From positions 1,440,694 through 1,504,693 of the forward strand of contig CAVXJN010000003.1 of assembly GCA_963762165.1 (NCBI GenBank): DNA of 64,000 nt, read 5' to 3'. This document shows, piece after piece, positions 1 through 64,000 of this stretch (positions within the stretch are counted from its first letter, which is position 1; each line of letters begins with the position of its first letter). Below the pieces are notes generated by a model, which searched no databases, was not told the origin of the DNA, and was given only the letters and a program-made list of their open reading frames with translations. The position numbers and the translations under genes were made by a program. The DNA is from an uncultured Gammaproteobacteria bacterium (lineage in GTDB: Bacteria; Pseudomonadota; Gammaproteobacteria; JASBUN01).

Positions 1-1
1 C

Positions 2-466
2 CATGAATCGTTCGTCATTGCCGATCTGGAGATCCAGCCTTTCCCAGTACCCCACGACGCCCGGGAACCGGCGCAGTTCGTGTTCAGCGACGGCAGTCGC
101 CGCCTGGGGTTGTTGACCGACACCGGTGCCAGTACGCCCCACATCGAAGCCTGTCTGTCCGGGGTTGATGGCTTGTTGTTGGAGTGCAACCACGATGCCG
201 GCATGCTTGCCGCAGGCCGCTATTCACCGCAATTGAAGCGGCGCGTCGCTGGCCGTATGGGACATTTGAGCAACACCCAGGCCGCCGGGTTGCTGACGCG
301 CATCGATGCTTCGCGCTTACAGCATCTGGTGGCGGCCCATCTCAGCCAGGAAAACAACACGCCCGAACGGGCTGCCACCGCATTGGCTGAAGCACTTGGT
401 TGCAGTTCAAGTTGGGTCGCCATTGCCGACCAGGATGAAGGCCTGGATTGGCGCCATCTGAGCTGA
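2..466 (+). CDS. MBL-fold metallo-hydrolase, C-terminal part; the 5' end lies outside the window
   Basis: Frame 2 is open from position 2 (no stop before the internal Met at 80). The C-terminal NHDAGM...GHLSNTQAAGLL segment is typical of MBL-fold hydrolases. Family assignment from memory only. Confidence 0.5.
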   Translation, partial: HESFVIADLEIQPFPVPHDAREPAQFVFSDGSRRLGLLTDTGASTPHIEACLSGVDGLLLECNHDAGMLAAGRYSPQLKRRVAGRMGHLSNTQAAGLLTRIDASRLQHLVAAHLSQENNTPERAATALAEALGCSSSWVAIADQDEGLDWRHLS

Positions 467-647
467 TTCTGGCTCAATATTATAATTAACTGATACAGCG
501 ATACTTTTCTTCGCTTCCTCCACCGCGGAACTCTCAAGTTTTCCGTGATCCCGTCGCTTTGCCTGAGCAACGGCCGCGTTAGCGGCTTGCCCCGTTTGAT
601 CTTCCGCGTGCTTGCAGAAGGGTGCCGGGAAGCGAACGAAAATACGG

Positions 648-2681
648 ATGAAGCCAATGAAGAAACTGATTTCGAATCTCTCGATCCGACATAAGGTATG
701 GGGATCCCTCGGTCTGCTGGTTGCATTGATGGCGACGCTGGTAGGACTTTCCTACGTCAGTTTGTCGGGCGTCGACCGCAAAGTCGGAACAGTCGTGGAC
801 GAAATTCAGCCCACGGTAGTGCGCTCTATGCAACTCATGGCGCAACTGGAGCGTAGCGCCGGCGCATTGGGCTTTTATTTGCTCAGCCGCGACGACACCC
901 ATAAGCAGTCTTACCTGGCAGCGCTGAAATCGGCGCAGACGACTCTTGCGGCGCTCAAAGAGACAAGACTCATCGCGGAAAACGAAGCCAACCTCAAACT
1001 CCTCAACAGGATCGACCAGGACGTTGCCAAGTTCGCTTCTTATCACGAGCGTTTGTTCGAACTCACCGAGAACGACGCCAAGAACATTCCGGCGATTGCA
1101 TTGAGCGGCCAGATGTTGAATCCGCTCAGCCAACAGATGCTGCAGAATCTTTCCAGCATGCTGCAGTCCGAGGCCATGGAAGAAGCCAATGCTGAACGCA
1201 AAGGCATCCTCACCGACATCAACGACCTGCGCTACGCCTGGGCCAACGTTATGAACGGCGTGCGGGCGTACCTTGCATTTCGCGGCAAATCGTCGCTGGA
1301 TGAAGTCGATCTCTACAAGGGCGAAACGGACCGGTTATTGAAGAAGTTGCAGGACCGCGGCGATGCGCTGACCTTCGATCAAGCCGATTCGCTCGAACAG
1401 TTCGCGGGTCTGCGCGATAGCTTTTTTGCCAACTTCAAGAAAGTGTTTGAAATTCACAGCAGCGAACGCTGGCGCACCGATGCCTATCTGGTACGCAGCG
1501 AAATTGGACCGCTGTTGAGCGGAATAGAAGACAGATTGACGACTTTGGTGAAATCACTGGGCGATCGCGCCGCGACAACCGGCGGTGAACTCACCGATAC
1601 GATGAACTCGAGCCTGGTGACCCAGCTTGTGTTGCTGGTAATCGGGTTGCTCATCGGAACGCTGGTGCTGGTTGGTGCCGGGATGTTCATCGTCAAGCCG
1701 GCGCAACGGCTACGCGATCTGCTGCGCGACATTTCCGAGGGCGAGGGCGACCTCACTCAGCGCGCGGGCCTGGATTCGGAAGATGAGTTGGGACAGGCGT
1801 CCCGCTACTTCGACAACATGATGGACAGTATGCAAGCGATGATCCGTGACATCGCCGAAGTCTCCAATGCGGTACATGGCCGCTCCGGCGAGGCGAGTCG
1901 CGAAACCGAAGCCGTGACTTCGAACATCGCCCAGGGCGCCGACCGGGCCCGCAGCACTGCCGCCGCCACAGAACAGATGTCGACCACGGGTGCTGAAATC
2001 GCGCGCAGTGCCGCCGAGACCGCCGATGAGGCCGAGCGCGTGCAACAGGTTTCGGAAGACGGATCGCGGCGTGTTCAGCAGATGTCTGCGAAGGCCAAAG
2101 ACATGGGCGGGCAGGTGGATCATCTGCGCCGTGATGTCGAGGACTTGTCCGAAAAGAGCAAGGGCATGCTGGATATGGTGAGCATCATCAACGATATCGC
2201 CAATCAGACCAATCTTCTGGCCCTGAACGCCGCCATCGAAGCCGCCCGCGCCGGCGACTCCGGTCGCGGCTTCGCCGTAGTCGCAGAGGAAGTCCGGCAG
2301 TTGGCCATGAAGACCCAGGACTCGACGTCCCAGATCACGTCGTTGATTTCCGACAATCTGCAGTCCAACGAAAACCTTGCCTTGGTCATGGACAAAGTGT
2401 CTGAAGCGACCGGCAGTATGTTGGAGAGCGTCAACGAGACCGCCCAGGCGATCACCACCATGGGCGACGGTATCAAACTCATGAGCGGCAAGGCCGGTCA
2501 TATTGCCACTGCGGCCAAGGAACAATCCGTAGCCACTGACGAAGTGGCAGGCAATATCGAATCCATCTCGGCGATGGAAAGCGAAAATGCGACCCGCACC
2601 GGGCAGGTCGCCGCGCATCTGCAGGAGCTTTCCGAACTGTCTTCCCGCCTCGATACGCTGGTGGGTCGTTTCAAAGTCTGA
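648..2681 (+). CDS. methyl-accepting chemotaxis protein (2 TM, periplasmic ligand-binding region, HAMP, MCP signalling domain)
   Basis: 689-aa ORF with an N-terminal TM, a second TM near residue 330, then HAMP-like LRDLLRDISEGEGDLTQRA and the MCP signalling domain (NLLALNAAIEAARAGDSGRGFAVVAEEVRQLA). Start among the Met codons at 612, 648 and 657 is uncertain. Confidence 0.8.
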   Translation: MKPMKKLISNLSIRHKVWGSLGLLVALMATLVGLSYVSLSGVDRKVGTVVDEIQPTVVRSMQLMAQLERSAGALGFYLLSRDDTHKQSYLAALKSAQTTLAALKETRLIAENEANLKLLNRIDQDVAKFASYHERLFELTENDAKNIPAIALSGQMLNPLSQQMLQNLSSMLQSEAMEEANAERKGILTDINDLRYAWANVMNGVRAYLAFRGKSSLDEVDLYKGETDRLLKKLQDRGDALTFDQADSLEQFAGLRDSFFANFKKVFEIHSSERWRTDAYLVRSEIGPLLSGIEDRLTTLVKSLGDRAATTGGELTDTMNSSLVTQLVLLVIGLLIGTLVLVGAGMFIVKPAQRLRDLLRDISEGEGDLTQRAGLDSEDELGQASRYFDNMMDSMQAMIRDIAEVSNAVHGRSGEASRETEAVTSNIAQGADRARSTAAATEQMSTTGAEIARSAAETADEAERVQQVSEDGSRRVQQMSAKAKDMGGQVDHLRRDVEDLSEKSKGMLDMVSIINDIANQTNLLALNAAIEAARAGDSGRGFAVVAEEVRQLAMKTQDSTSQITSLISDNLQSNENLALVMDKVSEATGSMLESVNETAQAITTMGDGIKLMSGKAGHIATAAKEQSVATDEVAGNIESISAMESENATRTGQVAAHLQELSELSSRLDTLVGRFKV

Positions 2682-2689
2682 TCCGGGCA

Positions 2690-2718
2690 CCGACGGCGTT
2701 GCACTAGCACGCCGTCGG
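2690..2718 (+). terminator. perfect 9-bp stem-loop (CCGACGGCG / CGCCGTCGG, 11-nt loop) 9 nt after the MCP stop; no U-tract
   Basis: Inverted repeat read directly from the sequence. A poly-T tail is absent, so it may be a stabilising hairpin and not an intrinsic terminator. Confidence 0.3.
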
Positions 2719-2885
2719 CCCGCTCCCTGTCAGTCCTGGGCGCCGTCGGCGATTTCCCAACGCAGGCGCCCGGACTTCGGCCGGCCACCGGCACAACCGC
2801 CATTTCCCGTCAGCCGGTAGCCCGGTGCCGGCGCATCCTTTATCATTACACCCTTCCCAGATCGCCTCCCATCCGAGGATGTTCC

Positions 2886-5800
2886 ATGCTGCGATTGCGC
2901 GGTGGTCCCGCCCTTTCTTCGTTTCGAGTCGAAAAGCTGTGCGCGGCACTGCGCCAGCAGGGCGTTGAAGTCGCCGACGTGTATGCCGAATTCGTGCACT
3001 TCGTCGACACCGAACGCACCCTGAACCACCAGCAGCGCGGCATTCTCGATCGCATTTTGCAGTACGGCCCCCACCACGGCCGGCAGCCGGGCGAACCGGG
3101 GACATTGATTGTTGTCGTGCCGCGCCTGGGCACCATATCGCCGTGGTCCAGTAAAGCCACCGACATCGCCCACAATTGCGGACTGAGCGATGTTTCGCGA
3201 ATCGAGCGCGGTGTTGCCTACCACCTGCACGGCGCTGGCGGCCCGCTGCAGGGCGATGCGCTGAAGCGGGCATTGCCGTTGCTATATGACCGTATGACGG
3301 AAACGGTGTTGCGGAGCTTCGGCGACGCCGATGCCTTGTTCCGTCATGGGGCGCCCCGTCCGGTGCGCACGGTCGACATTCTCGGCGAAGGGCGTGCCGC
3401 CCTCGAACGGGCCAACCGCGACTGGGGCCTGGCGCTGGCGGACGACGAAATCGACTATCTGGTGGAGAATTTCCTCGCTTTGCGGCGCAATCCCACCGAC
3501 GTCGAATTGATGATGTTTGCCCAGGCCAATTCCGAGCACTGCCGCCACAAAATCTTCAATGCCGACTGGGTCATCGACGGCCGGTCCATGGAACGCTCGC
3601 TGTTCACGATGATCCGCAATACCCACGCCCGCACCAACGAGGATGTGCTGTCGGCCTATCGCGACAATGCGGCGGTAATTGCTGGTTTCACCGGCAGTCG
3701 TTTCGCGCCGGACAGCGAAAGCGGCGAATACCGCCACGTTGACGAACACTTGCCGATCCTGATGAAAGTGGAGACCCACAATCATCCGACCGCAATTTCA
3801 CCGTTTCCCGGCGCCGCAACCGGTTCCGGAGGCGAAATCCGCGATGAAGGCGCTACCGGCCGCGGCTCCAAACCGAAAGCAGGCTTGAGCGGCTTTTCGG
3901 TTTCCAATCTGCGTCTGCCCGGCGCCGAGCGTCCCTGGGAGACCGATCACGGCAGGCCCGGTCGTATCGTTTCGGCGTTACAGATCATGGTCGACGGTCC
4001 GTTGGGCGCGGCCGCATTCAACAACGAGTTCGGGCGGCCGGCGATTTGCGGCTATTTCCGTACCTACGAAGAGCGGGTGCCTGGACCCACGGGTACGGAA
4101 ATTCGCGGGTACCACAAACCGATCATGCTCGCCGGCGGCGTCGGCAACATGCGTGCGGACATGGTCAGCAAAGGCCGCATCGAACCTGGAGCGCAGCTGG
4201 TGGTGCTGGGCGGGCCGGCGATGCTGATCGGTCTCGGCGGCGGCGCGGCTTCGAGCATGGCCACCGGTGAAAGCGCCGAGGACCTGGACTTCGCCTCCGT
4301 GCAGCGCGGCAATCCGGAGATGCAGCGCCGTTGTCAGGAAGTCATCGACCGTTGCTGTGCACTGGGCGGCGAAAATCCAATCGTCTCCATTCACGACGTC
4401 GGCGCCGGCGGCCTGTCCAATGCCATGCCTGAACTGGTCAACGATTCCGGACGTGGCGGCCATTTTGAATTGCGCACCATCCCGAGCGACGACCAGAGCA
4501 TGGCGCCCATGGAGATCTGGTGCAACGAGGCCCAGGAACGCTACGTGATGGCCATCGATCCGGCGCGCATGGCGGTATTTCAGAACTTGTGCGAGCGCGA
4601 GCGCTGTCCTTACGCGCTCATTGGCGAGGCGACCGGCGAACAGCAATTGGTCCTGGGCGACGGTCACTTCGACAACACGCCCATCGACATGCCCATGGAA
4701 GTGCTGCTCGGCAAACCGCCGAAGATGCTGCGTGAGGTGCAGCGCCACCCATTCCATAAGCCGGAGTTCGAAACCGCAGGGATCGATATCGCCGAGGCTG
4801 CCGAACGAATATTGCAGTTGCCGACAGTGGCCGACAAGACGTTCCTGATCACCATTGGTGATCGCACCGTGACCGGGCTGGTGTCGCGCGACCAGATGGT
4901 CGGCCCATGGCAGGTACCCGTGGCCGATGTCGGCGTGACCTGTACCGATTACCGCGGCTATACCGGCGAAGCCATGGCCATCGGCGAGCGCACACCGATT
5001 GCGCTGGTACACCACGCCGCTTCGGCGCGCATGGCGGTGGGAGAGGCGCTGACCAATCTCGCAGCCGCTTCGATCCCCGAGCTCAAACGCGTGGTGCTGT
5101 CGGCCAACTGGATGGTGCCTGCGGGACATCCGGGTGAGGATGCCGGCTTGTACGACGCCGTGCATGCGGTTGGTATGGAACTGTGTCCCGCGCTTGGTAT
5201 CGCCATTCCGGTGGGCAAGGATTCCATGTCCATGAAGACCGTCTGGCAGGCCGGAGGCGAACAACGATCGGTGACGGCGCCGCTATCGTTGGTGATAACC
5301 GCGTTCGCTCCGGTCGAAGACGTACGCCGTACACTTACGCCGCAGTTGCGGACCGATTGCGGCGACACCGATCTGCTGTTGGTGGATCTTGGCAAAGGTC
5401 GCAACCGTTTGGCCGGCTCGGCGCTGGCGCAGGTGTACAAGCAGGTCGGTCATCACCCGCCGGACGTGGACGACGCCGGAGCGCTGCGGAGCTTCTTCAA
5501 AACCGTGCAGAACTTGAATTCAGCCGGTTTGCTGCTCGCCTATCACGACCGCTCCGATGGCGGTTTGTTTGCCACTGTGTGCGAGATGGCATTTGCAGGA
5601 CACTGCGGTGTCAGCGTGCAGTTGGACGATCTTGGCGACGAGCCGCTAGCGGCAATGTTCACGGAAGAACTGGGCGCAATCGTCCAGGTGCGCCGCACAG
5701 ACACCGGCGCGGTACTGCAGCAATTCCATGACGCCGGTCTGGGCCGTTACTGCCATGTGATCGGAAGTCTCAACGATCGGGACCAGGTCGAATTCAGTTT

Positions 5801-6779
5801 TGAAAAACGGCGGCTATGTGCGGAGTCGCGCGCGCAATTGCACCGCGTTTGGTCGGAGACCACTTACCGCATGCAGTCGCTGCGCGACAATCCGGATTGC
5901 GCGCAACAGGAATACGACCGTTTGCTGGATCAGAACGATCCCGGGCTGCACGTCGCCCTGGCCTTTGAAATGCAGGACGACCCGGCGGCGCCTTATATCA
6001 CTACCGGCGCGCGGCCGCGGGTTGCGGTGTTGCGCGAGCAGGGTGTCAACGGTCAGCAGGAGATGGCTGCCGCGTTCGATCGTGCCGGCTTCGCCGCCGT
6101 AGACGTGCACATGAGTGACATCATTGTTGGGCGGGTGCAGTTGGACGGTTTCAGTGGGGCCGTCGCCTGCGGCGGATTTTCCTATGGCGATGTACTCGGC
6201 GCCGGCGAGGGTTGGGCCAAATCGATTCTGTTCAACGATCGCGCGCGTGCGCAGTTCGAGGCATTTTTCCGCCGCGCGGACAGTTTTGCTTTGGGCGTCT
6301 GCAACGGCTGCCAGATGATGTCGAATCTGCGGGAACTGATTCCCGGCGCGCAGTCGTGGCCCCATTTCGTGCGCAATCAATCCGAGCAGTTCGAAGCCCG
6401 GTTCGCCATGGTCGAAGTGCTTGATTCGCCATCGCTGTTTTTCCGCGACATGGCGGGGTCGCGCATGCCCATCGCGGTGGCTCATGGAGAAGGAAGGGCG
6501 GAGTTTGCCCGGGATCCGCAGAGCCTGATCGAGGATCGTTTGGCCGCACTGCGCTTTGTGGACAACCACGGCGTTGCCACGGAGCACTACCCTCAAAATC
6601 CGAATGGATCGCCGCTGGGGATTACCGGCCTCACCACGGCCGAGGGACGCTTCACCATCTTGATGCCGCATCCGGAGCGTGTATTCCGCGCCGCGCAGCA
6701 CTCCTGGCATCCGCCCGAATGGCAAGAAGAGGCTCCCTGGATGCGGATGTTCCGTAACGCTCGCGCCTGGGTGGGCTGA
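2886..6779 (+). CDS. purL: phosphoribosylformylglycinamidine synthase (large single-chain PurL)
   Basis: 1297-aa ORF collinear with E. coli PurL (1295 aa). It has the N-terminal PurS-like domain, the FGAM synthetase core and the C-terminal glutamine amidotransferase domain with [10 protein letters not shown]. Confidence 0.95.
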
Positions 6780-6866
6780 AGCAGGGAGCGGGCCATTGCA
6801 GGCCACTCAGTGAACTATTTTGCTGCCTGGCGGTCTTTAAATCAGGGCCACCGCTGGGGAGGGAAG

Positions 6867-7842
<976 letters not shown>

Positions 7843-7845
7843 GCG

Positions 7846-8463
7846 ATGGGGCAGGTGAAACGGCGCTATTACAAAGTCGCGGTGTTTGGTTTGTGCCTGC
7901 TGCCGCTGGGAATGTTGGTCTGGCAGGCCGCGTTCCATGATCTTGGTGCAAATCCGGTCGAATCCTTACTGCACCGCACCGGCGACTGGACGCTACGGTT
8001 CCTGCTGATCGTCTTGGCGGTGACGCCATTGCGGCGACTCACCGGCTGGAACGAACTGCAGCAATCGCGACGCATGCTGGGCCTGTTTGCGTTCTTCTAT
8101 GCGACGCTGCATTTCTCGGTTTATGCATTCCTCGACCTGGGATTGGATTGGGGTTTTCTCGCCGAAGATATCGCCAAACGGCCGTATATCACGGTGGGTT
8201 TTACGGCCTGGGTCTTGTTGGTACCGCTGGCGTTGACCTCGACCCGCGGCATGATGCGTCGCCTCGGCAGGCGTTGGAAACAACTGCACCGCGTGATCTA
8301 CATCATCGGCCCGCTCGGCGTGGTGCATTATTACTGGCTGGTCAAGGCGGACGTGCGCGAGCCGCTGGTCTACGGGAGTATTCTGGTAGTGCTGCTGACC
8401 CTGCGACTGAATTGGTGGGTTCGGCGGCGGATACTTTCCCCGGCGCGCTCGGCGGCGGGCTGA
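7846..8463 (+). CDS. msrQ: protein-methionine-sulfoxide reductase heme-binding subunit MsrQ (YedZ)
   Basis: 205-aa multi-TM protein immediately downstream of msrP with the conserved His-containing helices. It matches the YedZ family. Confidence 0.9.
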   Translation: MGQVKRRYYKVAVFGLCLLPLGMLVWQAAFHDLGANPVESLLHRTGDWTLRFLLIVLAVTPLRRLTGWNELQQSRRMLGLFAFFYATLHFSVYAFLDLGLDWGFLAEDIAKRPYITVGFTAWVLLVPLALTSTRGMMRRLGRRWKQLHRVIYIIGPLGVVHYYWLVKADVREPLVYGSILVVLLTLRLNWWVRRRILSPARSAAG

Positions 8464-8495
8464 CGGTAACTGCCAGCGCCCCGGAGCGCCCCGGG

Positions 8496-9395
8496 TCAGC
8501 GCGAAAGGTCGTCGTCCAGAGAAGTTCGCCCGGCCCAGTCGCGGGCGAAATGCCAGGCCGTACGACCGCTGCGCGAGCCCCGCGCCAACGCCCATTGCAA
8601 CGCGGCTCGGCGCCATTCCGCGTCTTCATCCTGACCCGTCTGAATACCGAGGCGCGTCAGCCAATAGGCGGCGATCGCCAGATAATCGTCCTGGCGGAAT
8701 GGATGGAACGACAGCCAAAGGCCGAAGCGGTCGGACAGGGCGATTTTCTCTTCCGTTGCCTCGCCCGGATGAATCTCACCATCCACGGCGCGGGCATCGC
8801 GATTTTCCTGCAGCGTTTCCGGCATCAGGTGCCTACGATTCGACGTCGCATAGATGACGACATTGTCGGCGGTTTCGCTGATGGAGCCGTCGAGAACGAC
8901 TTTGAGCGCTTTGTAGCTCGGGTCGTTGGCCTCGAACGACAGGTCGTCGCAATACACCATGAATCGTTCCGGACGTGAGTAGAGCAATTCGACGATCTGC
9001 GGCAGGTCGACCAGATCCTGGCGATCGACTTCGATGAGACGCAGGCCCTGGTGAGCGTGTTCGCTCAACAGTGCTTTGACCAAGGACGACTTGCCGGTAC
9101 CGCGGGAACCCCAGAGCAGTGCGTTATTGGCAGGGAGGCCGCGCAGGAACTGCATGGTATTGCGTCCGAGTTCGCGCTTCTGCCGGTCGACGCAGAGCAG
9201 GTCCTGCAACCGCCTGGCCGCCGGATGGGCGACGGGCGCGAGCCAGCCTTCGCCGCCGTGCCGGCGCCAACGAAAAGCGCTGGATGCTTCCCAATCGGTC
9301 TCACCCGCAGCGGGAGGAACCAGACGCTGTACGGCGTCGCTGAGGTTTTCCAGTTGCGCGGCGATGCGCGCCAGCAGTTCGGCTTGTTCATTCAT
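8496..9395 (-). CDS. DUF815-family AAA+ ATPase
   Basis: 299-aa ORF with Walker A LWGSRGTGKSSLVKALL and the DUF815-type layout (VYCDDLSF...ATSNRRHL). Confidence 0.75.
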   Translation of the reverse strand: MNEQAELLARIAAQLENLSDAVQRLVPPAAGETDWEASSAFRWRRHGGEGWLAPVAHPAARRLQDLLCVDRQKRELGRNTMQFLRGLPANNALLWGSRGTGKSSLVKALLSEHAHQGLRLIEVDRQDLVDLPQIVELLYSRPERFMVYCDDLSFEANDPSYKALKVVLDGSISETADNVVIYATSNRRHLMPETLQENRDARAVDGEIHPGEATEEKIALSDRFGLWLSFHPFRQDDYLAIAAYWLTRLGIQTGQDEDAEWRRAALQWALARGSRSGRTAWHFARDWAGRTSLDDDLSR

Positions 9396-9470
9396 GAAGC
9401 GAAATCGGCACTGATTTGGGCAGGGCGGCAGATATAGCAGGGATCGCGCCCGTGGTGCAAGTCGTAAGCT

Positions 9471-9863
9471 TCAGGGTGCCGGTTGTCGCGCCCGGGCCTG
9501 AAAGCTGCGCACCAGCCCTTGAATCTTGCCTGCGGATACTGGTTTCACGACAAATCCCTTGGCGCCGAGTTGCACGGCCTGCCGGACATGTTCAACGCTG
9601 CTGTCGACGCTGACCATGACGACGTAGGCGGCGGGGTTGTCCCCCATGATTTCCTGCAATACTTCCATGCCGTTCTTGCCCGGCATATTGATATCAAGCA
9701 ACACGATGTCGGGCCGGAAGCGGTGGTAGGATCGCACGGCATCGTCGCCGTTGGTCGCGCTGGCGACGACTTGGCAATGCGCTTGGCGCAGCATGGTACG
9801 AAGCAGTTCGCCCATCATGCTGACATCATCAACGATCATTACGGTCGGGGTTGAGTTCACCAC
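9471..9863 (-). CDS. single-domain CheY-like response regulator receiver
   Basis: 130 aa. The receiver signature is VMIVDD ... DIVLLDINMPGKNGMEVL ... KGFVVKP. Confidence 0.8.
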   Translation of the reverse strand: MVNSTPTVMIVDDVSMMGELLRTMLRQAHCQVVASATNGDDAVRSYHRFRPDIVLLDINMPGKNGMEVLQEIMGDNPAAYVVMVSVDSSVEHVRQAVQLGAKGFVVKPVSAGKIQGLVRSFQARARQPAP

Positions 9864-9973
9864 ACGACGTCATCCCTGGCTGCAAATAGCTGCTTGCGCG
9901 ATGCCGAAACAAAATACAGATGCAACTCAATATAGCGGCCACGACTGTCAGGACTTGAAGGGCCGCGGCTGAC

Positions 9974-11642
<1,669 letters not shown>

Positions 11643-11902
11643 ATCGGACCGGGATCGCTTTGTTAGATAAGGAGGATGAGTGGATTTGACCTAGTATAAC
11701 GAGCGTTTTCGACGGGAAGCAAAAAGCTTGGCGCGTCCGGATCGTGGTCCCGCAATGGCGGGTACCGGCGCGTTCCGATCGCGCGCAATCCACACATGGA
11801 CCGAGCGCAGCGCATGCGGTCGACGTTCCAGACAGGGTCGGTCATACTTGCGCTACGTCCACGCGAATTCTAACCCGTTCGGGCGACCTCCTGGAGCAAC
11901 AC

Positions 11903-12865
11903 ATGAGCGGTCCCACGCAATCCGGGGTTTCGGTGTATCTGGGTGCGGCGCTCGCGGCCTACAACTTCGGGTCGCAGCATCCTTTCGGTCCGCAGCGTCA
12001 TTGGGCATTTCAAGAGCGCCTGGAAAGAGAAGGGCTGTTGGCTCGAGTCAACGTATGCGAACCCGCCCAGGCCGCGCCGATTACCCTGGCGTATTTCCAC
12101 ACCCTGCGTCACATTGCCGAGATTCGTTTGCGATCCGCGGCCGGCAAGGGCTTTCTCGATTGCGGCGACACACCCGCGTTCCCGGGCATGTATACCGCTG
12201 CTGCTACGGTGGTAGGCACGACGCTGGACGCGCTGCAGCGCATGTTTGAAGCCGATGGTTGCCGGCGCGCGTTCGTACCGATCGCCGGACTCCATCACGC
12301 CCGCCGTGATGGAGCTGCGGGATTTTGCGTGTTCAACGATTGTGGCGTTGCGATCGAAGCCGCGTTTCGCGATTACGGCTTGGAGCGGGTCGGATACGTC
12401 GACATCGACGCCCATCACGGCGACGGAGTCTACTACGGATTCGAAGAGAACCCCGGGGTGATCATCGCCGATATTCACGAAGACGGCGATTACCTTTACC
12501 CGGGCAGCGGCAGTGCTGCAGAGAGCGGCCGCGGCCGCGCCAGGGGCACCAAGCGCAATGTGCCAATGCCACCGGAGTCGGGCGATCGGGATTTCATGCG
12601 CGTCTGGGGCGGCATCGAAGATTTCCTGGTCGAGCATCGCCCGCAACTGCTTATGCTGCAGTGTGGCGCCGATTGCTTGGCAGGCGATCCGTTGACGCAT
12701 TTGCGTTACAGCGCAACCGTGCACCGCCATGTAGCCCAACGCATGTGCGCGTTGGCCGCTCGTTATTGTGACGGGCGCCTGCTTGCCATGGGCGGTGGCG
12801 GTTACGATCTCGAGAATCTCGCCACCGCTTGGTGTGCGGTGGTCGAATCGATGCTCGAAGATTGA
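11903..12865 (+). CDS. histone deacetylase-family / acetoin utilisation AcuC-like deacetylase
   Basis: Arginase/deacetylase fold motifs are present (DVDIDAHHGDGV, GGGGY). The start was chosen at the Met of MSGPTQSGV inside ORF 11744..12865. Confidence 0.8.
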   Translation: MSGPTQSGVSVYLGAALAAYNFGSQHPFGPQRHWAFQERLEREGLLARVNVCEPAQAAPITLAYFHTLRHIAEIRLRSAAGKGFLDCGDTPAFPGMYTAAATVVGTTLDALQRMFEADGCRRAFVPIAGLHHARRDGAAGFCVFNDCGVAIEAAFRDYGLERVGYVDIDAHHGDGVYYGFEENPGVIIADIHEDGDYLYPGSGSAAESGRGRARGTKRNVPMPPESGDRDFMRVWGGIEDFLVEHRPQLLMLQCGADCLAGDPLTHLRYSATVHRHVAQRMCALAARYCDGRLLAMGGGGYDLENLATAWCAVVESMLED

Positions 12866-13233
12866 ACCTCGCCGAGCCCGGACCCGCAATCCCCGCGCGC
12901 CCCCCATGTTCGCCTGGCGAATGCAGAATTCCGGCCAGGGGTGGGGCCGCAGAGCGCCCCTCGCGATTCCCGACCCCGGGCGCTGCGCCCAAGCCCGCGT
13001 TGCGCGCGCAGCCCCGCACGTAAGTATCTGTTGCTGCGAGCGTGCAGCCGGGACGCCATAGTGTCGGCGTAGCCCCGCTGCGCCATGCAGGAACGGGCCA
13101 GATCAGGTATGATTTATGACTTTTCCAGGCCTTAATCCCCTGTTTTCACCGGCGGACGGAGCCGGTGCGCAGAGCACGCCCTATGCGTGCCCGACAGCGC
13201 CCGGCCTCTGGGGTCGTTATGAGAGAGGTAGGT

Positions 13234-14487
13234 ATGTTTCCGAAAAATATGACGATTTCTGAATTCGATGAGGAGTTGGCTGCGGCCATCGACGGAGAGC
13301 GGGTCCGCCAGGAAGAGCACATCGAGTTGATCGCCTCGGAAAACTACGCCAGCCCCATGGTTTTGGAAGCTCAGGGCTCCGTTCTCACCAACAAATACGC
13401 CGAGGGTTATCCCGGCAAGCGCTATTACGGCGGCTGCGAGTTCGTCGATATTGCCGAGCAGTTGGCCATCGACCGCTTGAAAACGCTGTTCGATGCCGAT
13501 TACGCCAACGTTCAGCCCCATTCCGGTTCCCAGGCCAACGCGGCGGTCCTGCTGGCGTTGCTCAAACCGGGCGATACCATCCTCGGCATGAGTCTCGCCC
13601 ACGGCGGTCATCTCACCCATGGCGCGAAAGTGAACTTTTCCGGCAAGATCTTTAACGCGGTGCAATACGGTACCGACGACGAGGGCTATATCGATTATGA
13701 CGAAATCGAGCGCCTGGCGCGTGAACATCGCCCGCGTATGATCATCGCCGGCTTTTCGGCCTATTCGCGGGTGATGGACTGGCAGCGATTTCGCGCCATC
13801 GCCGACGCGGTCGGCGCCTATTTGATGGTCGACATGGCGCACGTAGCCGGACTGGTGGCCGCTGGCGTTTACCCGAGCCCGGTACAAATCGCCGACGTCA
13901 CCACATCGACTACTCACAAGACCCTGCGTGGACCGCGTGGCGGCATCATTCTCGCCAAATCCAATCCCGAGATCGAAAAAAAGCTCAGCTCACTGGTATT
14001 CCCGGGAACCCAGGGCGGTCCGCTGATGCATGTGATCGCCGCCAAAGCAGTCGCCTTCAAGGAAGCGCTGCAGCCGGAATTTCGAGAGTACCAACGTCAG
14101 GTGGTCGCCAATGCGCACGCAATGGCTTCGGTGATGATGGAGCGAGGCTACAAACTGGTTTCCGGAGGCACCGACAATCATTTGTTTCTGGTGAGCCTGG
14201 TGGATAAAGGCATCACCGGTAAGGACGCCGATGCCGCACTGAGTTCGGCCAATATCACTGTCAACAAGAACGCCGTGCCCAACGATCCGCAGTCACCGTT
14301 CGTCACCAGTGGCATTCGCATCGGCACTCCGGCTATCACCACCCGCGGTTGCGGTGAGGCGCAGGTGCGCGAGCTTGCGGGTTGGATCTGCGACGTGCTC
14401 GATGATGTCGAAAACACCGAAACCATCGATCGTGTCAAAGAGCAGGTACTCGCGTTGTGCCGCAAATTCCCGGTATATGAGCACTGA
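13234..14487 (+). CDS. glyA: serine hydroxymethyltransferase
   Basis: Strong collinearity with E. coli GlyA ([19 protein letters not shown]...[20 protein letters not shown]-lysine region [14 protein letters not shown]). There is a GAGAGAGG RBS 6 nt before the ATG at 13234. Confidence 0.95.
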
Positions 14488-14583
14488 GCGTGTAAACCAG
14501 GCGGGCGCGCAATGACCGCCCACGTTCGCTCACCGGCGAACCGGGATCGGCACTTGCGATCCCGTACTGGCGGGGGTTGATGC

Positions 14584-15102
14584 ATGCGTTGCCCGTTTTG
14601 TGCTGCCCAGGATACCAAGGTGGTCGATTCCCGGTTGGCCGGAGACGGCGATCAGATTCGACGGCGGCGTGAATGTTTGTCCTGTGGTGAGCGCTTCACG
14701 ACCTATGAGTTTGCCGAATTGCGCATGCCGCGAGTGATAAAAACCGACGGCACGCGTGAGGATTTCAGCGAGGAAAAGCTGCGCACCGGTTTTCTGCGGG
14801 CATTGGAAAAACGTCCTGTCGGTACGGAGCAGATCGAGGCGGCGCTGAACCGGGTCAAACATGCGCTGCACACCATGGGCGAACGCGAAATCGGCTCACG
14901 GATGATCGGCGAACGGGTAATGAATGAATTGCGGGAATTGGATCAAGTGGCGTACGTGCGTTTCGCATCGGTGTATCGCAGTTTCGAAGATGTGAATGCG
15001 TTTCGCGAAGAGATCGAGCGGCTCGAGAACTCGCCGACGGCGGAATTGAAAAAACATCAGTTGCCCTTGCTGCCGGGCGAGACCGGCGGCAGTGAGCGTT
15101 GA
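14584..15102 (+). CDS. nrdR: transcriptional repressor NrdR (zinc ribbon + ATP-cone)
   Basis: [18 protein letters not shown]...[12 protein letters not shown] is the NrdR signature. It has a C-terminal extension of about 20 aa that overlaps the ribD start. Confidence 0.9.
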
Positions 15103-15112
15103 CGGCACCGCC

Positions 15113-16231
15113 ATGACCGCGGCTGCCGACCACGAATTCATGGCGCTGGCACTGCGCCTCGCCGAGCGCGGCTTGTACAGTACGGACCCTAATCCGAGGG
15201 TCGGCTGCGTGCTGGTGCGCGACGGCGCGATTTTGGGCCAAGGCTGGCACGAGCGGGCCGGCGGCGCCCATGCGGAGGTGGCCGCGTTGGCGGATGCGGG
15301 GGGGGATGCGCGCGGCGCGAGCGCCTACGTGACCCTCGAACCGTGTTCTCACCACGGCCGAACACCGCCGTGCAGCAATGCGCTGATCGAGGCTGGGGTC
15401 AGGCGGGTAGTGGCGGCCATGCAGGACCCGAACCCGCAGGTTGCAGGCAGCGGTTTGGCGCAGTTGCGCGCCGCGGGTGTGGAAACCGAGGTCGGACTGA
15501 TGGCAGCCCAAGCCGAAGCGCTGAATGCAGGTTTCATCATGCGCATGCGACACGGCCGCCCGTTGGTGCGCTGCAAACTGGCGATGAGCCTGGATGGCCG
15601 CACGGCGATGGCCGACGGCGAAAGTAAATGGATCACGGCAGCGGCCGCCCGTGCGGATGTCCATCGGTTGCGTGCCCGCAGTTCAGCGCTGATCAGTGGC
15701 ATCGGAACGGTTCTTGCCGACGATCCGCAATTGACGGCGCGCATCCAAGACGGGGAGAACCCGGGTAACCGGCGCCAACCGCTGCGGGTGATCCTCGACC
15801 CGCACTTGAGCACGCCGCCGGCCGCACGCACGCTGCAATGTGAAGGTCGAACGCTTATCGTCACTGCAAGCGACAGTGATGGCGCCAGCGAACGCCTGCG
15901 CGCCGCGGGCGCTGAGGTAATCCGAATCGCCGGCGGCCCGGACGCCGTTGATCTGCTCGCCATGCTGGAATACTTGGCGAGCAACGAGCAGATCAACGAA
16001 GTGCTGTTGGAGACCGGCGCCACATTGAGCGGCGCTATGCTGAAGGCTGGGCTGGTGGACGAAATCGTGTTGTACGTTGCACCGCATTTCATGGGTGACG
16101 GCGCGCGCGGTTTGTTTCATTTGCCGGGCATTGAATGTATGGAGCAACGCTTGCAACTGGAAATCGCCGACATCCGTGCGGTGGGCGACGATTGGCGGAT
16201 CATCGCGCGTCCACTGCCGCACACGCTCTGA
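15113..16231 (+). CDS. ribD: bifunctional diaminohydroxyphosphoribosylaminopyrimidine deaminase / 5-amino-6-(5-phosphoribosylamino)uracil reductase
   Basis: The deaminase motif (HAEVAAL...PCSHHGRTPPC) plus the reductase domain are present. The ORF could alternatively begin at GTG 15092; ATG 15113 fits the E. coli N-terminus better. Confidence 0.9.
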   Translation: MTAAADHEFMALALRLAERGLYSTDPNPRVGCVLVRDGAILGQGWHERAGGAHAEVAALADAGGDARGASAYVTLEPCSHHGRTPPCSNALIEAGVRRVVAAMQDPNPQVAGSGLAQLRAAGVETEVGLMAAQAEALNAGFIMRMRHGRPLVRCKLAMSLDGRTAMADGESKWITAAAARADVHRLRARSSALISGIGTVLADDPQLTARIQDGENPGNRRQPLRVILDPHLSTPPAARTLQCEGRTLIVTASDSDGASERLRAAGAEVIRIAGGPDAVDLLAMLEYLASNEQINEVLLETGATLSGAMLKAGLVDEIVLYVAPHFMGDGARGLFHLPGIECMEQRLQLEIADIRAVGDDWRIIARPLPHTL

Positions 16232-16239
16232 GGTAAGTC

Positions 16240-16902
16240 GTGTTTACCAGGAATTATCGAAGCTGTCGGTGAGATCGCCGCTCTGCAACCCGGGGGCTCG
16301 GATCAGCGCCTGCGGGTGCGTACAGGTTCGCTCGAACTAGACGATGTGCGGCCGGGTGACAGTATTGCCGTCAGCGGCGTGTGCCTGACGGTAACCGAAT
16401 TGCCCGGCGACGGGTTCTGGGCCGATGTGTCGGGGGAGACCTTGCAGCGGAGCATTTTCGGAACGCTGAGTACCGGTGCACGGGTCAACCTGGAGAAAGC
16501 GCTGCTGCCCCATACGCGACTCGGGGGGCATCTGGTAAGTGGTCATGTGGACGGCGTCGGCGAAATTACGGCAAGGCGGGGTGACGGCCGTTCAGTGCAG
16601 TTTCAGGTCAAGGCGCCCGATGCGCTGGCACGTTACATCGCGGAGAAGGGTTCGGTTTGCGTCGATGGAGTCAGCCTCACAGTCAATGCCGTACAAGGTT
16701 CGATTTTCGACCTGAATATCGTACCCCACACGCTCAAGAAACGACTATGGACGAGTATCGGCCCGGGCGTCGCGTCAATCTGGAAGTGGACTTGATCGCC
16801 CGCTATCTGGAACGCTTGCTGCTCGGCGAGCGGGCCGCCCAGGCCGATACCGGCATCAGTCGCGAATTTCTCGCTGCCCACGGGTTCACAGGCAACGAGT
16901 AG
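16240..16902 (+). pseudogene. ribE: riboflavin synthase alpha chain; 2 frameshifts, probably sequencing error
   Basis: GTG 16240 gives MFTG. A 1-nt insertion near 16249 (ACC-A-GGAATT) breaks the conserved MFTGIIEAVGEI. The body is in ORF 16316..16795 (both lumazine-binding repeats), and the C-terminal RVNLEVDLIARYLERLL is in ORF 16657..16902. Confidence 0.8.
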
Positions 16903-16905
16903 GCG

Positions 16906-18051
16906 ATGTCTGCCAGCGATTCATCGGAAACGGCCACTGTCATGTCATTCAATACCATCGAAGAAATTCTCGCAGATCTCCACGCCGGAAAAATGGTGGT
17001 GATCATGGACGACGAGAATCGTGAGAACGAAGGGGATCTGTTGATGGCGGCCGGACTGGTACGGCCGGAAGACATCAATTTCATGGCCCGCTACGGCCGC
17101 GGTCTGATATGCCTGACCTTGACCAAGGAGCGCTGCGAACAACTGCGGTTACCGCTGATGGTCAGCGACAACTACGCCAAACATGCCACCAACTTCACGG
17201 TGTCGATCGAGGCTGCCGAAGGCGTTACCACGGGAATTTCGGCTGCGGACCGCGCGATTACGGTGCGCGCCGCTGTGGCGGCAGATGCAAAACCGGAGGA
17301 CGTGGTCCAGCCCGGTCATATTTTTCCGCTCATGGCACGGCCGGGCGGGGTGCTGACTCGCGCCGGACACACGGAAGCGGGCTGCGACTTGACCCGTTTG
17401 GCAGGGCTCGAGCCGGCCGCGGTCATCGTCGAGATTCTCAACGAAGACGGAACCATGGCGCGGCGCCCGGACCTGGAGGTGTTCGCACGCGAACACGATT
17501 TGAAGATCGGAACCATCGCGGATCTGATTCGCTACCGGGTCGAAAACGAAACCACCATCGAGCGCGTTGCCGAAAGCGATATCGAGACCGAGTACGGAAA
17601 CTTCCGGCTGGTAACCTATCTGGACGCCATCGACGACGAGCTTCACTTTGCGCTGATACTCGGTGATCTCCAGCCGCGCGAGCCGGCCCTGGTGCGAGTA
17701 CATTTACAAAGTACCTTGTGCGATGTGCTGGGCGGGGTGCATAGCGACTGCGGGTGGCCGTTGCGCCGGGCGATGCAGCGCATCCAGCGCGAAGGCCGCG
17801 GCGTGATCGTATTGTTGCGCAAAGCCGAGGATAATCGTGAACTGGTCCGCCGCGTGCGCAACCTGCAGTTGGGCATCGGCGTCGAAGGGGGCGCTTCCGG
17901 GCCGCAGTCGGAACTGCGTACCTTTGGCGTTGGTGCTCAGATCTTGAGCGACTTGGGCGTGCGTAGCATGCGCGTGCTCAGCGCGCCCAAAGTCATGCAC
18001 GGCCTGTCGGGATTCGGGCTTGAGGTGGTAGAGTACATTTCGCCCGATTGA
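16906..18051 (+). CDS. ribB: RibBA-type fusion: 3,4-dihydroxy-2-butanone-4-phosphate synthase plus a GTP-cyclohydrolase-II-like domain that appears degenerate
   Basis: The N-terminal DHBP synthase is well conserved (RENEGDL...RGLICL). In the C-terminal RibA-like domain two of the three zinc-ligand cysteines of E. coli RibA (SECL..RCDCG) are replaced (LQST..HSDCG). Confidence 0.85.
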
Positions 18052-18107
18052 AGGCGCGTTTGCGCTAGAGAGACTGTTGCACCATTTTTCGTTTTCAGAG
18101 AGCAACT

Positions 18108-18587
18108 ATGAGCAAGTACAAAACGGTAGAAGGCGATTTGCAGGTTCGCGGCGCACGGTTCGTGTTGCTGGCGTCACGCTTCAACAGCTTTGTGGTCGAG
18201 AGTTTGCTCGAGGGCGCGCTCGATACGCTGCGCCGTCACGGCGCCGAAGAAAGCGATCTGCACGTCGTGCGTGTGCCAGGCGCTTTTGAAATGCCACTGG
18301 CCGCAGCGCGGTTGGCGAAGACGGGTGACTACGACGCCATCGTCGCATTGGGAGCGGTGATCCGCGGCGGTACGCCGCACTTCGAATACGTGGCGGGTGA
18401 GTGCACGAAAGGCCTTGCCGGCGTATCCATGCAACACGACATACCGGTGGGGTTCGGCGTACTGACGGTTGATACCATCGAACAAGCCATCGAGCGTGCC
18501 GGAACCAAAGCTGGCAACAAAGGCGCGGAAGCGGCGTTGTCTGCCATCGAAATGGTGAATGTGTTGCGTAATCTGGATGCACGATGA
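18108..18587 (+). CDS. ribH: 6,7-dimethyl-8-ribityllumazine synthase
   Basis: 159 aa, very close to E. coli RibH ([16 protein letters not shown]...[16 protein letters not shown]). Confidence 0.95.
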
Positions 18588-19048
18588 TGGCTGCGCCTGC
18601 TGCCGGTGGCCACAACCCCGCCCACGCGCGCAAGCGCGCGCGACGGCTGGCAGTGCAAGCCCTCTATCAATGGCAACTGTCAGATGGCGCGTTGCGTGAA
18701 ATCGAATCGCAGTTTCTGGAAGAGCAGGATTTTCGCCTCGCAGACGTGTCTTATTTCCGCGAGCTATTGCACGAGATTCCGGCGCGTCTGGATAAGCTGG
18801 ACGACGCGCTGCAGCCCTACATGCAATGGCGTATGGAAGAAATCGATCCCGTGGAACGGGCTATACTGCGCATCGCCGCTTACGAACTGCTGGAACGCAT
18901 CGAAATCCCCTATCGCGTAGTGCTCAACGAAGCCGTGGCGCTGGCGAAAACCTTCGGTGCCGCGGAAAGCCATAAATATGTCAACGGGGTTCTCGACCAA
19001 GCCGCTCGCGGCCTGCGCGCCATCGAGGTCGACGCCGGCCGCCGCTAG
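18584..19048 (+). CDS. nusB: transcription antitermination factor NusB
   Basis: NusB family layout (LAVQALYQW...RIAAYELL...HKYVNGVLD). The stop/start overlap with ribH and the position are as in the E. coli ribH-nusB-thiL-pgpA block. Confidence 0.9.
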
Positions 19049-19061
19049 CCGGCAGGTTGTT

Positions 19062-20018
19062 ATGACTCTTCTCGTATCCGAGGCGGCGCGGTTCTCGAGT
19101 TTCCGCCCACCCACACCCGGACTGCCGCTGCAGCAGATGTTGCTGCCGGATTTGGATCCAGAGCACGCACTGGTCAGTGTCGATACGCTGAACGTCGGCG
19201 TACACTTCGGCGCCGATGACGATCCGTCCGCGGTTGGGCACAAGAGCCTGGCGGTAAACTTGAGCGACATGGCGGCGATGGGGGCGCAGGCGCGTTGGGC
19301 GACGTTGGCCTTGCGACTGCCAGCCGAACTGTCCGCTGCCTGGTTCGACGGATTTCGGTCCGGTTTTGATTCATTGGCCCACTGCTCCGGGGTCTGTCTG
19401 GGCGCTTTCGATGTCGGCGAAGGGCCTTTGTCGGCAACGGTCGAGGTGATCGGCACAGCCCCGCCGGGGGCGAGTCTGCGCCGGGCGGGCGCACATGTTG
19501 GGGATCGGGTGCTGGTCAGTGGAACCCTGGGGGACGCAGCGTACTGGCTGCGTCAGCGGCTTGCCGGCGTGAAGGTCGGGAATCGGGCGCAGTCATGGCT
19601 GGAACAGCGCCTGGACCGGCCGAGCCCGCGCCTCGAACTCGGTGCGCTGCTGCGCGATTACGCCACCAGCGCCATCGATGTGAGCGACGGTCTGGTGTCG
19701 GATCTGGGCCATATCCTCGCAGCAAGCAGGGTCGGTGCATCGCTGGAGACCGTTCGACTACCCTTGTCGGAGGCGTTGCGCGCCTGCGCGGAAGATGAGC
19801 ATGCGCTGCGCTGCGCGCTGTCCGGCGGCGACGATTATGAGCTTTGCTTTACGGTTCCCCCGGATCGGGCGCAGACCTTGATCGAAGCCGCGCGGCGGCT
19901 GGAATTGCAGATCACCGACATCGGCGAAATCGATGCCCAGTCCGGTTTGCGCATGCTCGATGCCAATGGCGCGCAGTTCACCTCAATGGCCAAGGGATAT
20001 GACCATTTCCTGCCGTGA
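19062..20018 (+). CDS. thiL: thiamine-monophosphate kinase
   Basis: Collinear with E. coli ThiL (HKSLAVNLSDMAAMGA..., AIDVSDGLVSDLGHI, GGDDYELCFTVP). The start was chosen at the Met of MTLLVSEAARF. Confidence 0.85.
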   Translation: MTLLVSEAARFSSFRPPTPGLPLQQMLLPDLDPEHALVSVDTLNVGVHFGADDDPSAVGHKSLAVNLSDMAAMGAQARWATLALRLPAELSAAWFDGFRSGFDSLAHCSGVCLGAFDVGEGPLSATVEVIGTAPPGASLRRAGAHVGDRVLVSGTLGDAAYWLRQRLAGVKVGNRAQSWLEQRLDRPSPRLELGALLRDYATSAIDVSDGLVSDLGHILAASRVGASLETVRLPLSEALRACAEDEHALRCALSGGDDYELCFTVPPDRAQTLIEAARRLELQITDIGEIDAQSGLRMLDANGAQFTSMAKGYDHFLP

Positions 20019-20512
20019 AAAATGCATTAAAACGTAACCGCCTGCCTGCCAGGATCTGGGGGCATCCGGCGCGCTTATTGGCGTGCGGCTTCGGCTCGGG
20101 CGCGGCGCCTTATGCGCCGGGAACTTTTGGCACCCTCGCGGCGATACCGCTGTATCTGTTGTTGGCGCCACTGCCGTTACTGGCTTACGTGCTGGTTATG
20201 ACCGGTCTGTTTGCCGTCGGGGTATGGGCCTGTCACGTCACCGCCCACAGCTTCGGAGTCCATGATCACGGCGGCATCGTCTGGGATGAATTCATCGGCT
20301 ATTTGTTGACCATGACTGCCGCCCCCAGCGGTTGGCAATGGCCACTCGCGGGGTTCGTATTGTTTCGGGTGTTCGATATCCTCAAGCCCTGGCCTGTGCG
20401 CTGGCTCGATCGACACATCCCCGGCGGCTTGGGGATCATGCTCGACGATCTGGCCGCGGCTGTGTACGCTCTGGTCAGTATGCAAGTACTGGCGCATTTC
20501 GCGGTAGCGTGA
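20015..20512 (+). CDS. pgpA: phosphatidylglycerophosphatase A
   Basis: PgpA family membrane protein (GFGSGAAPYAPGTFGTL...IVWDEFIGY...ILKPWPV) with a 4-nt overlap with thiL. Confidence 0.85.
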   Translation: MKNALKRNRLPARIWGHPARLLACGFGSGAAPYAPGTFGTLAAIPLYLLLAPLPLLAYVLVMTGLFAVGVWACHVTAHSFGVHDHGGIVWDEFIGYLLTMTAAPSGWQWPLAGFVLFRVFDILKPWPVRWLDRHIPGGLGIMLDDLAAAVYALVSMQVLAHFAVA

Positions 20513-20532
20513 AATCAGCCCAAGGGGGTGGG

Positions 20533-20928
20533 ATGAAAGCGGCGAGAGCGGTTTTGCTGTGGGTGCTGGTGTGGACGGCGCAAGCCGTTTGCGCCGGCCA
20601 GGTGCACATCGAAGATGTCGATTTGACGCTTCAAGACGGTCGCTGGCGTGCCGACGTGACCCTGCGTCACGCCGATACCGGCTGGGATCATTACGCCGAC
20701 GCATGGCGGCTGGTGGACGGTAGCGGTCACGTGCTGGCAACGCGCAAGCTGTGGCACCCCCATGTGGACGAGCAGCCTTTCACGCGCAGTCAAAGCGACA
20801 TCGAAATCCCGGATTCAGTGCGTTTTGTGTATGTCGAGGGCCATGACAAGGTGCATGGCTGGAGTCCGGACCGGGTGAAGGTGGACCTTCTCAAGAATTC
20901 CGGCGAGCGGTTTCGTGTTCACCGTTAG
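20533..20928 (+). CDS. small secreted protein, hypothetical
   Basis: 131 aa from the ATG preceded by AAGGGGGTGGG. It has a cleavable signal peptide MKAARAVLLWVLVWTAQAVCA and I recognise no family. Confidence 0.45.
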   Translation: MKAARAVLLWVLVWTAQAVCAGQVHIEDVDLTLQDGRWRADVTLRHADTGWDHYADAWRLVDGSGHVLATRKLWHPHVDEQPFTRSQSDIEIPDSVRFVYVEGHDKVHGWSPDRVKVDLLKNSGERFRVHR

Positions 20929-21573
20929 CGGTGGCCGATTCCCCGCTGTCCTGTTGCTGGGGCTGTTGCTGCAAAGCACTGCGCTCGCTGCTGACAAAAT
21001 CGTCGTCCAGGGGCTGTTTCGCGATCAGCAGTGGTGTCGATCGACGGCAAACGTCGCTTGCTGAAGATCGGTGAGCAAAGTCCGGAAGGGGTCACGGTGA
21101 TTCGTGCGGACAGCCACGAAGCGTTGCTGGAAGTCGACGGCAAACGCAAGGTCTTTCGACTAGGAGAACAAGTCGCCAGCAGCTTCGCGCCGCAAGCCTT
21201 CACCGAAGTGCGTATCTGGCCCGACGTTCAAGGCATGTACATGACGGTCGGATCCATCAACGGCGCACCGGTACGCTTTATGGTGGATACCGGCGCGACC
21301 CTGGTGGCGATGAATGAACTTGAGGCGCGGCGACTCGGCATTCACTATCGAATGGATGGACAGCGGGGACGGGCGTCAACCGCAGCGGGGATCGTTTCCA
21401 CCTACCACGTGGAGCTCAGATCGGTACAGGTCGGCGATATCCGCTTGCAGAATGTCGAAGCGGTGGTGATAGAGGGCGGATTTCCGCAGGAGGTTTTGCT
21501 GGGAATGAGCTTCCTGGGCCGGCTCAAGATCGAGAATCACGGCACCGCCATGTTGCTGCGGCAGTTGCACTGA
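20916..21573 (+). pseudogene. retropepsin-like aspartic protease (TIGR02281 / clan AA), N-terminal frameshift
   Basis: Clan-AA catalytic region FMVDTGATLVAMNE in ORF 21031..21573. The signal-anchor and the KIVVQGLFRDQ linker are in another frame from GTG 20916, and a 1-2-nt indel near 21025-21035 joins them. Confidence 0.6.
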
Positions 21574-21596
21574 GCCGCAGCGGCTACGGCCTCGAG

Positions 21597-22417
21597 GTTA
21601 GCTCGTTTCCTTGTCGTGCTCGATCAGCGCGTACGCGGAGTGATTGTGAATGGATTCGAAGTTCTCCGACTCCACTGACGTAGGCACCGATCCGGTCGTC
21701 TTCATTCAGGCGCCCGGCGACATCCCGAACCATGTCTTCGACGAATTTCGGGTTGTCATAGGCCCGTTCGGTCACGAATTTCTCGTCCGGCCGTTTCAGC
21801 AGACCATAGAGCTGCAGGACGCTTCGTCTTCCACCAGGTCGATCACTTCCTCGATCCAGATAAAGCCCCTGGTGCGGACCTTGACGGTGACATGTGAGCG
21901 TTGGTTATGGGCGCCGTAATCGGAAATCTTCTTCGAACAAGGGCACAGGCTGGTCACCGGCACCACCACCTTGATATGCATGCTCGGCGCACCGTCACGG
22001 ATCTCGCCGATCAGCGTGACGTCGTAGTCCATCAAGCTCTGCACGCCCGACACCGGCGCGGTCTTGTTGATGAAATACGGAAACTGCATTTCGATATGAC
22101 CTGACGTCGGCTTCCAGGCGATCGGTCATTTCGGCGAGCATTTCCTTGAACGAGTCCACCGAGATCTCACGCTCGTGGAGGTTGAGGATCTCCACGAACC
22201 GCGACATGTGCGTGCCCTTGAAATTATGCGGCAGGTTCACGTACATGTTGAAGTTGGCGACGGTGTGCTGCTCGCCGCCCGAGCGGTCCTTGATGCGTAC
22301 CGGGTGGCGAATATCCTTGATTCCCACCTTGTCGATGGCGATGCGGCGCATGTCGGCGCTGCTCTGGACGTCTTCGATCTCGGCACCAGCCGTACCGATT
22401 GTGCTCATTTCATTCAT
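21597..22417 (-). pseudogene. folE2: GTP cyclohydrolase FolE2 (type IB, MptA family); at least 3 frameshifts, probably sequencing error
   Basis: N-terminal and central FolE2 sequence is in ORFs 21995..22444 and 21796..22089 (RHPVRIKDR...[20 protein letters not shown]; LCPCSK). The C-terminal [16 protein letters not shown] is readable only in a third frame around 21600-21680. Confidence 0.8.
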
Positions 22418-22592
22418 ACTCTCGGCTGTTCCTGTGAACTGCACGCGGACGCGACTTTGGAACCTTCAAGTTTACCTTGGTCCGGCCTTCGAATCGACCG
22501 CAGACTGGCTGAGACTTCGAATTCGGCGGGCCGTTGGCGGTGATTCCGGGCGATGCGGGGCGAAAGCTATAGGCGACTAAAGCAGTAGGATA

Positions 22593-24475
22593 TTACTGCA
22601 GTGCCTGGGCTTTTGCAACGGCGGGCAAACGCGCGCGGATGCTGCGCAGGATCGCTTCGACGTCGAGCCCGGATTCCGCCAACTGCTCGTCGGGGGTGCC
22701 GTGTTCGATGAAACGATCCGGCAGTCCCAGATGCATGATGTTGTGGGGCTCGCCTAGTCCGTGCAACAGCTCTGCTACTGCGCTGCCCGCGCCTCCGGCC
22801 ACCGCGTTTTCCTCGATCGTGACCAGTAGTTCATGTTCGCGGGCGCTGCGCAGGATCGCTTCTTCGTCCAACGGTTTGACGAAGCGCATATTGATCAGGG
22901 TTGCGTCCAGAGTCTCCGCGACCACTGCGGCGCGCTCCACCATGCTGCCGAAAGCGAGTAACGCGATCCGCTGGCCCTTGCGCCGCAATTGCGATTTGCC
23001 GATTTCCAGCGGCTCATGCGTTTGGCGGACCGTTACTCCAGGGCCGCGGCCGCGTGGATAGCGCACCGCGCTGGGGCCTTCGATCTCGTAAGCGGTGTCG
23101 AGCATCTGCCGGCATTCGTTCTCATCCGCAGGTGCCATCACCACCATATTCGGGTATGCAGCGCAAATAACTCAGATCGAAGCTGCCGGCGTGGGTCGGA
23201 CCGTCAGGCCCCACCAGTCCGGCGCGGTCGATGGCGAGCACGACCGGAAGCTTCTGCAGCGCTATGTCGTGAATGAGCTGATCGTAACCACGCTGCAGAA
23301 ACGTGGAATAAATGGCGAGCACCGGCTTCATTCCGGCGCAAGCCATTCCCGCGGCGAGGGTTACAGCGTGCTGTTCAGCGATGCCGACGTCGTGGAACCG
23401 TTGCGGATAGCGTTCCGAAAACGCGACCAGCCCGGAGCCTTCGCGCATGGCCGGCGTGATTGCGGTCAAGCGCGCGTCCTGCTGCGCGCGATCGCATATC
23501 CAGTCGCCGAAGACTTCGGTGTAGGTAGGCCGGCCCTTCGTTTTAATCGGTTGCGGTCCCGTGACCGGATCGAATTTGGATACCCCGTGGAGCGCGCAGG
23601 GATTGTCTTCGGCGGGCGGGTAACCCTTGCCTTTTTGCGTAACGACGTGCAGAAAGCGCGGCCCTTCCAGCTCGCGCAGGGTGCGCAGGGTGCGCACCAA
23701 CTGCGGCAGATCATGGCCGTCGATGGGGCCGACGTAATTGAAGCCCAGTTCTTCAAACAAGGTTCCCGGAACCACCATGCCTTTCATATGTTCTTCGGCG
23801 CGGCGTGCGAGTTCCATCATGCTCGGCACCGCGGAAAGCACTTTCTTGCCGCCTTCGCGCATACTGGCGTAAAAGCGGCCGGAGAGGATCTTGCCCAGAT
23901 AGCGCGACAGTCCGCCGACATTGCGGGAAATGGACATCTCGTTGTCGTTCAGGATCACCAGCAGATCCGCATCCACGTCGCCGGCGTGGTTGAGCGCTTC
24001 GAACGCCATGCCGGCGGTCATTGCGCCGTCGCCGATCACCGCGACGGTCTTGTTGGTGGCGCCGGTGCGCGGCAGCCGCCAATGCCATTCCCAGTGCGGC
24101 GCTGACCGAAGTGCTGGAATGGCCGACGCCGAAGGCGTCGTAGGGACTTTCGTTGCGCCTGGGAAACCCGGCAATGCCGCCGTACTGGCGCAATCCCGCC
24201 ATGGCTTCCCGGCGTCCGGTCAGTATCTTGTGGGGATAGCTCTGGTGGCCGACGTCCCAGACCAAGCGATCGCGAGGCGTATCGAAAACGTAGTGTAGCG
24301 CCACCGCGAGCTCGACTGTGCCCAGATTCGCAGCCAGGTGGCCACCGGTACGGGCAACCGACTGAACCAGAAAATCCCGCAGCTCAGCGGCCAGTTGACC
24401 CAACTGTTGCTTGGTCATGCCGCGCAGGTCGGCAGGATCGTTCACAGTTTCGAGGAGCGGATAGTTTTGGGTCAT
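22593..24475 (-). pseudogene. dxs: 1-deoxy-D-xylulose-5-phosphate synthase; at least 2 frameshifts, probably sequencing error
   Basis: Three ORF pieces (23753..24475, 23122..24174, 22593..23147) together are collinear with E. coli Dxs over the TPP-binding, transketolase-pyrimidine and C-terminal domains. The indels lie near 24090-24170 and 23140. Confidence 0.9.
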
Positions 24476-24552
24476 GAATGGACGGCGGGCGGTGCGGCGA
24501 GGAGTAGGGCGCTATTATCGGTGGCCCTAGGCGCAGGCGCAAGGCAGCGCTG

Positions 24553-25458
24553 TCAGCGGAAGCGTTCGACGATGTAACGGGAAACGTCGCGCAGGGTGTC
24601 GGCTCGGCGGTCGAATTGCGCCAATGCTTCGATCGCCTGTTCGTGCAGTTCGCGGGCACGCTGCTTGGCGCCATCCATGCCGAGTACCGCGGGATAGGTG
24701 GGTTTTGCCAAAGCCAGGTCGGCACCGCGGGTTTTGCCCAGGACGTCGGTTTCCCCTTCAATATCGAGGATATCGTCGCGGATCTGGAACGCCAGACCGA
24801 CACATTTGCCGTAGCGGTCCAGATTCTCGAGTTGCGATTCGTCGGCCGTAGTGCTGTTCATCGCGGCCAACAGCACCGAAGCGCGAATCAACGCGCCGGT
24901 CTTGTGGATGTGCATGTCCTCGAGTTCGGCGATGTCGAGCTGTTTGCCTACCGCTTCGAGATCGATCGCCTGGCCGCCCGCCATCCCTCGCGATCCGCAG
25001 GCCAGTGCCAGGCGATCGATCATGGACAAGCGTTGCGCGGCGTCCGCCGTCATGGCGCGGTCGTGGGCGAGGATGTAGAACGCTAACGCTTGCAACGCGT
25101 CCCCGGCCAGAATCGCGGAGGCTTCGTCAAAAGCTTTGTGGCAGGTGGGTTGGCCGCGACGCAAATCATCATCGTCCATGGCCGGAAGATCGTCGTGGAT
25201 CAGGGAATAGGCATGGATGATCTCCACTGCCGCGGCAACGCCGTCGAGACTGGCGGGATCTATCGACAGCGCGTCGCCGGTGGCGAACACCAACACCGGG
25301 CGGATGCGCTTGCCGCCGCTCAGAGCCGAGTAGCGCATCGCGCGATGCAAACGGGCAGGGTGGGTATCCGATGCCGGCAGCCAGCGATCGATGGCCTGTT
25401 CCACGCGCGCCTGATATGCCTGCAGAACGGCCGCGAATGCGGCGGCTTCATTCGTCAC
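24553..25458 (-). CDS. ispA: (2E,6E)-farnesyl diphosphate synthase
   Basis: Both DDxxD motifs are present (IHDDLPAMDDDDLRRG; FQIRDDILD). The start is placed at GTG 25458 (VTNEAAAF) by alignment to E. coli IspA. The long ORF 24553..25572 extends into xseB. Confidence 0.85.
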   Translation of the reverse strand: MTNEAAAFAAVLQAYQARVEQAIDRWLPASDTHPARLHRAMRYSALSGGKRIRPVLVFATGDALSIDPASLDGVAAAVEIIHAYSLIHDDLPAMDDDDLRRGQPTCHKAFDEASAILAGDALQALAFYILAHDRAMTADAAQRLSMIDRLALACGSRGMAGGQAIDLEAVGKQLDIAELEDMHIHKTGALIRASVLLAAMNSTTADESQLENLDRYGKCVGLAFQIRDDILDIEGETDVLGKTRGADLALAKPTYPAVLGMDGAKQRARELHEQAIEALAQFDRRADTLRDVSRYIVERFR

Positions 25459-25696
25459 GATTGAAGTCTTCGACTGCCGCCTTGCCGTCTTTCTCGAGCA
25501 GGATCTGAACCTTGTGTTCAGCCGCCTGCAGCGCTTGCTGACACTGGCGGGTGAGGGCAACGCCGCGCTCAAATGACTTCAGCGACTCTTCCAGCGGCAG
25601 CTCTCCCTGCTCCATCTGTTCTACCAGTTGTTCTAGCTCGGCCAGGGCAGCTTCGAAATTGAACGGTGCGTTGGCGGTCGATTTACGGGTGGACAC
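25448..25696 (-). CDS. xseB: exodeoxyribonuclease VII small subunit
   Basis: The C-terminal 82 aa of ORF 25448..25804 match XseB (FEAALAELEQLVEQMEQGELPLEESLKSFERGVALTRQCQ). The start (GTG 25696, TTG or ATG 25744) is uncertain. It overlaps the ispA start as in the E. coli xseB-ispA-dxs operon. Confidence 0.7.
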   Translation of the reverse strand: MSTRKSTANAPFNFEAALAELEQLVEQMEQGELPLEESLKSFERGVALTRQCQQALQAAEHKVQILLEKDGKAAVEDFNRDE

Positions 25697-25797
25697 GGTT
25701 GCGCTTACCAAATCGGGGGAGTAGAACTTACATGACACGTACATTGATGTCCACGTCGAAACCCCTGCACGTCGCTGGGAAACCCGTTTTCCGCTTG

Positions 25798-25826
25798 TTG
25801 ACAATGCCTGCCTCGTGAACTACATT
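25798..25826 (+). promoter_or_regulatory. sigma70-like promoter: TTGACA, 17-nt spacer, TACATT, driving the rubrerythrin cluster
   Basis: A perfect -35 hexamer at 25798-25803 and a 4/6 -10 at 25821-25826 sit in the 110-bp divergent region between xseB and the rubrerythrin gene. Confidence 0.45.
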
Positions 25827-25835
25827 ACCTGGCAC

Positions 25836-25856
25836 AGTTTAGACTGATTCTAAACT
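25836..25856 (+). promoter_or_regulatory. perfect 8-5-8 palindrome AGTTTAGA-CTGAT-TCTAAACT at the predicted +1 of the rubrerythrin promoter; candidate repressor operator
   Basis: Read directly from the sequence. It starts about 10 nt downstream of the -10 hexamer. It does not match the Fur, PerR or OxyR consensus sites I know. Confidence 0.4.
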
Positions 25857-25913
25857 CGGTTCCCCGTGGAAATTCATCTCATTTCAAGCAGTTAGCAATT
25901 GGAGGATCCTATC

Positions 25914-26333
25914 ATGGAACTGAAAAGCAGCAAAACCGAACAGAATCTGAAAGACGCCTTTGCCGGCGAATCCCAGGCGAACCGTCGCTACCTGTACTTT
26001 GCGGCCAAGGCCGACGTCGAAGGGTACAACGACGTAGCTTCCGTATTCCGCTCCACCGCCGAAGGCGAAACCGGCCATGCGCACGGTCATCTGGAATATC
26101 TGGAAGCCAGCGGCGACCCGGCTACCGGTCTGCCCATTGGCGCTACGTCCGACAACCTCAAGGCCGCGATTGCCGGTGAGACCCATGAGTACACCGATAT
26201 GTATCCGGGAATGGCCAAGTCCGCCCGCGATGAAGGTTTCGATGAAATCGCAGATTGGTTCGAAACCCTGGCCAAAGCCGAGCGCTCCCATGCCAACCGC
26301 TTCCAGAAAGCGCTGGATACCCTGGGCGAGTGA
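25914..26333 (+). CDS. rubrerythrin-family diiron protein (ferritin-like domain only, no rubredoxin domain)
   Basis: 139 aa from the ATG at 25914, 7 nt after a GGAGGA RBS. The two E-x-x-H diiron halves are [10 protein letters not shown]...[11 protein letters not shown] and [11 protein letters not shown]...AERSHANRF. Confidence 0.85.
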
Positions 26334-26345
26334 TCGATACGACGC

Positions 26346-26376
26346 GCAGGGGCCCATCGGTCCCTGCCGTTTTCTC
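26346..26376 (+). terminator. hairpin GCAGGG-N10-CCCTGC followed by CGTTTTCTCG between the rubrerythrin gene and the Fe-S gene; possible attenuator or partial terminator
   Basis: Read directly from the sequence. The short U-rich tail suggests weak or partial termination. Confidence 0.3.
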
Positions 26377-26404
26377 GACCCCCAATTTGCAGGCGTCGAC
26401 TGGT

Positions 26405-27748
26405 ATGGCAGCACCGAACGGAACACGCGAAGGCAGTCTTGAGGCGCCGACCCGCCATCCGCTGGGTCAGCAGGAAGCGAAATTCTGGGATGAGGACGCG
26501 TTGTTCCAGGAGATGGAGCGCGTATTCGATATCTGCCACGGCTGCCGCCGGTGCGTGAGCCTTTGTCATTCGTTTCCGACCTTGTTCGACCTGGTGGACG
26601 AATCGGAGACCATGGAGGTCGACGGCGTCGCCAAAGACGACTATTGGAACGTGGTGCAGCACTGTTACCTGTGCGATCTGTGCTACATGACCAAATGCCC
26701 TTATGTGCCGCCCCATGAGTGGAATGTCGATTTCCCGCACCTGATGCTGCGGGCGAAGGCGGTGCACTTCAAGAAGCACGGTGTGCGATTCCGTGACCGC
26801 GTCCTGAGTTCCACCGATCAGGTCGGTAAGCTGGCCGGGATCCCGGTTGTGGCGCAGGCGGTCAACGCCGCCAACCGATCCAAACCGGCGCGTAAACTGC
26901 TAAGCAAGACGATGGGCGTGCATCCGGATGCACTGTTGCCCGCCTATCATAGTTCGACGCTGCGCAAACGGGTTTCCGGGCGCGTATCCGCGGTGACGCA
27001 ACCGCAGCCGGCAGGGGAAACCCAAGGCCGCGTGGCGCTGTTCGCGACCTGCTACGGTAATTTCAACGAGCCTCATCTTGGCGAAGACCTGATTGCCGTG
27101 TTTGAGCACAACGGCATTGCGGTAAGCATTGCAGAGAAAGAGCAATGCTGCGGCATGCCGAAGCTGGAACTGGGCGACCTCGAAGCCGTCGAGCGCGCCA
27201 AGAATGTCAATATTCCGGTGTTGGCAAAGCTGGTGGATCAAGGCTGGGATATCGTGGCGCCGGTGCCGTCCTGCGTGTTGATGTTCAAACAAGAGCTGCC
27301 GCTCATGTATCCGCACGATGCCGATGTCGCCAAGGTTCGCGATGCGATCTACGATCCGTTCGAATACTTGGTCTTGCGCCACAAGGAAGGCAAGCTCAAT
27401 ACCGAGTTCAAGCAACCGCTGGGGAAAGTGGCCTATCACGTGGCCTGCCACCAACGAGTGCAGAATATGGGCATGAAGACCCGCGACATACTTCAGCTGG
27501 TCCCGGAGACCGAGTTACAGCCGATCGAGCGTTGCTCCGGGCACGATGGCACGTACGCGGTGAAGAACGAATTCCATGAGATTTCCATGAAGATAGCCAG
27601 ACCGGTCGTCAACCGTGTGAAGCAGGCCGAAGCGCAGTACTACACCAGCGACTGCCCGATGGCCGGTCATCAAATTGAAAATGGATTGCGAAACGGCGAA
27701 GCGCCCAAGCATCCGCTGACACTGCTTCGCATCGCCTACGGATTGTAG
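26405..27748 (+). CDS. heterodisulfide-reductase-related (Fe-S) oxidoreductase: 2x[4Fe-4S] ferredoxin region plus two CCG cysteine-rich domains (GlpC/HdrD/LutA-like)
   Basis: [15 protein letters not shown] and [17 protein letters not shown] (ferredoxin motifs), then CCGMP...C and a second Cys-rich CCG-type segment. The start is placed at the Met of MAAPNGTRE inside ORF 26255..27748. Confidence 0.8.
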
Positions 27749-27781
27749 AACCGGTCTAGACACTCGCGAAAGGAGCAATGA

Positions 27782-28084
27782 ATGAGCAGTGAGGGGTTCC
27801 ACGAACGTTTTGAAGATTTAAGCGATGAAACCCGCGACATGCATCGCGCCATCGCGTCTTTGATGGAAGAACTCGAAGCGGTGGATTGGTACCAGCAGCG
27901 CGTGGACGCGTGCAAGGATGAGCAGTTGCAGGAAATCCTTGCCCATAATCGAGATGAGGAAAAGGAGCATGCTGCAATGGTGCTGGAATGGATTCGCCGG
28001 CGCGATCCCAAATTTGATCAGCACTTGAAGGACTATTTGTTTACCGACAAGCCGATACTGCAGATCGAGCAACAGTCGGACTGA
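27782..28084 (+). CDS. encapsulated-ferritin-like (EncFtn family) ferritin-like protein
   Basis: 100 aa, with an AAGGAG RBS. The core HRAIASLMEELEAVDWYQQRVDACKDEQLQEILAHNRDEEKEHAAMVLEWIRR is near-identical in pattern to Rhodospirillum rubrum EncFtn (HRAIVSVMEELEAVDWYDQRVDA...ILAHNRDEEKEHAAMTLEWLRR), recalled from memory. Confidence 0.75.
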   Translation: MSSEGFHERFEDLSDETRDMHRAIASLMEELEAVDWYQQRVDACKDEQLQEILAHNRDEEKEHAAMVLEWIRRRDPKFDQHLKDYLFTDKPILQIEQQSD

Positions 28085-28107
28085 TACCACGGCAACAGGT
28101 GAGACCG

Positions 28108-28692
28108 ATGCAGAAGCTAACCCGCGACGACTTGTATTCTCTGGAAAAGTACGCTGAAGTGCGGAATCAGTTCCGAGCCGAGGTGATGGAACACAAGAAG
28201 AATCGCCAGGTTGCGGTCGGTCCCAATGCGACCTTGTATTTCGAAGACCGGCTCATTATGCAGTACCAAGTCCAGGAAATGCTTCGCGCCGAGCGCATCT
28301 TCGAAGCCGCAGGCATTCAGGAAGAACTGGATTCCTATAATCCGCTGATCCCGGATGGCGACAACTGGAAGGCGACTTTTATGATCGAGTATCCTGACGC
28401 CGACGAACGTAAAGTGGCGCTTTCCAAATTGCTTGGGGTTGAGGACCGGGTCTGGGTGAAGGTTGAAGGTTTCGATCCTGTTTTTGCGATCGCCGACGAA
28501 GACATCGAACGCGAGACCGCCGAAAAGACCTCTTCTGTACATTTTCTACGTTTCGACTTGAACCCGAACATGATCGGCGCGGCCAAGGATGGCGCCGCAG
28601 TCTCGATCGGGATCGATCACGAGCACTATCGCCATCAGATCAGCCCCGTGCCGGCAAACGTACGCGATGCGCTGACGGCGGATCTGGACTAG
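28108..28692 (+). CDS. DUF3501-family protein
   Basis: About 195 aa with an AGGTGA RBS before the ATG at 28108 (alternative GTG 28099). The family assignment is from memory of the DUF3501 layout and its usual neighbourhood with CCG Fe-S proteins and rubrerythrins. Confidence 0.65.
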   Translation: MQKLTRDDLYSLEKYAEVRNQFRAEVMEHKKNRQVAVGPNATLYFEDRLIMQYQVQEMLRAERIFEAAGIQEELDSYNPLIPDGDNWKATFMIEYPDADERKVALSKLLGVEDRVWVKVEGFDPVFAIADEDIERETAEKTSSVHFLRFDLNPNMIGAAKDGAAVSIGIDHEHYRHQISPVPANVRDALTADLD

Positions 28693-28723
28693 GCTCGCGG
28701 GCCGTTCCCTGTTGTCAAGACCC

Positions 28724-28758
28724 GGCGGCCGAACAGCACGACCGCCTTTGCTGTTTCC
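28724..28758 (+). terminator. GC stem (GGCGG...CCGCC) followed by TTTGCTGTTTCC after the DUF3501 gene
   Basis: Read directly from the sequence. It is a plausible operon-end terminator. Confidence 0.35.
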
Positions 28759-28840
28759 GGACCCGGGTTTTGAACCGGAAATTAGGTTCTCGCCTGATTG
28801 CGCTGGGCGCGCTACACTGTAGCCGCTTAAAATCCTAGGT

Positions 28841-31343
<2,503 letters not shown>

Positions 31344-31400
31344 GCCGAACGCCGCGCCGGTACCGGCGGGCCCCGATCGATCGAGTTAAACGGAACGAAT

Positions 31401-33656
31401 ATGAGTGAAACCCCGCAGTTCGATTTCGAGGGCGTCGAACGATTGCCCCTGAAGCAATTTACCGAAAAAGCGTATCTGGATTATTCCATGTACGTGATTC
31501 TCGACCGCGCCCTGCCGAATGTCGCAGATGGCTTGAAGCCGGTGCAGCGGCGCATCGTCTATGCCATGTCGGAGCTGGGGTTGTCGGCTGCGGCGAAATA
31601 CAAAAAGTCCGCCCGTACTGTGGGCGACGTTCTCGGTAAATTTCACCCGCACGGCGACTCGGCATGCTATGAAGCCATGGTCTTGATGGCGCAGTCGTTT
31701 TCCTATCGCTATCCGTTGATCGATGGTCAGGGAAACTGGGGCTCACCGGACGATCCCAAATCGTTCGCCGCGATGCGGTACACAGAAGCGAGGCTGGGCG
31801 CATACGCCGAAGTCCTGCTCGCCGAACTCGGCCAGGGCACCGTCGATTGGGTGCCGAATTTCGACGGCACGCTCGATGAGCCGCAGTTGCTTCCCGCCCG
31901 CCTGCCTAATGTTTTGCTCAATGGCGGGTCTGGAATTGCAGTCGGCATGGCAACCGATATTCCGCCGCACAACCTTCGCGAAATTGCCAGCGCTTGCATC
32001 CACTTGCTCGAAGATCCCAAGGCAAGCGTCGAGGCGCTATGCGAACACGTCCTCGCTCCCGATTATCCCACTGAAGCTGAGATCATCACGCCCCGTGACG
32101 AGATCCTTGCCATGTATCGCAGCGGTAACGGCAGCATTCGCATGCGTGCCCGCTATGAACTCGAAAACGGCGAGTTGGTTGTTACGGCACTACCCTATCA
32201 GGTATCCGGTGCCAGATTGCTGGAGCAAATCGCCCAGCAGATGCAGGCCAAAAAGCTGCCGATGGTAGAGGACCTGCGCGATGAATCGGATCATGAAAAT
32301 CCGACCCGGTTGGTTATTGTTCCCCGTTCGAACCGCATCGACACCGAGGCCCTGATGGCGCATCTATTCGCGACCACGGATCTCGAGCGAACCTATCGCG
32401 TCAATCTGAATATGATCGGTTTGAGCGGCAGGCCACAGGTGAAGAACCTGCGCGGGATATTGAGCGAATGGCTGGAGTATCGCTTTGAAACCGTTCGTCG
32501 CCGGCTCAACTACCGTTTGGACAAAGTCGACAAGCGATTGCATTTGCTTGACGGACTTTTAGTCGCGTTTCTCAACATCGATGAAGTGATCCATATCATT
32601 CGCACCGAGGACCAGCCGAAGCCGGCATTGATCCGCCGCTTCGACCTCAGCGACGTCCAGGCTGATTACATTCTCGATACGAAACTGCGGCAATTGGCGC
32701 GACTCGAAGAAATCAAAATCCGCGCGGAGCAAAAAGAACTCGCGGAAGAGCGGGACTGGCTGAATAAAACTCTGCAGTCGCGGCAGCGGATGAAAACGCT
32801 GATCCGCAAGGAAATCGAAGCCGACGCCGACAAATTCGGAGACGACCGAAGGTCGCCTTTGGTGTCGCGCGCCGCCGCGCAAGCATTGGACGTGACGGAA
32901 TTAGTGCCAAGTGAAGCGGTGACGGTGGTGCTGTCAGAGCGAGGTTGGGTCCGCGCGGCAAAAGGGCATGAACTCGATCCGCGGCTGCTGAGCTTCAAGT
33001 CCGGTGACGGATTTCAGGCCGCTGCGATGGGGCGCACCAATCAGCTGGCGGTGTTCCTCGATTCGACCGGTCGAACCTATGCGGTTCCGGCGCATACACT
33101 GCCGTCCGCTCGTGGTCAGGGAGAGCCATTGAGCGGTCGGCTGAAGCCACCGGAAGGCGCGAGTTTTGTCGGCGTGCTGATGGGCGCGCCGGAAGACCGG
33201 TTCTTATTGGCGAGCGACGCCGGCTATGGATTCGTTGCCAAGTTCGAGGAAATGGTCACGCGCAACAAATCCGGAAAGAAAATCATGAGCGTACCGAGAG
33301 GCGCGCGCGTATTGCCGCCTGTATCCGTGCGCAGTCACGATGATGATTGGGTGGTGATCGTATCCACTGAAGGCCACATGCTGGTGGTCGCGCTAGCCGA
33401 GCTGCCTGAACTACCGAAAGGGAAAGGGGTGAAGATGATGTCTATCCCGTCCGCCAAGGTGGCTGCGCGCGAGGAATACGTGGCTGCAATTGCCTGCGTG
33501 CAGGACGGTGAAAGTTTGACGATCTATTCGGGGCAGCGACACAAGACGTTGAAAGGCAGTGAAGTGGATGAGTACGCGGGTGAGCGTGGCCGCAGGGGGC
33601 TCAAGCTGCCGCGCGGATTTCGTAAAGTTGAGCGAATGACGGTAGGGAAAAACTAG
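31401..33656 (+). CDS. parC: DNA topoisomerase IV subunit A
   Basis: 751 aa GyrA/ParC family protein (AMRYTEARL active-site Tyr region). Its length fits ParC and not GyrA. Confidence 0.95.
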
Positions 33657-33675
33657 AGTCGCTTGAGCGAAACGA

Positions 33676-34755
33676 TCAATTGCTGTTGCCGCTGTCTTCG
33701 CGCAGCTGACGCAAGCGAGTCAGAACACGTTGCGCGCGTTCGACCCTGGCGAGAAGTTCTGCATCGTCCGGAGCGAGCTTCAGCCCCGCCTCCCAGACCC
33801 GTTTGGCTTCCGCGATTCTGCCGTCGGCATAGTGATCGTCGCCGGTCCTTAGCAGCGATGCGACTCGTGTTTGAATCGCGCGTTCCAACCGAAAGCGTAG
33901 TGAATCAAGCTGATAAAAGTCCGGATCGACGTCTTGCAGTTGATCTAGATGGTCGCGGGCCGAAACCAGCTGCGCATGTTGCAGTTCCTTGCGTGCTTGT
34001 TGCGCAAGTTGTTCGGCTTCCTCGCGCCGTTTTTCGTTGGCGACTTTTTCTTCGCGCGCCTTCTTTTGTTCTTTTTTTCGCTTTTCCTGTTTGCCCAGAT
34101 GCGCAAGCACGTCGTGCACGGGTTCACTTGGCACGAGCTGATTGGCGGTTTTGAGGTAACGTATTGCGGCGTCCTTGTTGCCGGAAGCATGCGCAGTCAG
34201 GCCTAGGCTCGCCAAGCGCTGGGCGACATGTTCCCGTTCCTGTTCCATGCGCTTGGCCTGCCAGATCGCGTCCAGATTGGACGGTTCGACTTTCGCGAGA
34301 CGTTCGTAGATCGGCACGCTTGCCGCAAGCCAATCCGCCTGGGCCAGCAGAAGTTGGGCTTCCAGGGCGTCGATCTTTGCTTGGCGCAGGGCGCGCAATC
34401 GGACTGCAGCCTGCTGCAGTTTCGGTCCGTCGGGATAATGACCGATCGCCATGTTGATGACTTCTTCGGCCTTATTGAGTTTATCGGCGTCGAGGAGTTT
34501 TGTGGCTATCCGTGCTTGCTCGCTGTCGTAGTCGGCTGCGCGGGCGCGGACCTCTTCGAGACGTTTTTCCACGTCGAGTTCGTTGCCGGCCTGCGCGCGA
34601 CGTTCCAGCACTTCCAGCACTTTTCCGTAGCGCTGCTCTGACAACCAGCGCTCGATGCGCACGTCGTCCACCGCACGCGGTATCGTAATGAGTTCTGTGC
34701 AACCGCTCAGCGCCGCCAACAACGCGGCGGCGGCGTACAGGTGTACGGCTTTCAT
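33676..34755 (-). CDS. TPR/coiled-coil lipoprotein
   Basis: The ATG is at 34755, inside the long ORF 33676..35220. It has a lipobox signal MKAVHLYAAAALLAALSGC and a charged, repeat-rich body. Its start overlaps the stop of the upstream cyclase gene in an ATGA arrangement. Confidence 0.65.
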   Translation of the reverse strand: MKAVHLYAAAALLAALSGCTELITIPRAVDDVRIERWLSEQRYGKVLEVLERRAQAGNELDVEKRLEEVRARAADYDSEQARIATKLLDADKLNKAEEVINMAIGHYPDGPKLQQAAVRLRALRQAKIDALEAQLLLAQADWLAASVPIYERLAKVEPSNLDAIWQAKRMEQEREHVAQRLASLGLTAHASGNKDAAIRYLKTANQLVPSEPVHDVLAHLGKQEKRKKEQKKAREEKVANEKRREEAEQLAQQARKELQHAQLVSARDHLDQLQDVDPDFYQLDSLRFRLERAIQTRVASLLRTGDDHYADGRIAEAKRVWEAGLKLAPDDAELLARVERAQRVLTRLRQLREDSGNSN

Positions 34756-36326
34756 ACCCAGTTCCGTCGATGATCGGCAATCGAGCGCAGTCGGTCTTGC
34801 ATGTCGGTATCGTGAGGCGTGCGCAAGCCTTCGACCAGAAATGTCGACACGGGTTCGGCTTTGCCGCGGATACGGATGGATTCGAACTCCCGCACCATGG
34901 TGCCTTCCTTGACGCCAGGAAACGCCAGCATTTGTTCGCTGATAATGATTTGCCCGGCGGTGGAGACCGAGCATAGTCGCGAGGCAAGGTTTACGCTGTC
35001 GCCGACCACGGTATATTGAACACGTTCCTGTGTACCGATATTTCCGGCCAGCATTTCGCCTGCGTTGACGCCGATTCGATAGTGCATCGGCGGTAGACCG
35101 TTGGCGCGACGCTCGCGATTCAATTGACGGGCAAGCTGCTGGAAAAACACCGCGCAGGCGATAGCGTGAAAGGCATGCTCCTCGTCCGCATCCGGCACCC
35201 CGAATACCACCATGGCGCAATCGCCCATGTATTTGTCGATGGTGCCGTGATACAGAGACGCTGCGCTACTGATGGCGCGGTAGAACTCGTTCAACAGAAC
35301 AGCAACTTTTTCGGGCGGCATGGTTTCCGAGCGCGCAGTGAAATCGACGATGTCGACGAACATTACGCTGCCGTATGCTTGATTGCCCCCGAGTTCGACC
35401 GGCTCGAGGCCCGCGACCACGCGTCGTGCGACTTCCGGGGGAACGTAGCGCGACAATGCTTGCTCGACCTGGCGCTTCTGCAGAAGACCTTCCGCCATTG
35501 CGTTGAAGGAATGCATCAGATAACCGATTTCGTCATGGCGGCGTTCAGTGATTCGGTATTCGTACAGACCGGACCCGATCGCGCGACTCATCGCCAGCAA
35601 ATTGCGAAGCGGACGTGTCAGCCGCTGGCCCAACAGGTAGGAAAGCAGCACTCCCAGACTCACCAGCACCAGCGTGATCTTGACGATGGAATGCAACGAT
35701 TCGCGCAGGGTCTGGGTCATGAGCTCGCGGCTGAAGGAAATGATGGCGTAGCCGACTACGACATCGCGAAAGCGAACCGGGCTGACGAATGCGATTGCGT
35801 CCACGGGGTTGTGAGTGCTGCGATTCCATTGCCAGCTGATGGTGTGATCACTGTCGTCGAGGAACGGCTCGGAACGGCCGTTGAAGGGTGCTCCGGCCTG
35901 GAAAGGACTCAGACCGGCTCGCGCGAGCAGGCGGCCTTCCTTTGAATAAATCTCGGTGCCGACAATTTGATCGCTGCTCGCCAGGTTGGCGGTCAGTACC
36001 TGCAACAGAAGACCGTCGTTCGCCAACAAAGGCTCTTTTGCCGATTCCGCTGCCTGCTGCACGACGGTTTGCCCGAAGGTGCGCATGTTGCGTTCCAGTA
36101 GCTCGGACTGATTGCGTATCATCAGCGCTCCGGTGAGCAACATTACCACGCTGATCAAAAGGCTGATGGAGACGGCGAGACGGGCCGCGAAGGGCAGGCG
36201 CCCCGGTAGTTGTACGACGGCATCGAGCACGCGGCGCCAACCGGCCGGTTGGTCGATGGATTCAGCCATGTCCGCATTAGGAGTGGCGCTATGGCTCCGA
36301 GTGTTTTTCAGATCTGAAAACTCCAT
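34752..36326 (-). CDS. membrane-anchored class III adenylate/guanylate cyclase (2 TM with a periplasmic loop, HAMP, CHD)
   Basis: The C-terminal cyclase homology domain (VMFVDIVDFT...GDCAMVVFG...GVNAGEMLAGNIG...VGDSVNLASRL) is preceded by a HAMP-like segment and two TM helices. The start at the Met of MEFSD or MAESID is uncertain. Confidence 0.8.
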   Translation of the reverse strand: MEFSDLKNTRSHSATPNADMAESIDQPAGWRRVLDAVVQLPGRLPFAARLAVSISLLISVVMLLTGALMIRNQSELLERNMRTFGQTVVQQAAESAKEPLLANDGLLLQVLTANLASSDQIVGTEIYSKEGRLLARAGLSPFQAGAPFNGRSEPFLDDSDHTISWQWNRSTHNPVDAIAFVSPVRFRDVVVGYAIISFSRELMTQTLRESLHSIVKITLVLVSLGVLLSYLLGQRLTRPLRNLLAMSRAIGSGLYEYRITERRHDEIGYLMHSFNAMAEGLLQKRQVEQALSRYVPPEVARRVVAGLEPVELGGNQAYGSVMFVDIVDFTARSETMPPEKVAVLLNEFYRAISSAASLYHGTIDKYMGDCAMVVFGVPDADEEHAFHAIACAVFFQQLARQLNRERRANGLPPMHYRIGVNAGEMLAGNIGTQERVQYTVVGDSVNLASRLCSVSTAGQIIISEQMLAFPGVKEGTMVREFESIRIRGKAEPVSTFLVEGLRTPHDTDMQDRLRSIADHRRNWV

Positions 36327-36605
36327 TTTCGGTCGCCGGGCCAGGAAAAGCTTGGCCAATGATAACACGTGCCCCCATGATCTCGATAACCGGCTGATTT
36401 GCGGCGCGCTGGATGCCGGCCGGACGGCGCGATGGTTGCACGGTCGGGCACGCGGGTTATGGCCATCGAAAAGATATGGAAATCGTTCGTCGCGGACCAC
36501 GGTCCGGTTATGTCCGGCGCGTCAGCATCGCGCCGCCCTATGGCGCCGTGCATCGCACGGACCGCGCCGTTACAATACTCCGTTTGTGACAATTTGGACT
36601 CAGTC

Positions 36606-37861
36606 ATGACCTTGATTCGACCTTTTCGTGGTCTGCGGCCTGCACCTGAGCGTGCGGAGGACGTCGTCGCGCCGCCTTACGACGTTTTGACGACCGCAGA
36701 AGCACGCCTTCGCGCCGAAGGAAGGCCGTGGAGTTTTCTGCACATCTCCAAGCCGGAAATCGATTTGCCTGCCGATACCGACCCTTATGACTCGAAGGTC
36801 TACGAAAAGGGCGCGCAAAATCTGCAGCGCATGATTGACGAGGGCGTGCTGATCCGGGATCCGCAGGACTGCTATTACGTGTACCGGCTCACCATGGGCA
36901 GCCATACCCAGACCGGCTTGGTGGCGGTGGCTTCGGTTGCCGACTATGACAGCAACCGCATCCGCAAGCACGAGTTTACCCGGCCGCAGAAAGAGGATGA
37001 TCGCGTCCGCCAGATCGATGCCCTCAATGCCCAGACCGGACCGGTCTTTCTTACCTACCGACACCATGCCGAGGTCGATCGGCTCCTGGAGCGCTGCAAC
37101 CAAGGAAAACCCGGTTTACGACTTGACGGCCGACGACGATGTTCGCCACACGCTATGGGTGGTTGCGCGATACCGCAGTGATCGATACCTTGACGGCCAG
37201 CTTCGACGCCATGAATTGTCTGTATATCGCCGACGGGCACCATCGTTCCGCGGCCGCCTCGCGGGTTGCGGCATTACGTACCGCAGCCAATCCAAGTCAT
37301 AGTGGTGAGGAAAGCTACAATTATTTTCTGTCTGTGTTGTTTCCCGACGATCAGATGCAGATTTTGGATTACAACCGGGTGCGTCAAGGATCTTAATGGT
37401 CATTCAAAAGAAGAGTTTTTGGCGCTGGTCAGCGAGCGTTTCCAGGTCTCGGCGCAATCGGAGGCAGTACGTCCCCGGCAGGCAGCCGAGTTCGGCATGT
37501 ACCTCGACGGTCAATGGTATCGGCTGCGCGTTGCCGCAGGAGCGCGTTCCCGCGGACGACCCGGTGGCGCGTCTGGACGTGAGTCTGCTGGCCGATAATC
37601 TCATCAGCCCGATTCTCGGTATTGACGATCCCCGCCGCGACGAACGGATCGATTTCGTCGGCGGTATCCGCGGGCTGGGCGAACTGGAAAAGCGGGTCGA
37701 CAGCGGCGACATGGCGGTGGCCTTTTCGCTGCATCCCACTGCGATGCAGCGATTTGATGGCGGTGGCGGATGCCAACGAAGTCATGCCGCCGAAGTCGAC
37801 CTGGTTCGAACCGAAGCTGGGAGACGGTCTCGGTTTCCCACGTTCTGGATTGAAGGTCTAG
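36606..37861 (+). pseudogene. DUF1015-family protein; at least 3 frameshifts, probably sequencing error
   Basis: The N-terminus MTLIRPFRGLRPAPERAEDVVAPPYDV and the C-terminal motif MPPKSTWFEPKL are typical of DUF1015. The pieces lie in ORFs 36399..37181, 37139..37396, 37266..37598, 37396..37935 and 37622..37861. Confidence 0.7.
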
Positions 37862-39946
37862 CGCTTCCTCGCCCTGGAAATCGAAGTTCATTTCTTCTCC
37901 AGGGGACTGCAGGAAATGGCCTTGAATGTAGTTGACGCCGCATTGCCACAGCACGGCTAGGCTGCTGGCGTCTTCCACGTACTCGGCGATGGTGGTCTTA
38001 CCCATGGAGTGGGCTGTCTCGGTAATGGACTTGACCATTTCCTGGTTCTGGGCGCTTCCCGCCAGATTGTGCATGAAGGAGCCGTCGATCTTCAGATAAT
38101 CGGCGGGCAGATGTTTGAGCAGCTGCAAGGAATTCACGCCGCTGCCGAAATGTTCCAGTGCCAAGCCACAGCGCAGTTCCTGAAGTCCGCCGTGAAATGC
38201 TTTGGCTTGTTTGAGATTGGTGACTGCGGCAGCTTCGGAGAGTTCGAATACGATGGTGTCGCCCTGTAGGCGGGCTGCCTTGAGCTGTTCGCTGATCCAC
38301 GAAAGCAGCGTGGGTTCGCTCACAGTCTTGACCGAGAGCTTGATGAAAAACACCGTGTCGTGGCCGCCGCGGCGGCGTTCGGTCAATACTTCGATGGCGC
38401 GGCGCATGACCCAGCGATCGACTTCGCCGATCAAGTTGGCATTCTCGGCAGCCGGCAGGAACTGTCCCGGCAGCACTTCATTGCCTTCTTCGTCGGCCAT
38501 CCGCACCAGGACTTCGTACTTCTCTTGGGTTTCCCCATGCAGGCTGGCGATGGGTTGGTACACCAGCCAGAACTCGTTTTTCTCAAGTGCGTCGCGTACC
38601 CGCTGGGTCCATTGCTCGTCCCGTTCGCGGCCTGCCTTTTCCTCGGTAACGGGATCGTGCTGATGGATGCAGTTGCCGCCTTTTTTGCGCGCGGTTTCGC
38701 AGGCCAAGTTGGGCACGCGACAGCACCTGTTGCGCATCGTTGGCTACTTCACCGACCGTGCTGATGCCAATGCTGCATGTGGCCGTGACGCGATTGTCCG
38801 TTGACGTCAGAAATATGCGACTTCGATGGCGGAGCGAATTTGCTCGGCTAAAACTTCGGCGATGTCGCCGGCAGTTTCGCGGCACAGAACAGTGAAGGTC
38901 TGATCGGCGAATCGTGCAGCAATGCAGGATTCTCCCAGCGTGCCTCGCAATACACCGGCGAGATCGCTAAGTACCAGGTCGCTGCCGGCGATTCCGAGTT
39001 TCGAACTGATGTCCTTGAACCGATCCGGCTCGATATACAGCACACTGCCGACCGTGCCGTCGTTAGCGGCTGCCGCGATCGCGTGTTCCAGCTCATCCAT
39101 GAAATACTGGCGGTTGTACAGGCCCGTTAGCAGGTCCTGATTACTCAGGAATTTGAGTTTGTTCTCCAATTCCTGGTCGGACGCCTGGTTGCGGATGATG
39201 ATCTGGGTGCAGGGCTCGCCTTCAATGCTGGCCGGGGTGAGTTCCATGCGCGCTTTAAAGCGCCCGCCGTCGGCCTTCAGGCCGACCATATCCAGCTCGT
39301 CTTTCGCGGATTGTCCCTTGGAAAAATTGCGTAGAAAGTCTTTGAACTCGGAGTGGTGGTCCGGTGCGACCATATCCATGATCGGCATGCCTTCGAGATC
39401 GTCCAATTCATGCAGGCCAAACATTTCCAGGTACACCGGATTGGCATAGACGTGCATGCCGTCATGCACATAAGTGATGGCGTCGCGGGAACTGTCGAGC
39501 AAGGCGCGGCAGCGCTTTTCGCTTTCGCGCATGGTTTTTTCGGCTTGTCGCAAGCGACGCCGGGCCTCAAGTGATTCCAGCTCCCGCGTGACCGCCAGTT
39601 GCAGGTGTTCGGGATTGCTCGATAGGACCAGGTCGCGTGCGCCGTCACGCAAAACCTCGGCTTGAATTTCGGGGTCGAACTCGTCTGCAACCGCGAGCAC
39701 CGGAACATCACGCTCCGCCTTTCGCAGAGCGGCAAAAACATGCATGAGGCCGGGGTCGAGGGCGTCGATGGCGCAAAGAATCAAATCCAGGGTCTGGTCC
39801 TTGACCGCCTCCTGCAGATCTTGGTCGCTCGACACCTGGCTGGGACGCAGCGCAAAACCGCCATTGCGCAGCGAGCTGGCCAACGCTTCCGAGCCGTCCA
39901 GTGAGTCGTTGACGATCAACACGCGCAATAGATTGTCTTTGTCCAC
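37850..39946 (-). pseudogene. receiver-PAS-GGDEF-EAL c-di-GMP turnover protein; at least 2 frameshifts near 38700-38830
   Basis: ORF 38807..39946 carries REC (LRVLIVNDS), PAS and the GGDEF start (DLLTGLYNRQYF...RFKDI). The GGDEF tail VTATCSIGIS is in ORF 38583..38885. The EAL domain (EFWLVYQPI...DGSFMHNL) is in ORF 37604..38737. The true 3' end is unclear because the EAL ORF runs antisense into the DUF1015 gene. Confidence 0.7.
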
Positions 39947-40302
39947 TAACGGGATCCTTTGCTGAGATTCGGTCCTTTTAGAACTGAATACACTGATTTC
40001 TTTAAAGTTTTTAGCAATTCCGGCGGCCCTGTCGGCAGCGGGCGCAAACCACTGGGCGAAGCGCAGGCCGCCCTTTACCCACTATCGGCAGTTGGCCATA
40101 CAAATTAACACTGCGGAACGAGGAGCGGGAAGCGACGCGCGGCGGCCAAGCGGGCCTCGGACGCGGCGGCTCTCTGATGGGAAACGCACTTTTGCGCTCT
40201 CCGAGCGCGTGCCATACTGGAACCGGAACTCGCTGCCGGATGATTTGGTACAGGCATGCGCTCGACGGCGGCGGGCTGGTGGCAAATGGTGTGGAGGCGA
40301 CA

Positions 40303-40824
40303 ATGCATGGGATCAAGGTCCGGCCCGAGTCCGGGGCCGATATCAAAGCGATCGACGTAGTGCACTTGAGCGCGTTCGGCGGAGACGAAGAGGTGAATCT
40401 GGTCAGTGCGCTGCGTGGTACTGCAGGATTCGATCCCAGTCTGTCGTTGGTCGCAGAATTTCACGACCGCATCGTTGGTCATATTTTGATGACCAAGGTT
40501 CGGCTGCAACGCGACCACGGGGGAAGGGATATTCTCGCCTTGGCGCCGATGGCAGTCGTTCCGTCCCAGAGTCATCGCGGTATCGGCTCAGAGCTGGTCC
40601 AAGCCGCTCTCAAGGCGGCGCAGCAGGTGGATTATCCAGCTGTCGCCGTGGTGGGCCATCCTGAATTCTATCGGCGGTTCGGATTCGAGCCCGCTTCGAA
40701 GTGGCAGCTTCACTGTAACTTGCCTGCTCCGCCCGAAGCCGTAATGGCCTTGGAGCTCGATTCAGGTGCGCTGGAAGGCGGCGGCAACATTATCTATCCG
40801 GCGCAATTTTCCTGCGTCTATTGA
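40303..40824 (+). CDS. GNAT family N-acetyltransferase
   Basis: The acetyl-CoA binding motif is QSHRGIGSELVQAALKAAQ. The start was chosen at the Met of MHGIKVRPES within ORF 40177..40824. Confidence 0.75.
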   Translation: MHGIKVRPESGADIKAIDVVHLSAFGGDEEVNLVSALRGTAGFDPSLSLVAEFHDRIVGHILMTKVRLQRDHGGRDILALAPMAVVPSQSHRGIGSELVQAALKAAQQVDYPAVAVVGHPEFYRRFGFEPASKWQLHCNLPAPPEAVMALELDSGALEGGGNIIYPAQFSCVY

Positions 40825-40826
40825 AA

Positions 40827-42578
40827 TTATCTCTCCGCTCCGGCATCGGGTCGGTCACCGTCCAACCGGTCGTAGACGAAGTGGGAAAAACTTCCGTTGC
40901 GCTCCAACTCTTCGGTCAACTGAACGCGCCGGGGCATGCCCTGATGCAAAACTTCAAGCTGTTCGCCGACGCGATGTTCGGTGGAAGCGACGATCAAGCT
41001 CGCCGGTTGCCCGGCGGCGCGAATCGCAGGCAAATCCAGCGCGGTATCCTGACGGCGATCGCGCGTATTGCGCGCTAATACTGCTTCGGCGGACGGCGCG
41101 AGGATCTCGATGCCCAGTTTGAGGCCTTGATCGGGTTCGTATTGCATCCAGCGGACCACGCCGACGGTCCAGGAGTGGCCGCCGTTCTCTCTCAGGCTCA
41201 CGACTTCGCCCACTTTCGCCGAGGATGGCTTGTCGCTGTCCCAAAGCAGGCAGCAACCGCGGGCGCTGACATCCACCGTGCGCCACAAGAAGTCCCGGTA
41301 CTCGGGTTCCGGCAAAGCCGCACCCGGCAGCGGATAATGCGCCACCGAATCGCTGCGCCGCGATGTGTTTGCGAAAAATCGCTCATTGCCGTCGTCGTAC
41401 CAGCTGTGGTCGAGCGTGATATGGGTTTCGCCTTGATTGGTCTGTAAGTCCAGCGGCGGCACGATTCCCAGAGCCGGCGGGAATTCTGCCGGTATTTCGG
41501 GCACTGCCGGGGCGTCGCGTTCGAGCAAAAAGTACGCGGTGTTCAATCCCAGGCCGACGCGTATGTCCGATGCCTGCGTTATACGCTTGAAACCGCGTCG
41601 GGGAGGACGGCGCCACAGGGCCAGCAGCCGACGGCGCAATTGCAGCTCCGGTTCATTGTGCTCGAGCCCCGCTTCGTCCAGCGCTTCCACTACAGCCGAC
41701 AGATCGACATAACGGACATTGCCGGCATCGTGTTCCTGTGCGCGAGGGTACGGAGGACGGTCCTGTTCGGTGCGTATCTGGAACGCGGTGTGCTGGGTGG
41801 GTTGCGGACTGAGAATCAGCTTGTGTGCGAGCGCTGAGGCCAGGGTCAAAACGCGGCCCAGCTCGTCGCGACGCAGTCTATAGGGGTTGGCTAGGCTCAC
41901 CAGCAACGACTCCCGGTACAGTTCGCCGATGCGCGATCCAATGGGCGCGCGGCGGCTCGCCGCAGCGGGCGTGAGCAGCTCGTGATCCTCGGCGATTCGA
42001 TGCAGGCTGTGCAGGTCGAGCCACAGTCCGTCGCTGGAGGGCGCATACAAGACATAGTGATCGAGCAGCAATCGACCAATTTGCTGCAGGGCGTGTTGCA
42101 GCGATGCGGCCAACAACTTGCGCTCGCTGCGTCCACCTGTAATCGAATCGACGACTATCAGTTTGTAGGTGTCGGCGAATGAGCGCAGCAGTGAATTACA
42201 CAGGTCTGCTTGCTGCACCGCTTTGCCGGTGAGCGGAAAGCCCCGGTGACTGATGCCTTTGATCAGGGCGCGGGTCCCGAATCCGACGGTTTCGTGAATC
42301 GCATCGGCGAACCGATAGCGGCTGGGCGCATCCACGGCTGCTCGGTTCGACGACTGCACCAATGCCAGCAATCGACGGCACGATTCCTGGGGGTCGGCCA
42401 GAGGCAGTTGCCGGAGCCATTCCTGAATCCGGCGCGGCCGCAGGTCGAACTCGGATCGTTGCCGATCCTGCATCGGCACGCGAAGCCCATGGCGAGACTC
42501 ATATTTTTCTTGGTCCATCATCCGCTGTCGATCCACAATCTCCGTGCCGCGCGAGCGGCGCCGATTTTCTTCCACCAT
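40827..42578 (-). CDS. large (583 aa) protein with a C-terminal PilZ-like domain (tentative c-di-GMP receptor); N-terminal 400 aa uncharacterised
   Basis: The C-terminal segment has a DxSxxG-type motif (DVSARG) about 30 aa after an RR stretch, but the RxxxR motif is not canonical. It is convergent with the GNAT gene (3-nt gap). Confidence 0.4.
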   Translation of the reverse strand: MVEENRRRSRGTEIVDRQRMMDQEKYESRHGLRVPMQDRQRSEFDLRPRRIQEWLRQLPLADPQESCRRLLALVQSSNRAAVDAPSRYRFADAIHETVGFGTRALIKGISHRGFPLTGKAVQQADLCNSLLRSFADTYKLIVVDSITGGRSERKLLAASLQHALQQIGRLLLDHYVLYAPSSDGLWLDLHSLHRIAEDHELLTPAAASRRAPIGSRIGELYRESLLVSLANPYRLRRDELGRVLTLASALAHKLILSPQPTQHTAFQIRTEQDRPPYPRAQEHDAGNVRYVDLSAVVEALDEAGLEHNEPELQLRRRLLALWRRPPRRGFKRITQASDIRVGLGLNTAYFLLERDAPAVPEIPAEFPPALGIVPPLDLQTNQGETHITLDHSWYDDGNERFFANTSRRSDSVAHYPLPGAALPEPEYRDFLWRTVDVSARGCCLLWDSDKPSSAKVGEVVSLRENGGHSWTVGVVRWMQYEPDQGLKLGIEILAPSAEAVLARNTRDRRQDTALDLPAIRAAGQPASLIVASTEHRVGEQLEVLHQGMPRRVQLTEELERNGSFSHFVYDRLDGDRPDAGAER

Positions 42579-42646
42579 AACGCGAGCCGGGCGTCGGTCT
42601 CAATACAACCAATGACATACGAGTCCCGGGCACAGCCGCTTGGCCG

Positions 42647-43659
42647 TCAGATCGCCAGCGGCGTTTTGCTGGCGGCGCCGGGAACCTCACGCACCAGTCG
42701 CGGCACCAGATAGCCGGGCAGGGATGCACTGCAGTTCGCTGCATCAATCGCCCGGCTTGGGCATCGGGCACGGCGAAGTGGGCGGCGCCCTCGACCGGGT
42801 CGAGCATGTGCAGGTAATAGGGCAGTATCCCCGCTGAAAAGAGGGACTGGGACAATTGCTCCAACGCCGCCAGGATTGTCGTTGACGCCACGCAGCAGCA
42901 CCGCCTGGTTCAGCAGCGTGGCGCCGGCATCCCGCAACCGCCGCGCGGCATCGCGCACGCCGGCGTCCAATTCCCGAGCATGGTTGACGTGCAGCACTAC
43001 TACGGTCTGCAGGCGCGTTTCGCGGAGCATGTCGACAAACCCGTCGGTAATCCGGGACGGAATCACCACCGGCATCCGGGTATGGAAACGGACTCTCTCA
43101 AGGTGCCCGATGGAGGCGGCGCCGTGCAGCAGTTCCTGCAGTCGGCGGTCGCTGAGACTGAGCGGATCTCCGCCGCTGAGAATGAGTTCGTTGACTCGCG
43201 ATGGGCCTCACATAGTCGATCAATGGTTGCCAATGGTCGGCGCATGCCTGCGCGTCGGGATAGGGGAATTGACGTCGAAAGCAATAGCGGCAATGAATCG
43301 CGCAGGCGCCGGTGGCAACGGCAAGCACGCGCCCGTGATATTTGTGCAATACCCCGGGGGCGGCCATGGATGCCAGATCGCCGACCGGGTCTGGGCCGTA
43401 GCCGGGCGTCGACTGCAGTTCGTCCGCCAGGGGCAAAACCTGGCGCAGCAGCGGATCGGCCGGGTCGCCATGGCTCATGCGCGCGACGAAGGCGCGCGGC
43501 ACCCGCAGCGGGAATTCGCGCGCCGCGCGTGCGGCCGCAGGCAGCAAGGCCGGGTCGAGCCCCAGTAGCGCGAACAGTTCTTCCGGGACTGCGTATCGCC
43601 TCGGCCAGTTCCTGCTGCCACGGGGGTGTCTGCCTCGCGGCCGGGATTCGCGTTATCAT
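42647..43659 (-). pseudogene. epmB: EF-P beta-lysylation radical-SAM enzyme EpmB (lysine 2,3-aminomutase family); at least 3 frameshifts, probably sequencing error
   Basis: N-terminus [22 protein letters not shown] (ORF 43063..43659). The radical-SAM CAIHCRYCFRR and PLLRQVLP are in ORF 43098..43547. The middle is ORF 42647..43075 and the C-terminal YLHMLDPVEGAAHF is in ORF 42499..42891. The final LPGYLVPRLVREVPGAASKTPLAI matches the E. coli EpmB C-terminus. Confidence 0.8.
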
Positions 43660-43713
43660 AACGCGCTCACCCGCTGGGGCGGCGTAATCCTAGAACATGC
43701 AACGGTAAGATCC

Positions 43714-44283
43714 ATGGCTACCTATAGTACTAATGAATTCAAAAGCGGTCTCAAAATCATGCTGGACGGAGACCCCTACAACATCGTCGAGAACGAATTC
43801 GTCAAACCCGGCAAAGGCCAGGCATTCAATCGGGTGAAGGTGCGCAACCTCAAGACCGGCCGGGTCATCGATCGAACCTTCAAGTCCGGCGAATCGGTGG
43901 AGAGCGCCGACGTCCACGAGACCGAAATGCAGTATCTGTACACGGACGGCGAATTCTGGCATTTCATGGACCCGGCAAGCTACGAGCAATTGGCCGCCGA
44001 CGCCAATGCGGTGGGCGACGCGCAGAAGTGGCTCAAGGAGCAGGACATGTGCCAGGTGACCTTGTACAACGGCGAACCGTTGAGCGTCACGCCGCCAAAT
44101 TTCGTGGTGCTCAAGGTAACCGAAACCGACCCGGGCGTGCGCGGCGACACGTCCGGCGGCGGCGGCAAGCCGGCGACGCTGGAAACCGGCGCCGTGGTGC
44201 GTGTGCCGTTGTTCGTGGACATGGACGAACTCATCAAAGTGGATACGCGCACGGGCGAGTACGTGTCGCGCGCCAAGGAGTAG
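43714..44283 (+). CDS. efp: elongation factor P
   Basis: 189 aa starting [22 protein letters not shown], with the conserved Lys loop KPGKGQAF. It is divergent from epmB as in E. coli. Confidence 0.95.
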
Positions 44284-44322
44284 AGTCGCCGGCCAACCGT
44301 CCGTCGTCGCGGCGCCGCAAGC

Positions 44323-45321
44323 GTGGATGAATTCCCCGACAATGATCTGCCTTGGCGTCCGTGCGCTACGCAGCAGACGCTGCGCGCCCGCGCGGCGATG
44401 TTGGCGGCCATTCGCCGCTTCTTCGATCGGCGCCAGGTGCTTGAAGTTGAAACACCGCTGTTGTCCCAGGCGGGCAATACCGACCCTGCGTTGGCCAGTT
44501 TCCACTGCCGGTACACCGGCCCGGGCGCCCCGCAAGGCGCCGAACGCTGGTTGCCCACCTCCCCCGAACTGCACATGAAACGCTTGTTGGCGGCGGGAAG
44601 CGGCGCCATCTATCAGGTCTGCAAAGTGTTTCGGGACGGCGAACTGGGCCGTTGGCACGCCCCCGAATTCACCATGCTGGAGTGGTATCGGCCTGGATTC
44701 GACCATCGTCGGCTGATGGACGAAGTCGAGGCCCTGGTGATCGAATTGCTGGCTCCCTACCGCAACCTCGCGCCAGCGCAACGGCTGACCTATCGCGACG
44801 CGTTTTTGCGTCATGCGGCGGTGGACCCGTTCGAAGCCAGCAGCGGCGAACTGCAGGGGCGGGCGGCCGCGTTGGGGATTCACGCCCCGGCCAGCCTGCG
44901 GGGTCGGGACGAATGGTTGGATCTGCTGCTCACGCAATGTGTGGAACCGGCTTTGCGTGAGTATGCGCTGTGCTTCATCTATGACTATCCTGCCAGTCAG
45001 GCGGCGCTCGCGCGTGTGCGGCACGACCTGCCGGCGGTGGCGGAGCGCTTTGAGCTGTATCTCGACGGTGTGGAATTGGCCAACGGCTTTCATGAACTGG
45101 CCGACCCGGCGGAACAGGCGCGCCGCTTCGAAGCGGATGTCCAGCGGCGCGAGCGTCACGGCGTCGCCGGTCCGCCAGCGGACCGTTGGCTGCTGGCGGC
45201 GTTGGAGCACGGTCTGCCGGCTTGCGCGGGAGTGGCCCTCGGGCTGGACCGGGTGCTGGTGTTGGCGTTGCAGCTGTCCGCGCTCGACCAGGCGCTGGCC
45301 TTTCCATGGAACAGGGCCTGA
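44323..45321 (+). CDS. epmA: EF-P lysine aminoacylase EpmA (GenX/PoxA, truncated class II LysRS paralog)
   Basis: 332 aa class II aaRS catalytic core without an anticodon-binding domain (EVETPLL...FTMLEWY...GVALGLDR). Confidence 0.9.
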   Translation: MDEFPDNDLPWRPCATQQTLRARAAMLAAIRRFFDRRQVLEVETPLLSQAGNTDPALASFHCRYTGPGAPQGAERWLPTSPELHMKRLLAAGSGAIYQVCKVFRDGELGRWHAPEFTMLEWYRPGFDHRRLMDEVEALVIELLAPYRNLAPAQRLTYRDAFLRHAAVDPFEASSGELQGRAAALGIHAPASLRGRDEWLDLLLTQCVEPALREYALCFIYDYPASQAALARVRHDLPAVAERFELYLDGVELANGFHELADPAEQARRFEADVQRRERHGVAGPPADRWLLAALEHGLPACAGVALGLDRVLVLALQLSALDQALAFPWNRA

Positions 45322-45415
45322 CAAATGTGGGAAACTGTAGGCAGGTCGCGCGGCGCGGGGCACAGGCCGAGCCGGTTCGACGCACCTATTCATCGAAACG
45401 AAGAGCGACTTCAGC

Positions 45416-45739
45416 ATGACCGACAATGACACGAATGACACCCGTTGGAGTGCCCGGCGCCGAGTTCAACTGCAGGTTGAAGTTTATTGTGCCGGCCGAC
45501 CCTATGCCCGCTGCGTCACGCGAGACATCGGTTTCGGCGGTATGTTCATCGAGGCAGGTCGCGCGTTGCCGCGCTGCGGGCGTAGTCTCGAACTGGTGGT
45601 CAGTGAAGTGCAGGCCGCCGGCGGCGGCTATAGTCACCGCTTCCATGCCACAGTCGTACGTCAGAGCGCGCGCGGCTTGGGAGTCGCTTTCAGCCGTTAT
45701 GATGTAAACGACGTTCGCGCGCTGCAGACGTTCCTGTAA
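45416..45739 (+). CDS. small PilZ-domain protein (tentative)
   Basis: 107 aa with an RRR stretch at the N-terminus and a DIGFGGMF segment resembling the PilZ DxSxxG region. The motifs are non-canonical. Confidence 0.45.
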   Translation: MTDNDTNDTRWSARRRVQLQVEVYCAGRPYARCVTRDIGFGGMFIEAGRALPRCGRSLELVVSEVQAAGGGYSHRFHATVVRQSARGLGVAFSRYDVNDVRALQTFL

Positions 45740-45758
45740 TCAGGCCTGTGGCAGGGGG

Positions 45759-46643
45759 CTAGACGCTCGCCGGTGCGGTTTCATCGATGCGTTCGGCAAG
45801 CGGTTGCCCCAGCCGCACGGGCGCTCCGGCGGTCAGTGTCTTGCTCCAGCGCACCCGGCTTGGCCCGAACAAGACGATTACGGTCGAACCCAGATTGAAA
45901 CGACCGAGTTCCGCTCCTCGCTGCAAACGCACTGCGTGTTCTCCGCTTTGACCGTAGCGGGTCGCGATGATCTGCCGCCCCCGCGGCGGTGTGACCTCTC
46001 CAGCCCATACGGTTTCGATCGAGCCGACGTTCACGGCGCCCACCAGAATCACCGCCATCGGTCCCACGTCGGTGTCGAAAATGGAAATGACGCGCTCGTT
46101 GCGCGCAAACAGCCGGGGAATATCCCGAGCGCAGATGCGTCCGACGCCGAACAACCGCCCCGGGACGTGGATCATTTCCTGTAACTGGCCCGTCAAGGGC
46201 ATATGCACCCGATGATAATCGGTGGGTGACAAATAGAGAGTGGCGAACTCGCCGTCCTGGAATGGTCCAGCACGCTCATCGCTGCCGCCCAGTAGTTCCT
46301 GGAGCGAGTACAACTGTCCCTTGGCTTGAAACAGGCGTCCATTGCGCACCCGTCCGACCTGGCTCACGTATCCGTCCACCGGACAACACGGCTGTAGCGG
46401 GTCGCTTGGCAGCGGCCGCGCGTCTGCCCGCAGGGCGCGGGTAAAAAAGCTGTTGAAGGTCGGATAGGCGTTCAGATCCGGCTCGGCGGATTCCTCCATG
46501 CGCACGCCGTAACGGCGCACGAACCAGCCGATTGCAGCCCGCATCCCCGGTATCCGGCGGCTGCGGCTGATGCGATGCACCAGGCGCGAGAGCGGGTGCT
46601 GCGGCAGTACATACTGCAACAGTGAAAACGGGTGTAAGCCCAT
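45759..46643 (-). CDS. psd: phosphatidylserine decarboxylase proenzyme
   Basis: Collinear with E. coli Psd, including the LGST self-cleavage site (GRFNLGSTVIVLF). Confidence 0.9.
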   Translation of the reverse strand: MGLHPFSLLQYVLPQHPLSRLVHRISRSRRIPGMRAAIGWFVRRYGVRMEESAEPDLNAYPTFNSFFTRALRADARPLPSDPLQPCCPVDGYVSQVGRVRNGRLFQAKGQLYSLQELLGGSDERAGPFQDGEFATLYLSPTDYHRVHMPLTGQLQEMIHVPGRLFGVGRICARDIPRLFARNERVISIFDTDVGPMAVILVGAVNVGSIETVWAGEVTPPRGRQIIATRYGQSGEHAVRLQRGAELGRFNLGSTVIVLFGPSRVRWSKTLTAGAPVRLGQPLAERIDETAPASV

Positions 46644-46654
46644 GGAACGCGGCC

Positions 46655-47107
46655 CTAGTGGTGGTGGTCCATCATGCCGCCCATGCCGCTTCGTACTTCG
46701 GCGCGTGTCGTCACGGAATCCCCAGCGGCTGTACGCAGTGTGAAGCTCACTTGCTGCCCCGCCTGCAATGCATGTTTGGGATTGAACAGCATCAGGTGAT
46801 AACCGCCGGGCGCCAGCAGCAGATCCCCATTTGCCGGCACGGTCAGTTTGTCCTGCGCGATCATTTTGGCCATGCCGTTCGCGGTGACACTGCGGTGCAT
46901 TTCCACCCGTTCGAATGCCGGGCTGCTAACGCCGGTCACGTCCACGGCTTCATTGCTCGGGTTGTGCAATTTCATGAAGCCGCCCAGCACTTCGGCGTTC
47001 GGGGGTCCTTCGCGCACCCATGCGTCTGTAACCTGTAGCTGCGCCGCGATGGCAGGTAGAGCGACAGTGGATAATGCGACGAGCAGTGCGCCTAGGAAAC
47101 GGTTCAT
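46655..47107 (-). CDS. periplasmic copper chaperone PCu(A)C (DUF461)
   Basis: Has a signal peptide, the M-x-x-H and H-x-M copper-binding pattern (GGYHLM), and a His-rich tail MGGMMDHHH. Confidence 0.8.
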   Translation of the reverse strand: MNRFLGALLVALSTVALPAIAAQLQVTDAWVREGPPNAEVLGGFMKLHNPSNEAVDVTGVSSPAFERVEMHRSVTANGMAKMIAQDKLTVPANGDLLLAPGGYHLMLFNPKHALQAGQQVSFTLRTAAGDSVTTRAEVRSGMGGMMDHHH

Positions 47108-47829
47108 GGTTGGTCCTTGTAGTGGCTGCGGATTATACCTAGATCATGCGCCATTTGTTCGGGTTGGTGGGGCACGTTGGTGAACAATGCGGCGAGTTCG
47201 CCCTGCGGATCGATCACCATCACTGCGGCGCTGTGGTCGACGGTGTAGTTGCCATTCTGATCCGGTTTGTTATGTACGTACAGAATGCCCAGGGCGCGGG
47301 TGAGTTTGTCCAATTGCTCTATCGATCCGCGGGCGCCGATGAATTTCGGGTTGAAATAGGTAATGTACTGGCCGATTTGTTTGGCGGTGTCCCGTTGTGG
47401 ATCCACAGATACGAATAAGACGCGGGTTTGGTCGCGCAAGGGCTCGGGCAGCGCTTTTAGCGTTCGATTCAATTCCGCGAGCGTGGTGGGGCACACGTCA
47501 GGACAATGGGTGTAGCCGAAGAACAGCAATGTCCAATGGCCGTGCAACCACGCGTTGTCAACCGCATTATGGTTTTGATCTTCGAGCGTGAAAGCGGGCA
47601 GCGGTTTCGGTGGGGTCAACAAGGTCCCCGATTGCAGCGTAGGGCCCTGACCGCTCTGGCCGGAGCGGGCCACCGTGGCCAGCGGCGCAAATTCGGCGCT
47701 CAGCCACACGCCCGCGATCATTGCCGCCAAGGCGATGATGACTAGGAGGAACGGAAATGCGCGGCCCGATTGGGAATGCGGACGAGTATCGATCATTGGT
47801 CCCCGGTCTGATGTCTCGTGGGCGGTCAT
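47104..47829 (-). CDS. SCO1/SenC-family copper chaperone / thiol-disulfide oxidoreductase
   Basis: Thioredoxin-fold CxxxC with the downstream His (FGYTHCPDVCPTTL). It has a 4-nt overlap with the PCu(A)C gene. Confidence 0.85.
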   Translation of the reverse strand: MTAHETSDRGPMIDTRPHSQSGRAFPFLLVIIALAAMIAGVWLSAEFAPLATVARSGQSGQGPTLQSGTLLTPPKPLPAFTLEDQNHNAVDNAWLHGHWTLLFFGYTHCPDVCPTTLAELNRTLKALPEPLRDQTRVLFVSVDPQRDTAKQIGQYITYFNPKFIGARGSIEQLDKLTRALGILYVHNKPDQNGNYTVDHSAAVMVIDPQGELAALFTNVPHQPEQMAHDLGIIRSHYKDQP

Positions 47830-47880
47830 CGTATATCATGCGGCCACCGGCGCAAACCCGCTGCCGTCAGGACATTGCTC

Positions 47881-48834
47881 ATGAAAGATCGTCTGCAGGC
47901 GCTTGCACAACTCGCTACCGCGCGCGATTGGGTGCGCTGGGGGATGAGCCGGTTCAACGAGGCCGGCCTTCACTATGGCCACGGAACCGACAATGCGTTC
48001 GATGAAGCGCTGGCCTTGACCTTGCACGCCTTGCACCTGTCCCACGACCTCCCCGAGGCCTACCTGGACACGCGGCTCACCGATAATGAGCGCAAAGATA
48101 TTCTGGATTTGCTGCAGCGCCGGCTCGATCAGCGGATTCCTGCGCCTTATATCACCCACGAAGCGTGGTTCGCCGGATTGGCGTTCTATGTCGACGAACG
48201 CGTGTTGGTGCCGCGTTCTCCCATTGCGGAGTTGATCCAATCCCGGTTCGAGCCATGGCTGGCGGCGCCGGTGCGTCGGGTTTTGGACCTGTGTACCGGC
48301 AGCGGTTGCATCGCGATTGCGTGTGCCTATGCATTTGCCGAAGCGGCGGTGGATGCGGTCGACCTTTCGCAGGGAGCGCTCGAGGTGGCGGCCGTCAATG
48401 TCGAACAACATGGCCTGGGGGGTCGGGTCAAATTGCTCGAAGGCGATTTGTTTGCGCCGGTCGGTGGCCGGCGCTACGACCTGATCGTCAGTAACCCACC
48501 TTATGTCGGCGCGGCGGAACTGGCGGCACTGCCGACGGAATACGGCCACGAGCCGCAGATCGGTCTTGCCGCCGGTAGCGAAGGTCTGGATTTGGTCGTG
48601 CCGATGCTTGCTGCCGCGGCAGCGCACCTGGAACCGGGCGGCGTACTGGTGGTCGAGGTCGGCAGCGCCCAGCACGCGTTGATAGCGCGTTTTCAGGAAG
48701 TGCCGTTCTTATGGTTGGAATTCGAGCGCGGTGGGGAAGGGGTCTTTCTGCTCACGGCGCAGCAGCTTCACGACTATGCCGATCGCTTCGCGGAAGCGGC
48801 AGCGTCGATGCCCGGGCAGGAACCCCAGCGCTGA
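47881..48834 (+). CDS. prmB: 50S ribosomal protein L3 glutamine N5-methyltransferase
   Basis: Strong collinearity with E. coli PrmB (YfcB): WGMSRFNEAGLHYGHGTDN, FYVDERVLVPRSPI, DLCTGSGCIAIACAYAF, NPPYV. The start is the ATG at 47881. Confidence 0.85.
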   Translation: MKDRLQALAQLATARDWVRWGMSRFNEAGLHYGHGTDNAFDEALALTLHALHLSHDLPEAYLDTRLTDNERKDILDLLQRRLDQRIPAPYITHEAWFAGLAFYVDERVLVPRSPIAELIQSRFEPWLAAPVRRVLDLCTGSGCIAIACAYAFAEAAVDAVDLSQGALEVAAVNVEQHGLGGRVKLLEGDLFAPVGGRRYDLIVSNPPYVGAAELAALPTEYGHEPQIGLAAGSEGLDLVVPMLAAAAAHLEPGGVLVVEVGSAQHALIARFQEVPFLWLEFERGGEGVFLLTAQQLHDYADRFAEAAASMPGQEPQR

Positions 48835-48880
48835 TCGCATCGCGCTGCGGGGCCGCGCCGTGCCTGGTCGTGAGTTGCGA

Positions 48881-49261
48881 TCAATCGTGGGCGGCGGATT
48901 CGCTCAGTGCCGATAGTTCGCGATGCAGCAATTCCGGATCGCCGGTATTCAGTTCAACGATGCGCGCCAAATGGGTAATGCTGTCGACATCGATGTGATC
49001 GCAACGAAATCCCGCGCGTCGGTCTTCCACGTGGGCTACCGTCGTCTGCATGTTGATGGCCTGTTCATCGCTCAGCCGAATATGCAAAGTGGCGGGCATG
49101 CCGGGAACCACGGTCTGGCGCGCGTCGAGCCTCACCAAGGCGCCCTTCAGTGACAGGTCCAGCAGTTCCCCGGGATATTGGCCGCCGGCGTCGACGGTCA
49201 CCGCCGCGTCGAATGCGATGCGGCTGAAGTTGCGCTGGTCCGCAGAGGACGAAGATGTCAT
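48881..49261 (-). CDS. PilZ-domain protein
   Basis: Both canonical motifs are present (QRNFSR = QRxxxR; DLSLKG = DxSxxG). The start was chosen at the Met of MTSSSSADQ within ORF 48881..49342. Confidence 0.65.
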   Translation of the reverse strand: MTSSSSADQRNFSRIAFDAAVTVDAGGQYPGELLDLSLKGALVRLDARQTVVPGMPATLHIRLSDEQAINMQTTVAHVEDRRAGFRCDHIDVDSITHLARIVELNTGDPELLHRELSALSESAAHD

Positions 49262-49301
49262 GACATGGCCCGGTGAATGAGGTGGGTGGGAAGTGTGGAA
49301 T

Positions 49302-49946
49302 TCAGCGCTGTTCGGTGAAGAATAGCATCTGCGTGGCGCCAATTTGGATGGTATCTCCGTCCTGCAACTGCACGCTTTCTTCGCCGACCACCTGATCGCC
49401 CACCAGTGTCGGCCGCTCCCCGCCCAGATGCGAAATAAAAAAACCGTCGCCGCGGCTTGCGATCATGGCGCTCTGGCCTCCGGTCTTGCCTAGGCGTACG
49501 AGACTGCGGTCGAGGCGGATGGTGCGGCCTAGCTTCGGTCCGTTGAGGAACTGCAGCCAGGCTTCGTGGAAGGTCAGTTCGTCGTCCGTAGGCTCCGCGG
49601 CGCTGACCGCGTGATCCCGTGCTACGGAAACGGTGTGCTTTCCGAACAGCAACACGTCGCCGTGCCCGAGACGTTGCTCCCCCGACACCACCTTGCCATT
49701 GAGCAGCACGCCGGCGCTGCTGCTGACGCTGTGCAGGAGCAGTTCACCGTTCTCAGAGCGTATTCGCGCATGCACCGGATCCAGGCCCAGGTTGTCGATC
49801 CGCAAATCGCAATCCGGGTCGCGCCCGATCGACGCATTCTCTGCGGTGACGCTGAAGACCTTGAGTATGCGACCTTTGAATGAAAGCGTGAGCTTGTACA
49901 CTGCCAGAGGTGCTCCTTGACCTGGTTCTCCCGGCGCTCCGGGCAT
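49302..49946 (-). CDS. protein with two FHA (forkhead-associated) domains
   Basis: The first FHA is GRDPDCDLRIDN...HARI...NGTVV-like and the second is in the C-terminal half. It ends 40 nt upstream of the PilZ gene. Confidence 0.7.
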   Translation of the reverse strand: MPGAPGEPGQGAPLAVYKLTLSFKGRILKVFSVTAENASIGRDPDCDLRIDNLGLDPVHARIRSENGELLLHSVSSSAGVLLNGKVVSGEQRLGHGDVLLFGKHTVSVARDHAVSAAEPTDDELTFHEAWLQFLNGPKLGRTIRLDRSLVRLGKTGGQSAMIASRGDGFFISHLGGERPTLVGDQVVGEESVQLQDGDTIQIGATQMLFFTEQR

Positions 49947-50040
49947 TTGCGCAATATCCGCTTCCGCCGTCGGCGCTTGGCGCGCAAACGATCCTATTCA
50001 TTAGCGGCCGGTGGGCACCGAAATTTATACTTTGCCGTAT

Positions 50041-51333
50041 TCAGGGGGAGGCCTGGTTCGCATTCTGGCGCATCGGTCGCGGGCGGATACGGACGGTTTT
50101 CACCGCATTGTCCTTGGTTTGCACGATTTCCACCTCGTATCCGGACAGCAACATGCTGGTACCAGGCTCCGGAATCGCCTCCATATGTTCCAGAATCAGT
50201 CCGTTCAAGGTTTTCGGGCCGGCGGTCGGCAGATCCCACGTCAACAGGCGATTGAGTTCGCGCACGTAGCTGCCGCCGTCGATCAGATAGCTGCCGTCCT
50301 CCTGCGGGTGGATGTCCTTGCTGACCGCGGCCGGATCGGTCGTGAATTCGCCGACGATCTCTTCCAGGATATCTTCCAGCGTTACCAGTCCTTTGATTTC
50401 TCCGTATTCGTCGACCACCAGGCCGATCCGCCGGCCCTGGCGCTGGAAATTGATCAGTTGCTTGTTGAGCGGCGTGCCTTCCGGGATGAAATAGGGCTCC
50501 CGTAGAATTTCCAGCAGATCGTTGCGCCCGAATTCCTCCTGCGTCAGCAGATGCAGAACGTTGCGCAAATACAGAAAGCCAACGATGTCGTCGATGTCGT
50601 TGCGATACACCGGCAGCTTGGTGTACTGACTAGTGACCAGGAGTTCTTCGATGGCGTCCCAGTGGTCCTCGAGATCGATACCGACGACTTCGCTGCGAGG
50701 CACCATGATGTCTTCGACGGTCACTTTTTCCAAATCGAGAATACTGAGCAGCATGCGTTGGTGGCGCTGCGGAATCATGGCGCCGGCTTCGTTGACTACG
50801 GTACGCAATTCTTCCGAGCTGAGATTGAGGTTGCCGGTTTCTTCAGTGCTCAAGCGCAGCAGCCGCAAAAGCCGGTTGGCGATTGCGTTGACGACCCAAA
50901 CGACCGGATAAAGGATGCGCAGCAGCGGCTGGTAGATGTAGGCCGCAGGAAATGCGACCCGCTCCGGATGCAGGGCGGCGAGCGTCTTCGGTGCGACCTC
51001 GGCGAAAATCAGTATCAGCAAGGTCAGAACGCCCGTGGCGATGGCGAGCGCACCTTCGCCGCCCAGTCGCAAGGCGATGATGGTCGTCAGCGCCGAAGCC
51101 AGAATATTGACGAAATTGTTGCCCAGCAAAATGAGCCCAATGAGCCGATCCGGGCGTTCCAGCAGCTTCGCCGCGCGCATCGCGCCGCGATGGCCTGCTT
51201 TGGCGAGATGCCGTAAGCGGTACCGGTTGAGTGTCATCAGGCCGGTTTCGGAGCCGGAGAAAAACGCCGAAAGAACCAGCAACACCACCAGTGTACCGAT
51301 CAGCACACTCAATGGAATTTCTTGCAGAGCCAA
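50041..51333 (-). CDS. CNNM/CorC-HlyC family transporter (DUF21 + CBS pair + CorC_HlyC)
   Basis: 430-aa ORF with the DUF21 TM region, two CBS motifs and the C-terminal transporter-associated domain. Confidence 0.85.
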   Translation of the reverse strand: MALQEIPLSVLIGTLVVLLVLSAFFSGSETGLMTLNRYRLRHLAKAGHRGAMRAAKLLERPDRLIGLILLGNNFVNILASALTTIIALRLGGEGALAIATGVLTLLILIFAEVAPKTLAALHPERVAFPAAYIYQPLLRILYPVVWVVNAIANRLLRLLRLSTEETGNLNLSSEELRTVVNEAGAMIPQRHQRMLLSILDLEKVTVEDIMVPRSEVVGIDLEDHWDAIEELLVTSQYTKLPVYRNDIDDIVGFLYLRNVLHLLTQEEFGRNDLLEILREPYFIPEGTPLNKQLINFQRQGRRIGLVVDEYGEIKGLVTLEDILEEIVGEFTTDPAAVSKDIHPQEDGSYLIDGGSYVRELNRLLTWDLPTAGPKTLNGLILEHMEAIPEPGTSMLLSGYEVEIVQTKDNAVKTVRIRPRPMRQNANQASP

Positions 51334-51421
51334 GGTCGGGATGTGCCTGTGTTTAGGGCCTAGGTGCGGAAGGTTATTTGACCGGCTTCAGCTCGGCCGT
51401 GTCAAGCGTGGTCCGGGGGAG

Positions 51422-52228
51422 TCAACGTTTCAGCACCAGTTCCAAAACCATCTTGGTGCCGAAATAGGCGAGCATCAGTAACACAAAGCCGCCCAGAGTC
51501 CAGCGAATGGCAATGCGGCCGCGCCAGCCGAACCGCCAGCGTCCCCACAGGAGAATGGCGAACACGATCCAGGCGACGATCGACAGCACCGTTTTGTGCA
51601 CCAGATGCTGGGCGAAAATATCCTCCAGGAACAGCATGCCCGTGACCAGGCTCAAGGTCAGAAAAGCGAACCCCACCGCGATCATTTCGAACAGCAGCGC
51701 TTCCATGGTTTGCAGGGGCGGCAACGCGCGGATAAAACCGCCGGGTTGGCGATTGCGCAGATGCCGGTTCTGGATTGCGAGCAACACTGCTTGCACCATG
51801 GCAATGGTGAGGACGCTGTAGGCGACTACGGAAAGGAGGATGTGAACCTGTAGTTGCCATGTGCCGAGGACATGCAACACATGGCGTTCCGAAAACAACT
51901 CCTCCAGGGCAATGGTCGCGGCGGCGAGCGGCAGAAGCACGATACCCAGGTTTTCGACCGGTTTTCGCAGCGCCGCCAGCATCAACAGCGTCGCGACCAG
52001 CCACCCGATCAGCGAAGCGGCGTTGAAGAAACCGAGGTTGACGCCGTTGGGAATCAACAGCGTTCTGTGCAACAGAATCCCATGCAGGAGCACGGCAACC
52101 AGGCCCAATGCCAGGGCCACGATCCGGCCGCCCGGTGCCGTGTCGCCGCGCGCCAAGCGTACAGACAGAAGCCCGGCGCTGATCAGGTACAGCGCGATTG
52201 CAGGCACGCTTAGAACGGTCAGAGTCAT
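51422..52228 (-). CDS. ypjD: inner-membrane protein of the cytochrome-c-assembly-like family (YpjD homolog)
   Basis: 268 aa, about 8 TM, with the W-rich segment LWGRWRFGWRG. Its position divergent from ffh and next to the corC-like gene matches the E. coli ypjD-yfjD-ffh arrangement. Confidence 0.7.
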   Translation of the reverse strand: MTLTVLSVPAIALYLISAGLLSVRLARGDTAPGGRIVALALGLVAVLLHGILLHRTLLIPNGVNLGFFNAASLIGWLVATLLMLAALRKPVENLGIVLLPLAAATIALEELFSERHVLHVLGTWQLQVHILLSVVAYSVLTIAMVQAVLLAIQNRHLRNRQPGGFIRALPPLQTMEALLFEMIAVGFAFLTLSLVTGMLFLEDIFAQHLVHKTVLSIVAWIVFAILLWGRWRFGWRGRIAIRWTLGGFVLLMLAYFGTKMVLELVLKR

Positions 52229-52355
52229 ATGCGAAAGCGAATTTTGCCAGGCGGCATAATGGCATAACCATGGCCGGGATAGAAGCCGAGGCGCTCGGGC
52301 CCGGGCATCGCCTGCGATTGCGGTTTTGTGACTTGCGCTTCGTTTTCAGATCAAA

Positions 52356-53174
52356 ATGTTATGTCATGATCGGCAACAGGATGGGGCGGCAAAACTGGAT
52401 TTCACAGCCGTGAAAATACGTGTGCTGGGCTGCAGCGGCGGCATCGGCGAGGGACTCGATACCACTTGCCTGCTGGTCGATGATCGAATTTTGCTCGATG
52501 CCGGAACCGGTATCGGCAGTCTGCCGCTGTCTGCGTTGCAAAAGATCCGCCATGTATTCGTCACCCATTCGCACCTCGACCATATCGCCGGCATCCCGCT
52601 GTTGGTGGACACGATCTTCGATGCGCTCGACGAGCCACTGACCGTACACGCGCGGGCCGAAACCATCGATGCGCTTCGCACCCACGTGTTCAACGGAGTC
52701 ATCTGGCCGGATTTCACCGTTATTCCGAACGCCGACCGGGCGGTGCTGCGGTTCGAGGTCATGGCGCCCGGCGAATCGTTCCGGGTTGGCGATTGCAGCG
52801 TCGAATTGGTCCCGGTCAATCACGTGGTTCCGGGCGCTGGCTATCGGGTGGAATGTGCCGGGGGCGCGCTCGCATTCAGTGGCGACACCACCACCAACGA
52901 CACCTTCTGGACGGCACTCAACGCCCACGACGATTTGGATGTACTGATCGTCGAAGCGGCGTTTCCGGACCGTGATCTGGATCTGTGTCGCTTGGCGCAT
53001 CACTATTGCCCAAGTCTGCTGGCAACGGATCTGGAAAAGCTCCGGCACCGGCCTCAGGTCTACCTGACCCATCTCAAACCCGGCGACGAGGATGAAATCG
53101 TTGGCCAATGCCGCGACGGCATCCGCCATCTCGACGTACGGCAATTGTTCGGCGGCGAAATATTCGAATTTTAA
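52356..53174 (+). CDS. class II 3',5'-cyclic-nucleotide phosphodiesterase-like MBL-fold hydrolase
   Basis: The class-II PDE signature HxHLDHxxG is present as THSHLDHIAG. The start is uncertain (ATG 52356 or GTG 52410). Confidence 0.6.
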   Translation: MLCHDRQQDGAAKLDFTAVKIRVLGCSGGIGEGLDTTCLLVDDRILLDAGTGIGSLPLSALQKIRHVFVTHSHLDHIAGIPLLVDTIFDALDEPLTVHARAETIDALRTHVFNGVIWPDFTVIPNADRAVLRFEVMAPGESFRVGDCSVELVPVNHVVPGAGYRVECAGGALAFSGDTTTNDTFWTALNAHDDLDVLIVEAAFPDRDLDLCRLAHHYCPSLLATDLEKLRHRPQVYLTHLKPGDEDEIVGQCRDGIRHLDVRQLFGGEIFEF

Positions 53175-53272
53175 GGGTTTCCCATGGCCACGCGGTCGGA
53201 ACCCGCCCGTGACTAGGTAAGGTCCCCCGGCTTGCGTTAGAATCCCAGCCTCTTCAGGATTCGGGCCCGACC

Positions 53273-54631
53273 ATGTTTGACAGTCTTTCCGATCGACTTT
53301 CCAGCACCCTCAAAAAGCTGCGCGGCCAAGGGCGGCTTACTGAGGACAACATCAAGGAAACCCTGCGCGAAGTGCGCATGGCTTTGCTGGAGGCGGACGT
53401 CGCCCTGCCAGTGGTGAAAACGTTCATCGACCGGGTGCGCGAACGCGCGGTCGGGCGCGAGGTGCTCGACAGCCTGACTCCGGGGCAGGCGCTGGTGAAA
53501 GTGGTGCGCGACGAGTTGGTCGCGGTCATGGGCGATGCCAACGAGGAACTCAAGCTCAACGTACAGCCCCCGGCAGTTGTGCTCATGGCGGGCCTGCAGG
53601 GCGCGGGCAAGACCACCACGGTGGCGAAACTGGCGCGCTGGTTGAAGGAACGCAGGAAATCGGTGTTGGTGGTGAGTTGCGACGTCTACCGCCCTGCGGC
53701 AATCCAGCAACTTGCACGCCTGGCCGAGCAGGTCGGTGTCGAGGCGTTTCCCAGCGATCCGATTCAGGACCCGGTCACCATCGCCACCGCGGCGGTGGCC
53801 CAGGGGCGCAAGCAGTTCGTCGACGTGGTGCTGGTGGACACCGCCGGGCGCATGCACATCGACGCCGATATGATGGGCGAAATCCAGCGCCTGCATGAAG
53901 CGCTCAAGCCGGTGGAAACCCTGTTCGTGGTCGACAGCATGACCGGCCAGGATGCCGCCAATACGGCACAGGCGTTTAATGAAGCGTTGCCGCTGACAGG
54001 CGTGATTCTCACCAAAACCGATGGCGATGCCCGTGGCGGCGCCGCGCTGTCGATTCGCCAGATTACCGGCAAACCGATCAAATTCCTGGGCGCCGGTGAA
54101 AAAGTGGCGGCATTGGAGCCGTTCCATCCGGACCGGGTCGCGTCACGGATCCTGGGTATGGGCGACGTGCTGAGCCTGGTGGAAGAGGCTGAACGCAAGG
54201 TCGACCGCGACAAGGCCATGAAACTGGCCAAAAAACTCAACAAAGGCAAGGGTTTCGACCTGGAAGATTTCCGCGAACAGTTGCAACAGATGAACGCCAT
54301 GGGAGGCGTAGCCGGTCTGCTGGACAAATTGCCGGGTACCGCCAATCTCCCGGACAACGTCAAGAGCAAGGTCAACGACCGCGACATGGGTCGGCTGGTG
54401 GCAATCATCAATTCGATGACGCCAAAGGAGCGGCAATTCCCGGACATCATCAAGGGTTCCCGCAAGCGGCGTATCGCCGCCGGGTCCGGCACCCAGGTCC
54501 AGGACGTCAATCGTCTACTCAAGCAGTTCGCGCAAATGCAGAAAATGATGAAGAAAATGTCCAAGGGCGGGATGGCGAAGATGCTGCGGGCCATGAAGGG
54601 CCGGATGCCGCCGGGCATGCCGCCCATGTAG
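53273..54631 (+). CDS. ffh: signal recognition particle protein Ffh
   Basis: 452 aa with the N, G (GLQGAGKTT) and Met-rich M domains. Confidence 0.95.
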   Translation: MFDSLSDRLSSTLKKLRGQGRLTEDNIKETLREVRMALLEADVALPVVKTFIDRVRERAVGREVLDSLTPGQALVKVVRDELVAVMGDANEELKLNVQPPAVVLMAGLQGAGKTTTVAKLARWLKERRKSVLVVSCDVYRPAAIQQLARLAEQVGVEAFPSDPIQDPVTIATAAVAQGRKQFVDVVLVDTAGRMHIDADMMGEIQRLHEALKPVETLFVVDSMTGQDAANTAQAFNEALPLTGVILTKTDGDARGGAALSIRQITGKPIKFLGAGEKVAALEPFHPDRVASRILGMGDVLSLVEEAERKVDRDKAMKLAKKLNKGKGFDLEDFREQLQQMNAMGGVAGLLDKLPGTANLPDNVKSKVNDRDMGRLVAIINSMTPKERQFPDIIKGSRKRRIAAGSGTQVQDVNRLLKQFAQMQKMMKKMSKGGMAKMLRAMKGRMPPGMPPM

Positions 54632-54791
54632 CCGCATGGGGCGCCGCCGAGGAACCGCACCCGCTCGCCGGCGGGGAATTCGGCTGTTCGCTTAACCCCT
54701 TCACTTTTCCGCCGTTTCGCGTACAATCACCGGTTTTCCCGGCGCGGCCTGTCCGCGCCGCACGAACGAACACGCAGAGGATCACCAGGAT

Positions 54792-55037
54792 ATGGTCACC
54801 ATTCGACTGTCACGCGGCGGCGCCAACAAGCGCCCGTTCTACCACATCGTGGTCACCGACAGCCGCAACCGCCGCGACGGCCGATACATCGAACGTCTTG
54901 GCTTTTTCAATCCCGTTGCCAGCGGTAACGCGCAGACCTTGAACCTCAATGCCGAGCGGGTCGATTACTGGCTCGGGAAGGGCGCGCAGCCGTCCGAGCG
55001 CGTCGCCAAACTGATCAAGGAAAGCCGCAGCGCCTGA
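54792..55037 (+). CDS. rpsP: 30S ribosomal protein S16
   Basis: [17 protein letters not shown]... First gene of the rpsP-rimM-trmD-rplS operon. Confidence 0.95.
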
Positions 55038-55061
55038 TCCTCGGGTGCGACGGCATGCGGG

Positions 55062-55607
55062 TTGGCAGTGGCTGCGGAGCCCGGCACTGACACGGAAACC
55101 GAAGCCGCTGAGCCGTTGGTGATCGTCGGCCGGGTCTCCGGTTTGTTCGGCGTCAAGGGCTGGCTCAAGATCTTCGCCTACACCGACCCGCGGGAAAACA
55201 TTTTGCAGTACGACCCGTGGTATTTGCGGCTCGCGGATGGCTGGCGCCAGGTTTCGATCGCCGAAGGCCAGCGGCACGGTAAAACCGTGATTGCGCGACT
55301 GCAAGGTTGCACGGACCGTGACACGGCTGCGGCTTGGATCGGCCACGACATCGCGGTGCGCCGGGAACAGTTACCGATCCTGGGCGACGATGAATTTTAC
55401 TGGTCCGATCTGGAAGGGCTCGAGGTCGTGACCACCGCTGGAGTTGCGCTGGGCAAGGTTGCACATTTGCTGGAAACCGGCGCAAACGACGTGCTGGTGG
55501 TGCAAGGCGAGAGGGAACGGTTGATTCCCTATATTCGACCGGACGTGGTCGTCGAGATCGACCTGGCTGGTGGAGTGCTGCGGGTCGACTGGGATCCGGA
55601 GTTCTGA
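55062..55607 (+). CDS. rimM: ribosome maturation factor RimM
   Basis: RimM/PRC barrel layout ([18 protein letters not shown]). Confidence 0.9.
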
Positions 55608-55615
55608 TCCCGGCG

Positions 55616-56380
55616 ATGCGCATCGACGTCGTAACCTTGTTTCCGGAATTGGTGCGCGGCTTGACGGTGGGCGGCATCACCGGGCGGGCTGTGGAACGCG
55701 GAATTCTGGACCTGCAGTTCTGGAATCCGCGCGATTACACCCACGATCGACACCGCACCGTGGACGACCGCCCATACGGCGGCGGTCCGGGAATGGTAAT
55801 GAAAGTCGAACCCTTGCGGGCGGCGATCACGGCAGCGCGAGCCGCCCAGCAACAGGATTGCCCGGTGATCCATCTCAGCCCGCAGGGACGACGTCTGGAT
55901 CAAGCCGGGGCGCATGAACTGGCGACGCAGCCGGCCATGATCCTGGTTGCCGGACGCTACGAAGGCATCGATGAGCGGGTCGTGCAGACCGAGATCGATC
56001 AGGAATGGTCGATCGGCGACTATGTGTTGAGCGGCGGCGAGCTGGCGGCGATGGTTGTTGTCGATGCCGTGACCCGTTTGTTGCCGGGGGCGTTGGGCGA
56101 TGAGGATTCGGCACAGCAGGATTCGTTCGCCGATGGGTTGTTGGATTATCCCCATTACACCCGGCCGGAAGTGATCGACGGACTGCGGGTGCCGGAAGTA
56201 CTGCTCGGAGGTAATCACCAGGCCATCGAGCGCTGGCGGCGCAAGCAGGCTCTGGGCAGAACTTGGTTGCGGCGCCCGGACCTGTTGCAGGTTTTGGAGT
56301 TGGACCAACCGCAACGCGAGTTGTTGCAGGAATTCATTGAGGAGCACCGGCAAAGCGAAGACAATGCCGGCGACGTCTGA
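55616..56380 (+). CDS. trmD: tRNA (guanine37-N1)-methyltransferase
   Basis: [11 protein letters not shown]...[13 protein letters not shown] is the TrmD signature. Confidence 0.95.
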
Positions 56381-56436
56381 GGCGTCGGCTTCTCGTATCG
56401 TTAGAATTGATGGGCGTGATCCACAGGGGTAAGGCC

Positions 56437-56793
56437 ATGAGCAATATCATTCAGGAACTGGAACAGGAACAAATGACCCGCGAAGTACCGGCGTTCGGTG
56501 CCGGTGACACGGTGGTCGTCAATGTCAAAGTGACCGAGGGCAACCGTGAGCGCCTGCAGGCGTTCGAAGGCGTGGTCATCGCCAAGCGCAACCGTGGCCT
56601 CAACTCTTCGTTCACCGTGCGCAAGATCTCCCACGGCGAAGGCGTGGAACGCGTGTTCCAGACCCACAGCCCGCAGATCGATTCCATCGTGGTCAAGCGC
56701 CGCGGCGACGTGCGTCGTGCCAAGCTTTACTATTTGCGCGACCGTCAAGGCAAAGCGGCGCGCATCAAGGAAAAGCTCACCGCCAAGAACTGA
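56437..56793 (+). CDS. rplS: 50S ribosomal protein L19
   Basis: [13 protein letters not shown]... with the conserved body. The start is at ATG 56437 inside ORF 56407..56793. Confidence 0.95.
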
Positions 56794-56837
56794 GCCGCAC
56801 GCCAGCGGCTACAACTGCAGCCGCCGATGTGCTAACA

Positions 56838-56877
56838 ATGCGGGTGTCCCGTCCGGGACGCCCGCATTTTGTTTTTG
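56838..56877 (+). terminator. rho-independent terminator of the rpsP operon: 11-bp GC stem (GCGGGTGTCCC / GGGACGCCCGC, one G-U pair) followed by TTTTGTTTTTGT
   Basis: Read directly from the sequence, 45 nt after the rplS stop. Confidence 0.7.
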
Positions 56878-56891
56878 TGGACCGCACCGTC

Positions 56892-58673
56892 ATGCATATT
56901 GCGCTGGCGCGAAATTGCTGGTTTCTATTGCTGCTCGTCCGCTTAGCGTCGCCGGTGGCTGCGGCGGAAAAGGACGTTGACCAGCTGGCGCGCATACAAA
57001 TCCTCGCCGACGCAGGCGCCACAGAGCTGGCGCTGAAGCTGCTTGACGAGGATCAAGCCAAAGTCGTCGACCCCGGAAAATGGGCGCGCTGGGAACGGGC
57101 GCGAATGGAAATGCTGGCTGCGGCCGGGCGCTGGCAGGCGTTGTTGTCCCGCGCCGACGCGTTGCCGGTGCAACTGCCGGCAACGTTTCTGCAATGGGCG
57201 CGGACCCAAGAGGCGCGCGCGGCATTGCAACTGAATGACGGCGATCGCGCGGTGCGCCTGTTGCGGCGGTTGATCTGGCGCTATGGGCGCGACGCCGATG
57301 AGCTGGCCGAGTGGCGCCGACTGCTGGTGCGGGCTTATCTCAGCGCTGCACTGCCCCAGGACGCGACCAAGACGGTACGGCTCTACGAACAGGATTACGA
57401 GCCCACGGATCTGGAATGGCGGCGCCTGCGCGCCCGGGTTTTGCTCGCCAACGATCGTCCCCAACAGGCCCGCGCGCTGCTTGGCAACGACGCCGGCGGT
57501 GAAGCCCGGGCGTTATATCTGCTGGCGGCACTGCGCAGTGGGGCCATGACGCCGGCCGAAACCGCGCGCCAAGCCCAGGGGGCTGCGCAAGCCAAAAACG
57601 TGCCCGCCGCCATGCAGGCTGAATTATGGGCGGTGGCGGCCGCGGCCTGGAAAGCCAAAGGCGCCCACGAGCAGCACCTGGCGGCATTGGCCAACGCGGT
57701 CGCGGCGGGAGGCAGCAGCGGATTGGTGGTCGCCGACGGCCCCAGGTTGTGGCGTGCCTTTCGCGAGTACGGTCATGTGTTGGGCAACCAGCGTCAATTG
57801 CTTACCGGCGACGACCACGATTGGCTGCAGGCGGCGGAAAAGGTGGCTGCAGAGCATCCGCTGCAGGCCTGTGCGCTGTATTCCGTGCTCACCGAAACCG
57901 GCAGTGCGGCCGGCCGACGTGCTGCTCACGCCAAGCTTGCGGCGCTGCTGGAAGCCCAACCCCATGGCGTCGCCTTGCTGCGCGCCATGTACCTGCAGAA
58001 AAACGGGGTGGCGCGAATCGCGGACCTGCCGGCCCCGGTATGTCATCGTCTGGCCGACGTGGCTTTGGCCGACTCCGATTTCGCGCTCGCCTCGCGGCTC
58101 ATGGGAAATCTGAGCGAACCGCCGCGGGGCGTGGATCAATGGTTCTGGCAACTGCGGCGGGCGCGCATTCTGATCATGGGCGGAGACTACGAAGCGGGCG
58201 CCGATGCCCTGGAGCAGCTGCTTGCTGCCAAGGAGCCTTTATCCCGCGAGCGCTTGGACCGGCTGATGCAAGTACTGTTCGATCTGCAGCGGGTGGGCGC
58301 CCACAAGCGTGCATTAGCGTTGTTCGCCCAATTGCCGCTGGCGGGGCAAGACGTCAAACTGCGGCGCGAAGTGCTGTATTGGCGTGCCGATTCACACAAG
58401 GCACTCGGCCAGTATGCGCGCGCCGCGCAGTTGTATCTGGAATCGGCGTGGCTGCCAGGCGTGAAGACTGCCGATCAATGGTCGCAGACGGCGCAATATC
58501 AGGCCGCGGACGCGTTGCGCCAAGCCGGCATGACCGACGATGCCCGGCGCATCTACCAGCGCTTGTTGGCGATCACCGCCGACCCCGGTCGGCGCGCAGT
58601 GCTGCGCAGCCGTTTGCAGCAGTTGTCGCTGTCGGAAGGGAAATTGCAACCCGATGCCGAATCGTCCCATTGA
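56892..58673 (+). CDS. secreted helical-repeat (TPR-like) protein, hypothetical
   Basis: Ala/Leu-rich repeats after the signal peptide MHIALARNCWFLLLLVRLASPVAAA. The start was moved to ATG 56892 because the rplS terminator lies inside the first 20 codons of ORF 56829..58673. Confidence 0.5.
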   Translation: MHIALARNCWFLLLLVRLASPVAAAEKDVDQLARIQILADAGATELALKLLDEDQAKVVDPGKWARWERARMEMLAAAGRWQALLSRADALPVQLPATFLQWARTQEARAALQLNDGDRAVRLLRRLIWRYGRDADELAEWRRLLVRAYLSAALPQDATKTVRLYEQDYEPTDLEWRRLRARVLLANDRPQQARALLGNDAGGEARALYLLAALRSGAMTPAETARQAQGAAQAKNVPAAMQAELWAVAAAAWKAKGAHEQHLAALANAVAAGGSSGLVVADGPRLWRAFREYGHVLGNQRQLLTGDDHDWLQAAEKVAAEHPLQACALYSVLTETGSAAGRRAAHAKLAALLEAQPHGVALLRAMYLQKNGVARIADLPAPVCHRLADVALADSDFALASRLMGNLSEPPRGVDQWFWQLRRARILIMGGDYEAGADALEQLLAAKEPLSRERLDRLMQVLFDLQRVGAHKRALALFAQLPLAGQDVKLRREVLYWRADSHKALGQYARAAQLYLESAWLPGVKTADQWSQTAQYQAADALRQAGMTDDARRIYQRLLAITADPGRRAVLRSRLQQLSLSEGKLQPDAESSH

Positions 58674-59157
58674 GACCACCGCGATCGCAGTGATTCCGGC
58701 GCCGTTCGGCCGGGTAGGCATCTGGGTTGGCGACGGCTGCCTGGAGCGCCTAGAACTGCTGTCCGGCGATGGCCCGCTGCGGGCGCCGGTATCTGGGCTG
58801 TCGGTACAGGTGGCGCAGCAGCTGGCGCACTATTTCCGCAGTCCACGCTTTCGATTCTCCGTGCCGTTGCAACCACTCGGTACCCCGTTTCAGCAGCGGG
58901 TGTGGGCGTCGCTGGGCGACATCCCGGTCGGTGAAGTGCGTACGTACGGCGAATTGGCCACCGCCCTCGGCACCGGCGCCCGGGCCGTGGGTGGGGCCTG
59001 CCGCGCCAATCCGGTCCCCATCATCGTGCCCTGCCACCGGGTCGTGGCGGCGGTGGGAATCGGCGGCTTCGCCGGACACACGATGGGCGCGCAACTGGCG
59101 TGGAAGCATTGGTTATTGGCCCACGAAGGACGAGGCTTCCCCGCCACCGGCCCTTGA
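58654..59157 (+). CDS. ogt: methylated-DNA--protein-cysteine S-methyltransferase
   Basis: The active site PCHRVV is present with the surrounding helix-turn-helix region. The start is at the Met of MPNRPIETT. Confidence 0.8.
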
Positions 59158-59230
59158 AAGTCGGCTACGGCGCCCCCATAAGCACAGCTTTGAACGTGGT
59201 GGACCGGTTACTCAAGGAGAAGCGCGGATC

Positions 59231-61127
59231 ATGACTGTCGACACCCATAAAGAAACCCTCGAATTTCAGACCGAAGTGCAGCAGCTGCTGCACCTGATGA
59301 TTCATTCGCTGTATTCGAACAAGGAGATCTTTCTGCGTGAACTGATCTCCAATGCCTCGGATGCCTGCGACAAGCTGCGCTTCGAAGCGCTGACCGACGA
59401 CGCCCTGTACGAAGGCGACAGCGATCTGAAGATCCGCGTGTCGTTCGACAAGGAAGCACGCACCGTGACGGTCGCCGACAACGGTATCGGCATGAGCCGC
59501 CAGGAAGTGATGGACAACCTCGGCACCATCGCCAAGTCCGGCACCCAGCAGTTCTTCCAGTCGCTCACCGGCGATCAGGCCAAGGACACCAAGCTCATCG
59601 GCCAGTTCGGCGTCGGTTTCTATTCCGCTTTCATCGTCGCCGACAAGGTCACGGTGACCACGCGCCGCGCCGGGCTGGGCGCCGAACACGGCGTGCGGTG
59701 GGAGTCCGACGGCAAGGGCGCGTATACCCTGGAGAACGTCGAACAGGACCGAGCACGGCACCGAAGTGACGCTGCACCTGCAAGCAGGACGAGGACGAAT
59801 TTCTCGAACCCTACCGGCTGCGCGCACATCATCAAGAGTACTCCGACCACATCAATCTGCCGATCCGATGCATGGCGCAGGCGAGGATGACGATGACGCG
59901 AGGACGAAACCGTCAACCAGGCATCGGCGCTGTGGGCGCGGCCCAAGTCCGAAATCAGCGACGAGGAATACAAGGAGTTCTACAAGCACGTCGCCCACGA
60001 CTTCGAGGACCCGCTGGCCTGGACCCATAACCACGTCGAGGGCACCCAGAGCTACACCGGTCTGCTGTATATCCCCAAGCGGGCGCCGTTCGATCTGTGG
60101 GACCGCGACAAGCGGCATGGCATCAAGCTGTACGTGCGCCGCGTATTCATCATGGACGACGCCGAGCAATTGATGCCGCAATTATCTGCGTTTCGTGCGC
60201 GGTCTGGTGGATTCCGACGACCTGCCGCTCAATGTGTCCCGCGAAATTCTGCAGCACAACCGTCAGATCGACACCATCCGCGGCGCATCCGTGAAGAAGA
60301 GTGCTGGCGCTGCTGGAAGAATTGGCGGAAAAGGATGCCGGAGAAGTACGCGCGAATTCTGGGACCAATTCGGCCAAGTGCTGAAGGAAGGCCCGGCGGA
60401 AGACTTCGGCAACCGCGAGCGGATCGCCAAGTTGCTGCGTTTTGCCTCGACCCACAGCGACACCGCGGCGCAGGAGGTTTCGCTGCAGGACTACATCGGG
60501 CGCATGCAGGAAGGACAGGAGAAGATCTACTACGTCACCGCCGACACCTTCGCCGCGGCCAAGAGCAGCCCGCATCTGGAGATATTCCGCAAGAAGGGCA
60601 TCGAAGTGCTGTTGCTGCACGATCGCATCGACGAGTGGATGATTTCCCATCTGAGCGAATTCGATGGCAAGAAGCTGCAATCGGTCGCCAAGGGCAGCCT
60701 CGATCTCGGTGCCCTGGAAGATAAGGAGGAAAAAGAGCAGCTCGAGCGCGAGGCCGACGCCCACAAGGATTTCATCGATCGTATGCGCAAAGCCTTGGGC
60801 GACAGGATCAAGGACGTACGCGTCAGCCACCGACTGACCGATTCGCCTTCGTGCCTGGTGGTCGAGGAAGACGACATGGCGCTCAGTCTGCAGAAGGTAC
60901 TGAAACAGGCGGGACACGACGTTCCGGCAGTCCAGCCAATCCTGGAAATCAACCCGCAGCATCCGCTGGTGGTGCGTTTGGAGCAGGCCGGAGACGAAGA
61001 ACGATTCGCCGACTGGAGCAGCCTGTTATTGGAACAGGCGACGCTGGCTGAAGGCGGGCAGTTGGAAGATCCGGCGGCGTTCGTGGCGCGATTGAACCAG
61101 CTGCTGCTGACGCTGGCCAAGGAATGA
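59231..61127 (+). pseudogene. htpG: molecular chaperone HtpG (Hsp90); at least 2 frameshifts around 59750-60200, probably sequencing error
   Basis: The N-terminal ATPase domain ([45 protein letters not shown]) is in ORF 58769..59890, and the middle and C-terminal domains are in ORF 60195..61127. The joining region reads correctly only by frame-hopping ([14 protein letters not shown] in the third frame). Confidence 0.9.
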
Positions 61128-61173
61128 AGTGCGATCTGTTAGACTGCGCTCATCGAAGCCAAAAGTAGCGTTC

Positions 61174-61680
61174 ATGTCACGACCAGAGCCAAAGCGGCGA
61201 CTTCGCGATGCTGTCGGTCGGTTCGCCAGTGTGCTGGGCCCGGACGCCTTGCTGCGGGGCGAACTCGCCGGCAGTGGCGATTACATCGTACTCGGCCGGG
61301 TGGAAGGCGACTCGGCGCTGGAGGGAACCGTGGTGCTGGAGCGCAGCGGCGTCTGGCGGGGCCGCTTGCAGGCCCGTTCCCTGGTGATATCGGGAACCTT
61401 GGAAGGTGAGGCGGTGGCTGCGGAGCGGGTCGAACTCACCGCCAGTGCGCGGGTGCGCGGCGATATCCTCGCGCCGTCCATCGCCATCGCCGAAGGGGCT
61501 GTATTCGAGGGCAAGATCCAAAGCGGCACCGAGTTCCGAGGTGACACGTTTCCAGGACCGCCGTCAGGAGCGTTGAATCGTGAGCGACAACGAAGAATCG
61601 TTGCGCATCGACAAATGGCTTTGGGCGGCACGATTCTTCAAGACCCGCTCTCTGGCGGCCGAAGCGGTGGCTGGCGGTAA
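61174..61680 (+). CDS. bactofilin-family polymer-forming cytoskeletal protein
   Basis: The beta-helical repeat core is GELAGSGDYIVLGRVEGD...VERVELTASARVRGDI...AEGAVFEGKI. The C-terminal about 33 codons overlap hslR in another frame, so the 3' end is suspect. Confidence 0.6.
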   Translation: MSRPEPKRRLRDAVGRFASVLGPDALLRGELAGSGDYIVLGRVEGDSALEGTVVLERSGVWRGRLQARSLVISGTLEGEAVAAERVELTASARVRGDILAPSIAIAEGAVFEGKIQSGTEFRGDTFPGPPSGALNRERQRRIVAHRQMALGGTILQDPLSGGRSGGWR

Positions 61681-61978
61681 AGTGCACGTCGACGGCCAGC
61701 GGGCTAAACCGGCACGGCCCCTGCGACTCGGCAATGAAGTCAGAATCCGTAAAGGTCCGCTCGAATTCACTGTAATGGTGCGCGCGCTGAGTGGGAAGCG
61801 CGGCTCCGCCACTGTCGCGCAAACACTGTACGAGGAAACCGAGGACAGTGTCGCTGCCCGTGCCGCGTTGGCCGAGCAGCGCCGGCTCGCGGAACTGGCC
61901 ACCCCGAGCGTCGGCACCAAACCCGACAAGCGAGCGCGCCGGCAGATCGTGCGTTTTACGCGCAAGCAGGGCGGTTGA
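61580..61978 (+). CDS. hslR: ribosome-associated heat-shock protein Hsp15 (S4 domain)
   Basis: [36 protein letters not shown] matches E. coli HslR. It has a GTG start. Confidence 0.85.
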
Positions 61979-62025
61979 GCTGTACCATACTGGATTCATC
62001 CGGCTGCAATCGCTTTGGCACCCTC

Positions 62026-62436
62026 ATGTCTCGACCCACCACGCCGCTGTTAACGGTCGATGTGATCATCGAAATGGTCGACCGTCCCGACGAACCCATC
62101 GTGCTCATCGAGCGGCGCAACGAGCCCCACGGCTGGGCGTTGCCCGGCGGCTTCGTGGACGTCGGTGAAACGGTCGAGCAGGCCGCAGTCCGGGAAATGG
62201 CCGAGGAAACCGGATTGAAGGTCAAGCTGGTACGCTTGCTGGGCGTGTATTCGGACCCCACCCGCGATCCGCGCGGGCATACGGTCAGCGTGGTGTTCGT
62301 CGGCGAGGCCCGGGGTACGCCCAAAGCAGCGGACGACGCGCGCAACGTGGCCTGTTTCGCCGCCGACGCCGTTCCGGCCCTCGCTTTCGACCACGCGCAC
62401 AATATTGCGGGACTATCTACGCAGTTGCGACGATAG
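62026..62436 (+). CDS. NUDIX hydrolase
   Basis: The Nudix box is [23 protein letters not shown]. Confidence 0.8.
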
Positions 62437-62567
62437 CAGCAACCGCGCCTTCAATCCCCGCTGAACCATCCGCGCGCGTTACGGAAGGCGCGCCGCAGAT
62501 TTGATATCCTAGTAAACTGCTTCGTTTTTAACCCATTTATTCTTTAGGTGTATTGACTGGAGTTTCC

Positions 62568-63619
62568 ATGCGCCCAGCACAGTTGTCGTTAATCTTGGAG
62601 CGCGAGTTCGAAAGCACACGCGATGGCCACCACACGCCCGTCATGATGTGGGGGCCGCCCGGGGTGGGCAAGTCCCAGATCGTGATGCAGGTCGCCGCCA
62701 AGCACAACGTGGCGGTGATCGACATCCGCTTGTCGCAAATGGAGCCGTCGGATCTGCGCGGCATTCCGTTCCGCGTCGGCGAGCACGTGGAGTGGGCCGT
62801 GCCCGCAATGCTGCCGGATGCACAGCGCCATGGCGCTGCAGGGCATCCTGTTCCTGGACGAAATCACGTCTGCGCCGCCGAGCGTTTCGGCTGCCGCGTA
62901 CCAGCTGATTCTGGACCGCAAACTCGGGCGCCTATGAAGTGCCGCTGGGCTGGGCGATTTTTGCCGCGGGCAATCGCCAGGGCGATCGTGGCGTGACCTA
63001 CAGCATGCCGGCGCCGTTGGCCAACCGTTTTTCCCATTTCGAAATGAGCGTCAATCTGGACGACTGGGTCGCCTGGGCGTACCAGCACGGCATCGACGAA
63101 CGGGTGATCGGCTTTCTGCGCTTTCGCCCCGAATTGCTGTTCGATTTCGATCCGGCCCACAATCCGGTGGCGTTCCCGTCGCCGCGTTCCTGGGAGTTTG
63201 CCCATCGCGCGCTGCAGAAGTTCGGCCATAACCGCGAAATGTTGATCGGACGCGCTGCAGGCCTGCGTCGGTCCGGCGGCCGGCATCGAGTTGGCGTGCA
63301 TTCGTCGAAAATCTGGATAAGCTGCCGGACATCGACGCCATCGTGAACGGCGAAACGGTGAAGGTGCCGAAGGAAGTCGATCTTGCAATACGCGGTGGCC
63401 TCGGCGCTGGTGGGCCGTGCCATCAAAGCCAAGGACACGCCCGACGCGCAGCAGGTCTGGGGCCGGATTCTCGATTTCGCCGGCAGCTTTTCGCAGCGGG
63501 AAATGGGCGTGATGCTGGTCTCGGACATGCACCGTGCCATCGGCCAGGATCTGTTCGCCGTGCCGCAGTTTTCCAATTGGGCGCAAGCCGTCGCCGACGT
63601 GATGCTGTTCAGCAATTGA
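62568..63619 (+). pseudogene. MoxR-like AAA+ ATPase (AAA_5 type); at least 2 frameshifts
   Basis: Walker A WGPPGVGKSQ in ORF 62553..62996. Walker B and sensor (ILFLDEITSAPP; WAIFAAGNRQGDRG...LANRF) are in the 62864-63340 frame. The C-terminal part ends with LFSN at 63619 in a third frame. Confidence 0.65.
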
Positions 63620-63654
63620 TCAACTACGCGATGCGTGTCCGGGAGCCGCGTTGA

Positions 63655-64000
63655 ATGAGTGCACAAGACGTCGAAACCAAACTGAGCGCCGCGCGCACGC
63701 GGCTGATACTCGACAAGCCGTTTCTGGGCGCGCTGGTGCTGCGTCTGCCGATGGTGGCGGGCGATCCGAACTGGTGCCGTACCACCGGCACCGATGCCCG
63801 CACGCTTCTATTACAACCAGGATTACATCGCCGACCTGAGTCTGGCGCAGACGCAGTTCATGCTCGCCCACGAAGCCTTGCATTGCGCCTTGTCCCACTT
63901 TGCGCGCCGCCAGCACCGGGTCAAACACCGCTGGGATCTGGCCTGCGATTTCGCCATCAATCCGATCCTCGATCAAAGAGGGGCTGACACCGCCGCCCGA
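63655..64000 (+). pseudogene. DUF2201 (putative metallopeptidase N-domain) / VWA partner of the MoxR-like ATPase; frameshifted near 63790; the 3' end lies outside the window
   Basis: LILDKPFLGALVLRLP then, in another frame, YYNQDYIADLS...FMLAHEALHCALSHFARR...WDLACDFAINPIL. This is the conserved HExxH-like DUF2201_N pattern. Confidence 0.55.

Follow-up and report, generated by a model that had tools for sequence, protein, structure and literature searches.

Clustered frameshifts in a gammaproteobacterial metagenome contig: very probably consensus errors, with collapsed strain variation as the likely source

Has a bacterium recently lost the reading frames of genes such as dxs, ribE and htpG, or were the interruptions written into its sequence during assembly? 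This question is raised by a stretch of 64,000 nucleotides (64 kb; the window in the following) from a contig of an uncultured gammaproteobacterium, in which many conserved proteins continue in another frame. Indel positions were called by nucleotide alignment of the window with intact orthologues from two syntenic relatives, contig_37936 and contig_10289 (ENA sample ERZ25039483, a source of Microflora Danica MAGs), which share 88–90% nucleotide identity with the window. A codon-usage Viterbi frame map mis-assigned some strands (e.g. at 43.6–45.3 kb) and was replaced by these alignments. The error status of single sites and the presence of a strain mixture were assessed from the assembled sequence alone.

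Interrupted genes and their intact orthologues

Against the two relatives, the window displays 45 frame-changing indels over 14 genes, comprising 39 insertions and 6 deletions (a ratio of 6.5:1). Single-base insertions account for 37 of the 39; the other two are +2 events in htpG. The affected genes are listed below with their insertions (+) and deletions (-), together with an indel-free stretch that serves as internal control for clustering.

6867..7842, plus strand: msrP (Oxidored_molyb); +1 at 6932 (TA[T]C, TAT/TAC), by which the N-terminal 22 codons are severed
9974..11642, minus strand: ettA (ABC-F ATPase, 555 aa in relatives); +1 at 11473
16240..16902, plus strand: ribE (riboflavin synthase, Lum_binding, 220 aa); +1 at 16247, -1 at 16738
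20939..21573, plus strand: retropepsin-like aspartyl protease gene (gag-asp_proteas); -1 at 21028
21598..22444, minus strand: folE2 (GCHY-1, 281 aa); +1 at 21677, -1 at 21814, +1 at 22104
22593..24475, minus strand: dxs (626 aa in relatives); +1 at 23155 and 24069
36606..37853, plus strand: DUF1015 gene (413 aa in relative); six +1, at 37092, 37163, 37381, 37530, 37750 and 37831
37858..39946, minus strand: PAS-GGDEF-EAL gene (694 aa); +1 at 38707, 38790, 38821 and 37862
42647..43659, minus strand: epmB (radical SAM lysine 2,3-aminomutase-like, 336 aa); +1 at 42732, 42741, 42868 and 43587, -1 at 43194 and 43209
43700..59700, no strand: indel-free control stretch; 19 assessed genes, none with a disruptive frameshift
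59231..61127, plus strand: htpG (627 aa); +1 at 59752, 59780, 59824, 60179, 60296, 60338 and 60352, -1 at 59839, +2 at 59875 and 59896
61174..61576, plus strand: bactofilin gene; +1 at 61528
62026..62464, plus strand: NUDIX hydrolase gene; +1 at 62396
62568..63619, plus strand: MoxR-like AAA ATPase gene (348 aa); five +1, at 62837, 62925, 63250, 63293 and 63381
63655..64000, plus strand: DUF2201 gene (VWA-like ATPase partner, truncated by the window end); +1 at 63806 and 63970

The insertion at 11473 breaks ettA into two ORFs (88 and 462 aa), and the public gene call for MsrP is a 285-aa fragment, compared to 324 aa in the relatives. In the PAS-GGDEF-EAL gene, the trio at 38707, 38790 and 38821 allows the frame to be regained after about 38 garbled codons; the insertion at 37862 hits the final sense codon, puts the stop out of frame and lengthens the ORF by about 85 codons. 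The gene htpG carries ten frame-changing sites between 59752 and 60352, and HtpG has been deposited as split pieces of 219 and 310 aa. Its +2 events can be read as pairs of adjacent doubled sites, and an additional in-frame +3 at 59866 replaces GTC by CGATGC, resembling two interleaved codons.

Other apparent events were left uncounted. Those at 36374–36517 (HAMP-cyclase) and 45337–45409 (PilZ) lie upstream of the true start codon. At 8405/8414 and at 58838/58841 the frame is regained only a few bases on, and the former pair of indels is also present between the two relatives. An indel at 45763 agrees with the shorter C-terminus of one of them (relative B).

In both relatives (about 89% identity) all of these genes are intact, and full-length at every affected site; a comparison of the two with each other (92% identity) gives no internal frameshifting indel over 29,290 nt of coding sequence. 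Frame switches at the same window positions are obtained from ORFs of up to 55 more distant genomes, drawn from a set of loci in which isolates in culture and MAGs from other projects are represented; the switch in ribE, for instance, is also visible with the ORFs of 55 other loci. The underlying search, by tblastn with stop-to-stop ORFs from 80 loci, is noisy, since antisense ORFs in GC-rich sequence mimic junctions where genes meet; it serves here as support for five sites only. No hits came from scans for Rfam families and tRNAs.

After frame correction, the 14 broken genes contain 0 internal stops and share 86–98% amino-acid identity with the relative. The pooled dN/dS is 0.061 for these genes with indels removed, versus 0.088 for 44 intact genes; purifying selection on the frame-corrected broken genes is as strong as on their intact neighbours. 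The lesions in the broken genes are 1–2-base indels only, with 0 nonsense codons and no larger deletions, just as the original prediction had claimed.

As the protein carries on seamlessly in another frame every time, one may think of programmed recoding, by which ribosomal frameshifting or transcriptional slippage regains the frames in vivo. Programmed +1/-1 frameshifting, as in prfB and dnaX, likewise continues the protein in another frame, and relies on one conserved slippery site per gene that is common to orthologues. The window instead holds up to 10 shifts per gene. No slippery or homopolymeric sequence lies at the frame shifts, and no shift is conserved in either relative, where the ORFs are uninterrupted. 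Judged by these intact orthologues, programmed recoding is effectively refuted, and we give it next to no credence.

Distribution and sequence context of the indels

The indels amount to about one per 1.4 kb of the window (about 70 per 100 kb). All 12 genes originally listed are indeed interrupted, and the breaks had been placed correctly to within about 30 nt, but the rate of roughly one per 2.5 kb was an undercount: the insertions in the bactofilin (61528) and NUDIX (62396) genes had gone unlisted, and the DUF1015 gene, correctly described as interrupted, has six sites (37092 to 37831) where three had been counted. The frameshifts had also been called pervasive, which holds as to their reality but not as to an even spread. 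They are clustered at 6.9–24.1 kb, 37.0–38.9 kb, 42.7–43.6 kb and 59.7–64 kb, and between clusters there are 13 kb and 16 kb free of events. Counts in 2-kb bins display a variance/mean of 3.9, which was reached by 0 of 20,000 random placements, and the longest event-free gap (16.2 kb, with another of about 13 kb) has p = 4e-4. Genes of the indel-free control stretch include efp, epmA, psd, ffh, rpsP, rimM, trmD and rplS.

The inserted base is unlike both of its neighbours in 29 of the 37 single-base insertions (null 0.54, p = 0.002). Only one of the 37 lies in a homopolymer triplet, and longer runs contain none. Likewise, 29 of 37 fall at a third codon position where the inserted base and the one next to it complete different but synonymous codons, with synonymous third positions being only a proxy for sites polymorphic between co-assembled strains. 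The expectation for such synonymous doubling is 0.43 to 0.44 under random and re-aligned nulls (p about 2e-5), and 17.1 and 18.8 of 37 under context-matched nulls (p = 2.5e-5 and 1.6e-4). Eight of the 37 insertions lie outside this pattern. Third codon positions are also hit by 5 of the 6 deletions; taken alone, the deletion signal is not significant (p = 0.06).

In a post-hoc association, the motif CTGCA occurs near 7 of the 37 sites, and GCGC and CGCG each span the inserted base 6 times. This link may point to a component that depends on sequence, from basecaller, polisher or methylation, which allele doubling does not predict. As a cause of the indels, methylation or motif context was considered and not adopted. 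The enrichments of CTGCA and GCGC were noticed after the fact and are marginal once multiple testing is allowed for; the codon-position signal survives context matching.

These data bear on the possibility that the indels are real and that a recently degenerating or mutator lineage has just inactivated many genes, including dxs, ribE, folE2 and epmB. The indels do stand in the deposited sequence, and no independent assembly contradicts them in the sequence collections searched, where no second assembly of the same species was found; two JGI metagenome scans yielded no contigs of the same species or genus. Yet the broken genes lack nonsense substitutions, larger deletions or a raised dN/dS (0.061), and up to ten events would have accumulated in 600 bp of htpG with the adjoining 16 kb untouched. 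Furthermore, the core biosynthetic genes dxs, ribE and folE2 would be lost together. The synonymous third-position bias is expected from neither real mutation nor selection, and the same applies to the insertion bias and the non-slippage contexts. Genomes in reductive evolution, as in recently host-restricted bacteria, accumulate nonsense mutations, deletions and insertion sequences in addition to frameshifts, under relaxed selection, and tend to keep the core biosynthesis that they need. The window shares with them a large number of interrupted genes per unit length, but their mixed lesions and relaxed selection are absent from it. A degenerating lineage thus appears very unlikely. We judge just as improbable that the indels are real and fixed in a free-living gammaproteobacterium, be it with dozens of recent +1 events in core genes or with tolerance by correction at the level of RNA or translation.

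In our judgement the frameshifts are, with near certainty, consensus errors of a metagenome-assembled contig and not mutations of the organism. The original preference for consensus indel errors over pseudogenisation is borne out by the dN/dS values (0.061 vs 0.088), the intact relatives and the third-position bias.

Collapsed strain variation as a source of consensus errors

The preference of the insertions for synonymous third positions suggests that both alleles of strain polymorphisms were retained in the consensus. In the mechanism we propose, reads of two closely related, co-occurring strains would have been merged into one contig. These strains would differ by single bases, mostly at synonymous third codon positions, and a consensus or polishing step would have written both alleles side by side, resulting in a 1-base insertion, or less often neither allele, resulting in a 1-base deletion. 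Neighbouring strain differences would yield interleaved alleles. Clusters may then represent segments with both haplotypes comparably abundant, and clean segments those with one haplotype dominant. A possible reason for the excess of insertions may be a deletion-prone read-error model, which could make the longer consensus cheaper for disagreeing reads. At no fewer than five doubled sites, both alleles are unlike relative A. Recruitment of reads across species was considered as a source of the second allele; at 87.4–90.8% identity the clusters do not stand out by their similarity to the relatives, and no support for it was found.

Mixed-haplotype consensus errors in collapsed heterozygous or strain-mixed regions are a concept of diploid and strain-resolved assembly. 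The window is alike in its side-by-side bases that each give a valid synonymous codon, in its interleaved codons (CGATGC for GTC) and in the confinement of events to segments; the weak association with CTGCA and GCGC lies outside that concept. Both this likeness and allele doubling in collapsed strains as the specific mechanism, which we consider reasonably probable, are drawn from the assembly rather than from reads. No account of metagenome consensus errors that arise by allele doubling was found in the literature searched.

The source is assumed to be a long-read contig, with platform and pipeline like those of its relatives. Related MAGs were assembled by metaFlye with one Medaka round from Nanopore reads only, and microdiversity differs from sample to sample (PMC12313526). 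More frameshift-truncated proteins have been described for ONT soil assemblies (PMC13087279). Frameshifts and truncated gene calls caused by indels in long-read (Nanopore) assemblies and MAGs, as gauged by IDEEL-type tests (PMC9262707, PMC13087279), resemble those of the window in that single-base consensus indels split conserved genes into adjacent ORFs, and in that the fragments sit in the deposited annotation. Benchmark assemblies contain roughly 4 indels per 100 kb (PMC13087279), and the window lies far above this value. In addition, classic Nanopore errors are deletion-prone and homopolymeric, whereas the errors seen here are mostly insertions, located outside homopolymers, clustered and biased to synonymous third positions.

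This difference also bears on a simpler account, with plain random errors in the consensus of a long-read assembly that was left unpolished or had low coverage. Strains would play no role in it, and random read indels would persist at positions with too few reads. Clustering could mirror local drops in coverage, and the 8 of 37 insertions that do not fit allele doubling would find a place here; frameshifts caused by indels are documented in low-coverage MAGs from Nanopore reads only (PMC9262707, PMC12313526). Noise, however, has no reason to favour synonymous third positions (29 of 37, versus 17–19 expected with flanks matched), and the residual errors classically left by Nanopore reads are homopolymer indels, not bases that differ from both neighbours and avoid runs of 4 or more. 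Moreover, the two relatives, which stem from a Nanopore pipeline, are clean across the same genes. We regard plain errors as an unlikely account.

The avoidance of homopolymers, the 6.5:1 excess of insertions, the regional clusters and the likely polymorphic nature of the sites argue for collapsed strain variation over simple read noise. The original attribution to an assembly artefact stands, and its specification as an unpolished or low-coverage assembly is amended on these grounds. As a whole, a consensus artefact via collapsed strains is the best explanation of the data, and in our opinion a likely one.

Consequences for annotation

The broken genes concern the quality of annotation and not biology: in the organism itself, a gammaproteobacterium of soil or sediment with relatives among the Microflora Danica MAGs, they are almost certainly whole. 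Analyses of completeness, pathways and pseudogenes in this MAG would be misled. The signature described here (insertion-biased, non-homopolymer, clustered and at synonymous sites) differs from the homopolymer type expected of long reads. It is recognisable without reads, and hence may be of use in the quality control of long-read MAGs with collapsed strains.

That annotation based on ORFs would fragment the genes had been anticipated, and is seen in the public record. Nine fragment ORFs are found verbatim as gene products on a single public contig of 1,895,089 bp in NCBI/ENA, and nowhere else in the collections searched. Truncated and garbled products are now present in public protein collections as singleton clusters.

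Deposited record and reference genomes

The window (G+C 61%) is a piece of a gammaproteobacterial chromosome. It carries the housekeeping genes purL, msrPQ, ettA, glyA and nrdR, a ribD-ribE-ribBA-ribH-nusB-thiL-pgpA run, folE2, dxs, ispA, xseB, parE, parC, epmB, efp, epmA, psd, ffh, rpsP-rimM-trmD-rplS and htpG, as well as a MoxR-like ATPase gene with its DUF2201 partner. Ffh translated from the window is a verbatim public protein entry from one NCBI/ENA contig of 1,895,089 bp. The 285-aa truncated MsrP is likewise a verbatim public protein of this contig alone, and eight more ORF fragments of broken genes are verbatim public entries from it as well. The window therefore represents part of a long-contig assembly as it was deposited, without alteration, and its frameshifts were already there in the deposit. 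The collections searched contain no second assembly of this species, the fragment proteins of the broken genes were found on one contig only, and two JGI metagenome scans gave no matches.

A RibBA scan of species-representative genomes returned one close relative, Microflora Danica MAG MFD01721.bin.1.74 (contig_37936), all other matches having protein identities of 72% or less. Four overlapping 21-kb pieces of this contig, gathered via homologue searches and exact-protein look-ups, constitute relative A, which covers the whole window minus 28.06-30.77 kb. Relative B, which spans 1-17.9 kb and 43.3-64 kb, consists of two pieces of contig_10289 from the same ENA sample. The two relatives align collinearly with the window, their nucleotide identity being 88-90% to it and 92% to each other; the homologue lists contain nothing nearer to the window. 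In the 2.7 kb outside relative A, ORFs match the full-length Pfam models EncFtn-like, DUF3501 and CNP1, and a full-length ParE extends from there into the covered part.

Frameshifts in the window

Global alignment of each called gene of relative A with its window counterpart yielded 45 frame-changing indels (events) in 14 genes, within about 56 kb of assessed coding sequence.

Events per broken gene
MsrP: 1
EttA: 1
RibE: 2
Retropepsin-like protease: 1
FolE2: 3
Dxs: 2
DUF1015: 6
PAS-GGDEF-EAL: 4, including one that hits the last sense codon and puts the stop codon in another frame
EpmB: 6
HtpG: 10
Bactofilin: 1
NUDIX: 1
MoxR-like ATPase: 5
DUF2201: 2

Relative B concurs with relative A at each site within its coverage, and five sites are frame switches also against ORFs of 12 to 55 more distant genomes, a comparison including cultured isolates and MAGs of other projects. 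Relatives A and B, although 8% apart, show no internal frameshifting indel over 29,290 nt of common coding sequence. Every gene listed in the original prediction is interrupted at about the place given there; two more broken genes have to be added, and several hold two to three times more events than had been counted.

Two -/+ pairs a few bases apart were left uncounted as compensated, as was one C-terminal difference in psd, which is the same as in relative B. In the HAMP-cyclase and PilZ genes, the apparent frameshifts at the 5' ends precede the actual start codons and were not counted either. For both genes the public calls in relative A seem to begin too far upstream: conservation starts at MEFSDLKNT... 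for HAMP-guanylate-cyclase (L081, a piece of relative A, 15977-16150; window 36374-36517) and at MTDNDTNDT... for PilZ (L082, another piece, 2015-2107; window 45325-45415), and the called parts upstream are indel-rich, like intergenic DNA.

The frameshifts had been described as pervasive, but they are strongly clustered. Nine events fall within 37.09-38.82 kb, six within 42.73-43.59 kb and ten within 59.75-60.35 kb, with nine further up to 64 kb, and none within 24.1-37.0 kb or 43.6-59.7 kb. The variance/mean ratio of counts in 2-kb bins is 3.9, matched by 0 of 20,000 random placements, and the 16.2-kb event-free gap has p = 4e-4.

Pseudogenisation would be the biological explanation. Several of the genes it would have inactivated serve core biosynthesis: dxs that of isoprenoid precursors, ribE that of riboflavin and folE2 that of folate precursors. 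After removal of the indels with relative A as guide, the 14 genes contain no internal stop codons, nor do they show larger deletions, as had been noted; they share 86-98% amino-acid identity with relative A. Their pooled dN/dS (0.061) is not above that of 44 intact genes (0.088). This picture differs from what genome decay would leave and supports consensus errors; the frameshifts are not a biological feature.

Codon positions and proposed cause

Insertions (39) outnumber deletions (6). Among the 37 single-base insertions, just one belongs to a three-base run and longer runs contain none; the events are not homopolymer errors. The inserted base is unlike both neighbours in 29 cases (null 0.54, p = 0.002). 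In 29 of the 37, the inserted base shares a single third-codon-position slot with its neighbour, and the two give different synonymous codons (e.g. TAT/TAC, CGA/CGG, CTG/CTC, GCG/GCC, GAT/GAC).

Null expectations for synonymous pairs at single-base insertions
Random insertions, same genes: fraction 0.43, p = 1.2e-5
Random insertions after re-alignment with the same aligner: fraction 0.44, p = 1.9e-5
One flanking base matched, either strand: 17.1/37, p = 2.5e-5
Two flanking bases matched, either strand: 18.8/37, p = 1.6e-4

In five insertions, neither base equals that of the relative at a four-fold degenerate site. Deletions are reported at third positions in 5 of 6 cases, which alone is not significant (p = 0.06).

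Placement at synonymous sites is unexpected of mutation, selection or random read noise but expected of natural polymorphism among close strains. The simplest reading is a collapse of reads from two strains into one contig, the consensus step retaining both alleles as an insertion. Assembly error had been proposed as the cause; two-strain allele retention would be its more specific, probable form. We conjecture that the excess of insertions may come from a read-error model prone to deletions, in which two read groups that disagree would be explained more cheaply by a longer consensus.

In the htpG linker region (59866-59900), the window has CGATGC where both relatives have GTC, which reads as CAG and GTC interleaved. 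It further has GCGCAGGC for GCCGGC and GACGC for GCC, and each of the three reads as two alleles alternating base by base. The two +2 events in htpG look like doubling at two neighbouring positions.

Relatives A (L082/L083) and B (L084/L085) co-occur in one sample, ERZ25039483, and both assemble cleanly. At 92% identity, they indicate that the lineage comprises several coexisting related populations, the kind of setting where strain collapse could happen. Over 53 nt at the 5' end of the MoxR-like ATPase gene (62577-62629), the window and both relatives are identical, the genomes otherwise differing by 8-11%; by rough estimate, one or two such runs per 64 kb are expected by chance.

A sequence-specific basecaller, polisher or methylation component may also contribute. 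In a post-hoc k-mer look, CTGCA lies within 6 nt of 7/37 insertion sites against a background of 2-3%. The CTGCA(G) sites concerned are the insertions 42732, 42741, 59780 and 62837 and the deletion 21814, with 23155, 37092 and 37750 nearby; at four insertions and one deletion it is the error that generates the motif. The inserted base falls within GCGC in six cases and within CGCG in six (1.5 expected for each). These enrichments are borderline after multiple testing and may be chance after many comparisons. The codon-position signal persists in flank-matched nulls despite the motif association, and a motif effect, too, would be technical in origin.

Technical context and annotation

The related Microflora Danica MAGs are Nanopore-only, assembled with metaFlye and one round of Medaka; the authors of this pipeline checked Nanopore-associated errors and report microdiversity variable between samples (PMC12313526). 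Residual Nanopore errors are usually described as homopolymer indels fragmenting gene calls (PMC9262707). Frameshift-truncated proteins are more frequent in ONT soil assemblies than in HiFi assemblies, and mock-community assemblies contain about 4 indels per 100 kb (PMC13087279); the window has about 70 per 100 kb. Its source contig may come from another pipeline than the related MAGs. Allele doubling at strain SNPs was not found described as an error class in the literature searched.

The relevance of the frameshifts lies in annotation and quality control of this and similar MAGs. At 37604-37862, the +1 in the GGDEF-EAL gene's last sense codon lengthens the ORF by about 85 codons. These run antisense over the 3' end of DUF1015, the convergent gene, and the public 377-aa gene call takes in this extension.

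Among intact loci, a small cluster at 25899-28692 combines rubrerythrin and DUF3501 with a CCG/Fer4 protein and an EncFtn-like (encapsulated-ferritin-like) protein; the stretch examined showed no encapsulin shell gene. A FimW-family gene (PF27104/PF27125) at 40818-42578 is also intact and has only 13 matches at E <= 1e-50 among 5.8 billion proteins.

Follow-up and report, generated by a model that had tools for sequence, protein, structure and literature searches.

A four-gene aerobic-type rubrerythrin operon with a short EncFtn-like protein and an ICE-like operator in an uncultured gammaproteobacterium

The gene cluster and its genomic setting

The window analyzed here is a 64-kb stretch of DNA (64,000 nucleotides) from an uncultured gammaproteobacterium. 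Within it, four genes lie on the forward strand (25914-28692), with intergenic gaps of 71, 33, and 23 nt. The first, RBR (25914-26333), encodes a rubrerythrin of 139 aa (Pfam PF02915) and has a strong ribosome binding site, GGAGGA. It is followed by RFO (26405-27748), which encodes a GlpC/HdrD-like Fe-S/CCG protein with two CCG domains (PF02754) and Fer4; s-FLP (27782-28084), which encodes a short, EncFtn-like protein of 100 aa (PF22277, 6e-44); and the gene for a DUF3501 protein of 194 aa (28108-28692; PF12007, 6e-74). An earlier note on this DNA had described four same-strand genes with short gaps and had named the products as rubrerythrin, CCG Fe-S protein, EncFtn-like protein, and DUF3501 protein—the measured gaps bear out the layout, and Pfam agrees with each of the domain calls.

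The earlier note also raised the question of whether this gene order is conserved across genomes, and it is. Among 62 assessable loci, 58 have RBR immediately 5' of RFO; RFO is followed by DUF3501, directly or via s-FLP, in 79 of 80, and the order RBR-RFO-DUF3501 is kept in 58 of 62. The surroundings are conserved as well; an arrangement of dxs-ispA-xseB, the cluster, a CNP1-like gene, and parE-parC recurs in many relatives. Since the location between xseB and parE is conserved, a recent insertion is excluded, and the description of the cluster as "inserted" between two blocks was misleading.

Relation to the aerobic-type rubrerythrin system

RBR, RFO, and DUF3501 were named together as the "aerobic-type rubrerythrin system" by Cardenas, Quatrini & Holmes in 2016, by bioinformatics only, with all three genes found together in 185 genomes (PMC5114695). 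The trio has been revisited in protist mitochondria (PMC7050145) and in Acidihalobacter (PMC7760498), and the Rbr of B. pseudomallei has been taken up again (bioRxiv 10.1101/2025.06.01.657255). The cluster in the window agrees with this system in its three proteins, their order, and their common strand, with an RBR that lacks a rubredoxin domain, a GlpC-like RFO (COG0247), and a DUF3501 protein of PF12007; it differs in having a fourth gene, s-FLP, between RFO and DUF3501. In the papers searched we found no mention of an EncFtn-like fourth gene as a member of the cluster—the 2016 figure legend has only an entry "HYP, hypothetical protein" (PMC5114695)—and these papers describe no operator, candidate regulator, or hairpin after rbr. 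Judged by its sequence, the cluster is the known aerobic-type rubrerythrin operon in a less common, four-gene form with a shell-less s-FLP. The earlier note knew of no characterized function for the combination or for DUF3501; the combination had in fact been described and named in 2016.

The rubrerythrin

RBR matches PF02915 (1e-29) over residues 11-133 and has no other domain. All seven predicted di-iron ligands are present (E19, E52, H55, E89, E92, E123, and H126) in the pattern E, ExxH, E, E, ExxH, and these residues are identical in alignment to those of B. pseudomallei Rbr. The protein is closest to the structures of that Rbr, 9ONM and 4DI0 (E about 1e-74 to 3e-74), followed by sulerythrin, 1J30 (E about 1e-51 to 3e-51), and a classical Rbr, 1B71 (2e-28); both 4DI0 and sulerythrin are domain-swapped dimers. 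Over 58 loci RBR is 85-99% identical. Its score with the NCBIfam rubrerythrin equivalog, 138 bits, does not reach the cutoff of 200, and the match covers only model positions 3-144 of 194.

Classical rubrerythrins, such as those of D. vulgaris and P. furiosus, carry a C-terminal rubredoxin domain, and NAD(P)H:rubredoxin oxidoreductase and rubredoxin supply their electrons; many anaerobes have rbr in a PerR/Fur-family regulon. RBR resembles these proteins in its four-helix-bundle di-iron site, its seven identical ligands, and the H2O2 reductase chemistry to be expected of it. In contrast, the C-terminal rubredoxin-like Cys4 domain is absent from RBR, which has no Cys and ends at residue 139, and electrons are presumed to arrive through a separate Fe-S/CCG protein together with DUF3501. 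Among its closest relatives, B. pseudomallei Rbr is reported to be induced by oxidative stress, and in vitro a peroxidase activity is on record for sulerythrin (bioRxiv 10.1101/2025.06.01.657255).

RFO and DUF3501

The RFO sequence contains a pair of ferredoxin-type Cys motifs, C44/47/50/54 and C87/90/93/98. Of its two CCG domains, the first has C216, C248, C249, and C290 and the second has C348, C377, and C417. This architecture, in which two CX2CX2CX3-4C motifs are combined with two CCG domains, is shared with HdrD/HdrB, GlpC, and mycobacterial EtfD; unlike EtfD and HdrE, RFO lacks a membrane/heme b domain. Two specific identities were checked, and neither fits. The best NCBIfam match is GlpC, at 251.5 bits against an equivalog cutoff of 278, and no glpA or glpB partner adjoins RFO, which is instead accompanied by RBR and DUF3501. 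Nor does RFO have the two complete 5-Cys CCG motifs of a heterodisulfide reductase of the HdrB/HdrD type; its CCG Cys count is 4 + 3, as against 5 + 5 in HdrB (CXnCCGXmCXXC).

The DUF3501 protein has no Cys and consists of a helical hairpin and a beta-sandwich, an orphan fold. Crystal structures exist for DUF3501 (3FJV) and for the closest relatives of RBR (4DI0 and 9ONM) and of s-FLP (3K6C). Fusions of DUF3501 to RFO are known in Nitrosomonas, and in the Thermoproteales RBR and DUF3501 occur without RFO (PMC5114695); RFO therefore cannot be the universal donor.

RFO and DUF3501 might be thought of as a general disulfide/thiol-linked reductase, working by CCG chemistry of the HdrB type and serving various peroxidases, with RBR as one client among them. 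In two Chromatiaceae loci (L041 and L042) a glutathione-peroxidase-like gene does replace RBR 5' of RFO-DUF3501; however, such adjacency is limited to 2 of 80 loci, the 4 + 3 Cys of its CCG domains differ from the 5 + 5 of HdrB, and RBR, s-FLP, and DUF3501 all lack Cys, so that disulfide exchange with them is impossible. We regard a general reductase as very unlikely.

The short EncFtn-like protein

The ferroxidase-centre residues of s-FLP, E30, E60, H63, and Y37, correspond to E32, E62, H65, and Y39 of R. rubrum EncFtn (an offset of +2 in the Rru/Hoch alignment), with the roles of these residues taken from a review (PMC11202242). The best PDB match is 3K6C (NE0167 of N. europaea; E about 3e-42 over residues 1-93); EncFtn 5DA5 and 5N5F score 1e-36 to 1e-38, and all solved EncFtn entries fall between 1e-33 and 1e-38. 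In the window the gene has RFO, DUF3501, the CNP1-like gene, and parE as neighbours.

Of 79 related clusters, 14 have an s-FLP gene between RFO and DUF3501, and these represent at least five separate clades; the same slot is filled in 4 of 30 metagenomic clusters. The in-cluster genes have gaps of 20-90 nt, and s-FLP was never found elsewhere in the cluster flanks. Another s-FLP lies between genes for an AhpC-type peroxiredoxin and a TrxR-like protein. The s-FLPs encoded by stand-alone genes share 82-83% identity with the window protein (over 92% of its length) and match it no less closely than the in-cluster copies of other lineages do. The link to the cluster may be loose, given these near-identical stand-alone copies and the 65 of 79 clusters that have no s-FLP. 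The protein could then be an independent passenger: a general Fe2+-scavenging mini-ferritin that is co-transcribed in some lineages and has no physical or mechanistic link to its neighbours. No sequence feature or tail is particular to the in-cluster s-FLPs, and the gene has a G+C content of 51.8%, below the 58.7% of RBR and RFO, which also fits a passenger. Set against this are the constancy of the slot across clades, the position of the gene inside the operon and not at its end, and the AhpC/s-FLP/TrxR-like peroxide-scavenging operon, which argues for at least a shared stress function; on balance we consider a mere passenger unlikely, though worth keeping in view.

The same protein passes TIGR04535, the model for encapsulin-associated ferritin-like proteins, at 141 bits against a cutoff of 125, with a match to profile positions 1-93 of 114 only. 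The s-FLP class was defined in a 2024 review that called its role unclear and left encapsulation open (PMC11202242), and s-FLP could be a true encapsulin cargo with its shell gene at another genomic site. Its sequence, however, stops after residue 100 (tail ...PILQIEQQSD) with no encapsulin-targeting peptide, no C-terminal extension is present among 25 aligned s-FLPs, and no encapsulin gene was found among 30 scanned ORFs of the window, in 7 sampled s-FLP contexts, or in the 14 + 4 clusters; encapsulation is, in our estimation, exceedingly improbable. PF22277 and the ferroxidase residues are shared with the EncFtn cargo of family 1 encapsulins (R. rubrum 5DA5 and H. ochraceum 5N5F), whereas s-FLP has neither a targeting peptide nor a nearby shell gene and is set in a peroxide-defence operon. 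By sequence it is a member of the s-FLP subclass—NE0167/3K6C-like proteins of ~95-101 aa without a targeting peptide.

Promoter, operator, and candidate regulator

A sigma-70-type promoter, TTGACA-N17-TACATT, which the earlier note had named, lies on the forward strand at 25798-25826 and consists of a -35 element (25798-25803), a 17-nt spacer, and a -10 element (25821-25826); 10 of 12 positions match. A single match of this quality is not above chance in the region; of 42 operator-bearing orthologous loci, however, 40 have a promoter laid out in this way. The -10 element keeps a fixed spacing to the operator: it ends 5-12 nt ahead of it in 31 loci, and the two overlap by 8 nt in 8.

The palindromic operator that had also been proposed is present and strongly conserved. 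It is a perfect, ICE-like palindrome, AGTTTAGA-N5-TCTAAACT (25836-25856), with the core TTTAGACTGATTCTAAA at 25838-25854. The palindrome starts 10 nt 3' of the -10 element (12 nt for the core) and so probably lies over, or just downstream of, the transcription start. Within the 64-kb window it is the sole match at up to one mismatch, and 868,658 bp of related loci hold 45 such sites—42 within 200 bp upstream of RBR, one at -243 of RBR, and the remaining two upstream of katG (katG with the box in L011). The operator is conserved in 42 of 58 loci.

The core, TTTAGAC-TGA-TTCTAAA, matches 13 of the 14 specified positions of the ICE consensus (Irr box) of Alphaproteobacteria, TTTAGAA-N3-TTCTAAA (PMC1698941). 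In a 2006 survey Irr and ICE were confined to Alphaproteobacteria, where Irr controls iron-storage and iron-using genes and where, in some members, the minimal set of predicted Irr targets consists of rubrerythrin-like genes (PMC1698941). The operator in the window is like those of the Irr-ICE regulon in its sequence, its repressor-site position, and its rubrerythrin-like target; the hosts, in contrast, are mainly Gammaproteobacteria and some Hydrogenophilales (Thiobacillaceae), with a few MAGs labelled otherwise. Apparently, no operator of this type had previously been described beyond the Alphaproteobacteria.

No Fur-family gene is present in the 64-kb window. In two relatives (L045 and L047), Irr-like Fur-family genes stand tail-to-tail with DUF3501, as they do in 30 of ~39 metagenomic loci with sufficient flank. 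The Fur-family neighbours in relatives have no Cys, carry HHHH or HQH motifs, and have IrrA/Irr as their best NCBIfam match. The L045 and L047 proteins reach 107 and 103 bits with the IrrA and Irr models, below the NCBIfam equivalog cutoffs of 150 and 170, and score nearly as high, 85 bits, with the PerRA model. Because the window has no such gene and the relatives' proteins lie below the cutoffs, the regulator is one that we infer: the operator is most likely occupied by a Fur-family repressor of the Irr/PerR type.

An Irr-type control raises another explanation, in which the operon mainly serves iron homeostasis and not peroxide reduction, its expression tracking iron status and its two ferritin-fold proteins oxidizing and handling iron that RFO would re-reduce and release. 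The ICE-like operator and the Irr-like neighbours speak for this, as do the governance of iron genes by alphaproteobacterial Irr, with minimal regulons that include a rubrerythrin-like gene (PMC1698941), and the promiscuous metal binding of B. pseudomallei Rbr. We nevertheless find it quite unlikely: the same box stands before katG in L011, the Irr-like proteins are nearly as good matches to PerR models (85 bits), sulerythrin shows peroxidase activity and Rbr is reported to be induced by oxidative stress, and neither RBR dimers nor EncFtn decamers alone can store iron (PMC8346489).

RNA structures within and after the operon

A hairpin follows RBR on the forward strand (26346-26377); the stem-loop, GCAGGGGCC-CATC-GGTCCCTGC, spans 26346-26367 and is followed by CGTTTTCTCG, with CGTTTTCT directly after the stem-loop. 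The earlier note had rightly placed a hairpin between the first two genes, although "weak" does not describe it; the predicted dG is -22.5 kcal/mol (z -4.4), and none of 200 shuffles folds as well. This was the sole terminator-like site called by the scan. Its position is conserved, while its sequence varies—within 60 nt after the RBR stop codon, z is below -2 in 75% of 63 loci, compared to 6% inside RFO. The T-tract behind it is short (4 T), and we read the hairpin as a candidate partial intrinsic terminator or stabilizer of the mRNA 3' end.

A GC hairpin with a T-run had likewise been proposed at 28724-28758, after DUF3501, and this one did not hold up. The stem-loop on the forward strand at 28715-28773 is weak and imperfect and was not called by the scan; 28716-28765 folds with a z of -0.69, with 48 of 200 shuffles equal or better, and a larger imperfect structure (28693-28800) reaches a z of only -2.0. 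A significant fold 3' of DUF3501 is present in only 33% of loci. The structure folds at chance level and is not convincing as an intrinsic terminator.

Proposed mechanism and significance

The earlier note had suggested a dedicated electron-transfer module for peroxide or iron detoxification, and this is consistent with all of the findings and with the literature. We consider it likely that the cluster is an Irr/PerR-repressed H2O2-reductase operon, with RFO as the presumed electron donor of RBR, DUF3501 as a putative cofactor-less adaptor, and s-FLP as a putative Fe2+ scavenger. Transcription would start from the sigma-70 promoter and be held by an Irr/PerR-type repressor on the ICE-like palindrome directly 3' of it, and replete iron and/or peroxide would lift the repression. 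Most transcripts may end, or be stabilized, at the hairpin after rbr, and RFO, s-FLP, and DUF3501 would be translated from read-through mRNA; the hairpin would thus place RBR in excess over the other three proteins.

In the proposed reaction, the RBR di-iron site would reduce H2O2 to water. Since RBR lacks a rubredoxin domain, electrons would reach it by way of the Fe-S clusters of RFO, a putative soluble module, similar to HdrD/EtfD, that combines a pair of [4Fe-4S] motifs with its two CCG domains. DUF3501, a Cys-less protein with an orphan beta-sandwich fold, most likely works as a structural adaptor, docking RFO onto RBR, and not as a redox carrier. s-FLP, in turn, is most likely a decameric ferroxidase like its homologue 3K6C; it would oxidize loose Fe2+, curbing Fenton chemistry during peroxide stress, and may buffer iron for its iron-rich partners.

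A more ambitious version is conceivable, though we hold it to be doubtful: the four proteins would form one soluble machine with the s-FLP decamer as an integral redox partner, the whole unit being under a previously unrecognized Irr/PerR-like regulator and an ICE-box regulon that extends beyond Alphaproteobacteria. For example, DUF3501-docked RFO might pass electrons not only to the di-iron site of RBR but also to the ferric iron formed at the ferroxidase centre of s-FLP, and loose Fe2+ would then be consumed catalytically along with H2O2. If true, this would provide the first physiological role for the shell-less s-FLP class and for DUF3501.

Gene content and genomic position

The cluster comprises four plus-strand genes separated by gaps of 71, 33 and 23 nt. 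In order, these encode an aerobic-type rubrerythrin (RBR; 25914-26333, 139 aa) with Rubrerythrin PF02915 as its sole domain; a GlpC/HdrD-like Fe-S protein (RFO; 26405-27748, 447 aa) with two CCG domains (PF02754) and a weak Fer4 domain; a short EncFtn-like protein (s-FLP; 27782-28084, 100 aa, PF22277); and a DUF3501 protein (28108-28692, 194 aa, PF12007). All four Pfam assignments are those given in the earlier note. The flanks are xseB (minus strand) on one side and, on the other, a CNP1-like gene and then parE and parC.

The gene order was compared among relatives from a DUF3501 profile search limited to one genome per species, which returned 592 relatives; the best 80 of these were fetched and searched with the four window proteins by tblastn. 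The order holds up well: in 79 of the 80 loci RFO immediately precedes DUF3501, and RBR immediately precedes RFO in 58 of the 62 with enough upstream sequence, the four exceptions all being Chromatiaceae. Two of these Chromatiaceae loci carry a glutathione-peroxidase-like gene in the usual place of RBR (L041, 4526-5071; L042, 1082-1621), and L017 and L059 likewise have no RBR upstream of RFO-DUF3501.

The cluster had been described as inserted between its neighbours, a view that the relatives contradict—44 loci have parE on the downstream side and 30 have xseB on the upstream side, and the dxs-ispA-xseB block was seen again in independent metagenomic contigs. Since the flanks are conserved as well, we regard the cluster as an old resident of its site in this group of Gammaproteobacteria rather than an insertion. 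The CNP1-like gene between the cluster and parE (28841-29422; PF08750, 193 aa, signal-peptide-like N-terminus) has homologues at the same site in 22 of the 80 loci.

A published trio and its four-gene variant

The RBR-RFO-DUF3501 trio had already been published by Cardenas, Quatrini and Holmes in 2016 (PMC5114695). These authors defined an "aerobic-type" rubrerythrin lineage without a rubredoxin domain, which they found both close to and in the same genomes as DUF3501 and a GlpC-like Fe-S protein. [quoted passage not shown] They also reported DUF3501-RFO fusions in Nitrosomonas, and a figure legend lists "HYP, hypothetical protein" without explanation. Later papers describe the trio as a module of the mitochondria of Andalucia and other protists (PMC7050145), report it from Acidihalobacter (PMC7760498), and identify it as the operon that holds B. 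pseudomallei Rbr (bioRxiv 10.1101/2025.06.01.657255). The earlier interpretation was therefore right in spirit, but the core system had already been described bioinformatically and structurally sampled.

None of these four papers mentions an EncFtn-like gene; among searchable papers there was likewise none tying DUF3501 or RFO to EncFtn or encapsulin, and none tying Irr/ICE to a gammaproteobacterial rubrerythrin. Three elements are new here: the recurrent four-gene variant with s-FLP; an ICE-like operator and, linked to it, an Irr-like regulator from outside Alphaproteobacteria; and a conserved intercistronic hairpin.

The short ferritin-like protein

Of 79 clusters, 14 have an s-FLP gene, in every case in the interval that separates RFO from DUF3501 and never at another site in the flanks. 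In a neighbour-joining tree of RFO and DUF3501—a crude tree, in which the patchiness is nonetheless clear—the window and these 14 loci are spread over at least five separate clades: the lineage of the window, two groundwater/soil MAGs, Thioalkalivibrio, a Hydrogenophilales MAG, and a group of MAGs labelled Alphaproteobacteria. s-FLP is thus an optional component of the RBR system. One could read the protein as a passenger, and its patchy distribution would suit that reading; against it can be set the constant slot. The ferroxidase-centre residues are invariant or nearly so among 25 aligned relatives. These residues (E30, E60, H63 and Y37) correspond, at an alignment offset of +2, to E32, E62, H65 and Y39 of the R. 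rubrum ferroxidase centre, whose roles are taken from PMC11202242; the metal ligands are intact.

Among solved structures, 3K6C (N. europaea NE0167; E 2.7e-42, an entry with 10 chains) is the closest, and the genuine cargo proteins from H. ochraceum and R. rubrum come next. s-FLP also passes the NCBIfam model "encapsulin-associated ferritin-like protein", over profile positions 1-93 of 114 only. A rival reading, then, is that s-FLP is an encapsulin cargo whose shell is encoded at a distance. The chain, however, stops a few residues past the structured domain, and neither s-FLP nor any of the 25 aligned relatives has an encapsulin targeting peptide; there is no encapsulin family among the 30 window ORFs scanned, and no encapsulin neighbour in seven sampled genomic contexts of close s-FLP homologues. 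Proteins of this short type were termed "s-FLP" in a 2024 review (PMC11202242), which allows that they might be encapsulated.

Two of the seven contexts lie within the RBR cluster and share its dxs-ispA-xseB flank, and four are solitary or in unrelated company. The other, the related locus L091 (3276-5282), has a 94-aa s-FLP that is 84% identical to that of the window and flanked by genes for an AhpC-type peroxiredoxin and a Pyr_redox_2 TrxR-like flavoprotein. Given these contexts and the lack of an encapsulin among the ORFs scanned and contexts sampled, we take s-FLP to be a shell-less ferroxidase-type protein that has been recruited repeatedly into peroxide-scavenging operons. L091, which also carries an OsmC gene close to this set, represents a second peroxide-scavenging operon setting for shell-less EncFtn-like proteins. 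A tail or length specific to the cluster was considered and discarded, in-cluster copies having both short (-PIAHE/K) and long (-LEHEHKG) tails. One locus alone, L055, has an insert of ~700 bp (~330-1077) with an extra ORF in the interval between RFO and s-FLP.

Promoter, operator and candidate regulator

Both regulatory elements noted earlier are present: the promoter TTGACA-N17-TACATT at 25798-25826 and the palindrome AGTTTAGA-N5-TCTAAACT at 25836-25856. The 80 loci total 868,658 bp, in which the core TTTAGA-N5-TCTAAA (at most one mismatch) occurs at 45 sites. Of these, 42 lie no more than 200 bp upstream of RBR and one lies 243 bp upstream of it. The remaining two are tandem boxes, ATTAGATTCATTCTAAA and TTTAGAAAAATTCTAAA, at 2370-2403 of the relative L011, 45 nt before katG (catalase-peroxidase, 2448-4709). 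These katG boxes, the only ones in 869 kb not upstream of RBR, suggest a small peroxide-defence regulon.

Of the 58 loci whose sequence extends 250 nt or more upstream of RBR, 42 carry the box. In 40 of these 42, a sigma-70-like promoter matching 8 or more of 12 positions stands in one of two arrangements: the -10 element ends 5-12 nt ahead of the box in 31 loci, and the box's own TAGAAT serves as the -10 in eight. This conserved geometry is that of a repressor site. The operator consensus, TTTAGAMTNAKTCTAAA, coincides with the "iron control element" (ICE) TTTAGAA-N3-TTCTAAA, which is bound by Irr in Alphaproteobacteria; the study concerned found Irr and ICE in no other group and noted that the smallest Irr regulons amount to a rubrerythrin-like gene or a peroxidase (PMC1698941). 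An operator of this kind could also be read as marking the operon as an iron-homeostasis module; the katG boxes sit better with peroxide defence. A second ICE-like site in the interval between RFO and s-FLP (27744-27760, two mismatches) is absent from the 94-99% identical L002 and from all other four-gene loci and, not being conserved, is attributed to chance.

Approximate E. coli Fur and B. subtilis PerR queries matched no Fur-family gene in the window. Two relatives have such a gene tail-to-tail with DUF3501 (L045, 7678-8112, and L047, 8656-9084, both on the minus strand). Its best NCBIfam matches are IrrA (107 bits) and Irr (103 bits), both below cutoffs, with PerRA next at 85 bits; the protein is free of cysteine and has an HHHH or HQH motif. 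When metagenomes were scanned with the two proteins, 54 loci were returned, about 39 of them with at least 400 nt of downstream flank. In 30 of these, DUF3501 is immediately downstream and convergent with the Irr-like gene—followed by RFO and RBR where the contig reaches—and four of the 30 clusters include s-FLP. The RBR promoters of metagenomic loci with a linked Irr-like gene have the core TTAGA-N5-TCTAA. We infer that an Irr/PerR-like repressor controls the operon, the candidate regulator being taken from these relatives. The cysteine-free genes convergent with DUF3501 (L045, L047 and L095-L143) would constitute an Irr-like lineage outside Alphaproteobacteria. In a marine clade with the linked Irr-like gene, a hairpin, GGTGTAGACTCTGCACACC, lies in the 5'UTR of RBR between operator and start codon (L111, L116, L118, L126, L129, L133, L136 and L143); it does not occur in the window.

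Hairpins and predicted stoichiometry

The sole terminator-like site called by the scan is the hairpin after rbr (26346-26367, followed by CGTTTTCT), with a dG of -22.5 kcal/mol and a z of -4.4. Over the first 60 nt or less past the RBR stop codon in 63 loci, the median z is -3.2, and z falls below -2 in 75%, as against 6% for a control stretch within RFO and 33% after DUF3501. The position of the hairpin is conserved and the sequences differ, with T-runs after many. Z-scores were adopted because the presence of a perfect stem of 6 bp or longer failed to separate the two sites (58 of 65 loci after RBR versus 57 of 81 after DUF3501). Together with a strong rbr RBS (GGAGGA) and a poor RFO RBS, this hairpin predicts much more RBR than RFO, s-FLP or DUF3501.

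The hairpin proposed to close the operon at 28724-28758 is the one part of the earlier observation that did not survive analysis: the scan did not call it, and shuffled sequence folds as well (z -0.69). As no convincing terminator follows DUF3501, transcripts may read through into the CNP1-like gene. The only Rfam match, a miRNA on the opposite strand of the RBR gene, is spurious (24.7 bits against a gathering score of 51).

RFO, DUF3501 and a proposed mechanism

The best NCBIfam match of RFO is GlpC-like, below the equivalog cutoff (251.5 bits versus 278), and a sequence search found no PDB relative. The cluster ligands are intact. All 15 cysteines are invariant in 67 loci; they form two ferredoxin-type motifs and CCG domains with four and three cysteines. 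From this motif make-up, RFO is the soluble Fe-S/CCG module of its family without the membrane domain. DUF3501 matches PDB 3FJV, a structural-genomics "novel protein" of B. pseudomallei (E 1e-60), and has no cysteine, which makes a role as redox carrier unlikely. An adaptor role fits the RFO fusion reported in the literature. The DUF3501 family has 2606 representatives at 50% identity; among the best 150 of these, nearly all are ~190-200 aa and none is fused to RFO, leaving PMC5114695 as the sole source for the Nitrosomonas fusion.

In the mechanism we propose, repression of the Irr/PerR type would be lifted by iron and/or peroxide. Electrons would then pass from RFO to the di-iron site of RBR, which would reduce H2O2; DUF3501 would dock RFO onto RBR, and s-FLP decamers would oxidise free Fe2+. 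A rival reading is a thiol-linked reductase, for which the CCG domains of RFO might speak and to which the cysteine-free DUF3501 would bring no thiol.

Other features of the window

On the minus strand, dxs is broken up among three reading frames (22593-23147, 23122-24174 and 23753-24475) and a folE2-like gene over two ORFs (21796-22089 and 21995-22444); on the plus strand, htpG is in two pieces (HATPase, 58769-59890; HSP90, 60195-61127). These look like frameshifts in essential or housekeeping genes, for which assembly errors (long-read indels), not pseudogenes, are the most likely explanation. Two minus-strand ORFs of 583 aa (40827-42578 and 43690-45441) match no Pfam family and are unrelated to each other (BLASTP E 1.8); they may be spurious long ORFs in 61% G+C DNA and not genes.

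Significance

The RBR-RFO-DUF3501 system is very widespread—the literature reports it from archaea, from many proteobacteria (the pathogen B. pseudomallei among them) and from the mitochondria of protists. The locus refines a known oxidative-stress module and does not overturn current views. It offers testable handles in the recurrent tie of the RBR system to shell-less EncFtn-like s-FLP proteins and in the unequal stoichiometry predicted from the conserved rbr hairpin; the sharply delimited TTTAGA-N5-TCTAAA operator, with its candidate Irr/PerR-like regulator outside Alphaproteobacteria, tells when the system is used.

Follow-up and report, generated by a model that had tools for sequence, protein, structure and literature searches.

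The analyzed window, a stretch of 64,000 nucleotides of an uncultured Gammaproteobacteria bacterium (contig CAVXJN010000003.1), carries a four-gene arrangement in which a short protein of the encapsulated ferritin (EncFtn) fold, hereafter s-FLP, is encoded between the second and third genes of a rubrerythrin operon (Table 1). The surrounding genes are an aerobic-type rubrerythrin (RBR), a rubrerythrin-associated, GlpC-like Fe-S oxidoreductase with two CCG domains (RFO, a name introduced in PMC5114695) and a DUF3501 protein, a trio that has been described as the 'aerobic-type rubrerythrin' system (Cardenas et al. 2016, PMC5114695; PMC7050145). All three defining genes are present in the window, co-linear and tightly spaced, with intergenic distances of 71 nt (RBR to RFO), 33 nt (RFO to s-FLP) and 23 nt (s-FLP to DUF3501). 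The start codon of RBR (ATG 25915) is preceded by GGAGGA, and the protein is 87-99% identical to the RBR proteins of related clusters. Between RBR and RFO lies a GC-rich hairpin with a T-run behind it, which may act as an attenuator or terminate transcription in part and so limit read-through. RFO falls below the cutoffs of the NCBIfam GlpC-type models, and its start (ATG 26405) was assigned from the 447-aa orthologue of Thioalkalivibrio sulfidiphilus. The DUF3501 gene starts at ATG 28108, following GGTGA, and its Pfam match bears out the identification of the downstream gene made in a preliminary description of this DNA. The DUF3501 protein contains many invariant acidic residues and three invariant histidines, and its homologue in the PDB is 3FJV, an 'uncharacterized novel protein' (1.1e-60). 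A CNP1-like gene follows; the same gene lies downstream of DUF3501 in three related loci and in many metagenomic clusters, with or without s-FLP, and its membership in the operon unit is uncertain.

Table 1. Genes and putative regulatory features at the rubrerythrin operon, in positions of the 64-kb window.
Feature	Position	Strand	Evidence
Sigma-70-like promoter candidate, TTGACA-17-TACATT	25798..25826	+	10/12 consensus matches
Palindromic ICE-like operator, TTTAGACTGATTCTAAA	25838..25854	+	One mismatch from the Irr ICE consensus TTTAGAA-N3-TTCTAAA (13/14)
RBR, aerobic-type rubrerythrin, 139 aa, no rubredoxin domain	25915..26333	+	Pfam Rubrerythrin 1.4e-29, whole protein
Hairpin downstream of RBR, GC-rich, with trailing T-run	26346..26367	+	9-bp stem, 7 GC pairs, tail CGTTTTCTCG
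RFO, GlpC-like Fe-S oxidoreductase, 447 aa	26405..27748	+	Pfam CCG 3.8e-16, two stretches
s-FLP, short EncFtn-fold predicted ferroxidase without targeting peptide	27782..28084	+	PF22277, 3K6C identity, ligands, AF2 model
DUF3501 protein, 194 aa	28108..28692	+	Pfam DUF3501 6.5e-74
CNP1-like protein	28841..29422	+	Pfam CNP1 2.7e-37

The region upstream of RBR contains a putative promoter overlapped by a palindromic operator. The promoter is treated as a candidate because the scan yielded about as many sites as shuffled sequence did; its location, shortly before the operator and RBR, fits. The operator lies 12 nt past the -10-like hexamer and 61 nt ahead of the RBR start codon, and it closely resembles the iron control element (ICE), the consensus of which (TTTAGAA-N3-TTCTAAA) was established for Irr of Alphaproteobacteria (Rodionov 2006, PMC1698941). 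It is the sole match with at most two mismatches in the 64 kb, where 0.01 would be expected. Among 47 related loci, 31 have the element ahead of RBR at up to two mismatches, compared with 0 of 219 control windows at up to three, and its arms, TTTAGA and TCTAAA, are invariant. A Fur-family gene is encoded beside the cluster in four related loci; its best NCBIfam matches are IrrA/Irr (∼1e-33, 114 bits, below the 150-bit cutoff), and the encoded proteins have a motif HHH or HQH and lack CxxC pairs. No Irr-like gene was found in the 64-kb window. In Bradyrhizobium, Irr represses the rubrerythrin-like gene blr7895 and bfr via ICE sites under iron limitation (PMC3413700), and a 2006 report described ICE and Irr as absent outside Alphaproteobacteria (PMC1698941). 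Judged by these sequence matches, an ICE-like operator on a rubrerythrin operon in Gammaproteobacteria, accompanied by Irr-like regulators in related loci, appears to be a new, if modest, observation.

The s-FLP open reading frame starts with an ATG located 8 nt downstream of AGGAG, ends with TGA and encodes 100 residues. It matches the EncFtn-like family PF22277 over profile positions 2-85 of 85 (6.1e-44, 148 bits, cutoff 27) and exceeds the cutoff of the NCBIfam model TIGR04535, 'encapsulin-associated ferritin-like protein' (141 bits, cutoff 125). Its best sequence match in the PDB is 3K6C, NE0167 of Nitrosomonas europaea (2.7e-42, 74-76% identity, gapless), and it likewise aligns without gaps to the EncFtns of R. 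rubrum (5DA5, 65% identity) and H. ochraceum (5N5F/7OE2, 61%). In R. rubrum EncFtn, the ferroxidase ligands are Glu32, Glu62, His65 and Tyr39, and the entry site is formed by Glu31, Glu34 and Trp38 (PMC5012862). In the alignment to this protein, in which R. rubrum numbering equals that of s-FLP plus 2, every one of these residues is retained, as E30/E60/H63/Y37 and E29/E32/W36, respectively, and both sets are invariant across 53 aligned homologues. The AF2 model (pLDDT 83.6; helices 15-43, 47-74, 76-86 and 92-99) comprises two long antiparallel helices and a short C-terminal helix, as expected for the EncFtn fold, and its top Foldseek matches are 3K6C, 5N5F and 5DA5, with TM scores of about 0.73-0.8. 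The gene at 27782-28084 thus encodes an EncFtn-fold protein, and the EncFtn core and E-x-x-H ligands that the preliminary description had read from the sequence are confirmed.

Short EncFtns of this kind form an established class. The name 's-FLP', for short EncFtn proteins without a targeting peptide, was defined in a review of 2024 ('Encapsulated Ferritin-like Proteins: A Structural Perspective', PMC11202242), which gives LFTD(E/N)KPIAHE as the C-terminal consensus of the class and describes 3K6C as a decamer. The 3K6C entry, an unpublished structural-genomics structure of the apo form, contains 10 chains. Sequence comparison places the window protein as a close member of this class rather than as a new kind of protein: it has 100 residues (about 95-100 in the class), lacks a long disordered C-terminus, and has 3K6C as its closest relative by both sequence and fold. 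The label 'non-encapsulated' for such proteins reportedly traces to Giessen & Silver 2017. A scan of one genome per species recovered relatives in at least 591 genomes, and the best 80 of these are 73-95% identical to s-FLP and 94-109 residues long. The protein had initially been framed as an anomaly, a view that does not stand for a class that is both known and very common. No experiments on an s-FLP were found in the literature searched. EncFtn is usually discussed only as encapsulin cargo, and the shell-less short form is very widespread. For genes of this type, the 'encapsulin-associated' annotation, which derives from the name of the NCBI model, should not be taken to indicate a nanocompartment.

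The C-terminus distinguishes s-FLP from EncFtns that carry a targeting peptide. Only 16 residues extend beyond the YLFT motif, and they form an acidic tail with no Gly/Ser-Leu signature. The tail was compared with a library of family representatives clustered at 50% identity (1358 clusters, E up to 1e-3). Library members with 35-55 residues beyond YLFT end in targeting peptides (..RLTVGSL.., ..SLGIGSLK.., ..FTIGSLR..), and in short members the terminus reads PIAH[E/K/D] or PIxx[LI]E... The targeting consensus L/F-x-V/I-x-x-L/I is present in the positive controls within the family and absent from the s-FLP tail. Relative to the class consensus LFTD(E/N)KPIAHE, the window protein retains LFTDKPI and carries LQIEQQSD in place of AHE, a PIxx[LI]E variant common to many relatives of 100-101 residues. 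In the alignment, the counterpart of its PILQIEQQ segment in H. ochraceum EncFtn is PILELEEE, a stretch of the crystallized, structured domain that precedes the linker and targeting peptide. s-FLP therefore resembles a cargo protein cut just before its linker. The absence of a targeting signature noted in the preliminary description accordingly holds up, and in an alignment of the kind it had suggested, with targeting-peptide carriers, the tail corresponds to the structured segment before the linker.

The T. maritima encapsulin, verified as identical to 3DKT_A, was used as a phmmer query for shell genes and, as a control, recovered the PDB shells of H. ochraceum, mycobacteria, M. xanthus, Q. 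thermotolerans and P. furiosus at E<1e-7. It matched no reading-frame segment of at least 80 aa in the 64-kb window and nothing in the 1.9 Mb that 163 related loci comprise together. A Pfam scan of the 30 window ORFs of at least 200 aa detected ordinary housekeeping and signaling families and neither Linocin_M18 nor an HK97 capsid, in agreement with the initial statement that the window contains no HK97-fold shell gene. Two 583-aa ORFs without a Pfam match were considered as paralogues or hidden shell genes and rejected; they are mutually unrelated, and one is probably an antisense artefact. Among the best 80 of the at least 591 species loci, no Family 1 encapsulin was found beside s-FLP within flanks of up to 10 kb per side.

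These results bear directly on the idea that s-FLP is still encapsulin cargo, with its shell encoded elsewhere in the genome and recognized through a non-canonical C-terminal signal, for example L93-Q94-I95. For s-FLPs, the 2024 review treats this option as open and names LFTD(E/N)KPIAHE as a 'putative' signal; LxI(L)x, the shortest motif published, does formally occur in the s-FLP tail (PMC11202242). However, the tail does not satisfy the longer targeting consensus and corresponds to a part of the folded domain in cargo proteins with a targeting peptide, and no shell gene accompanies the gene either in the window or within ∼10 kb of its 80 best relatives. The spread of the family over at least 591 species also speaks against it. 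A weaker point is that Thioalkalivibrio, Methylotuvimicrobium, Hahella and Halioglobus were not seen in the portion of the 2021 encapsulin census that was consulted. Delivery to a distant encapsulin, which the preliminary description had offered as an option, thus finds no support in the window or around its sampled relatives and is regarded as very improbable. Lacking the linker and targeting peptide, s-FLP is expected to work free in the cytoplasm and not inside an encapsulin shell.

Genomic neighborhood analysis reveals that the linkage of s-FLP to the rubrerythrin genes recurs across species. The nearest relative, the metagenome-assembled genome MFD01721.bin.1.106, has the same four-gene order, with 95% protein identity and 88.7% nucleotide identity over 20 kb, and the order RBR-RFO-sFLP-DUF3501 is also found in Thioalkalivibrio sulfidiphilus. 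It occurs in 10 of the 80 species loci (the best 80 of at least 591), and an eleventh linked locus shows the order DUF3501-sFLP. At the remaining 69, all-vs-all clustering of ORFs within 5 kb on either side identified no conserved s-FLP neighbor, antisense artefacts being the only recurrent hits. The association was also examined in the reverse direction, starting from 80 metagenomic relatives of DUF3501, 69 of which had enough upstream sequence to be judged. RFO lies directly upstream of DUF3501, with no s-FLP, in 51 of these 69 clusters. s-FLP is inserted between the two genes in 10, as well as in one further cluster on a short contig, and it is placed just after DUF3501 in two (L088 and L098). 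About 12 of the 69 aerobic-type rubrerythrin clusters (∼17%) therefore carry s-FLP, in one of two positions, and the spacer between s-FLP and DUF3501 in these other clusters is typically 26-64 nt.

On the DUF3501 tree, s-FLP bearers are interleaved with non-bearers. The s-FLP tree is too poorly resolved for counting recruitments, so the DUF3501 tree was used instead; both are neighbor-joining trees of short, very similar sequences, and the number of gains and losses they imply is uncertain. L088 and L098 group with a sister cluster on the DUF3501 tree, L090, where the slot after DUF3501 is filled by a gene of the Dps/ferritin type (PF00210, 9e-29). No bacterioferritin was found near any cluster with the E. 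coli Bfr as query. Operons combining Dps, RBR, COG0247 and DUF3501 have been published, and the one of Sideroxydans was linked to OxyR (PMC7852563). Since s-FLP is absent from 51 of the 69 clusters, it is not a regular component of the rubrerythrin system; the sequence comparisons indicate a facultative accessory of the operon, repeatedly gained or lost and positionally interchangeable with Dps. No paper linking EncFtn with DUF3501 or RFO was found in the literature searched, and that this operon can include an EncFtn-type ferroxidase as an optional fourth member appears, on this comparative evidence, to be a new finding of modest reach.

The same data can be read to mean that the adjacency is incidental, a small, mobile and self-sufficient iron gene having landed in the operon with no functional tie to it. 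The 69 relatives without conserved neighbors are compatible with this reading, as is a homologue named 'putative integron gene cassette protein', and none of 70 stand-alone s-FLP genes has an ICE-like or Fur-box operator upstream. Yet about one in six clusters of a single operon carries the gene, in two positions, on the same strand and with short spacers. The bearers are scattered over the DUF3501 tree, and a 300-bp gene would not come to lie beside DUF3501 so often by chance. Moreover, the slot is filled in a sister cluster by Dps, a ferroxidase of another family. Purely incidental adjacency is thus considered unlikely, although gene mobility could account for part of the association. The 69 stand-alone relatives also indicate that s-FLP does not need the rubrerythrin module.

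Taken together, the evidence favors, with somewhat better than even confidence, the view that s-FLP is a ferroxidase working as a free decamer, which an iron-regulated peroxide-defense operon has recruited as an optional accessory to detoxify Fe(II). This retains the earlier proposal that a rubrerythrin/Fe-S module has co-opted an EncFtn-type ferroxidase that works on its own, which is favored now that the linkage has been found to recur across many species with two different gene orders. Characterized EncFtns assemble five dimers into a ring whose di-iron ferroxidase sites lie at the dimer interfaces, and in isolation they oxidize iron and do not store it (PMC5012862). By homology, s-FLP would assemble into the same ring with interface di-iron sites and would oxidize Fe(II), possibly with H2O2 or O2 as the oxidant; as an open ring, it could not retain the mineral. 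Both this genome and a minority of related bacteria, scattered in their distribution, carry the gene as an insertion in the RBR-RFO-DUF3501 operon, with which it is probably co-transcribed from a promoter under an operator resembling the ICE sites that Irr binds. When iron is plentiful, rubrerythrin would then reduce H2O2 while s-FLP removes the Fenton-active Fe(II), a task that Dps performs where it occupies the slot in related operons. The most likely role of s-FLP, on this analysis, is thus that of an optional iron-detoxifying accessory of a peroxide-defense module. Unshelled EncFtn releases insoluble Fe(III) and aggregates in vitro (PMC5012862), and a pure detoxification role therefore needs an Fe(III) acceptor.

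A different functional tie would make s-FLP a redox partner within the operon. It could be an additional di-iron peroxidase, with RFO re-reducing it, or it could serve as iron donor or chaperone in loading or repairing the RBR di-iron site or the RFO Fe-S clusters, with DUF3501 as a protein that might accept the iron. The EncFtn dimer recreates the four-helix di-iron site of rubrerythrins and ferritin-like proteins (PMC5012862), the operon encodes an electron-transfer protein, and the invariant acidic residues and three invariant histidines of DUF3501 are a further point in favor. Of the copies within the operon, 7 of 12 have the longer PIxxLE tails, compared with 4 of 68 others (Fisher p=6e-5), an enrichment that shared ancestry confounds. 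Conversely, the di-iron site of characterized EncFtns is a labile substrate site (PMC11202242, PMC5012862), and s-FLP is missing from most RBR clusters. A redox partnership is judged unlikely, and Fe(II) detoxification remains the preferred function.

A broader proposition, possible but doubtful, is that the EncFtn ring has an encapsulin-independent role of its own as an iron-regulated partner of rubrerythrin, acting either as a peroxidase re-reduced by RFO or as a donor of oxidized iron to DUF3501. If this were true, its repeated, independent recruitment and its interchangeability with Dps would mark an unrecognized 'peroxidase plus ferroxidase' module, and it would be suggested that the free EncFtn, rather than the encapsulated one, is the common form and may be ancestral for the fold. 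Irrespective of this proposition, a recurrent partner in the rubrerythrin operon provides the s-FLP class with a testable physiological context, and the three-gene peroxide-defense system RBR-RFO-DUF3501 gains its first accessory component and a candidate regulator site.

The window protein and its operon can be compared with several described systems. Relative to 3K6C/NE0167, s-FLP belongs to the same length class, has the same fold and likewise lacks a linker, a targeting peptide and an adjacent shell gene; the ligands are shared, except that NE0167 has L where the window protein has W36. It departs from this class in its terminus, PILQIEQQSD in place of the class-typical PIAH[E/K/D], and in its location inside a rubrerythrin operon, whereas most class members stand alone. 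With the encapsulated ferritins Rru_A0973 of R. rubrum (5DA5) and Hoch_3836 of H. ochraceum (5N5F/7OE2), it shares 61-65% identity over the whole structured domain, identical di-iron ligands and the PIL-x-[IL]-E segment. Unlike these proteins, however, it is devoid of the ∼30-40 C-terminal residues that comprise the linker and a SLGIGSLK-type peptide, and no shell gene lies nearby, so that iron storage as in these two systems is not expected.

The operon differs from the published RBR-RFO-DUF3501 system (PMC5114695) by its fourth gene, s-FLP, between RFO and DUF3501. It resembles the Dps-containing rubrerythrin operons (PMC7852563) in having a ferritin-superfamily ferroxidase as an addition to the same peroxide-defense module. 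The two additions are structurally distinct: Dps is a closed dodecamer that stores iron, whereas EncFtn is an open ring without storage (PMC5012862). As at blr7895 in the Irr/ICE regulon, the operator overlaps the promoter of a rubrerythrin gene; in contrast to that regulon, which belongs to Alphaproteobacteria, the hosts here are Gammaproteobacteria.

A palindrome resembling the Irr iron control element (ICE) is conserved upstream of gammaproteobacterial aerobic-type rubrerythrin operons (RBR-RFO-DUF3501). It lies in front of the window copy, recurs with at most 2 mismatches in 31 of 47 RBR-upstream regions among the related loci (L001-L163), and is found at up to 3 mismatches in none of 219 control windows. 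A 2006 report found neither ICE nor Irr outside the Alphaproteobacteria (PMC1698941). Fur-family genes adjoin the rubrerythrin cluster in four related loci (L082, L155, L153 and L142), and their top NCBIfam matches are IrrA/Irr (∼1e-33, sub-cutoff). These Irr-like proteins carry an HHH or HQH motif and lack CxxC; in the Thiodiazotropha MAG (L082), the regulator gene and RBR are divergent. No Irr-like regulator gene was found in the 64-kb window.

Features located in the window and in related loci
Feature	Locus	Position	Strand	Remark
Palindrome TTTAGACTGATTCTAAA	window	25838-25854	+	1 mismatch vs alphaproteobacterial ICE
s-FLP turn residues D42-A43-C44	window	27908-27916		
CNP1-like gene (PF08750)	window	28841-29422	+	3' of DUF3501
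Dps/ferritin-type gene (PF00210)	L090	2185-2739	+	9e-29; immediately 3' of DUF3501
Irr-like Fur-family gene	L082	7318-7809	-	adjoins rubrerythrin cluster
Irr-like Fur-family gene	L155	5683-6126	-	adjoins rubrerythrin cluster
Irr-like Fur-family gene	L153	2477-2920	-	adjoins rubrerythrin cluster
Irr-like Fur-family gene	L142	685-1128	-	adjoins rubrerythrin cluster
Split/truncated housekeeping ORFs	window	21796-22444	-	
Split/truncated housekeeping ORFs	window	22593-24475	-	
Split/truncated housekeeping ORFs	window	58769-61127	+	
Split/truncated housekeeping ORFs	window	36399-37181	+	
Long ORF	window	40827-42578	-	only weak PilZ match (0.0045)
Long ORF	window	6913-7938	-	no significant Pfam match
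Long ORF	window	55529-56353	-	no significant Pfam match

Downstream of DUF3501, gene content varies. The CNP1-like gene is often next on the same strand (L004, L013, L048 and ∼17 metagenomic loci), both with and without s-FLP, the short EncFtn-fold protein lacking a targeting peptide; this could represent either an additional member with loose linkage to the operon or just conserved synteny. In L090 this slot holds a Dps-type gene, whereas an EncFtn-like gene fills it in the near kin of L090, clusters L088 and L098; the exchange looks like non-orthologous replacement.

One s-FLP homologue, P0119, bears the name ‘putative integron gene cassette protein’. Of the 80 species-level s-FLP loci (flanks L005-L083), the best of at least 591 species genomes with relatives, 69 have no common neighbour. 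These observations are consistent with a small gene that is often relocated. Separately, a MAG labelled ‘uncultured Halobacteria archaeon’ (L046, contig CAVYIJ010000001.1) encodes an s-FLP 80% identical to that of the window, likely reflecting mis-binning, mislabelling or recent transfer.

Several housekeeping genes of the window are broken into adjacent or overlapping ORFs. The affected genes are a FolE2-like GTP cyclohydrolase, dxs (3 pieces), htpG (2 pieces) and a truncated DUF1015 gene, which suggests indel errors of long-read metagenome assembly, or pseudogenes. Compared with its homologues, the s-FLP ORF is intact over its full length. In this window (61% GC), antisense artefacts may account for some of the long ORFs that lack a significant Pfam match.

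Among the relatives from L005-L083 and P0013-P0120, the C-terminus is PIAH[E/K/D] in nearly all stand-alone s-FLPs, a few of them with His-rich extensions (HHHEDH, GHHDH, HPHDHD). The terminal His, conserved in these proteins, is absent from the window s-FLP. The turn that connects the helices, DAC[KS][DE], holds a Cys with at least 90% conservation across 53 aligned s-FLP homologues. The EncFtn of H. ochraceum shares this Cys with s-FLP, whereas that of R. rubrum has Ser at the same position.
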